A stretch of 28,200 nt of DNA from positions 1 through 28,200 of the forward strand of contig CAZCLS010000005.1 of the NCBI GenBank assembly GCA_964499565.1. The letters run 5' to 3'. This document shows positions 1 through 28,200 of the stretch, piece by piece; the stretch's first letter is position 1, and every line of letters begins with the position of its first letter. Source of the stretch: an uncultured bacterium (lineage in GTDB: Bacteria > Auribacterota > UBA3054 > CAZCLS01). The position numbers were made by a program, and so were the translations under genes. The notes under the pieces are model-generated. The model was not told the origin of the DNA, made no database searches, and was given only the letters and a program-made list of their open reading frames with translations.

Positions 1-3000
1 GGGATCGGCAGCACGGTTGGCTATCCATTCGCAATTCCGATTGAAGAACGCGTGTGCGGTAAAGGTATGTGCCCGGCCATCGTCCTGCGCCTGGAGGACG
101 GGCGCAAGCGCTGTTTCACACGCGGCTCGTTCATAGATGAGGACCAGGATTACATTCTCGACTTGTACCGCAAGGAGATGGACCGGTTGCGCACGACGCA
201 GGCGCCGCCGCCGGCAAACTTGCGGCCGGGTCTGGCCCGGGAGTGGCCGCAATGCGAGCTCTATACGCCAGGCACCTTCCGGCTTGAGAGTGACTTTTTC
301 GTTTTCGTTTCGGGCTCTCAGGGCCCCCTGGGTGAATTCAGCGCCTGGGTAAATGAAGATGACAAGGACCGTGCCAGGCAATATCGCGAGGCGACCGTGC
401 GCCATTTCGAGGACTACTGGGCCTACCTCGAGTACGCGGGACAGAGGAAACATTACTGGAATGAACCAGAATCGACCTGGTGCAAATATATAGTAAAGGT
501 TCCCGGCACGCGCAAAGACGGTTTCGGTGTAATCCCGGGTTTTGCGGGCGGCGGGCGTGGCGCCTGTGAAATCAAGGATGCATCCTGGCCGGCTTTATAT
601 CATGAATGGGCCCATGGCTCGCCCAGCAGCACCAGCCTTGGCGGCGGTGAAGTGAAGACCGACTCACATCAGCCGCTGGCCGACCCGATGTTGATCGCTA
701 AAGTCGAGCACCAGATTCAGAGGCCATTCATGAACCTTTTTCACGGTTGGTATCCGGGCGGACTCGGCTGGACAATGATGGGAGACGACCCGAACTGGGG
801 ATACGCGGCGGTTGCATCACTGAACTCGATGGGCAGCGGGGTAGCCACGCCTATGCATATGATTGCCAAATTAGGCCAGGAACGGGGCATATGGAAGGAC
901 GGTATCAGGGGTGTGGGTGATTTCTTCGGCCAGATGGGCGCCCGCTTTGCCGAATACGATTGGGAGCTGGAAGCGGAACTGCGGGCAACGTTTCCGGCGC
1001 CTGACCGGGCCTGCCTCGTTGCGCTGGATCGCAAGGCCGGGCTCTATCGCAGTGACCCGGTCGAGGCGCCCGAGCCGTTCGGGGTGAACATAGTCCGCCT
1101 GACGGCGGAACCGGATGCGAAAAAGATCAGCATTGATTTCCGCGGCCACTTCGATCCCGACACGTACAGCGACTGGCGCGCCTGCATTGTGGCCGTCGAC
1201 AAAGACGGCCGGTGCCGCTACAGTCCCCTGTGGAACAAAGGCTTGATGAATATGGATACCCGGCCAGGTGACAAGCGCTACTGGTTAACGGTGACAGCCA
1301 CACCGTACGCGCTGGCCAACGCCGGGAAAGACGGGAAATGGTATGGTTCTCCGTACGCGTACAAGTATCCCTACGACGTTCAACTCTCGGGTTGCCGGCC
1401 GGCAAGCCCGCATACTCCTGTCGGCGTAAACGAGAACATGGACCTGATCGGGCCGCGTTGGGCGAAGAATGCGATCACGGGAGGGCAGCGTAGCGGGGCG
1501 ATGGACTGGCCCCATCCGTCGGACACGCCTGAATATGCCAAAATGAAAGCCAGTCTGGAGCTGCTTCGTGAGAAGGCGCCGGATGCGATCAAAGCCCATC
1601 TGGCCGAAGGGCTTTACGGAGGACGTCCTCCCGAGCGAACGCTCATGGTATCGGCTCTGCTCACACCCCGCGCGAACTGGCTGCTGGAGAATGCGCAGGG
1701 ATCACGGCATCCGAACGGCGGCGGCTGGGTGGCTAACTCGGCGACGGTGGCGCCGACCGCCTATGTAGGTCCTGACTGCATGGTACTCGACGGCGCCACC
1801 GTACTGGACAGGGCGATCATCGAAGACTACGCGATCGTCAGCGGGGAGGATGTCGTCGTCAAGGACAACGCCAGAGTTTACGGCAAAGCTGTTGTGTGCG
1901 GTGCGGTCGAGTTGTCAGGCTATGCGCGGGTCTCGCGCAACATCATCAACCGGAACTGCACCATCGAATTCAATCCCGGCAATACCAATGTCCCATTCAA
2001 CGCTGAGATCATGGCCTCCGGCATGGTCAAACGTTCGGGTCCCGAGTTACGGCGGTTTGTATTTGATGGATTCGATCTCGGCCTGCAGGCAAATTACGAG
2101 TTCGACCAGCAGGAAGCAGTACTCATGGAGGACTACTATCAGGAGCACGGCAATGATGACACATACCTGCAGGAACTGGTGTTTTACAACGGCGTACTCT
2201 ACGGCCAGCCGGGATTCGTGAAGGATGGTGACATCAGAGCGGTGACATTCAACGGCAAAGACCAGTATGCGGAGGCCGCCGCGACCGTAGCGGATCTGGG
2301 CCAGATCACGGTGGATATCTCGCTCAAGTGGAAGGGCGGCGCTGACCAGACGATCTTCGATTTCGGGACGTCCGAGGACAATTGCTTCAAGTTGGTCCTG
2401 CCTGCATCAGGCAAGCCGGAGTTACAGGTGCGCGCCAATGGCAAGAGCGAAACGGTCGCGTCGCGCTCGCCTGTTGCGAAAGGTGTATGGGAAACCGTCC
2501 GGGTCGAAATCGATGGGAAGACGATCCGTCTATGGCTCAATAACGAGAAAGTTGCCGAGACCGAATCACGGTTCCGCGCGGCGGATGTCTATCCCGCCGG
2601 CGCCGAAAAACGGAACTTCATTGCCGCGGCCCGCGGCGGGAAGAATCCGTATTGCGGAGCGCTCGACTATGTACACATCTTCCACGTTGTGCATGAGGAC
2701 TTCAGCCGCACACCGGAGGTGCCCCTGGTTTCATCGCGCCGGATCAATCCGGACTATCCCCGGCGTTTCGCCACGAAATACGCCGACTACGAACTCAAGG
2801 CGTTGAAGCTCGTGGCGGAATACGATCAGGATGAACTGTACCGGTTCTACAAGGACTTCTATGAGCATAACACCAGGAGAAAATCGGAGCTTCAGCACTC
2901 CGATGAAGTCGATCGGCTTGAGAAGGAACTGCTGGAATTGACATCAGAGCGGGATCGCAGGAAAAAGGACATTGAAGACGAATTCGATTCCCGTCCAGAA

Positions 3001-4011
3001 ACCCCGGAAAAGCTCGCCAGGTTCACCGAGTTGAAACAGCGTTACGATACCCGCCAAATGGAGATCCGCAAGCAGTATGAACCTGAACTCGCTGAACTGA
3101 GCAAGAAAAGAAATGCTGCCAGCAGTATCGTGAAGGAGATCGAAGATACGGTGCGCGCGAAGCATGCCGCCGAGCTTGCGGCAAACCAGCTGGAGATCGA
3201 TGCATTGAGGAAGGCATACGATGCATATCTGGCTGGACTGCTCGAAAAGAATCCTGATGCCAAAAAGATTCAGGAGAAGCTGCGAGCCGCTGAGGAAGAA
3301 CTCTCGTTACTCGACCAGCAGAAAGATCACGATCGTTATGAACGTGTGGCGAAGACGATCAAAGGATTCGAGCAACATTTGCGCGAAATCAGAAACCGTT
3401 TTAATGCAGACCAGAAGGCACGTGATATACAAAACCGGCGCGAGAAAAGGGAAGCGCTGGGGCGGGCCATCATTTCCGCGGAAGCCGGCCTTGATCCCCG
3501 CTATGTCGAGGCGGCAAAAATGTTGGAGAGAAACGGTGTCATCGATCGTCGCTGGAGAGAAATCGAAAGGACCCTCATCCCGGAACACCCCGACCTTGTT
3601 GCTATCAAAAACGAGATGGATGCGATTGATCCTGTCATTGAATGCCGGAATGTGGTTGAAAAGGATTTGCGCGATATTGGGATGAAGATCAAGGCCATGG
3701 AAGCCCGGATCGGGAAAGCTCGACAGGATGCGGCGGTCGCCAACAATTGGGATGAGTTCAACGCCCTCCCGATGGGTTGGACCGAAAGGCAGCAGTATGA
3801 CGCGATAGAGCGGATGATACGAGCCCGCAAACTACCTTTTATTACCGAGTACGAAAAAAGATTCGATGCGGCATTTGCAAGCCAGCAGGCGAAATGGCAC
3901 ACGAAGGTGGACTGGGATGATCGTCTTGATTGGGAAAAAATACCGTTCCAGGAATTGTCGCCGACCGTGCAGAACTGGCTGAAAAGAACGAAACCGTATG
4001 TGTATAAGTGA
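1..4011 (+). CDS. 5'-partial giant multidomain protein: SHD1-like segment, DUF6055/Svx(AvrXca)-like HExxH metallopeptidase, left-handed beta-helix, LamG/ConA-like domain, long coiled coil, Trp-rich C-terminal motif
   Basis: Frame 1 is open from base 1 (GIGSTVGYPFA...) and aligns with the middle of the 23046-27875 paralog (GIGNAIGDPFA...), so the GTG at 52 is not the true start. Motifs: HEWAH at 601-615 plus E at 649-651; HPNGGGWVANSATVAPTAYVGP from 1708 followed by hexapeptide-like repeats; LamG-like FNGKDQYAE...WETVRVEIDG...RNFIAA (~2065-2710); E/K/R-rich helical region ~2780-3890. Confidence 0.8.
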   Translation, partial: GIGSTVGYPFAIPIEERVCGKGMCPAIVLRLEDGRKRCFTRGSFIDEDQDYILDLYRKEMDRLRTTQAPPPANLRPGLAREWPQCELYTPGTFRLESDFFVFVSGSQGPLGEFSAWVNEDDKDRARQYREATVRHFEDYWAYLEYAGQRKHYWNEPESTWCKYIVKVPGTRKDGFGVIPGFAGGGRGACEIKDASWPALYHEWAHGSPSSTSLGGGEVKTDSHQPLADPMLIAKVEHQIQRPFMNLFHGWYPGGLGWTMMGDDPNWGYAAVASLNSMGSGVATPMHMIAKLGQERGIWKDGIRGVGDFFGQMGARFAEYDWELEAELRATFPAPDRACLVALDRKAGLYRSDPVEAPEPFGVNIVRLTAEPDAKKISIDFRGHFDPDTYSDWRACIVAVDKDGRCRYSPLWNKGLMNMDTRPGDKRYWLTVTATPYALANAGKDGKWYGSPYAYKYPYDVQLSGCRPASPHTPVGVNENMDLIGPRWAKNAITGGQRSGAMDWPHPSDTPEYAKMKASLELLREKAPDAIKAHLAEGLYGGRPPERTLMVSALLTPRANWLLENAQGSRHPNGGGWVANSATVAPTAYVGPDCMVLDGATVLDRAIIEDYAIVSGEDVVVKDNARVYGKAVVCGAVELSGYARVSRNIINRNCTIEFNPGNTNVPFNAEIMASGMVKRSGPELRRFVFDGFDLGLQANYEFDQQEAVLMEDYYQEHGNDDTYLQELVFYNGVLYGQPGFVKDGDIRAVTFNGKDQYAEAAATVADLGQITVDISLKWKGGADQTIFDFGTSEDNCFKLVLPASGKPELQVRANGKSETVASRSPVAKGVWETVRVEIDGKTIRLWLNNEKVAETESRFRAADVYPAGAEKRNFIAAARGGKNPYCGALDYVHIFHVVHEDFSRTPEVPLVSSRRINPDYPRRFATKYADYELKALKLVAEYDQDELYRFYKDFYEHNTRRKSELQHSDEVDRLEKELLELTSERDRRKKDIEDEFDSRPETPEKLARFTELKQRYDTRQMEIRKQYEPELAELSKKRNAASSIVKEIEDTVRAKHAAELAANQLEIDALRKAYDAYLAGLLEKNPDAKKIQEKLRAAEEELSLLDQQKDHDRYERVAKTIKGFEQHLREIRNRFNADQKARDIQNRREKREALGRAIISAEAGLDPRYVEAAKMLERNGVIDRRWREIERTLIPEHPDLVAIKNEMDAIDPVIECRNVVEKDLRDIGMKIKAMEARIGKARQDAAVANNWDEFNALPMGWTERQQYDAIERMIRARKLPFITEYEKRFDAAFASQQAKWHTKVDWDDRLDWEKIPFQELSPTVQNWLKRTKPYVYK

Positions 4012-4085
4012 AGCTGTCCGGTATCAGGATGAATGACAGGATTGACCGGACGAATCAGACGTATAATTGTTGACAGGAATACTCT

Positions 4086-6263
4086 ATGAAAACTCACACA
4101 ACAACCCTGGCAGCGTTTGTGCTGCTTAGTGCTCAGGCCGCATTTGCAGTGGATGACGGCATCACGCTGTTGAAAACAAATTCCTTTGAGATACCAGACT
4201 CGACAGGCATCACAATGATACGTATCGAGGCTGGGCGTTTCCTCATGGGTAGTCCCCGGGAGGAGGTGGCACGCGCTGAAGACGAGGTTCAGCACGTGGT
4301 GACGATCTCAAAGCCGTTCTACATGGCCGAGACTGAGATTACCCAGGACCAGTACCTGCCGGTCATGTCGCCTGACTACAAACCGGTTTTCATCCGTGCG
4401 GCCGCGTTTGGGCACAGCCTACCCGAGGTACATCAGAACGGGCCATTCATCACGGAGTCCGCCTATCTGGGACCGACGGACAAAAACCCGATGGACGGCG
4501 TCAGTTGGCCAAAGGCGGTCGAGTTCTGCCGAATCCTCACCGGGAAAGAACGCAAGGCCGGCCGTTTGCCTGAAGGCTATGTCTACCGCCTGCCCACGGA
4601 AGCTGAATGGGAGTATGCCTGTCGCGCGGGAACCGGCGGACCGTTCAATGTCGAAGAAAACCTTACCTCCTTCTGCTGGGGTCCCGATGTAGGAAAGACG
4701 AAGTGGACCAAACCAGTCAAAGGTCGTTACATTCCCAATGCGTGGGGTCTCTACGATATGCACGGTAATGTCTATGAGTGGTGTCATGACTGGTACACAT
4801 CCTACGACACGAATGACCTGACGGATCCCGCTGGTTCGGCTGAGGGCGAACAGAAGGTTGCCCGCGGCGGATCATGGAACTCCGGCAGGCCGCAGGGTGA
4901 TGACAACAGTGACGCGGTTCGCCTGCGATATATGCGCTCCGCCTCGCGCAATCGATTTCCCCCTGATCGTCCGCTTGCCATCATCGGCTTTCGGCCGGTG
5001 CTGGCCCCGATACTGCCAAAGCAACAACAGGCCCAGCAGCCTGCCTTTTCCCCGAAGAACGAACCGCAGACGGCACGCCAGGAGCGGCGCCTGACATTCG
5101 ACGAGTACGCCGATAAGATGAAAGCCGGTTGGGTGGGACAGATGGCGGGTGTCGGCTGGGGCGGCCCGACCGAGTTTCGCTATAAGGGCCTCATCATCCC
5201 GGAAGATAAGATGCCCCAATGGCAGCCGGAAAAAGTCAACCAGTTCCAGCAGGATGACATCTATGTTGAGATGACGTTCCTGCAAACGCTTGAGAAACAC
5301 GGGCTGGACTGTTCGATCCGCCAGGCGGGCATTGACTTCGCTAACAGCGGCTATAATCTGTGGCATGCCAACCGGGCCGGCCGCGACAACCTGCGGCGCG
5401 GCATCGCTCCGCCCGACTCGGGCCACCCGCAGTTCAACAAGCATGCCGATGACATCGACTATCAGATCGAAGCTGACTACAGCGGTCTGATCGCGCCCGG
5501 CATGCCGCAACTGGTGATAGACCTTGGAGAAAAATTCGGACGGCTGATGAACTACGGCGACGGATTGTACGCCGGGCAGTTTGTCGGCGGCATGTATGCC
5601 GAAGCGTTCTTCGAGAACGACATGGTCAAGATCGTCGAGGCGGGCCTGCGCTGTATCCCCGCGCAAAGCCAGTATGCCGGGATGGTCCGCGACATGCTTG
5701 CCTGGTATGAAAAAAATCCCGACGATTGGCAAAAAACCTGGCAGTGGTGTGAAGACAAATACCACAAGAACTCCGAGTACTCCCACGGCTTGTGCAGCAA
5801 GTCGGGCGGTGAGAACGCTTTCAGTATCGACGCCAAACTGAATGGGGCGTATATCATTATGGGCCTGCTGTACGGAAAAGGCGATCCGGACAGGACAATC
5901 ATTATATCGACCCGCTGCGGTCAGGACTCGGACTGCAATCCGTCGAACGCCGGCGGGATTTTGTTTACCACGATCGGTTTCTCGAACCTGCCCGGGCGGT
6001 TCGTATCGGAACTTGCTCCGGAAAAGACTTTCAGCCATACGCCGTATGATTTTCCAACCTTGATCGAGGTTTCGAAAAAACTGGTGCGGCAGGCCGTCGC
6101 GCGCAGCGGCGGGCGCATCGAGAAAAGCGCCGACGGAGGCGAAGTGCTGGTCCTGCCGGACATCGCCCCAAAGCCGAGTTCCTTCGAGCCCGTCTACCAG
6201 CCCGGCCCGATTGCCGGAAGCACTTTTACAGCCGGGGAGCAGGCCGAAATCAGCAAACAATGA
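4086..6263 (+). CDS. Exported FGE-sulfatase (SUMF1)-fold protein fused to an ADP-ribosylglycohydrolase-family domain
   Basis: Sec-type signal (MKTHTTTLAAFVLLSAQAAFA). FGE-fold motifs: FLMGSP, RLPTEAEWEYACRAG, NAWGLYDMHGNVYEWC, RGGSW, IGFRP. Q/P-rich linker ~5010-5090. ARH-like motifs: AGWVGQMAGVGWG, QDDIY (DD at 5253-5258), CGQDSDCN (DSDC at 5925-5936). AGGA lies upstream of the ATG. Confidence 0.85.
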   Translation: MKTHTTTLAAFVLLSAQAAFAVDDGITLLKTNSFEIPDSTGITMIRIEAGRFLMGSPREEVARAEDEVQHVVTISKPFYMAETEITQDQYLPVMSPDYKPVFIRAAAFGHSLPEVHQNGPFITESAYLGPTDKNPMDGVSWPKAVEFCRILTGKERKAGRLPEGYVYRLPTEAEWEYACRAGTGGPFNVEENLTSFCWGPDVGKTKWTKPVKGRYIPNAWGLYDMHGNVYEWCHDWYTSYDTNDLTDPAGSAEGEQKVARGGSWNSGRPQGDDNSDAVRLRYMRSASRNRFPPDRPLAIIGFRPVLAPILPKQQQAQQPAFSPKNEPQTARQERRLTFDEYADKMKAGWVGQMAGVGWGGPTEFRYKGLIIPEDKMPQWQPEKVNQFQQDDIYVEMTFLQTLEKHGLDCSIRQAGIDFANSGYNLWHANRAGRDNLRRGIAPPDSGHPQFNKHADDIDYQIEADYSGLIAPGMPQLVIDLGEKFGRLMNYGDGLYAGQFVGGMYAEAFFENDMVKIVEAGLRCIPAQSQYAGMVRDMLAWYEKNPDDWQKTWQWCEDKYHKNSEYSHGLCSKSGGENAFSIDAKLNGAYIIMGLLYGKGDPDRTIIISTRCGQDSDCNPSNAGGILFTTIGFSNLPGRFVSELAPEKTFSHTPYDFPTLIEVSKKLVRQAVARSGGRIEKSADGGEVLVLPDIAPKPSSFEPVYQPGPIAGSTFTAGEQAEISKQ

Positions 6264-6315
6264 TTCACCACAGATTAGTATTCATTTTCGATAACCATAT
6301 CAGAAAGAGGTTCCC

Positions 6316-8019
6316 ATGAAAACTATTTTACGAAGTGCAGTCTGTCTCTTGTTCGTATTGTTAGCTTGTGCAGGCACAGCAACAGTCCGTGCCGACGAAG
6401 CACCTGAATTGAAGGATCCCTTGAAGATCAAGATTACGGGAAAATACATTGTCTTTCCCGTCTCGAACAAGGGCAAACGCGGCCGCATGACAATTGTCGT
6501 CGATGACTCGCTCGTTCATAATCTCGACTGCGACTTCCCTTCCGATACGAACGCTGTCAGCTGGTGGACCTACCTCGACATGGAAGAGTACGTTGGCAAG
6601 ACCGCCATGGTCGCCGCGGATGCCGCACCGGAAATTCGCGCGATGATTACGTCCGGCGATACCATTCCCCACCTGCAGCCGCTGTACGACGAAGCACTGC
6701 GGCCCCAGTTCCATATGAGTCAGATGCGTGGCTGGAACAACGATCCCAACGGCATGTGCTACTATGACGGCACCTACCACTTCTTCTGGCAGTGCAACCC
6801 AGCCGGACGCGGCTGGGCCAATATGTACTGGGGTCACGCGACCAGCCCCGACATGATCCATTGGACCGAGCAAAAACGTGCGTTGCGGCCTTTCGGTGAT
6901 ACTGTCGACAATCGCCATCCCTCGATGGCCGTCAAAAGCTGTTTCTCAGGCAGCGGAAACGTTGATGTGAACAACACCGCCGGCTGGCAAACGGGCAAAG
7001 AAAAAACCATCGTCCTGGCGTTCACCGATACCGGCTGCGGCGAATCACTTGCTTACTCTACCGATGGTGGTAAAACTTTTACCTACTATAAAGGTAACCC
7101 GGTCATCAAGCACTCGGGCCGCGACCCGAAGTTGATCTGGTATGAGCCGGGCAAGCACTGGGTTATCGCCGTTTTCGACAATGACGAGGAACATGGTAAG
7201 AATGTTGCCATGTATAGCAGCACGAACCTTACCGAGTGGACCCGTGAGAGCAATGTCCCGGGATACTACGAATGTCCGGAACTTTTTGAATTGCCGGTCG
7301 ATGGCAATCCGGCGAATAAAAAATGGGTGATTTACGCTGCCGATGCTCAGTACGCCATTGGAACCTTCGATGGCAAGACCTTCACGCCGGAACACGAGGG
7401 CAAACACCGCGTCCACTGTGGCGCCTACTATGCCTCACAATGCTTCAGCCACTCCCCCGACGGCCGCGTTGTTCAAATCGGCTGGGCTCGGATTAACATG
7501 CCCGACATGCCGTTCAACCAAACCTTCACCGTGCCGGCCAACCTTACGCTGCGCACGACGGAAGACGGCATCCGGTTGTTCGTCACACCGATCAAGGAAC
7601 TTGAACAGCTCCGCAAGCCGGATCCCCAGACAGTCGAGAATCTGCGCCTGACGGCAACTGTTCCGTCACTTACGCTGGACGCCACCGGACAACTCTTCGA
7701 CATTATAGTTACCCTTAAGCGCGGAACCGCCACGAAAGCAGTGCTGCGGTTCGGCGAAAACACAGCCACCTATGATTTCACTGCTCAAAAGCTCGATGAA
7801 ATGCCGCTGCCTATGAAGGACGACACAGTACCATTACGCCTGCTTGTTGACAGACCCATGTACGAGCTGGTCGGCGGCGGCGGCGCCTGCTACAAGACCA
7901 GCGGCCGCAAGGATATGGGTAAGCATCTAGGCACGATCTCTCTGACCGCTGAAGACGGTTCTCTCACGGTTGAATCGCTCAAAGTATTCGAAATGACATC
8001 GGCCTGGAAGAAGGAGTGA
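6316..8019 (+). CDS. Exported glycoside hydrolase family 32 (beta-fructofuranosidase/levanase-like)
   Basis: All three GH32 catalytic motifs are present: WNNDPNG (from 6733), RDP (7120-7128) and ECP (from 7270). Also WGHATS and YASQ motifs. N-terminal signal peptide ending in VRA. Confidence 0.9.
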   Translation: MKTILRSAVCLLFVLLACAGTATVRADEAPELKDPLKIKITGKYIVFPVSNKGKRGRMTIVVDDSLVHNLDCDFPSDTNAVSWWTYLDMEEYVGKTAMVAADAAPEIRAMITSGDTIPHLQPLYDEALRPQFHMSQMRGWNNDPNGMCYYDGTYHFFWQCNPAGRGWANMYWGHATSPDMIHWTEQKRALRPFGDTVDNRHPSMAVKSCFSGSGNVDVNNTAGWQTGKEKTIVLAFTDTGCGESLAYSTDGGKTFTYYKGNPVIKHSGRDPKLIWYEPGKHWVIAVFDNDEEHGKNVAMYSSTNLTEWTRESNVPGYYECPELFELPVDGNPANKKWVIYAADAQYAIGTFDGKTFTPEHEGKHRVHCGAYYASQCFSHSPDGRVVQIGWARINMPDMPFNQTFTVPANLTLRTTEDGIRLFVTPIKELEQLRKPDPQTVENLRLTATVPSLTLDATGQLFDIIVTLKRGTATKAVLRFGENTATYDFTAQKLDEMPLPMKDDTVPLRLLVDRPMYELVGGGGACYKTSGRKDMGKHLGTISLTAEDGSLTVESLKVFEMTSAWKKE

Positions 8020-8055
8020 GCTTGACGGAAAAGCAATGACTGATAAGGAATCACC

Positions 8056-11000
8056 ATGAAAACAGATAGAATACTAACCATAGTATGCGCCCTGCTGATG
8101 GCGGGTACGGTGATATCTAATCAATATAAAGGACGCAGTGCCGTACCAGATAAAAGCACGATTGTTGTTGAAGCCGCGACGACATTGCCGCTGGCCTATG
8201 ACGTGGATGTGCTGGTTGTTGGCGGCTCGCTTGCCGGCGTAGAGGCTGCCTGCGCGGCCGCGGAACACGGTGCGAATGTCCTGCTAATCGAAGATCGCCC
8301 GTATCTGGGGTATGACCTGTGCGCGAATCAGCGGCTCTGGCTCGAACAGGGCGAGAAACTTCAAACAGCATTGACCCGGGCAATTTTCAGCACGAACGCA
8401 GTCGCGACACCCATGCAGGTGAAGACTGCTCTGGACAAGGCGCTCCTGGATGCCGGTGTTCAGTTCCTGACCGGTTGTTACGCGGTTGACGTCCTGTTTG
8501 CCGTCAAAGGAAACGCACCGGCCGGTGTGGTAATGGTGAACCGGAGCGGCCGCCAGATTATTCGCGCGAAAGTAATCATCGATGCGACGGACCAGGCGGC
8601 AATCACCCGTTGCGCGGGCGCCGGATTCCACCCGTTCACTACTGGAACCAAGGTTTTCAAGTACGTGGTGGTCGGCGGCGATCCGGCTGATGGCACGGCG
8701 TGCCGCAAACTCCCTGTCACGTACATTTCGGCATATCAGCCATGGAGGGACAAGCCGAAGGCGTTTCCTGTCTATGAGTACATTCTGAACATGGAACTGC
8801 CGGATGCCGGGTTCAGATCCCTGAACAGAGTGTTCCATGAAGCCCGTTCCCTGACCTTCACGAACGGAGTCGTGGACTACTCGGAACGCCTGTTTTACAT
8901 TCCAGAGGATGCCGTCATATCGGCCGAAACGCCGGCGAAGACGTGGCCGGGTGCGGACCGGGTCGCTTTGGGTCTTTTCCGTCCCGCGAACCTGAAGTCG
9001 TGGTACGTGCTAAGCGCCTATGCTGGTCTGTCCCGCGAGCAGATGGCGGCGGCTCTACGCCCGCCTCTGTGGGCGGTCATCGGGCGGCGGCTCGGAGAGG
9101 CGGCGGCCACCGAGGCGAGCAATGTCACCGATCGCGGCCGGATTGATGTCGCCAGCAGCAGTACAACGCAGGGTCACCTGTCGGTCAGGGAAAGCCAGAC
9201 TGATGTTCGATTCCGTGACCGGCCGCACATCACCTTGAGCGCGCATGCTCTGCCGGTGCTGGGCGATTACGATGTTGTGGTTGTGGGCGGGGGCACTTCC
9301 GGTTCTCCAGCCGCGCTGGCTGCCGCCCGCAACGGAGCCAGAACGCTGGTCATCGAGTACCTGGATGAACTAGGCGGCGTAGGTACGGCAGGGATGATCA
9401 GCCGGTACTGGTACGGCTACGGCAGCGGCGGGCAGAAGGAGCTGAGGCCGGGATACGTGAGCCCGGCAGAAAGTGGCGCCGGCTTTGCGGAAAAGACTCT
9501 GCGCAGAGGCTATGCGCGGGAAGTCGGCGAGAAAGTTGGGTCCGACTGGGTCGTAGCGGTGAAGGCTGAATGGCTGCGGCGTGAGATCCTGAAGGCCGGC
9601 GGCGAAATCTGGTTCAACTGTTTCGGTTGCGGCGCGATCATGGACGATCACAAGACGGCCGGGGTGGTGGTGGCCGGGCCGTTTGGGCGCGGCGTCGTTC
9701 TGGCAAAGACGGTTATCGACAGCACCGGCAACGCTGACATCGCGGCCGCCGCCGGCGCGGAAACGCAGTACAGCATCTCAAAGCGGGGTGACCTTTCCGT
9801 GCAGGTGGCGGGGCTCCCCCATCGTAACCTTGGCGCCAGGTACGCCAATACTGCCTTCACCTTGACAGACGATACGGACCTGTTCGATCGTTGGAATCTG
9901 CTGCTGACCGGCCGGGCGGAACGACTCTATCTTTACGACAGCGGGCAGTTGATTGACACGCGCGAGCGCCGGCGGGTGGTAAGCGACTACGTCCTCAAGA
10001 CTACCGACATCCTCAATGCCCGCACCTATCCGGACACAATCGGTCATCACCTGAGCAATTTCGACGCCGGAGCATTCCCCACCGCGGACATGCTGCTGGT
10101 GAAGGACATGAAGGGACCGGCCTTTTTCTGCGATCTGCCCTACCGGTGCCTCCTTCCCAAAGAGATCGAAGGCCTGCTGGTAACTGGCCTCGGCGCCGGC
10201 GCCGACCGGGACGCCATGACGCTGATTCGCATGCAGGCGGACCTGGAGAACCAGGGCTATGCGGCAGGCACCGCGGCGGCCATGGCGACGGGTAACGGAG
10301 GATATGTCCGCGCGGTCGATGTCACGGCCCTGCAGAAGAAACTGGTTGAGAAAGGTATCGTAGAAAAACGCGTGCTAACCGACACCGACTCGTATCCCCT
10401 CAGCATGCAGCTGCTCAAAGAGGCTGTAGTGGAATTGAAGGATCTCACGATCGAGATCAACCAGAAACGTGACAGCTATGGCCCGGCGTTCTCGGCGCTG
10501 GCAGCAGTGATGTCCCACCCGCGCCAGTCCGTTCCCTTGCTGGCGGCCGCTTATGCGAATGCGAACGAATCGCGCGCGAAACTCAACTATGCCCTTATCC
10601 TTGGCGTGATGGGCGACGACACCGGCCTGCAGACGCTGCTGGAAGCAGTTGAAGAGAACGAGACCTGGGGAAAAGGCTATAACACGAGCTCGACCCGTGA
10701 AACAGGTTATACATTCGCCGAAGTCGACCGGCTGGTGATCGCGCTTGGTTTCACCCGTTCTCCCAAGGCGCGGCCAGCATTGATCAGGAAACTGAAGCTG
10801 CTTGACGCCCGGAGCGCTTTGTCTCACGTTAAAGCCATTTGCATGGCGTTGCGCGTCAACCGCGATCCCTCGTTGGCAGTCCCACTGGCGGAATTGCTTA
10901 ACAAGCCCGGTATGGCCGGACACGCAACCCCGGCGGATTACTACCGTCCGCGCAAGCCACAGTCACCACTAGAAATTACCGTGCGCGCGGAGATAGGAGA

Positions 11001-11178
11001 ACCGCTCAACCAGAAGTTCAGAGAGGTACTCGTGGCTGCGTTGCTTTTCGACTGTGGCGACATCAATGGGCAGGGCCGCGCTATTCTCGAGGCCTACACC
11101 CGGGATGTTCAGGGCCACTTCGTCACCTACGCCAGGGCGGCCCTGGACGGGGCCTTAACTTCCAATCCAGAGCACTGA
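8056..11178 (+). CDS. FAD-dependent oxidoreductase (PF12831-type) with two tandem FAD-binding-like modules and a helical (HEAT-like) C-terminus; probable signal peptide
   Basis: Two Rossmann starts: DVDVLVVGGSLAG (8221-8238) and DYDVVVVGGGTSG (9286-9303). Also VIDSTGNAD, LPYRCLLPKEIEGLLVTG and QGYAAGTAAA. AAGGA lies upstream of the ATG; the N-terminus is hydrophobic. Confidence 0.8.
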   Translation: MKTDRILTIVCALLMAGTVISNQYKGRSAVPDKSTIVVEAATTLPLAYDVDVLVVGGSLAGVEAACAAAEHGANVLLIEDRPYLGYDLCANQRLWLEQGEKLQTALTRAIFSTNAVATPMQVKTALDKALLDAGVQFLTGCYAVDVLFAVKGNAPAGVVMVNRSGRQIIRAKVIIDATDQAAITRCAGAGFHPFTTGTKVFKYVVVGGDPADGTACRKLPVTYISAYQPWRDKPKAFPVYEYILNMELPDAGFRSLNRVFHEARSLTFTNGVVDYSERLFYIPEDAVISAETPAKTWPGADRVALGLFRPANLKSWYVLSAYAGLSREQMAAALRPPLWAVIGRRLGEAAATEASNVTDRGRIDVASSSTTQGHLSVRESQTDVRFRDRPHITLSAHALPVLGDYDVVVVGGGTSGSPAALAAARNGARTLVIEYLDELGGVGTAGMISRYWYGYGSGGQKELRPGYVSPAESGAGFAEKTLRRGYAREVGEKVGSDWVVAVKAEWLRREILKAGGEIWFNCFGCGAIMDDHKTAGVVVAGPFGRGVVLAKTVIDSTGNADIAAAAGAETQYSISKRGDLSVQVAGLPHRNLGARYANTAFTLTDDTDLFDRWNLLLTGRAERLYLYDSGQLIDTRERRRVVSDYVLKTTDILNARTYPDTIGHHLSNFDAGAFPTADMLLVKDMKGPAFFCDLPYRCLLPKEIEGLLVTGLGAGADRDAMTLIRMQADLENQGYAAGTAAAMATGNGGYVRAVDVTALQKKLVEKGIVEKRVLTDTDSYPLSMQLLKEAVVELKDLTIEINQKRDSYGPAFSALAAVMSHPRQSVPLLAAAYANANESRAKLNYALILGVMGDDTGLQTLLEAVEENETWGKGYNTSSTRETGYTFAEVDRLVIALGFTRSPKARPALIRKLKLLDARSALSHVKAICMALRVNRDPSLAVPLAELLNKPGMAGHATPADYYRPRKPQSPLEITVRAEIGEPLNQKFREVLVAALLFDCGDINGQGRAILEAYTRDVQGHFVTYARAALDGALTSNPEH

Positions 11179-11230
11179 ACACTAAAACTATCAGAAGTGA
11201 ATATAACCCGGTAGAACTATAACAATCGAC

Positions 11231-12628
11231 ATGAATGTAACTCTGAAACTTCCTGCCAGGCAGATCCCGGTCCTCCTTGATTGTGATGTGTTGGTCGTGG
11301 GAGCCGGGACAAGTGGATTCGCCGCGGCAGTCTCGGCCGCGCGTGCAGGGGTGAATACGGTTCTTGTGGAAAGAAACCATTTCCCCGGCGGTGTCGCCAC
11401 AAGCGGATTGATGTGCAGCATCAGCAATTACTTCGTGACCCGTGACGGCACACAAGTCACGACCGGCTTGCCCGTGGAATTCATCGACCGTCTCGTCGCC
11501 GGGGATGGCGCCATGAAAGATTACCTGCGCCCAACACAGCCGCAGATTCCGAATGAGCCTGAGGTAGTTAAGCGGGTCATGATTACCATGCTGAGAGAAT
11601 CGAATGTGCGTACGCTGTATGGCAGCGTGCTATGCGATATTCTCATGGATGGCGAAATCATCAAAGCGGGTGTATTCCAGGCGCGAGACCAGACCTTCGC
11701 GGTCACGGCGAAGCAGTTCGTCGATGCTTCGGGTGACCTTGCCGTCATCCGCCGGGCGGGCGGAGAATACAAGCAGAAGAATGATGCATCGACGCTTTTG
11801 AACCGAATGGCACATGTCAACATCGACAAAATCATCGACTGGTTTGAAGACAATCCCGACAGTTATTCTCCTGAACAGGATATTCCGACATCCCTTGAAG
11901 ATACGATACGAAACTGGAGGGAATACGGAGTCTTCCATCTGCCTCATGGGGGTGGAAAAAATATTCGTGTTGTCAGGGAAGCATTGGAAAACGGCGTCTA
12001 CCCGGAACAATTCGGTAAACATGTGCGCGATATCGCGGTCTTCGGCCTCTTCGCCACCCGCTGCAACAGGGGAACCGTACTGATCAACTCCAACTGGTGT
12101 TTTGGGGACTGCTACGATGTGATTGCTGAGAGTGAGCGCGAAGAGGAATCCCGTCTCCTGGCCGAAATGCAAGCTGAATTCCTGATAAAGCACTTTCCCG
12201 GATTCGAGAACGCTTATCTCGTGGAAACAGCGTGCGAGATCGGTCATAGAATATCCAGAACCTTCATCGGCAAGTCCACCCTGAGCATCAATGATTTTCT
12301 AGACGGCAAAACCTTCCCCGATGTGGTCGGTCTGGTGACTGAAGTGGATCGAAGAACGAAACCATTCGGTCTGCTCAAGAAAGCCGGCAATATCCCCCTC
12401 AGCATCATGATCGGAGACAAGCCGCTGAATGCTATTGTCGGGTCGGCCAGGAACCCGGACACTGAACGACCCGGCATGATTCGCGGTCAGGCCGGATGCC
12501 TGGTGCTTGGCCGGGGAGCTGGCGTCGCCGCCGCGGAAGCCGTCAAACAGGACGTTCCTGTCAACGCCGTCGATGTTCAAAAAGTACAAAACGAACTGCG
12601 CAGACAGAATGTGCTGCTTGAAATATGA
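11231..12628 (+). CDS. FAD-dependent oxidoreductase (PF12831-type), cytoplasmic
   Basis: DCDVLVVGAGTSGFAAAVSAAR, PGGVATSG, FVDASGD and C-terminal GRGAGVAAA. No signal peptide. Confidence 0.85.
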   Translation: MNVTLKLPARQIPVLLDCDVLVVGAGTSGFAAAVSAARAGVNTVLVERNHFPGGVATSGLMCSISNYFVTRDGTQVTTGLPVEFIDRLVAGDGAMKDYLRPTQPQIPNEPEVVKRVMITMLRESNVRTLYGSVLCDILMDGEIIKAGVFQARDQTFAVTAKQFVDASGDLAVIRRAGGEYKQKNDASTLLNRMAHVNIDKIIDWFEDNPDSYSPEQDIPTSLEDTIRNWREYGVFHLPHGGGKNIRVVREALENGVYPEQFGKHVRDIAVFGLFATRCNRGTVLINSNWCFGDCYDVIAESEREEESRLLAEMQAEFLIKHFPGFENAYLVETACEIGHRISRTFIGKSTLSINDFLDGKTFPDVVGLVTEVDRRTKPFGLLKKAGNIPLSIMIGDKPLNAIVGSARNPDTERPGMIRGQAGCLVLGRGAGVAAAEAVKQDVPVNAVDVQKVQNELRRQNVLLEI

Positions 12629-12687
12629 CCCGGCACGCAGGACGCTGCTCGCGCCGGACGTACAATAGTAACCAAGAGAACTGTACT

Positions 12688-14109
12688 ATGACACCACGAA
12701 GTAGAAGAGAATTCCTCAAGGCCGCCGGCGGCGCTATCGCGGCGCTGACTCTGCCCGGATGCGCATTCACATCGTTATCCTCCACCGTCAGCGAAAGAGA
12801 ACGGCCGAACATAATCTTCATCCTGGCCGACGATCTCGGCTATGGCGATCTCGGTTGCTACGGCAGTCCCGATATCAAAACACCACATATCAACCGCATG
12901 GCGGAGAACGGCATGAAGTTCACCGATTTCTATGTCAATGCGCCGGTATGCAGTCCCGCTCGTGCGGCCTTTTTGACAGGAAGGTCGCCGCAGCGTTGCG
13001 GAGTTGAAACGGTCTTATCGCCGGGAAATCTGGATAACGGCTTGCCCCTTAACGAGACGACACTGGCCGAACTTCTCCAGCGCGGCCGCTATGCTACCGG
13101 CATATTCGGCAAATGGCATTTGGGCTATGCCGACACGTTTAATCCTGTTAGCCGGGGCTTCGACCGTTTCATAGGCCACCTCTCGGGCTTTCTCGACTAC
13201 CATAGCCATGTGAATCCGGCCCTTGGCTATGATTGGATGGACGGTCTTGAAACGATCGAAGGCAACGGTTATTCAACCGACCTGATCGGCAAACACAGCA
13301 TCGAGTTCGTGAAGGCGAACAAGGAAAAACCCTTCTTCATGTTTGTCTCCCATCAGGCACCACATAGTCCATACCAGGGTCCCGCAGACAAACCGCAGAT
13401 CGAGTCTATCGACGGCTGTATCGTAAAAGATACCATCAAGCTTGACAGCCAGCAGCGATACGCGAAATATATCGAGATGGTCGAACATATGGATACTACC
13501 ATCGGTGATTTGCTGAATGTTCTGGAGCAGGAAGAGCTTAGCCATAGAACGCTGGTTGTATTCGTCTCGGACAACGGTCCGTCGTACCTGGCAGGAACCA
13601 CAGACGGCCTCCGGGGCGGTAAACATAATCTGTGGGAGGGTGGTATCCGTGTGCCGGCGGTTGCCTGCTGGCCCGGAAATATCAGACCGGGTTCCGTCAG
13701 CAGTCAACCGGCCACAATGGTGGACCTTTTTCCGACATTCCTGGGCCTGGCCGGGATCAAACAGCCGGATAATCTGGCGTTGGACGGTATGGATCTGGGA
13801 AAGCTGTTGCTTGAACAAAAACCGCTGCCCAATCGCACCTTGTGCTGGCGATACAGTCCTCAGAGTCAGGTCGCCGTGCGGCGGGGCAGGTGGAAATTGA
13901 TGGGTCGTTACAATAAAAAAACCAGCCAGACTGAATTCAATGCGGGTGTTGTCACGCTGTATGACCTGTCTGCTGATCCGGCTGAAGAGCATGATCTCTC
14001 GGCTCAGTTTCCAGAGATCGTTGCGGAACTCGCAGCGGCCCACGACACGTGGGAAAAAGGGATCGCCACTGACAGCAAACGAAGGGAACGCACCCGGCTT
14101 GAAACATGA
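12688..14109 (+). CDS. Cys-type (formylglycine-dependent) sulfatase, family S1, with twin-arginine signal; possible lipoprotein
   Basis: RPNIIFILADDLG, CSPARAAFLTG (Cys at 12949-12951), GKWHLG, SDNG and WEGGIRVP. I moved the start from 12625 to the ATG at 12688 because it gives a canonical Tat motif, SRREFLK, followed by LPGC. Confidence 0.92.
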   Translation: MTPRSRREFLKAAGGAIAALTLPGCAFTSLSSTVSERERPNIIFILADDLGYGDLGCYGSPDIKTPHINRMAENGMKFTDFYVNAPVCSPARAAFLTGRSPQRCGVETVLSPGNLDNGLPLNETTLAELLQRGRYATGIFGKWHLGYADTFNPVSRGFDRFIGHLSGFLDYHSHVNPALGYDWMDGLETIEGNGYSTDLIGKHSIEFVKANKEKPFFMFVSHQAPHSPYQGPADKPQIESIDGCIVKDTIKLDSQQRYAKYIEMVEHMDTTIGDLLNVLEQEELSHRTLVVFVSDNGPSYLAGTTDGLRGGKHNLWEGGIRVPAVACWPGNIRPGSVSSQPATMVDLFPTFLGLAGIKQPDNLALDGMDLGKLLLEQKPLPNRTLCWRYSPQSQVAVRRGRWKLMGRYNKKTSQTEFNAGVVTLYDLSADPAEEHDLSAQFPEIVAELAAAHDTWEKGIATDSKRRERTRLET

Positions 14110-14150
14110 ATGATAGTGTAACTACTAACCTCAGCGCAGGAAAACGACGA

Positions 14151-16865
14151 ATGAACCAAACACCTATCATGTTCGACCGCGGTGACCATGGCATATCAGC
14201 AATCCGCAGCCCGCAGGATCCGTTCGGTGCGCCGGTCACCTCCCCTGAGGAACCGCTCGGTCTGCTGGTGCGCTACCGCCCGCTTGAGGGAGATTGGTGT
14301 GAACACCGCAGTAGCGATCTTGTAATTCAAGACGCACCTGACGTTTCCACCGCCGAGTATGCATTGAAGGATACAGACACACTTTTGCAGATTATGCAGT
14401 CCTTTCGTTCCGGCAACCATGTTCTCGATTGGGAAATAGCGCTTCAGAACCAATCTGAAATACCACTGGAGATCGGCGACCTGGCGATTGCGATTCCAAT
14501 CGTTGCTCCCAGCCGGCGCGAGAGCGTAGAGTGGAATTATAAACACGGTTTTACGACCCATCGTTTCATTGCGGGAAACGGTTCGTTCCTGTATTATACC
14601 CGCGCATCAGGCGCGCCGCCGTTCCTGGTCGTCACCGTGCAGCCCGGAACGCATCTCGAGTATTTCGACCGCAGCGATGAACAGCGGTATGAATTGCTGT
14701 ACATCCATTCCAGTCTCGCCGGAAACGCGCAATCGCGCGGCACCTGGCGCCAGGAACATACCGCGCGGCACCTGGGGCCGCAAGGATCGAATAACGCTGA
14801 AGTCCGGTACGGCTTCCGTTTTCAATTTGCCGATTCCTATGATGAAATGCGTGAGATCCTTTTCCGGGAAGGTCTGTTTGACATTCGTGCCGTCCCGGGT
14901 ATGACGATCCCGGAGGATTTAACCGCCCGCTTTTCTCTGCACACGCAAGCACAGTTAGAAGCAATTGAGGCGGAGTTCCCGGACGAGACCGTTATCACTT
15001 TTCTCGGTGAAACTCTGCCCGATCATCACGTCTGCGAAGTGTTATTCAAGCACCTGGGCGAAAACATGCTGACTATCCGCCACGATGGCGGGCGCCGCAC
15101 CTGTCTGGAATACTTTGTTACCGAGCCGCTCGAGACACTGATCAAGAAGCGCGCGGCGTTCATCGTTGACCGCCAGCAGATCCGTGATCCGGACAAATGG
15201 TGGGACGGTGTATACGGTCCGTATGACATGAACGCCGGCGTCGTGCGCACGATTGACGATCCCGACATCTTCACCGGCGGCCGCTGCTACGTGCTGACCT
15301 GCGACGATCCCGGCCTGTGCAAGGCGCCCTACATCGCCGCCAAAAACGTCAGCTTTCCGAACCGCGCGGAGATCGAAAGCCTGGAATATTACCTTGAGCA
15401 TTTTGTCTGGGGCAAAATGCAGCGCACGGACGCAGAAGAACCCTATCCCTATGGCATCTATGGCACGCCGCACTGGTACAGCAACCGCGATCCTGACCGG
15501 CGCAAGGCCTGGACCGATCAGAACCTGGACAAAGAACATGTCTGGCGTTCCTACGATTACCCGCATTTCATCATGCTCTACTATCATTTATACGAGATCG
15601 CCTCGAAGTATCCTGAAATGTCTAAATACCTTGACGCAGCCGGCTATCTGGAGCGCGCCTACGGCACAGCAAAAGCTTTTTTCGAATATCCCTACCGTAT
15701 CATTCCGACCTATTATGAAACGTACAAACTGGGCCTGTACAATGAACTGCTTGTACTGCCGCTGATTGACGCCCTGGAACGCGAGGGATTCCCCGACCGC
15801 GCCGCCTGGCTGCGAGACGAGTGGGAGAAAAAGGTCAAGTACTTCGTGTACGATGATCCCTATCCGTATGCTTCGGAATTCACCTTCGACCGTACTGCGT
15901 TTGAAACCACGTATGCACTCGCGAAATACGGCACGACACGTGATATGCGCCCCGACCGGCATCTCTGGTGGGACGTGAAATGTCGGCGGTGGTATTCGCA
16001 TCCGTTGGTCCGCCGCGAGAACTCGCGTGATTTCATGGAACACCAGTTAGCGGCATGTCTGGCCGTGCGCGGCTGGCTGGAGGCTTCGTACTATCAACTC
16101 GGATCTGACCCCCATATGAGCTACATGGCCGCCATGGGGGGCTGGGGCATTCTTGATTATGCCCTTTGCTTTGCCGACGAACCGTGGGATTGGCTCCAGC
16201 TTGGCTACGCCTCCTACTTGAGTTCCTGGTCGCTGATGAATACCGGCCGGCGGCAAACAGATTACGGCTTCTGGTCTCCCGGTAAACACAACGACGGCGC
16301 CGCCGGCTGGCAGTTCATGCACGAGAAGTTCGGTCATGCCTGGATGGGAACTGATGTTCCGCGCGGCCCCTGGCATTACGATGGTGAGATCGACCTTGGC
16401 TTCGGCGCCGCGCTGCGGATGGCTGCAACCGTCGTGACACGCGATCCGGTCTTCGGTTGGATTGCCTATGGCGGCGAAGCACGGGAAAAAGAAAAAGAGC
16501 TGGCGGTCGTTCCACGGGACGGTCTGCGCCGGCGTTTTGCGGCTGTTGTTCAGGATCGTGAGCTTCCCTGGCCTCGTGCCAGGCGACTCAAAATCGAGCT
16601 CGAACGCGACGGATTTGCCGCGAATGAAGCAATTATCATGAACACCGATTTGTCTAAAATTTTCTTTACATTGGAGAATCGTTCAGCAGATGTGCATCGC
16701 TGCGGCGTAGTGCTCTCTGTGCCGGCCGGGATGCAGGTTACCATAGTGCGGGACGGAAAGTCCATTGCGGTGTCAAAGTCTGATGATTGGGATTATCCCT
16801 GGCGGGCGGAAATTGAAATGGGCGCTGAACCGTGCCGGATCGAAATTATTCAGGCTTCCCTGTGA
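14151..16865 (+). CDS. DUF5695-like putative glycoside hydrolase
   Basis: Motifs recalled as typical of DUF5695: WRSYDYPH, YPYASEFTFDRTAFE, SYMAAMGGWGILDY, YASYLSSW, NDGAAGWQF, YDGEIDLG. The start is either 14106 (ATGA overlap with the sulfatase stop) or 14151 (AGGA upstream). No signal peptide. Confidence 0.65.
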   Translation: MNQTPIMFDRGDHGISAIRSPQDPFGAPVTSPEEPLGLLVRYRPLEGDWCEHRSSDLVIQDAPDVSTAEYALKDTDTLLQIMQSFRSGNHVLDWEIALQNQSEIPLEIGDLAIAIPIVAPSRRESVEWNYKHGFTTHRFIAGNGSFLYYTRASGAPPFLVVTVQPGTHLEYFDRSDEQRYELLYIHSSLAGNAQSRGTWRQEHTARHLGPQGSNNAEVRYGFRFQFADSYDEMREILFREGLFDIRAVPGMTIPEDLTARFSLHTQAQLEAIEAEFPDETVITFLGETLPDHHVCEVLFKHLGENMLTIRHDGGRRTCLEYFVTEPLETLIKKRAAFIVDRQQIRDPDKWWDGVYGPYDMNAGVVRTIDDPDIFTGGRCYVLTCDDPGLCKAPYIAAKNVSFPNRAEIESLEYYLEHFVWGKMQRTDAEEPYPYGIYGTPHWYSNRDPDRRKAWTDQNLDKEHVWRSYDYPHFIMLYYHLYEIASKYPEMSKYLDAAGYLERAYGTAKAFFEYPYRIIPTYYETYKLGLYNELLVLPLIDALEREGFPDRAAWLRDEWEKKVKYFVYDDPYPYASEFTFDRTAFETTYALAKYGTTRDMRPDRHLWWDVKCRRWYSHPLVRRENSRDFMEHQLAACLAVRGWLEASYYQLGSDPHMSYMAAMGGWGILDYALCFADEPWDWLQLGYASYLSSWSLMNTGRRQTDYGFWSPGKHNDGAAGWQFMHEKFGHAWMGTDVPRGPWHYDGEIDLGFGAALRMAATVVTRDPVFGWIAYGGEAREKEKELAVVPRDGLRRRFAAVVQDRELPWPRARRLKIELERDGFAANEAIIMNTDLSKIFFTLENRSADVHRCGVVLSVPAGMQVTIVRDGKSIAVSKSDDWDYPWRAEIEMGAEPCRIEIIQASL

Positions 16866-16899
16866 CCGATTACTTTGTTCACCAGGGGAGTATATAATC

Positions 16900-19320
16900 A
16901 TGTATGCGGATAAAGACATTATGAAAAAGTTGCCTCGAGAAACCATCCTGTTTGACTTTGGCTGGCGATTTCAACGCGGAACCACACACAATGGAAAGTC
17001 GGTTGCACTACCCGATCACGAATGGGGCCGTATAGATCTGCCCCATGACTGGAGTATTGAGGACCTGCCTGTTCCACAACGGCTTACGAAAGGCCGCGTA
17101 ATTAGCGGGCCATTCGATTCCGCGGCACCAGGCGGAAATTCGACCGGCTTTGCCGCGGGAGGTACCGCGTGGTATCGCAAACATTTCTCAGTCCCGAAAG
17201 CCTGGAAGAAAAAACGGTTACTCCTGACCTTCGACGGAGTCTATATGGATGCCGATGTCTGGCTCAATGGCGTTCACCTGGGAAACCATCCTTACGGGTA
17301 TACTGCGTTCAATTTCGACATTACCGACCATGTAAAACCTGGGTCCCGTGAAGACAATGTTGTGGCCGTTCATGTCAAAAACACCGGCAGGAACAGCCGC
17401 TGGTATTCGGGCTCCGGTATCTATCGGCATGTGTGGTTGACCGTAACCAATCCAATCCATGTTGCACACCAGGGTGTGTTCGTCACTACCCCGGTCGTAA
17501 CCGCAGAAGAAGCGCGGGTCCGGATCGAGACTACTGTCGAAAATACTAGTTCCTCGAATGAAACAGTACGTCTGGAGACCAGGATCCTTTCACCGAACGG
17601 CTCCTGCGCCGCCGAGCATCAGACCGAATTTGTCTGTGACACGCAGAACCCTTACCGGTCGGTGGAAATTCTGAACGTGAACCATCCGGAACGTTGGTCG
17701 GCGGATTCGCCGAACCTTTACCGTGTCGTCAGTACGCTTAAGATGGGTGACCGTATACTGGATCAAACCGAAACAATCTTCGGTATTCGTTCCCTGGCAT
17801 TCAGCGCCGAAAAGGGTTTTCTGCTGAACGGTATACCGACACTGCTGAAAGGCGGCTGCATGCATCACGACAACGGGCTGCTGGGTGCCGCGGCGTTCGA
17901 CCGGGCTGAAGAACGGCGGGTGGCTATCATGAAAGCCAACGGCTTCAATGCTGTTCGCTGCGCGCACAATCCCCCGTCAACAGCCTTCCTGGACGCCTGT
18001 GACCGCCTGGGTATGCTGGTGATCGATGAGTCTTTTGATCAATGGAACGTCTGCAAGCGAAAGGATGACTATCACCGCTACTTTACCGAATGGTGGCGCC
18101 GGGATACGGAAAGCATGGTCGTACGCGATCGCAATCATCCCTCGATTATCATGTGGAGCATCGGCAATGAGATCATAGAGCGAGAGTCCGCTCAGGGAGC
18201 CCGCTGTGCCCGAATGCAGGCCGATTATGTGCGCAGCCTGGATCCGACTCGTCCGGTAACCTCGGCCTTAAACAATATCAACAACGGAATGGATCCCTAC
18301 TGTTCAGCGCTGGATGTGGTTGGATATAATTACGGCTATCTACGCTATCACCCGGACCACCAGCGTCTGGATCAGCGTATCATGTGCGGAACAGAATCCT
18401 ACCCCAAAACCGCGTTGAAATGCTGGAAGCTGGTTGAACAGTGTCCCTGGGTAATCGGTGATTTCGTCTGGACCGGCTATGACTACCTGGGCGAGGCATC
18501 GATCGGCTGGCTTGGATTCGGCGACTATAATTACTGGCCTTGGACCGCTGCCTGGTGCGGCGACATCGATATCTGCGGCTTCAAGCGGCCTCAGTCGTAC
18601 TACCGGGATCTTGTCTGGAAAAACGGCCGCGAACTGGCGCTGTTCGTTCAGGCCCCCAAACCAACGTTACACCCCCCCGTGCCCCTCAACAAGGATTGGT
18701 GGGACAATTGGTCCTGGCCTGATGAACACGCCAGCTGGAACTGGCCGGGGTACGAGTGGCAAGAACTGACTGTCCGGGTCTACTCTATTTTCGATACCGT
18801 AACCCTGAAGTTTAACGGTAACAATTTAAGAACCCGCCGGATTACACCTGAAGACGATTTCATTGCCGAATTCTCCGTGCCTTATCAGCCCGGGGAACTG
18901 ACGGCTGTGGCCTGGCAGGGTAAAAGTAAAATGGCCGAAGAATCCCTGGTCACTACGGGATCTCCAGCCCGGATTCGTTTAAAGACCGATCGAAAAGAGC
19001 TCTCAGCTGATGGCCAGGATCTGGCCTTCGTAACGATAGAGATCGTTGACGCACAAGGCCGACGAGTTCCCGATGCACAGTCCCACGTGCATGTTTCCGT
19101 TGCGGGAGCCGGTTCATTAGCGGCCCTGGGCAGTGCCAAACCGGATTCGGTCGAGAGTTTCAAAGGGCCGGAACGCACGATGTTTCACGGCCACGGCCTT
19201 GCCGTCATTCGAGCCGCTCGAAAATCCGGCCGGATAACATTAACTGTTGCGGCGGAAGGCTTGAAAACCGCGAAACTTCAGTTGCGCTCACGAACGGGAC
19301 AACCAGGTGAAAAGAAGTGA
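16900..19320 (+). CDS. Glycoside hydrolase family 2 (beta-galactosidase-like) with C-terminal Ig-like domains
   Basis: LPHDWSIE, FDGVYM, SRWYSGSGIYR, GGCMHHDNG, NAVRCAHNP, RNHPSIIMWSIGNE (acid/base E ~18169), GTESY (nucleophile E ~18394), WTGYDYLGE. Start set at ATG 16900 (AGGGGAG at 16884-16890); 16921 is an alternative. Confidence 0.92.
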   Translation: MYADKDIMKKLPRETILFDFGWRFQRGTTHNGKSVALPDHEWGRIDLPHDWSIEDLPVPQRLTKGRVISGPFDSAAPGGNSTGFAAGGTAWYRKHFSVPKAWKKKRLLLTFDGVYMDADVWLNGVHLGNHPYGYTAFNFDITDHVKPGSREDNVVAVHVKNTGRNSRWYSGSGIYRHVWLTVTNPIHVAHQGVFVTTPVVTAEEARVRIETTVENTSSSNETVRLETRILSPNGSCAAEHQTEFVCDTQNPYRSVEILNVNHPERWSADSPNLYRVVSTLKMGDRILDQTETIFGIRSLAFSAEKGFLLNGIPTLLKGGCMHHDNGLLGAAAFDRAEERRVAIMKANGFNAVRCAHNPPSTAFLDACDRLGMLVIDESFDQWNVCKRKDDYHRYFTEWWRRDTESMVVRDRNHPSIIMWSIGNEIIERESAQGARCARMQADYVRSLDPTRPVTSALNNINNGMDPYCSALDVVGYNYGYLRYHPDHQRLDQRIMCGTESYPKTALKCWKLVEQCPWVIGDFVWTGYDYLGEASIGWLGFGDYNYWPWTAAWCGDIDICGFKRPQSYYRDLVWKNGRELALFVQAPKPTLHPPVPLNKDWWDNWSWPDEHASWNWPGYEWQELTVRVYSIFDTVTLKFNGNNLRTRRITPEDDFIAEFSVPYQPGELTAVAWQGKSKMAEESLVTTGSPARIRLKTDRKELSADGQDLAFVTIEIVDAQGRRVPDAQSHVHVSVAGAGSLAALGSAKPDSVESFKGPERTMFHGHGLAVIRAARKSGRITLTVAAEGLKTAKLQLRSRTGQPGEKK

Positions 19321-19322
19321 AT

Positions 19323-20255
19323 ATGCCAATTACTGAATATGTGAATCGGTTAATCGCGGCTCCGCTCACCGGATATCATCCGGATGGCTCGGTGAACCTG
19401 CTGGTGGTGCCCCGGTATACGGAAATGCTCTATGCCAATGGCGTCGCAGGCGCGTTCGTTAACGGGACTACCGGCGAAGGTATGTCTCTGACAGTCAAAG
19501 AGCGCTGCGACCTGGCTGAACGTTGGGTCGCCGCAGCCCCGGACGGCTTCAAGATTATCATTCACGTGGGTCATACATGCCAGGCCGAGAGCCAGGCAAT
19601 GACCGCTCATGCCATGCAAATCGGCGCACATGCCATAGCGGAAATCGGTCCCGTATTCTTCAGGCCTGCTACGGTTGGCGCATTGGTCGATTACTGCGCC
19701 GTCACTGCCGCCTCAGCTCCCGAATTGCCATACTATTATTACCACATGCCCTCAATGAACCAGGTTCAGTTCCCGATGATTGAATTCCTTAAGGGAGCAT
19801 CTTCCGCCATGCCAAACCTGGCTGGTATCAAGTACACGTTTGAAGACCTGGCCGACTACGAACGCTGCCGAACATTTGGAGACGGAAAATACGATATTCT
19901 TTTCGGCCGTGATGAAATCCTTCTCGATGCTCTTAAACTCGGTGCTCAGGGCGCAGTGGGTAGTACCTATAACGCCTTTGCAGCACTCTACCATCAGTTG
20001 ATTAAAGCCTTTCATGCCGGTAACAGTGATGAGGCCCGTCGCCTGCAGGCCATATCGGCAAATATCTGCCGGTTGCTTAGTGCTACCGGCGGATTCGGCT
20101 CCGCCTTGAAGTCTGCCATGAATATGATCGGCCTGGACCTGGGCACAATGCGCCGGCCGCAGTTGAACATTTCACATGATGCCGCAAAGCAGCTTGAAAC
20201 GTCTCTCCGTCAAATCGGTGCGCTCGAATTTTTGAATCAATTACCGCATTCATAG
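19323..20255 (+). CDS. nanA: N-acetylneuraminate lyase-like aldolase (DHDPS/NanA family)
   Basis: NGTTGEG (from 19461), YYYHMP, and GIKYT with the Schiff-base Lys at 19830-19832; FGRDE. It resembles Bacteroidota-type NanA as I recall it and lies next to a NanM-SSS gene. Start is ATG 19323 or the overlapping GTG 19317. Confidence 0.75.
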   Translation: MPITEYVNRLIAAPLTGYHPDGSVNLLVVPRYTEMLYANGVAGAFVNGTTGEGMSLTVKERCDLAERWVAAAPDGFKIIIHVGHTCQAESQAMTAHAMQIGAHAIAEIGPVFFRPATVGALVDYCAVTAASAPELPYYYYHMPSMNQVQFPMIEFLKGASSAMPNLAGIKYTFEDLADYERCRTFGDGKYDILFGRDEILLDALKLGAQGAVGSTYNAFAALYHQLIKAFHAGNSDEARRLQAISANICRLLSATGGFGSALKSAMNMIGLDLGTMRRPQLNISHDAAKQLETSLRQIGALEFLNQLPHS

Positions 20256-20258
20256 AAT

Positions 20259-23000
20259 ATGAAAAATATAATCATACTTCTAATCACACTTCTCCTTCTG
20301 GCAAGCCCGAATGTGTTTGCTCAACTCGTCTGGAGCGAAGCGCCGGAGATCCCTCCCGCACCCGGCAAAACAAACCAGCCGGGCCTGGCCGGCGCTTTCT
20401 CCGGTGTACATAATAACGCATTGATCGTCGCCGGCGGCGCCAATTTTCCTGATGGCTTGCCGTGGTCTACTTTGCCTGACGGTTCCAGCCCGAAGAAAAT
20501 CTACAACCGTGATATCTACGTGCTGCTTAAAAATGACACCGGGTTCGTTTGGAATATCGCCGATGTAAAGCTGCCCGCTGGTTACAGCTACGGTGTCTCG
20601 ATACCGACTGACGCCGGCCTGCTGTGTATCGGCGGCGAGTGGCGCGAATACGATAACGGTAAAGCCCATACGTTCAAATCTGACAAGGTATTTCTTATCA
20701 AGCACCTTGGGCAGGGTCTCATCGAAATCGATCTCACCAACATGCCCCCGCTTCCGAAGGCGGTCTCTGCCATGGCCGGCGCGAAAGTCGGTGATGCGAT
20801 CTTCGTTGCCGGTGGAAATGACGGCAGCGGTGAAACCACGTTCTTCTGGAAACAGGACCTTTCCAAAAAAGACAGGCCCGATGCGTTCAAATGGGAAGCT
20901 CTTGCTCCCTGGCCGGGCCCGCCACGCTCGCATCTTGTTGCCGCTGCCCAGAACGATGGAAAAAACGACTGCTTCTACATCTTCAGCGGCCGGTACAATG
21001 ATCCCGATACGGGTTGGATGTTTCTCACAGACAGTTATAAGTATAATCCCCAGTCCGACACGTGGACAAAGCTGGCTGATGTCGGAACAAACCTGTCCGA
21101 TAAAAAACCAGTCTGTATTATGGCCGCAACAGCTGTCAAGCTGGGCTCTCATCATATCGCACTATTCGGCGGCGCGCCGGGCGACCGCTTCCTCACAGTT
21201 GAGCAGGAACTGCCTAAAGAGATCAAAGCTCTTCAGGATGCGGGCAAAACGGACGAAGCCGAAACACTCACAGCAAAAAAATGGGAACTCTATGCCAACC
21301 ATCCCGGGTTCAGCCGGAATATTCTGGTTTACCATACCATTACCGATACCTGGACGGTCATGGGCAAGGTGCCGGAATCGGTTGTGGGCGGATTGCCCGT
21401 CGGTTCTCATGTGACAGCAACAGCTGTGCAGTGGGATGATGATATTGTCATCCCCAGCGGTGAAGTGCGGCCCGGCGTACGCTCACCCAAAGTCTGGGTG
21501 GCAACGCCTGTGCACAGAAGTGGTTTTGGCATGAGTAACTATATCGTCCTGGGCATGTACCTGGCCATCCTGATCGCAATCGGATTCTACTTCTCAAAAA
21601 GGGAGAGCAGTACCGACGATTTCTTCAAAGCCGGCGGCAGAATCCCCTGGTGGGCGGCCGGCCTGAGTATCTTCGGTACCCAGCTCAGTGCCATTACCTT
21701 CATGGCGATCCCCGCTAAAAGTTTTGCCACCGACTGGACCTGGTTCATATTGAATATGACGATCATCCTTGTCGCGCCCCTGATTGTTTTTCTTTTCCTT
21801 CCATTCTATAGAAGATTGAACGTTACAACGGCGTACGAGTATATTGAAAAACGGTTCAATGTCGTCGTGCGCCTGGTCGCCAGCTTCATGTTTATTCTGT
21901 TCCAGTTTGCCCGCATAGGCATCGTGCTCTTCCTCCCGTCTATTGCCCTTTCAGTTGTTACTGGTATCGATATCAGGATCTGTATCGCCGTGATGGGCCT
22001 GCTCTCTATCGCCTACACCACGATGGGCGGCATTGAGGCAGTCATCTGGACCGACGTTATCCAGGTCGCCGTCCTGCTGAGCGGCGCCATCCTGGTGCTC
22101 TTCCTGATCGCCAATTCTGTCGAAGGCGGCTTCGGCGGTATTGTACACATCGCATCAGATTCAGAGAAACTGCGCTTGTTCAATTTTCATTTCAGCCTCA
22201 AAAGTCCCACCCTGTGGGTGCTGGTCCTTGGCGGTGTGGGTGCCAATATCATCTCGTATGGCAGTGACCAGGCGGTCATTCAACGCTACCTGACTACTAA
22301 AGATGAAAAAGACGCCGCCCGGGGGATTTGGACTAACGCCGTGCTAACCATTCCTGCCAGTATCATCTTCTTCGGCCTCGGTACCGCCCTCTTCGCTTTC
22401 TTTAAGTCATACCCCGAAACTCTCAGCGCAACGATGGGAAAGACCGATGCCATCTTCCCCTGGTTCATTGTCACTCAACTGCCGGCCGGTGTCGCGGGTC
22501 TTCTGATTGCCGGTGTGTTCGCCGCGGCCATGTCGAGCCTCGACAGCAGTATGAACAGCGTCGCTACTGCTTTTACTACTGATTTCTTCAGACGCTTCTC
22601 TCCTTCAGTTGAAGACCGTACATGCCTGTCCGTTGCCAGGTGGTCTACCATCATCATCGGACTCTGCGGTATCGCCATTGCCCTCGCTATGGCTACCTGG
22701 AACATCAACTCCCTCTGGGAAGAATTCTCCAAATATATCGGCCTCTTCGGCGGCGGATTGGGCGGCCTTTTCATTCTCGCTATCTTCACTCGCAGGGCCA
22801 ATTGGCAGGGAGCTATGATCGGTTTGATCGCCAGCGCTGCAATCCAGTTTTTCCTGAAAACTAACAACACAGTCCACGGCGTCCTCTTTGCCGCTACGGG
22901 CATGATCTCCTGTTTCGTTATCGGTTATCTCGCAAGCCTGGTTATACCGGGTAAAAATAAAAATCTACATGGTTTAACTCTGTTTACACTTACAAAATAA
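20259..23000 (+). CDS. Fusion of a NanM-like Kelch mutarotase domain (N-terminal, exported) and a SiaT-like sodium:solute symporter (C-terminal)
   Basis: Signal peptide ending in VFA. Kelch/NanM motifs: GLAGAFSG, VAGGANFP, YGVS, IPSGEVRPGVRSP (~20325-21510). SSS motifs: DDFFKAGGRIPWWAAGLSIFGTQLSAITFMAIPAK, GGIEAVIWTDVIQ, DQAVIQRYLT, FAAAMSSLDSSMNS (~21520-23000). The frame is continuous with no stop. Confidence 0.88.
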   Translation: MKNIIILLITLLLLASPNVFAQLVWSEAPEIPPAPGKTNQPGLAGAFSGVHNNALIVAGGANFPDGLPWSTLPDGSSPKKIYNRDIYVLLKNDTGFVWNIADVKLPAGYSYGVSIPTDAGLLCIGGEWREYDNGKAHTFKSDKVFLIKHLGQGLIEIDLTNMPPLPKAVSAMAGAKVGDAIFVAGGNDGSGETTFFWKQDLSKKDRPDAFKWEALAPWPGPPRSHLVAAAQNDGKNDCFYIFSGRYNDPDTGWMFLTDSYKYNPQSDTWTKLADVGTNLSDKKPVCIMAATAVKLGSHHIALFGGAPGDRFLTVEQELPKEIKALQDAGKTDEAETLTAKKWELYANHPGFSRNILVYHTITDTWTVMGKVPESVVGGLPVGSHVTATAVQWDDDIVIPSGEVRPGVRSPKVWVATPVHRSGFGMSNYIVLGMYLAILIAIGFYFSKRESSTDDFFKAGGRIPWWAAGLSIFGTQLSAITFMAIPAKSFATDWTWFILNMTIILVAPLIVFLFLPFYRRLNVTTAYEYIEKRFNVVVRLVASFMFILFQFARIGIVLFLPSIALSVVTGIDIRICIAVMGLLSIAYTTMGGIEAVIWTDVIQVAVLLSGAILVLFLIANSVEGGFGGIVHIASDSEKLRLFNFHFSLKSPTLWVLVLGGVGANIISYGSDQAVIQRYLTTKDEKDAARGIWTNAVLTIPASIIFFGLGTALFAFFKSYPETLSATMGKTDAIFPWFIVTQLPAGVAGLLIAGVFAAAMSSLDSSMNSVATAFTTDFFRRFSPSVEDRTCLSVARWSTIIIGLCGIAIALAMATWNINSLWEEFSKYIGLFGGGLGGLFILAIFTRRANWQGAMIGLIASAAIQFFLKTNNTVHGVLFAATGMISCFVIGYLASLVIPGKNKNLHGLTLFTLTK

Positions 23001-23031
23001 TATCGTAATTATACCTGAATAATCCGCACTT

Positions 23032-23036
23032 AGGAG
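23032..23036 (+). promoter_or_regulatory. Shine-Dalgarno site for the 23046 gene
   Basis: AGGAG lies 9 nt upstream of the ATG at 23046, inside an AT-rich spacer. Confidence 0.6.
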
Positions 23037-23045
23037 TATAGCCTA

Positions 23046-26000
23046 ATGAACATTCCGATTTTTTGCGGCTTGCTGACAATTCTGATCGGCACGACTAGTG
23101 TGCAGTCGTATGATTTCTTCGACCTTTCACGTTATCCTGAGGGTGGAAAACTTAAACCGGGTGTCGAACTGTATTCCGTAAAGAAAGCAGGCGGGGCGCC
23201 CGAGAAGTATGTCCGCCGGGTAGTGCACTGGTGGCCTCGTAAGGGCGTCGATTTCGTTGACATCGAGACGGGAATGATCCCGCGCGAGTGGACCCTGAAG
23301 CCCGGCATATTCGACGACGGGCAACCCCCGCCGCTTCACCTTGATTGGAAAACATTCGAACACGACAAACTGGATATGCCGGTCGACGTCGGCGACAAGT
23401 ATATCAGGCAGATCCAGGGTTATCTGCATCCACCGAAAGACGGCGATTATATCTTCAAGATTGCTGCCGACGATATGGGTGTTTTCTTTCTCAGTACCAA
23501 TGATTCTCCTGACAACATCAGGCTGGTCTGTTATTCCCGGGCAAGTTCGCCCCGTAATAATTTCACCCGGTACGATGGACAGATTTCCGTGCCGGTCCCG
23601 CTCAAGAAAGGCCGCACGTATTATTATGAGGTTCTGCAGAAGGACGAAGGCTCAAGCGATAATGCCATGGTAGTGTGGGAGACCGCCGGATTGGAAGAGG
23701 AGGTTATAGGCGGTTCGGCCATATCCACCCTGGAGGGTGTGCCCGGGATAGTCATCGAGCGACGGGCGTCTCTGCTCCAGGATGTGAACACCGGCATTCG
23801 CCCCAGGCGCGAGCCACAATCATTCAAGGCGCACCTGATCGGATTTGACGGCATAGGCAACGCCATCGGCGACCCGTTCGCCGGAGAGGATTTCTTCGAA
23901 CCGAGTGTGATCCTTCGCATGGCGGACGGCAGGAAGAGGGTTTTCAGGTCCAAGAGCTTCTGCCAGGCTGATCGTGAATTCATCCTCGATATCTACCTTA
24001 AGGAAATGAAGCGCATCCAGGGCACTCTGGACAAGACGGTCTACGGAATCAAGCCGCAGACTCTCAAAGAGTATCCCGGCGGCACACCGATCGGTGAGCC
24101 GGGATCGCTCCTGCTGCAGTCGGACCACTTTGCTGTACCCTCTGGAAGCCAGGCCTCCGGTCCCAATGACCGTTGGCTCAATCCCGAAAAGCCGGAGATC
24201 GCTGCCCGTTGCCGGGAAAGTGTCTTCACCATGTTCGAACACATGCACGCCTACCTGGAATACGGCGGTCATCTGATGCCTTACTGGGACCGCCCCGAGC
24301 AGTACAAATACGAGGTTCATGTGGGCGGTACGATCCTCAATGGACATATATCAAAAGGCGGTGGCGCTGGGGGCGGCTACGGTGCTCAGGGCATGGGCTG
24401 GCTGGGCGCGAATCCCGGCGGGTTCGGTCACGAATATGGCCATGGCATGTCGATCCAGTGGCGCGTGGGCAATGGCGAAATTCTAGCCCAGTCTATGATG
24501 GAACTTACCGATAACCGCTGCACCTCGTATGATCATAACATCAATGTACCGTGGCGCAACTGCGTGCATGCCGAGTATAACGCCTGTCTGTTCTACAGGG
24601 GGATCGGCTACGACCCCAACTGGGGGCTGCTCGCGGTTACCGCCATGCCGGCCTCGGCCGAGGAACCCAGCATCTTCCAGACTCTGGCGCGCCTTGGCCA
24701 ACAGCGCGGCATGTTTAAAGACGGTATCCGCGGAATGGGCGATATGGTGGGTGACTACAGCGCGCGTCTGCCGGAATTAGACACGCCAAACCAGGAACCT
24801 GTACGCAAAGCCTATTTCGCAGCCGCGCGTAACTACCTTGAGGCAATCGATCCGGCCAGGGGCGTCTACAGGATTCCCTGGGATGAAGCGCCCGAACCTT
24901 TCGGCGCTAACATTATCCGGCTTGTGCCGGAAGAGGGCGGGAAGACGATTGAAGTCGATTTCCAGGGGTATCATGATCCTGCGGTCTACAGCGACTGGCG
25001 TGCCTGTATCGTGGCGGTGGATCATGAAGGTAATGCGCGCTACAGTGATCTGTGGAATAAGGGCCGCATGACAATGGTACGCCGGGAAGGTGATCGGCGT
25101 TATTGGCTGACCGTGGCGGCTACACCGAGTGCGCTGCTGTATCCATGCGACATGACAGTGTACCAGGGCATCTATGCTCCCCGTTACCCATGGCAGGTGA
25201 CACTTCGCGGCGCCGTGCCGGGTATGCCGCATCGGCAGCGTTTAGACCTGGATGATGTCCACGCGGCTTATGGCACCTTCTTGTTGAGCGGACTGGTTCC
25301 GGTCATTCCAAACACAGAAGCGGGCAAACAGTTCCTGGCGGATACACAGTCTTTTGTGGACGAGTTGCGCCAGCGCCTCGGTCAGGCAACCCTCCCGGAA
25401 AAACTCGCGTACGGGCGGTTGATCAGACCCGCTGCGGCCGCCGTCGCGGCCATGCAAGGCGCCCCGCACCCCAATGGCGGCGGCTGGGTGGCCGCCAGTG
25501 CCGAAGCGGCGCTGACCGCCTATGTCGGACCGCAGGCTATGGTGTTGGATAATGCCAAAGTGCTGGATCATGCTATTATTGAAGATTTCGCGGTCATCAA
25601 AGACCGTGCGGTCATATCAGGGAATGCCCGCATCAATGGTCAGGCTGTGATATCCGCAGACACTCGGCTGACTGGATATCAGCGTGCCTGGATGCCGCTG
25701 CAGCTCACAGCCGACACGGAAGCGCCGGAACTCACAACACGCCGGATGGAAAACCTGGACGAGAACGGCCTCTGGGCCAACTACGCCATGGACCAGCCTG
25801 AAGCCGTTATGCTCGAGGATTGGTATCGTCAGCATGACGGCGCCAGCTTCCGCGAGTTCTTTTGCAGCCTTATGAACGGGTATCTGTATGGGCGGCCCGA
25901 TTTCGTCACCGAAGGCTCCAACGCAGGATTTGCTTTTGACGGCAAGACCCAGTACGCGGAACTCAACCGCCACATCGCGGATCTATCTCAGATTACTGTG

Positions 26001-27875
26001 GACATGGTGGTCAAATGGCAGGGAAACGGCAAACAGACGCTGCTGGATTTCGGATCCGGTGAAGACAACCATTTCATGCTGACCACCGACGGCAAAGACG
26101 GAAAGCTCGCGTTCGTTGCTATCGTCGATGGCAAGAACGTTGCCGGCCTGACATCCTCGATCGCCCTTGCCCGGGACGCCTGGACACGAGTGCGCCTGGA
26201 GATCGACGGCAGGCAGATAGCCTTGTGGATCGATGACAAGCCGGTGGGTGAAGCCGCATCCACTTTCCAGCCCGCCCACGTGTTCAAAGCTGGCGTGTTG
26301 CAACGCAACTTTATCGCCGCAGGATTTGACGGCAGGGATCTATTCAAGGGCATCTTCGACAACGTGGTGGTCTATCATAAAGTGCACGGCGAAGAGTTTA
26401 CTAATCTGCCCGCACCATTTTGCGATGCGCCGCGGCGGCCTGATAAGGGATTTGCCATCGGCGTTCTCAGGAGTATGGGGGCAACCCCGTTCGAGCAGGA
26501 TGACAGGAAGAACCGTCTTGCCGAAAGACTCCTTCAGGAATGGAACAGCCGTGGTGGTCGCGCACTTACACAACTGATGGAGCTCAAGTTCCGTGTTCCG
26601 GAATACCTGGATGCGGTCGAAAAGGCCAAAGCCTTTGAGCAATGGAAGAAAGAGAGCACTGAGCAATTCCAGCAGGAATTTGACACGCGTGAGAAGGCCC
26701 TGGGTTTAACGGATCAAATTACCGATTTGAAGCAGAGGATCGCTTCTCTGGAACTAAAGTCCATTGAGTTACGGAAACAGAAGGCCGTGGATGCTCCGCC
26801 TTCCAAGCCAACCAGGAAAATTGTTGAACTGCAGGAAATGATTGAGCCGCTTGAGGTACAGCTTGCTGATCTCCAGAAGATAGAGGCGGACGCCCGTGCC
26901 GCCGTTGCGGCGATGTCGGAGAACAAAGCCGCTCAGGAAGAGATCACCCTCCTCGAAGAAGAGATAAAGCCCCTGGCCGAAATGGCCCGCAGCCGTCTCA
27001 AAGAACTGAATGATGGCGCGAACGATGACGCAGACATGAAGGCCTGGATTCGCGCTCAGCAGCACATCCCGTATTCAAAGGAAGACAAACGCGTGGTCAG
27101 GGCCATAGGTGAGTTGCGCGGAAACGTGAGGGACGCCCTCCTGTACATGATGAAGGAGGAACTTACGGCACGGGACGCCGAGTTCAGAAAGTGGTCGGAA
27201 CTGACAGAGAGAGTGGAAGACCTGAAACGCGAAGAACTCTATCGTCTGTATGATTATCTGTTGAAGAATACTGAGCATCCCGGGCTGCTCATTCAGAACC
27301 GATGGGATCAAGGCGAGCTTGCCGAAGTAAGCAAAGCACTGAATGAAGCGAAACAGCAACTCCAGAACGAGCAGCGGAATGCTGAGCAGAACAATGGATT
27401 GAGCGTTGAGGACAACATCCTGCTACAGAAGTGCAAGGATCAGTTGAACGAACGGGAGACCGATCTGCGCGAGGCCCGGGCCACGTACGTGGACGAGAAG
27501 CTGCGTGAAGCGGGCCTGATCGAGAAAGAGCAGGCGGTAAACAACCAACTCGAGGAAGCCACGAAGATAGTCGCAAGCACATACCACGCCGAGTACCACG
27601 TCTTGTGTTCATTCATCCGCCAGAACTTCCACGGCTTCTACAATGGGAGGATCAGCGAGTATATCGACCGGTATGCCCAGAAAGTTGTCGGCGGCGTTTC
27701 CCTGCGTGACAAACTTGACCAGGTAGAAAAGATCGAAGAACTGTACCTGCCTGAAAACTGGAAAACCAGTGTTGACCAATGGGATTGGCGCACTGTATGG
27801 GAGAAAGACGGCAGTATCGAAAATTTGCCTTTGACGAGGAAATGGTTGAAACGTGTCCGCGGGAATGCAGAATGA
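23046..27875 (+). CDS. Giant exported multidomain protein: PA14, SHD1-like, DUF6055/Svx-like HExxH metallopeptidase, left-handed beta-helix, LamG, long coiled coil, Trp-rich C-terminal motif; paralog of 1-4011
   Basis: Signal peptide (MNIPIFCGLLTILIGTTSVQS). PA14-like IQGYLHPPKDGDYIFKIAADD...LKKGRTYYYEVLQKD (~23340-23730). HEYGH at 24429-24443 plus E at 24477-24479. HPNGGGWVA from 25467. LamG-like FDGKTQYAE...RNFIAAG (~25770-26400). Helical E/K/L/Q-rich region ~26490-27750. Confidence 0.82.
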   Translation: MNIPIFCGLLTILIGTTSVQSYDFFDLSRYPEGGKLKPGVELYSVKKAGGAPEKYVRRVVHWWPRKGVDFVDIETGMIPREWTLKPGIFDDGQPPPLHLDWKTFEHDKLDMPVDVGDKYIRQIQGYLHPPKDGDYIFKIAADDMGVFFLSTNDSPDNIRLVCYSRASSPRNNFTRYDGQISVPVPLKKGRTYYYEVLQKDEGSSDNAMVVWETAGLEEEVIGGSAISTLEGVPGIVIERRASLLQDVNTGIRPRREPQSFKAHLIGFDGIGNAIGDPFAGEDFFEPSVILRMADGRKRVFRSKSFCQADREFILDIYLKEMKRIQGTLDKTVYGIKPQTLKEYPGGTPIGEPGSLLLQSDHFAVPSGSQASGPNDRWLNPEKPEIAARCRESVFTMFEHMHAYLEYGGHLMPYWDRPEQYKYEVHVGGTILNGHISKGGGAGGGYGAQGMGWLGANPGGFGHEYGHGMSIQWRVGNGEILAQSMMELTDNRCTSYDHNINVPWRNCVHAEYNACLFYRGIGYDPNWGLLAVTAMPASAEEPSIFQTLARLGQQRGMFKDGIRGMGDMVGDYSARLPELDTPNQEPVRKAYFAAARNYLEAIDPARGVYRIPWDEAPEPFGANIIRLVPEEGGKTIEVDFQGYHDPAVYSDWRACIVAVDHEGNARYSDLWNKGRMTMVRREGDRRYWLTVAATPSALLYPCDMTVYQGIYAPRYPWQVTLRGAVPGMPHRQRLDLDDVHAAYGTFLLSGLVPVIPNTEAGKQFLADTQSFVDELRQRLGQATLPEKLAYGRLIRPAAAAVAAMQGAPHPNGGGWVAASAEAALTAYVGPQAMVLDNAKVLDHAIIEDFAVIKDRAVISGNARINGQAVISADTRLTGYQRAWMPLQLTADTEAPELTTRRMENLDENGLWANYAMDQPEAVMLEDWYRQHDGASFREFFCSLMNGYLYGRPDFVTEGSNAGFAFDGKTQYAELNRHIADLSQITVDMVVKWQGNGKQTLLDFGSGEDNHFMLTTDGKDGKLAFVAIVDGKNVAGLTSSIALARDAWTRVRLEIDGRQIALWIDDKPVGEAASTFQPAHVFKAGVLQRNFIAAGFDGRDLFKGIFDNVVVYHKVHGEEFTNLPAPFCDAPRRPDKGFAIGVLRSMGATPFEQDDRKNRLAERLLQEWNSRGGRALTQLMELKFRVPEYLDAVEKAKAFEQWKKESTEQFQQEFDTREKALGLTDQITDLKQRIASLELKSIELRKQKAVDAPPSKPTRKIVELQEMIEPLEVQLADLQKIEADARAAVAAMSENKAAQEEITLLEEEIKPLAEMARSRLKELNDGANDDADMKAWIRAQQHIPYSKEDKRVVRAIGELRGNVRDALLYMMKEELTARDAEFRKWSELTERVEDLKREELYRLYDYLLKNTEHPGLLIQNRWDQGELAEVSKALNEAKQQLQNEQRNAEQNNGLSVEDNILLQKCKDQLNERETDLREARATYVDEKLREAGLIEKEQAVNNQLEEATKIVASTYHAEYHVLCSFIRQNFHGFYNGRISEYIDRYAQKVVGGVSLRDKLDQVEKIEELYLPENWKTSVDQWDWRTVWEKDGSIENLPLTRKWLKRVRGNAE

Positions 27876-27937
27876 CTGTTCAGAACCGACTGACTCGAAC
27901 GATTAGTATACGTGACCATAACATTAGGACCACTATC

Positions 27938-28200
27938 ATGAAGACTTTACTTTGGATACTGCCGACGCTCATGTTACTGCCGGCCTACACCACATTTTCC
28001 ACGAATGACGTGGCTTCAATGAAGCAGTTCAGCGCTAAAGAATGGACAGTCCCGGAGATTGAGATGCAGATGAAATTAATCCCTGCGGGGAGCTTCACTA
28101 TGGGTAGCCCTACAGGCGAAATCTGCCGGCGGAACGACGAAGTACAACATCCGGTTGTTATCTCCAAACCCTTCTATATGGCCGCCTTCGAATGCCGTCA
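27938..28200 (+). CDS. 3'-partial exported FGE-sulfatase-fold protein; paralog of 4086-6263 (absent from the ORF track)
   Basis: Manual translation: MKTLLWILPTLMLLPAYTTFS...MKLIPAGSFTMGSPTGEICRRNDEVQHPVVISKPFYMAAFECR. This matches RIEAGRFLMGSPREEVARAEDEVQHVVTISKPFYMAETE in the 4086 gene. AGGA lies upstream; there is no stop before the window end. Confidence 0.85.
   Translation, partial: MKTLLWILPTLMLLPAYTTFSTNDVASMKQFSAKEWTVPEIEMQMKLIPAGSFTMGSPTGEICRRNDEVQHPVVISKPFYMAAFECR

Follow-up and report, generated by a model that had tools for sequence, protein, structure and literature searches.

The question raised by this locus is why the same two genes, one encoding a giant protein and the other an exported protein of the FGE fold, lie next to each other twice on a short stretch of bacterial DNA, and whether the two products act together or are neighbors without functional meaning. 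The window analyzed here is an entire 28.2-kb contig from a lake bacterium, in which all genes are on the + strand. The first pair consists of giantA (1-4011), of which the C-terminal 1336 amino acids are encoded in the window, the 5' end being cut at the contig start, and fgeA (4086-6263), with a 74-nt spacer between them (4012-4085). The second pair consists of the complete giantB (23046-27875; 1609 aa) and, after a spacer of 62 nt (27876-27937), an fgeB fragment (27938-28200; 87 aa before the contig end). The coordinates, gene order and spacers given for the two pairs in the initial annotation were all confirmed, as was the paralogy of their members: the giants share 35% identity over 1065 aa (E = 8e-166), and the FGE-fold proteins 43% over 86 aa (E = 8e-17). 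The 29-nt DNA motif that had been quoted as shared by the giant genes is present at 1165 and 24987, with 0 occurrences expected by chance. The missing 5' part of giantA lies elsewhere in the assembly, on contig C427, the reverse complement of which shares an exact 55-nt overlap with the window; when the two are joined, the frame is open for 2257 aa. The fgeB fragment encodes a signal peptide and the initial part of a partner-type FGE-fold domain (Pfam FGE-sulfatase, 17.4 bits), and its continuation is probably contig C289, where the family consensus resumes 1-2 codons later and which falls within the clade of giant-associated FGE-fold proteins described below.

The giants are multidomain proteins. 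In giantA, the portion encoded in the window comprises, from the N- to the C-terminus, an Svx-like gluzincin domain, a beta-sandwich, a predicted left-handed beta-helix, a LamG domain, a helical tail and a Trp-rich end motif (Pfam matches: DUF6055, residues 307-467; Laminin_G_3, 751-896), whereas the N-terminal ~920 aa on C427 contain a signal peptide, a GH127 domain, a PA14 domain and a conserved N-domain. GiantB, with Pfam matches to DUF6055, Laminin_G_3 and PA14, starts with a signal peptide followed by the conserved N-domain (residues ~20-86), PA14 (120-207), the Svx-like gluzincin domain with the beta-sandwich (256-755), the beta-helix (~800-880), LamG (965-1113) and a helical region (1131-~1560), and ends with the Trp-rich motif (27759-27875), in which W442, W449 and W470 are nearly invariant. 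The beta-helix assignment is suggested by residues 814-875, which match Hexapep, LpxA and LpxD weakly, together with an invariant HPNGGGWV motif. The predicted zinc site, HExxH with a Glu 11 residues downstream (H462, E463, H466 and E478 of giantB; 24429-24479), is invariant in alignments of 15 and of 65 family members, and the aligned site of giantA (601-651) has the same spacing. The AF2 model of residues 256-755 of giantB (pLDDT 89) has a gluzincin fold, with the top structural match to the M30 peptidase lugdulysin (Z 10.7), followed by peptidases of the M1, M4, M36 and M9 families. These fold matches are at a family-distant level only. The region C-terminal of LamG had been described as a coiled coil; the model of residues 1131-1609 of giantB is indeed helical throughout (pLDDT 89, pTM 0.75), but the helices are 15-35 residues in length, and a single long stalk is not established. 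Signal-like N-termini were identified in 53 of 55 giants.

The closest characterized relatives of the giants are the Svx/AvrXca proteins (NF040510, DUF6055), which share with them the HExxH motif with the downstream Glu, the succeeding left-handed ("acyltransferase-like") beta-helix, and secretion. These gluzincin peptidases are secreted by Pectobacterium, Dickeya and Xanthomonas. Peptidase activity on O-glycosylated proteins was demonstrated for Pectobacterium Svx only, and its beta-helix domain reads glycans on the glycoprotein substrate extensin (PMC13164431); Svx cleaves O-glycosylated extensins, with the beta-helix domain needed to recognize arabinosides (PMC13164431, PMC10815107). In one further paper, DUF6055 proteins were placed in MEROPS family M106 (PMC11241649). 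GiantB scores 115.8 bits (E = 2e-33) against the NCBIfam Svx/AvrXca model, for which the cut-off is 625, and the DUF6055 matches of giantB and giantA (74.7 and 68.9 bits; cut-off 27) are confined to profile positions 252-415 of 417. Thus, the giants are distant relatives rather than orthologs of Svx. These DUF6055 matches cover only the last 40% of the profile. The giants are also 2-4 times longer than Svx, contain the extra N-domain, PA14 or GH127, beta-sandwich, LamG, an additional helical region of ~450 aa and the Trp-rich end motif, and occur in multiple copies per genome. No FGE-fold partner of Svx was found in the examined parts of the Svx papers.

The mucin-type O-glycopeptidases (M60-like BT4244, Akkermansia AM0627, ZmpA/ZmpB) resemble the giants in combining a gluzincin fold with glycan-recognizing modules and in being encoded within glycan-utilization gene sets, but belong to another peptidase family, and the structural matches to them are weak (Z 4.5-5.8; 4.8 for BT4244 and 5.8 for AM0627), no better than those to M1, M4 and M9 peptidases. 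Membership of the giants in the M60-like family was rejected, given that neither giantA nor giantB has a Pfam M60-like match and that the structural Z scores are below those for M30 and M1. To our knowledge, no M60-like or mucin-type O-glycopeptidase has been described with an FGE-fold partner. The giant is a distant Svx-type gluzincin and probably a peptidase directed at glycoproteins: a zinc endopeptidase, in which the Svx-like core would be extended by the carbohydrate-binding-type modules PA14 and LamG, the helical region and the Trp-rich end, and in giantA also by an entire predicted GH127 glycosidase, and whose targets outside the cell are most likely heavily glycosylated proteins.

The partner gene fgeA encodes a signal peptide, an FGE-fold domain (about 4212-4994; Pfam FGE-sulfatase, PF03781, residues 43-303, 139.9 bits), a Q/P-rich linker and an ADP-ribosylglycohydrolase (ARH)-family domain (about 5127-5996; ADP_ribosyl_GH, 95.1 bits). 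FGE structures are among the PDB sequence matches of fgeA (E = 1e-12), and the proteins of solved structure that are nearest to it in sequence are PvdO (5hha; E = 1e-17), Tvp1 (2y3c) and PorK (9mzu). Compared with FGE/SUMF1, the partner has the same fold but not the catalytic cysteine pair: in fgeA, the stretch from RGGSW to the domain end is free of Cys, and 46 partners show no conserved second Cys column after RGGSW. Therefore, the partner is not an FGE. Several relatives sharing this fold are likewise not FGEs, namely PvdO, Treponema denticola Tvp1 and PorK/GldK/GldJ, and the partner is similar to the latter in being an apparently repurposed, non-catalytic fold member with a protein partner, although, in contrast to PorK/GldK/GldJ, it is not a lipoprotein and has no T9SS context. 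Signal-like N-termini, of the AxA type, were identified in 55 of 60 partners, and lipobox-like ones in 3 of 60 only. The partner scores 98.2 bits against GldK (cut-off 350) and 52.9 bits against GldJ (cut-off 458), and with these scores and without a lipoprotein signal, it was not assigned to that group. Two sequence features set the family apart, an insertion after RGG and the motif HPFLRSASRY...GFRVVLAP.

Other members of the FGE fold are enzymes, and EgtB, OvoA and PvdO have active sites that differ from that of FGE, so that the partner could be an enzyme with another active site that modifies the giant or the glycoprotein substrate. The partner alignment includes many invariant charged and aromatic residues, and PvdO is the nearest solved relative; these residues, however, are mostly in motifs common to the whole fold, the FGE cysteine pair is missing, the PvdO, EgtB, SenA and OvoA models give scores far short of their cut-offs, and the pair has no conserved neighboring gene for a redox partner or cofactor. 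We consider an enzymatic role of this kind improbable.

How consistently the two families are linked was assessed using a set of 100 giants drawn from this genome and from 74 related loci; 88 of these giants have a visible genomic context. The initial annotation had proposed scoring FGE-fold genes downstream of homologous giants, and on the same strand, such a gene adjoins 68 of the 88 (51 downstream, 16 upstream and 1 fused). Within this genome, downstream sequence is visible for 7 giant 3' ends, and an FGE-fold gene is present at 6 of them. The linkage thus extends far beyond one contig, across many uncultured PVC-type bacteria, as expected of the old, preserved unit that had been suggested. 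At least 6 units are present in this MAG, and among 78 species genomes of its small phylum, no other was found to have any. Among the units of this genome, one giant has a GH127 domain, and one partner has an ARH-family domain. We found no paper describing the pairing of an Svx-like giant with a non-catalytic FGE-fold partner, in line with the surmise of the initial annotation.

Both families are abundant, with 24 FGE-domain and 20 DUF6055 matches in this genome and more than 100 FGE-domain matches in one MAG, so that adjacency might arise from co-location or hitch-hiking without functional meaning. All partners, however, form a single clade of 71 rows (SH-like support 99), separate from other FGE-domain proteins. 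In the reverse comparison, performed in five whole MAGs in which partner-type FGE domains score at least 345 bits and the next best at most 186, 36 of the 39 partner-type genes are beside a giant (30 downstream and 6 upstream); of the 3 scored as solitary, a truncated giant precedes one, and another lies at the edge of a contig. With ~17 giants among ~4500 genes, adjacency by chance would amount to less than 1% per gene. Because the partner clade is separate and hardly ever occurs without an adjacent giant, abundance of the FGE fold does not explain the linkage. Together with the recurrent fusions and the co-divergence, which survives shuffling within genomes (see below), these observations already refute meaningless adjacency as far as comparative data can, and we regard it as extremely improbable. 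One clade of 15 and the giant on C109 of this genome are among the roughly one sixth of giants that have no nearby FGE-fold gene; therefore, the peptidase can manage without the partner.

The trees of the two families are congruent: the Mantel Spearman correlation across 60 pairs is 0.83, compared with 0.35 on average and 0.56 at most when partners were shuffled within genomes, and none of the 1000 shuffles reached the observed value. Given that linked genes duplicate and are transferred jointly, this congruence speaks for stable linkage rather than for contact. A single ORF encodes both the giant and the FGE-fold domain in three MAGs, one each from Kiritimatiellia (1904 aa), Akkermansiaceae and Verrucomicrobiales, and in these fusions, the giant's tail motif is retained whereas the FGE signal peptide is gone. 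No terminator-like hairpin was identified in either spacer of the window. Contigs from RNA libraries cross the giantA/fgeA spacer (X3 record 1, 1-4204; X4 record 12, 3844-4926); these come from two lake-water libraries that may include DNA and cannot prove a single transcript. The fusions and the contigs spanning the spacer argue for the original suggestion that the two proteins act together. Complex prediction for the giantA tail and the FGE domain of fgeA yielded a median score of 0.01, which speaks neither for nor against contact, and in the alignment of giants, no column is kept in the FGE-linked copies yet lost in the FGE-less ones, so that no docking site was pinpointed.

A glycopeptidase with a lectin-like partner is the reading that we infer to be the best for these data. 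Stated in full, that the pair is a conserved, co-diversifying secreted unit of a zinc endopeptidase acting on glycoproteins and a non-catalytic accessory subunit, it has in our judgment about an even chance of being correct. The partner, with its FGE/C-type-lectin-like fold devoid of the catalytic cysteines, would most likely be an accessory subunit of its own giant, docking to it, probably near the C-terminal end, and might add ligand binding or recruit glycan-trimming enzymes, such as the ARH-family domain in fgeA or a sialate esterase elsewhere. Alternatively, the FGE-fold protein could be a cognate maturation factor, chaperone or inhibitor, acting as a propeptide in trans or in the manner of the periplasmic inhibitors encoded beside secreted metalloproteases, and keeping the peptidase inactive or aiding its folding during export, with no role in substrate handling. 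A small exported gene that is strictly linked one-to-one and co-diverges with a peptidase suits this possibility, this fold binds an extended peptide in true FGE, and fusion at the end of the enzyme is an arrangement that propeptides have as well. Yet partner-type FGE domains are also fused to the ARH-family domain in the window and to SASA and GH2_N elsewhere, which better fits an adaptor or binding module; ~300 aa is large for an inhibitor, and the partner is well conserved, with 44% mean column identity. Moreover, some giants have no partner, and the partners of a sister FGE clade are two-haem proteins of an unrelated family, which has no gene in the window, so that the role of the fold is not tied to peptidases. 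A maturation or inhibitory function accordingly appears unlikely, and we favor the accessory subunit.

The genes between the two pairs (6316-23000) are glycan-catabolic, according to Pfam, and are considered here as context only. They encode a GH32-like protein (6316-8019), a double FAD_oxidored protein (8056-11178), an FAD_oxidored protein (11231-12628), a TAT sulfatase (12625-14109), a DUF5695 protein (14106-16865), a GH2 protein (about 16865-19320), a DHDPS-family lyase (19317-20255) and a NanM-SSS fusion (20259-23000). Bracketing of a cargo by the pairs describes this contig only, and the further proposal that they do so as one system is not supported: across the 74 related loci, the intervening-gene families are rare or absent beside giants, and because the cargo varies among relatives, bracketing is not a feature of the module. 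Nor does a capture role like that of SusC/SusD, with glycans passed on to import, fit the proteins. The pairs are situated in glycan-utilization gene sets, and the genome (79% complete) has no SusD family match, but Pfam and NCBIfam show no membrane barrel, TonB box or SusD fold in either protein, the peptidase site of the giant is intact, and the transporter encoded in the window is of an ordinary inner-membrane type, an SSS fusion, making a PVC counterpart of such capture pairs very unlikely. The different paralogous units are located in different glycan-utilization gene sets and probably serve different substrates. GH127-like genes are present in 14 and sulfatases in 16 of the 74 loci, and BNR sialidase-like genes adjoin at least 8 giants.

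Every real gene of the window lies on the plus strand, and the window itself represents an entire contig of a metagenome-assembled genome (MAG; GCA_964499565.1) of 4.3 Mb in 632 contigs, estimated to be 79% complete. The initial annotation had described two paralogous pairs in the same order, each consisting of a giant DUF6055/HExxH and LamG protein followed by an FGE-fold protein, and the gene calls, domains, identities and spacers bear this out. The first pair comprises giantA (1-4011, 5' end cut; matches to the C-terminal part of DUF6055, to Laminin_G_3 and, weakly, to a hexapeptide repeat) and, after a 74-nt spacer, fgeA (4086-6263; FGE-sulfatase, 139.9 bits, and ADP_ribosyl_GH, 95.1 bits). 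The second includes giantB (23046-27875; 1609 aa; PA14, DUF6055 and Laminin_G_3) and, after 62 nt, fgeB, which starts at 27938 and is visible for 87 aa up to the contig end. The two giants share 35% identity over 1065 aa, and the N-termini of the FGE-fold proteins 43% over 86 aa; the DNA motif originally quoted as shared by the two giants is indeed found at 1165 and 24987, with 0 occurrences expected by chance. Between the pairs are encoded, in order, a GH32-like protein, a double and a single FAD_oxidored protein, a TAT-signal sulfatase, a DUF5695 protein, a GH2 protein, a DHDPS-family lyase and a NanM-SSS fusion. The double FAD_oxidored protein is a 1040-aa ORF (8056-11178; 230 bits) with two FAD-binding Rossmann starts, at residues ~50 and ~405, and its single-domain paralogue is the next gene downstream (11231-12628). 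The fusion is a single ORF (20259-23000) combining a NanM-like Kelch mutarotase (residues 163-415) with a sodium:solute symporter (455-858), directly 3' of the NanA-like lyase and directly 5' of giantB.

The truncated 5' end of giantA can be extended through another contig of the same MAG, C427: the end of its reverse complement overlaps the start of the window (1-55) by exactly 55 nt and joining the two gives an uninterrupted frame of 2257 aa, so that giantA begins with a signal peptide, followed by GH127 glycosidase and PA14 domains (matches to GH127, GH127M, DUF4986 and PA14). Upstream of the giantA start, this contig (locus L090) carries another partner-type FGE gene (2867-3835, minus strand of C427) and the C-terminal 87 aa of a third giant, and therefore, at least three units, that is, giants with their adjacent FGE-fold partners, are arranged in tandem. 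At the opposite end, contig C289 starts, by family consensus, 1-2 codons past the fgeB cut (window 28120-28200), and its FGE fragment belongs to the same sub-clade as the partners of the nearest relatives of giantB; no nucleotide overlap between this contig and the window end was found. Probably, C289 is the continuation of the window, in which case the stretch would gain a 352-aa gene, along with a sulfatase and a GH127-like gene. Elsewhere in the MAG, contigs C226 and C207, joined by a 55-nt exact overlap, yield a giant of 1431 aa that is complete and carries a signal peptide; downstream on the contig of its N-terminal piece is a GH127-like gene, and another follows the FGE partner.

That FGE-fold genes might be abundant enough to explain the adjacency had been raised at the outset. 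This MAG does have 24 FGE-domain matches, alongside 20 DUF6055 matches, but the pairing concerns a single subfamily of either group. In phmmer searches of the MAG, giantB retrieves seven giant-type genes above 450 bits, with the other DUF6055 proteins below 160 bits, and fgeA retrieves the neighbours of the giants at 155-367 bits, with the remaining FGE-domain proteins at 108 bits or less. Downstream sequence is visible at seven giant 3' ends, and at six of these a partner FGE gene comes next, the exception being that on C109. The giant family includes hundreds of metagenome members, the named ones belonging to Planctomycetota, Phycisphaerae, Kiritimatiellia, Verrucomicrobia and Sumerlaeota. 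A scan of species-representative genomes yielded 279 confirmed stretches, from which 74 loci were kept, and these, together with our MAG, provided 100 giants for classification. An FGE-fold gene on the same strand lies directly downstream of 51 giants and directly upstream of 16; it is fused in the same ORF in one case and located within 3.5 kb in 5; no such gene is seen in 15 cases (both sides are visible for 10 of these, and the upstream side is out of view for the other 5), and for 12, the context is not visible. Direct adjacency, hence, holds for 68 of the 88 informative giants. All giant-adjacent copies fall into a single clade of the FGE-domain tree (71 rows, SH-like support 99) that excludes the other FGE-domain proteins of the MAG. 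In the reverse, unbiased test, a partner profile was run over five whole MAGs and recovered 39 genes at 345 bits or more (next best, 186 bits or less), of which 30 are downstream of a giant and 6 upstream, whereas 3 were scored as standing alone, one of these following a truncated giant and one located at a contig edge. The five MAGs contain 5 to 17 giants each, and 36 of their 47 giants have a partner. Because one of these MAGs holds more than 100 other FGE-domain matches, FGE abundance is not the cause of the pairing, and we give almost no credence to adjacency without meaning. Apart from the FGE partner, the genes downstream of giants are heterogeneous, and so are those after the partner, where no conserved third gene was found.

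The phylogenies tell the same story of linkage. Partner presence is clustered on the giant tree (13 changes vs 25 in shuffles), with giant-partner pairs on both sides of the midpoint root; a clade of 15 giants is without an FGE partner, and in a clade of 9, the partners form an FGE clade of their own and lie upstream, not downstream. For 60 giant-partner pairs, the patristic distances correlate with a Spearman coefficient of 0.83, compared with 0.00 (maximum 0.21) when partners are shuffled over all pairs and 0.35 (maximum 0.56) when they are shuffled within genomes only, none of the 1000 shuffles reaching 0.83. The two gene trees thus agree, the congruence that had been put forward as a check in the initial annotation, and, given that the correlation exceeds that in within-genome shuffles, the paralogous units diverged as units. 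Such co-divergence shows a long, stable linkage, although it does not by itself prove contact. In 3 MAGs from different lineages, a giant and an FGE domain share one ORF; the complete fusion (1904 aa) has lost the FGE signal peptide and keeps a diverged tail motif ahead of a ~70-aa linker. Other fusions involve the partner: fgeA carries, at residues 348-637 (window 5127-5996), an exported ADP-ribosylglycohydrolase-family (ARH) domain fused to the partner-type FGE domain, an arrangement found in 0 of the 46 other giant-adjacent partners examined, and in a Kiritimatiellia MAG (L057/L088, 618-3641), a partner-clade FGE is fused to a SASA sialate O-acetylesterase and GH2_N.

In alignments of the giant family, both the HExxH motif and the Glu located 11 residues downstream of it are invariant. 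The AF2 model of giantB residues 256-755 (pLDDT 89, pTM 0.88) consists of a gluzincin catalytic domain and a beta-sandwich, with lugdulysin (M30) as the best solved match (Z 10.7), followed by M1, M4, M36 and M9 peptidases; the comparison with Akkermansia AM0627 gives Z 5.8. Foldseek searches of PDB and Swiss-Prot models with the giant core returned weak peptidase and beta-sandwich matches and nothing else. The NCBIfam Svx/AvrXca model matches the giant with an E-value of 2e-33, the score being far under the equivalog cut-off; the peptidase core belongs to an already known family. The distantly related Svx of Pectobacterium is a secreted gluzincin that cuts O-glycosylated extensins and requires its beta-helix domain for recognising extensin arabinosides (PMC10815107, PMC13164431). 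Helices of 15-35 residues make up the model of the C-terminal 479 residues of giantB (pLDDT 89, pTM 0.75), for which Foldseek finds only generic long-helix proteins. The Trp-rich motif at the end of the giants is nearly invariant across the family; as an FGE-binding site, it was rejected because it does not track the partner, being present also in FGE-less giants and undetected by phmmer in the FGE-linked giants of C86 and C232. The partners, which are not lipoproteins, have signal-peptide-like N-termini in 55 of 60 cases, and the giants in 53 of 55.

By sequence, the nearest relatives of the partner are PvdO, Treponema Tvp1 and PorK; the partner is without the FGE cysteine pair and has an insertion and a motif of its own. 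An enzyme with a different active site is, in our assessment, improbable. The best reading of the pair, to which we assign an even chance, is a secreted peptidase directed at glycoproteins, together with a cognate FGE-fold accessory subunit that has no catalytic function; this subunit would dock onto the giant, contributing binding or bringing in further enzymes. Complex prediction for the C-terminal 110 aa of giantA with the FGE domain of fgeA, both with alignments, gave scores of 0.41, 0.01 and 0.00 against a mark of 0.32, which weigh neither for nor against binding. A search for a docking "handle" among columns kept in 66 FGE-linked giants and not in 10 FGE-less ones identified 4 scattered columns and no motif. 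A partner acting as a cognate chaperone or inhibitor of the giant is a less likely alternative to the accessory subunit. More speculatively, and with a rather low likelihood, the FGE-fold protein could be a dedicated docking subunit, such that the giant, its helical region and the partner make up a surface-held or secreted multi-enzyme machine that dismantles glycoproteins, for example, those of algal cell walls or mucin-like ones. The ARH-family domain, the sialate esterase and, via a sister clade, a two-haem family would then plug into the partner domain as into a socket; if this holds, the repurposed FGE fold would provide PVC bacteria with a general system of assembly by partner and handle, with a logic comparable to that of cohesin-dockerin. 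The FGE fold has been repeatedly reused as a non-catalytic partner of large secreted proteins, and the pairing adds a clear case to this growing picture. As far as literature searches reach, the giant architecture with an FGE-fold partner is undescribed in print: searches on DUF6055, Svx/AvrXca and FGE-sulfatase in PVC bacteria found nothing on the pairing.

Among the 74 loci, 14 contain GH127-like genes and 16 contain sulfatases. Sialidase-like genes of the BNR_2 type are directly beside at least 8 giants (C86, 9473-10684; C232, 558-1730; L016, L017, L030, L047, L048 and L056), in L016 between the giant and its FGE partner. Conservation of the window's own cargo genes next to related giants was not found in these loci, and therefore, the bracketing of a glycan-catabolic cargo, originally proposed as a feature of the module, is not part of it; the units are dispersed over glycan-utilisation gene sets and often stand in tandem. 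The companion proposal, a Sus-like capture role for the pair, we consider highly improbable. GH127 is a family of beta-L-arabinofuranosidases that trim extensin-type arabinosides, although other specificities exist, and its presence on giantA accordingly agrees with the Svx precedent. Together, the GH127 fusion and the known extensin specificity of Svx make algal or plant hydroxyproline-rich glycoproteins a first candidate substrate.

Most of the window is present in lake-water metatranscriptome libraries. Two RNA contigs span the giantA stop and the fgeA start (library X3, record 1, 1-4204; library X4, record 12, 3844-4926), and no terminator-like hairpin was found in either giant/FGE spacer. 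These bridging contigs are consistent with co-transcription of giantA and fgeA, although contigs cannot prove a single transcript. In all four libraries, coverage by RNA contigs, which cannot rank expression, is dense over 1-14600 and patchy beyond ~14.6 kb, a drop that may mark a transcription boundary; across 14600-20000, RNA contigs are sparse or absent over the DUF5695, GH2 and lyase genes.

The close relatives of the giants all come from PVC-type MAGs. The phylum of our MAG is represented in the collection by 79 species genomes (41 of high quality), and giants were found in 0 of the other 78, including those of the window's own order, at E<=1e-60. The giant-bearing contigs are inside the composition range of the bin; the GC of the window is 55.7%, that of the bin 50.9 +/- 2.5%. 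In view of this and of the absence from the phylum, the giants reached this MAG either by horizontal transfer or through erroneous binning. In lakes, seas and guts, PVC-type bacteria play a major part in the breakdown of sulfated and other complex glycans; to our knowledge, little is known about their attack on the protein cores of glycoproteins. The unit is large and multi-copy, occurs in RNA libraries and has been retained in Planctomycetota, Verrucomicrobiota, Kiritimatiellia and Lentisphaeria; on these grounds, it probably forms an important component of the glycoprotein-attack machinery of PVC bacteria.

A sister clade of the partner FGEs adjoins a family of ~1000-1200-aa proteins with two CXXCH motifs (contig C250 of our MAG, 1243-5789; L025, L031, L047, L078 and others). 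This two-haem family recurs in ~16 of the 74 giant loci. The arrangement looks like a second pairing of the FGE fold, here with another large secreted protein.

Follow-up and report, generated by a model that had tools for sequence, protein, structure and literature searches.

The window, meaning the whole 28,200-nucleotide stretch that was analysed (contig CAZCLS010000005.1, from an uncultured bacterium of the Auribacterota), encodes two giant proteins on its forward strand, each directly followed by a gene for an FGE-fold protein. Giant 1 (P0001; 1..4011) is open at its 5' end and runs on into contig C427 of the same genome. It contains a Svx/DUF6055-like HExxH domain, a beta-helix, a LamG domain, a stalk and a C-terminal domain (CTD), according to matches with PF19527, PF13385 and NF040510 (113 bits). 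Giant 2 (P0002; 23046..27875) has 1609 amino acid residues and, on the basis of Pfam, NCBIfam and reading of the sequence, shows a signal peptide, PA14, a Svx/DUF6055-like domain, a beta-helix, LamG, a stalk and a CTD. PF19527 scores 68.9 and 74.7 bits in the two giants (cut-off 27), their HExxH motifs read HEWAH and HEYGH, and hexapeptide-repeat and LpxA-like matches are weak. NF040510 gives 113-116 bits, far under its equivalog cut-off of 625, and therefore the giants are family relatives and not orthologues of Svx, a metallopeptidase that is secreted and carries an acyltransferase-like beta-helix domain (PMC9266454, PMC10815107, PMC13164431). The giants resemble the Svx/AvrXca gluzincin peptidases of Pectobacterium and Xanthomonas in their head, which matches DUF6055 and NF040510, and the Svx profile match runs from a conserved block to the beta-helix (positions ~299-575 of 601); however, their PA14, LamG, stalk and CTD fall outside it. 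Sulfatase, GH2, GH32 and sialic-acid genes are also found as neighbours of the giants in the window.

Comparison of P0001 with P0002 by BLASTP gave a long N-terminal alignment (35% identity, E 8e-166) and, as a separate segment, an alignment of two Trp-rich tails with 16 of 34 identical residues and an E value of 0.002 in that single comparison. Tail copy 1 (P0001 residues 1299-1336; 3895..4008, forward strand, from the translation) is of the class II subtype and ends in ..WLKR.KPY.YK before a stop codon at 4009-4011. Tail copy 2 (P0002 residues 1572-1609; 27759..27872, forward strand, from the translation) is of the canonical class I subtype and ends in ..KWLKRVRG before a stop codon at 27873-27875. 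A local HMM built from the tails of homologues scores 48.8 bits on copy 1 and 69.6 bits on copy 2, and the own-genome profile search gives 58 and 78.8 bits, respectively. The claim of the earlier note that a matching motif ends both giants is borne out by these scores and by the translations. Its ranges (3895-4011 and 27759-27875) agree with the translations but take in the stop codons, and the first residue that it listed for each tail lies outside them (K, 3892-3894; N, 27756-27758), a trivial offset. No hydrophobic stretch is present in either translated tail.

The motif is present in 81 of 97 listed homologues. Against 16 homologues, the last 38 residues of P0002 have a mean identity of 0.65, compared with 0.26 for the stalk (1150-1500) and 0.52 for the core; the tail is the best-conserved part of the giants C-terminal to the LamG domain, and the picture of a conserved island after a poorly conserved stalk, already drawn from the window alone, therefore holds (65% against 26%). 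The poorly conserved helical stalk of giant 2, delimited by identity and AlphaFold2, covers about residues 1130-1500 of P0002 (26433..27545, forward strand); the model shows long helices over its last 40 residues (pLDDT > 90), and composition points to a coiled coil in the rest. Across the family, the first W, the R, the E and the last W of the tail are invariant and the T, the second W and the P nearly so. The consensus proposed before needs correction at the W of its 'W-E-K', which shows no conservation. The tail is internal and followed by a coil of ~200 amino acids in L006b, P0003-6 and P0177, precedes an FGE domain in P0070 and P0196, and is followed by other domains in P0195, where the stalk is almost absent. 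The tail is thus not always C-terminal (L006b, P0070, P0195) and can do without a free C-terminus.

Conservation extends ~60 residues upstream of the tail (E..L......G.YN..Y.......GG), so the unit has ~100 residues instead of 38. The 38-residue motif is conserved as described, but it is the end of a larger CTD. CTD 2, whose last 38 residues are the tail, spans about residues 1512-1609 of P0002 (27579..27872, forward strand) according to AlphaFold2 and conserved columns. CTD 1 was placed by analogy with this model at about residues 1232-1336 of P0001 (3694..4008, forward strand, approximate extent), and is conserved beyond the tail with P0073, P0188, P0204-P0209 and P0213. The AlphaFold2 model of CTD 2, from a 107-row alignment, is all-alpha, with a mean pLDDT of 87.7, values of 81-95 in the tail, and helices at model positions 45-59, 67-78, 88-97, 115-119, 121-124 and 126-136. 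As modelled, the CTD is a folded module and not a terminal signal peptide, and its fold is predicted to be all-alpha. This partly agrees with the earlier idea of a mini-domain that caps the stalk: the tail closes a confident helical model of ~100 residues, but the domain is larger than the 38 residues proposed.

No Pfam family matched P0001:1200-1336 or P0002:1480-1609 at E <= 1, and NCBIfam returned no relevant family and no sortase/exosortase-type signal model for the 130-residue tail context, in agreement with the first reading of the motif as lying outside the known sorting and anchoring signals. A PDB profile search with the CTD found no relative, nor did Foldseek with the CTD model against PDB and BFVD (no PDB fold match at E < 7) or the ESM Atlas (best score 0.53), and a literature search found no description of the stalked form or the tail. 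The tail thus matches no defined domain and is conserved in a wider set of homologues, as the earlier reading required. The CTD is a previously undescribed domain and a candidate addition to family databases.

A search of 1.84 billion representative proteins with a profile built from 66 tails gave 121 matches: 119 are members or fragments of the DUF6055/Svx-like giant family and align beyond the motif, and the other two are repeat artefacts (repeat proteins with 9-10 partial stretches each). Judged from these sequences, only giant stalked Svx-like peptidases from uncultured bacteria have the CTD, and the possibility that it sorts otherwise unrelated exported proteins, raised beforehand, is contradicted by its occurrence in one family only. 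At least 371 relatives of the giants were found in one scan of species-representative genomes, several of which have many paralogues each. The loci, collected from GTDB species genomes by a search seeded with the conserved beta-helix block, belong to Planctomycetota, Verrucomicrobiota (including Kiritimatiellia and Victivallales) and others, and the family is found among marine and freshwater glycan degraders. No copy was found in 78 other genomes of the phylum to which the window belongs, so that there is no within-phylum comparison.

Both giants have an FGE-fold gene directly downstream, as had been noticed, with PF03781 matches in each. Partner 1 (4086..6263, forward strand) is an exported protein with an FGE-fold domain (PF03781, 1.5e-40) and an ADP-ribosylglycohydrolase domain (PF03747, 8e-27), and falls in the class II partner subclade of the tree. 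Partner 2 (27938..28200, forward strand) shows, by its sequence and the start of PF03781, the beginning of an FGE fold that is ended by the contig edge; its N-terminus has a signal peptide and then the class I segment ..MKQFSAKEWTVP.. The signal peptides of both partners lack a lipobox Cys, and no terminator-like site was found between the giant and partner genes.

The FGE catalytic Cys pair, C-x-x-x-x-C, lies in the C-terminal part of the FGE domain. In the consensus of 49 partner and fusion sequences, Cys is invariant only in ..EYACRAG.. and near-invariant in ..FC.KL.., and the ..RGG....RSA.R.. region has no conserved Cys. Partner 1 shares the PF03781 domain with true FGE (SUMF1/FGE), but its nearest solved structures are PvdO, a Treponema variable (surface) protein and PorK, all of which outrank true FGE. 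With these closer relatives and a consensus that seems to lack the Cys pair, the partner probably does not mature sulfatases, although the window has a sulfatase gene, and its role is apparently structural and non-catalytic. Another idea, that the tail is an FGE substrate motif (C/S-x-P-x-R), was rejected: ..LPLTR.. has the wrong spacing, and the partner seems to have no catalytic cysteines. In PorK, re-use of the FGE fold for a structural purpose is documented (PMC12421860).

Adjacency was tallied from domain coordinates for the 3'-complete tail-bearing genes of GTDB species genomes. In genomes other than that of the window, an FGE gene adjoins 43 of the 47 assessable tail-bearing genes: it is downstream of 32, upstream of 10 and on both sides of one, and four have none. 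None of 10 truly tail-less relatives has an adjacent FGE gene (Fisher p = 2e-8 against the tail-bearing genes, a value that overstates the case because the compared genomes are related). In the genome of the window, which has 24 FGE-domain hits, a partner-type FGE gene follows all six giants. Furthermore, fusions of giant, tail, linker and FGE domain occur in at least two lineages, the separate groups P0070/P0196 and P0074/75/83, the latter with a degenerate tail. The partner FGEs form one clade (60 rows, support 89/94) that excludes the other FGE paralogues of the window's genome in the tree, with the exception of C289, at a contig edge. Class II tails are found with partners of a single subclade (support 95/98) and no other, whose N-terminal subtype is F/Y-x-[ILV]-P-[DE]-[ST], and class I tails pair with the subtype ..MK.L.A..WTVP.. 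Tail class and partner subtype match in 41 of 41 pairs, including different pairs inside one genome. The CTD is tightly linked to a dedicated FGE-fold clade, and tail classes and partner subclades co-diversify.

In one clade, which has short tails (..YHTTADWD.R..EE...), the tail is retained although no FGE gene lies next to it (P0084, L024a, L029a, L049, L058a and L076). Three of these genes (L024a, L029a and L058a) adjoin another giant and FGE pair, and no conserved alternative neighbour was seen at the loci of this clade. In L057 and L060 the tails are divergent and the FGE gene is not a neighbour. Tail and stalk nearly always co-occur, and for this reason the linkage statistics do not tell which part of the giant meets the partner. 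Inheritance of the pair as a unit, without contact, could also give both the subtype match and the adjacency.

We propose that the CTD is a putative docking or assembly module for the cognate FGE-fold partner, a tentative reading to which we give a little less than an even chance. The CTD ends the variable stalk of giant exported Svx/DUF6055-like metallopeptidases, which have an HExxH domain, a beta-helix, LamG and usually PA14. Most likely it would bind the cognate FGE-fold protein of the neighbouring gene, so that one stalked enzyme and one partner would join in a 1:1 complex where the stalk has its base. The docking on this partner that was first suggested from the window has indirect but strong support from the adjacency, the natural fusions, the dedicated clade and the matching subtypes. 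An AlphaFold2 model of a natural fusion, with only 5 alignment rows in the tail region, has a pLDDT of 31-48 there (pTM 0.64) and weighs neither for nor against docking. We infer both the docking and an anchoring role for the CTD.

The CTD may instead be an autonomous domain of the stalk end, which caps or oligomerises the coiled coil or latches onto its own head, while the FGE-fold protein is left untouched and helps only in function, for instance by acting on the same glycoprotein as the giant. That AlphaFold2 folds the CTD confidently alone, that the short-tail clade keeps it without an FGE neighbour, and that it occurs only with the same Svx-like head, so that its binding partner could lie within the molecule, all agree with such a domain. 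However, tail-less relatives with the same head need no latch, the tail is kept in P0195 although there is hardly any stalk to cap, and the strict 1:1 pairing with a subtype-matched partner clade is left unexplained, and we regard this explanation as unlikely, though with an appreciable chance of being right.

Direct attachment to the envelope was also considered. The Trp-rich basic end (..KW[LI].R.RG) would bind membrane lipid, LPS, peptidoglycan or an outer-membrane protein, and so tether the enzyme with its head away from the surface. A cleavable signal peptide, an enzymatic head, a long stalk and a conserved end fit a tethered surface enzyme, and the tail is aromatic and basic, a composition typical of interfacial binding. 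Furthermore, the Bacteroidota homologues L043 (39.8 bits) and L063 (30.1 bits) showed Por_Secre_tail in the same Pfam search, so that a T9SS sorting and attachment domain sits where the PVC-type giants (Planctomycetota, Verrucomicrobiota and kin) have stalk and CTD, which suggests that the C-terminal end determines localisation. Nevertheless, the model puts the Trp residues within a confident fold and not in a free amphipathic helix, the tail can be internal or precede an FGE domain, and other protein families should also carry a generic envelope-binding module, whereas the CTD is found in one. On balance, such an anchor appears quite improbable.

By analogy with T9SS, the CTD might be a secretion or sorting signal by which a dedicated export machinery, perhaps with the FGE-fold protein, would move the giant, once exported by Sec, across the outer membrane or onto it. 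T9SS cargo (PF18962/TIGR04183) likewise combines an N-terminal Sec signal with a conserved C-terminal module of ~80-100 residues, the Bacteroidota homologues use this domain at the same place, and the system includes PorK/GldK, an FGE-fold protein without FGE chemistry (PMC12421860, PMC12365241). This is nonetheless very unlikely, as the motif serves one cargo family where sorting signals serve many, every giant has its own partner instead of one shared ring or machine, the tail is not always terminal, the loci show no conserved extra machinery genes, and the CTD has no Por_Secre_tail match and is predicted to be all-alpha, in contrast to the beta-sandwich of the T9SS domain. The hosts of the CTD (Planctomycetota, Verrucomicrobiota and others) are also bacteria in which T9SS is not expected, and the partner differs from PorK/GldK in scoring only 98.2 bits against the GldK profile TIGR03525 (cut-off 350) and, in partners 1 and 2, in having no lipobox Cys. 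PEP-CTERM, LPXTG, GlyGly-CTERM and kindred signals, in which a short signature motif precedes a hydrophobic transmembrane segment and a basic cluster at the very C-terminus, are different too: the tail has no hydrophobic segment and is internal in L006b, P0070 and P0195.

The proposed docking of the CTD on its FGE-fold partner resembles that of dockerin on cohesin. In both cases a small, family-restricted terminal module is carried by exported glycan- or protein-degrading enzymes and docks, or in the CTD is proposed to dock, on a separately encoded partner, with subtype pairing specific to each paralogue. Dockerin is a duplicated Ca-binding loop-helix motif, whereas the CTD has no Pfam Dockerin_1 match and no sequence or fold similarity to it, and the partner differs from cohesin in its FGE/C-type-lectin-like fold. 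Furthermore, the CTD pairs 1:1 between neighbouring genes, in contrast to the many enzymes on one scaffoldin of the cellulosome. A broader and rather doubtful extension is that the CTD and its cognate FGE-fold protein make up an unrecognised two-component device that anchors or displays stalked glycoprotein-degrading enzymes on the cell envelope in Planctomycetota, Verrucomicrobiota/Kiritimatiellia and allied phyla. In such a device, the Trp-rich CTD would be the plug and the FGE fold the envelope-bound base, and the two would do the work of the T9SS C-terminal domain or of dockerin-cohesin for bacteria that have neither.

If the docking idea fails, the CTD becomes an ordinary domain of unknown function. 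The result also bears on annotation: a large clade of genes of the 'SUMF1/EgtB/PvdO family', now annotated as enzymes and at risk of confusion with sulfatase maturases, likely has a structural role. Little is understood of how such bacteria keep very large enzymes on their surface, and the CTD with its dedicated FGE-fold partner is a concrete and testable candidate for the attachment or assembly step.

The window is an entire contig of a 4.3-Mb, 79% complete genome and contains two paralogous ORFs on the plus strand, giant 1 (1-4011, open at its 5' end) and giant 2 (23046-27875, 1609 aa). Both show a DUF6055 domain with HExxH, a hexapeptide beta-helix and LamG, and giant 2 additionally has a signal peptide and a PA14 domain. 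The DUF6055/HExxH domain is, judged by sequence, kin to the Svx/AvrXca gluzincin peptidases, and the giants are stalked, much enlarged relatives of Svx peptidases (PMC9266454, PMC10815107, PMC13164431). Each is followed by an exported FGE-fold gene, its partner: partner 1 (4086-6263) lies 74 nt after giant 1 and partner 2 (27938-28200, cut by the contig end) 62 nt after giant 2, and no terminator-like hairpin was found between giant and partner at either pair. Partner 1 is fused to an ADP-ribosylglycohydrolase domain, which none of the other partners observed (about 330-420 aa) has. Between the two pairs lie genes for GH32, FAD oxidoreductases, a sulfatase, DUF5695, GH2, a DHDPS-family lyase and a NanM-SSF fusion. 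The rest of giant 1 is on contig C427 of the same genome (L085:2-2839, minus strand, joining window 1-60), where a 946-aa open frame ends in the residues with which the window begins; giant 1 is thus ~2260 aa long, with ~930 residues preceding the Svx-like core. Since C427 carries, upstream of giant 1, another tail (scoring 77 bits) along with an FGE-fold gene of 329 aa, there are at least three consecutive giant and FGE pairs.

Giants 1 and 2 share 35% identity as far as LamG extends, after which similarity fades along a charged helical stalk, and their last 34 residues form a separate aligned segment (16 identical, E 0.002). The Trp-rich tail of ~38 residues (3895-4008 and 27759-27872) reads in both translations as the earlier note had given it, save for an offset of one residue and the stop codon. 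Compared with 16 homologues, giant 2 has a mean identity of 0.65 over its final 38 residues, against 0.26 for the stalk and 0.52 for the catalytic core, which bears out a conserved tail after a poorly conserved stalk. Giant 2 retrieved 97 homologues, and in 81 of these a local HMM found the motif at 30-76 bits; the negative ones are mostly cut by contig ends, end in frameshift-like junk, or are distant and stalkless, and in the FGE fusions P0074, P0075 and P0083 the tail is degenerate. The proposed consensus held in part: the first and last W, an R and an E are invariant across the family, and T, the second W and P nearly so.

Conservation reaches ~60 residues upstream of the tail in most subfamilies, and the tail is the end of a larger C-terminal domain (CTD, ~100 residues). 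An AlphaFold2 model of giant 2 (P0002:1470-1609, alignment of 107 rows) is all-alpha, with a mean pLDDT of 87.7 (81-95 in the tail), and shows the tail as short helices followed by a last helix of 11 residues over ..PLTRKWLKRVR.. That loops and short helices are modelled so confidently suggests packing of the tail on the helices that precede it. No relatives were found in Pfam, NCBIfam or the PDB by profile search, by Foldseek against PDB and BFVD, or in the ESM Atlas (best score 0.53). The CTD is real, is listed in neither Pfam nor NCBIfam nor any structure library searched, and belongs to no known family. The alternatives proposed for the tail (a new sorting or anchoring signal, a mini-domain capping the stalk, a docking site for the FGE-fold partner) come down to a folded end domain specific to this family, larger than the mini-domain proposed.

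Linkage to FGE-fold genes was studied in 79 loci from species-representative genomes, fetched with the conserved beta-helix block as query, from Planctomycetota, Akkermansiaceae and other Verrucomicrobiota, Kiritimatiellia, Victivallales, Phycisphaerae and a few others; all frames were scanned with custom tail and FGE HMMs. Among 55 3'-complete tailed giants the FGE gene is downstream in 32, upstream in 10, on both sides in one and absent in four, with eight not assessable, so that 43 of 47 assessable giants have an FGE neighbour. Downstream FGE domains begin 108-319 nt past the stop codon of the giant. Relatives negative with the tail HMM have an FGE neighbour only at L019 and L077, both with recognisably degenerate tails, and none of the 10 truly tail-less relatives counted, which mostly terminate at LamG, other domains or a T9SS C-terminal domain, has one (Fisher p = 2e-8, overstated because the genomes are related). 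On annotated contigs, the FGE gene is upstream of P0025, downstream of P0062 and between P0014 and P0010, with none beside P0084. In many genomes two to three giants cluster within 10-20 kb (L003, L004, L019, L024, L029, L037, L058), and a short-tail giant that lacks an FGE gene of its own often adjoins a canonical pair; one Akkermansiaceae MAG has at least nine loci.

The genome of the window has 24 FGE-sulfatase-domain matches, several of them 440-480-aa proteins in a separate long-branched clade, and an FGE gene directly follows all six of its giants (on C427, two in the window, and on C226, C86 and C232). The giants on C86 (L088:5806-9507, minus) and C232 (L087:1696-5391, plus) are family members of ~1232 aa whose stalk is short and whose strongly degenerate tail contains an insertion (..W.RSSD..[11 aa]..W.[KR].G.L.GEYDKL....K.WYLHTHG..); the tail profile does not match them, and the partner-clade FGE gene following each has a longer N-terminal extension. 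In a tree of 69 FGE domains, every partner belongs to a single 60-row clade (support 89/94), and seven of the eight other FGE paralogues of this genome in the tree fall outside; the eighth, on C289, is inside the clade but lies at a contig edge with its neighbour beyond the contig.

Two classes of tail were distinguished, class I (..W.T.vDW[DE]WR...E.DG.I..LP...KW[LI].R.RG..) and class II (..W.T.VDWD.R..[WYF]E......P...[QR].[WY]LKR.KP[YW].Y..). Behind the signal peptide, partners have a conserved N-terminal segment, also of two types: ..[ML]K.L.A..WTVP.....M..IP.. (type 1) and ..[FY].[ILV]P[DE][ST].. (type 2). Class I tails go with type 1 and class II with type 2 in 41 of 41 pairs (the L037b tail is intermediate), even for different pairs in one genome (L037; this window), and the class II partners group in a subclade with support of 95/98. 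Giant and partner have therefore diversified as a unit, which fits a specific interaction; co-inheritance alone would yield the same pattern.

The nearest solved relatives of the partner by sequence are PvdO, a Treponema denticola variable surface protein and PorK, with bona fide FGEs ranking lower, and its top NCBIfam match is GldK (98 bits against a cut-off of 350). The consensus of 49 partner sequences lacks a Cys pair at what we take to be the position of the catalytic cysteines of FGE. The partner is probably not an FGE-type enzyme. In PorK, the FGE fold has been recruited as a structural subunit of a ring (PMC12421860, PMC12365241).

That the CTD docks its cognate FGE-fold partner is our tentative reading, at slightly under an even chance. 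Adjacency and the matched types favor it; however, members of a short-tail clade (..NPYPG...YHTTADWD.R..EE..G.VP.MK.WLLRVRG[YF]) usually lack an FGE neighbour, although some of them adjoin another giant and FGE pair, and L057 and L060, with divergent class II-like tails, have no FGE neighbour. Moreover, because tail and stalk co-occur, genomics cannot tell which part meets the partner. In the AlphaFold2 model of a natural fusion (P0070:1395-1819), the FGE domain is confident, the tail has pLDDT 31-48, with only five alignment rows there, and pTM is 0.64. An autonomous stalk cap, or a latch onto the head, is rather unlikely. A direct envelope anchor is less probable still.

A profile from 66 tails gave 121 matches (E <= 0.001) among 1.84 billion representative proteins, and BLAST of each against the family aligned 119 well past the motif, most of them C-terminal fragments on short metagenome contigs. 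The remaining two, P0181 and P0191, are repeat artefacts with 9-10 partial matching stretches. A sorting signal on otherwise unrelated exported proteins is contradicted by these matches, and the tail, 0-17 residues from the C-terminus in most carriers (30 in P0183), is not always terminal. L006b (L006:7808-12286) is a complete gene with ~200 residues of coil after the tail and the FGE gene still downstream, and P0003-P0006 and P0177 are of the same type, with coil after an internal CTD. This coil is homologous to the middle of the giant 2 stalk, and stalk and CTD look permuted in this variant. P0070 and P0196 continue past the tail with a linker and then an FGE domain. The class II relative P0195 (1138 aa) has almost no stalk, an acidic linker before the tail and ~340 residues of other domains after it, including a weak FN3-like match, thus the tail can occur without coiled coil and non-terminally. 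Given these exceptions (L006b, P0070, P0196, P0195), a signal needing a free C-terminus is unlikely. The tails have no hydrophobic segment. An export signal is a very improbable reading of the tail.

The CTD fails every defining feature tested for T9SS C-terminal domains, sortase-type signals and dockerins; in logic, it comes closest to a module that docks onto a cognate partner. The tail occurs in one of 79 species genomes of its own phylum, this genome alone (four profile matches), and the closest relatives of the giants are from Planctomycetota, Verrucomicrobiota/Kiritimatiellia, Phycisphaerae and Sumerlaeota, which hints at, and is compatible with, horizontal acquisition of the whole module from PVC-type bacteria. 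In homologues from Chitinophagales and Bacteroidales MAGs (L043:11024-11383, 39.8 bits; L063:8711-9070, 30.1 bits), neither with an FGE neighbour, Por_Secre_tail replaces stalk and Trp tail. Since these Bacteroidota homologues bear a true T9SS C-terminal domain at the place equivalent to the CTD, the comparison suggests that the final location of the enzyme is decided at its C-terminal end.
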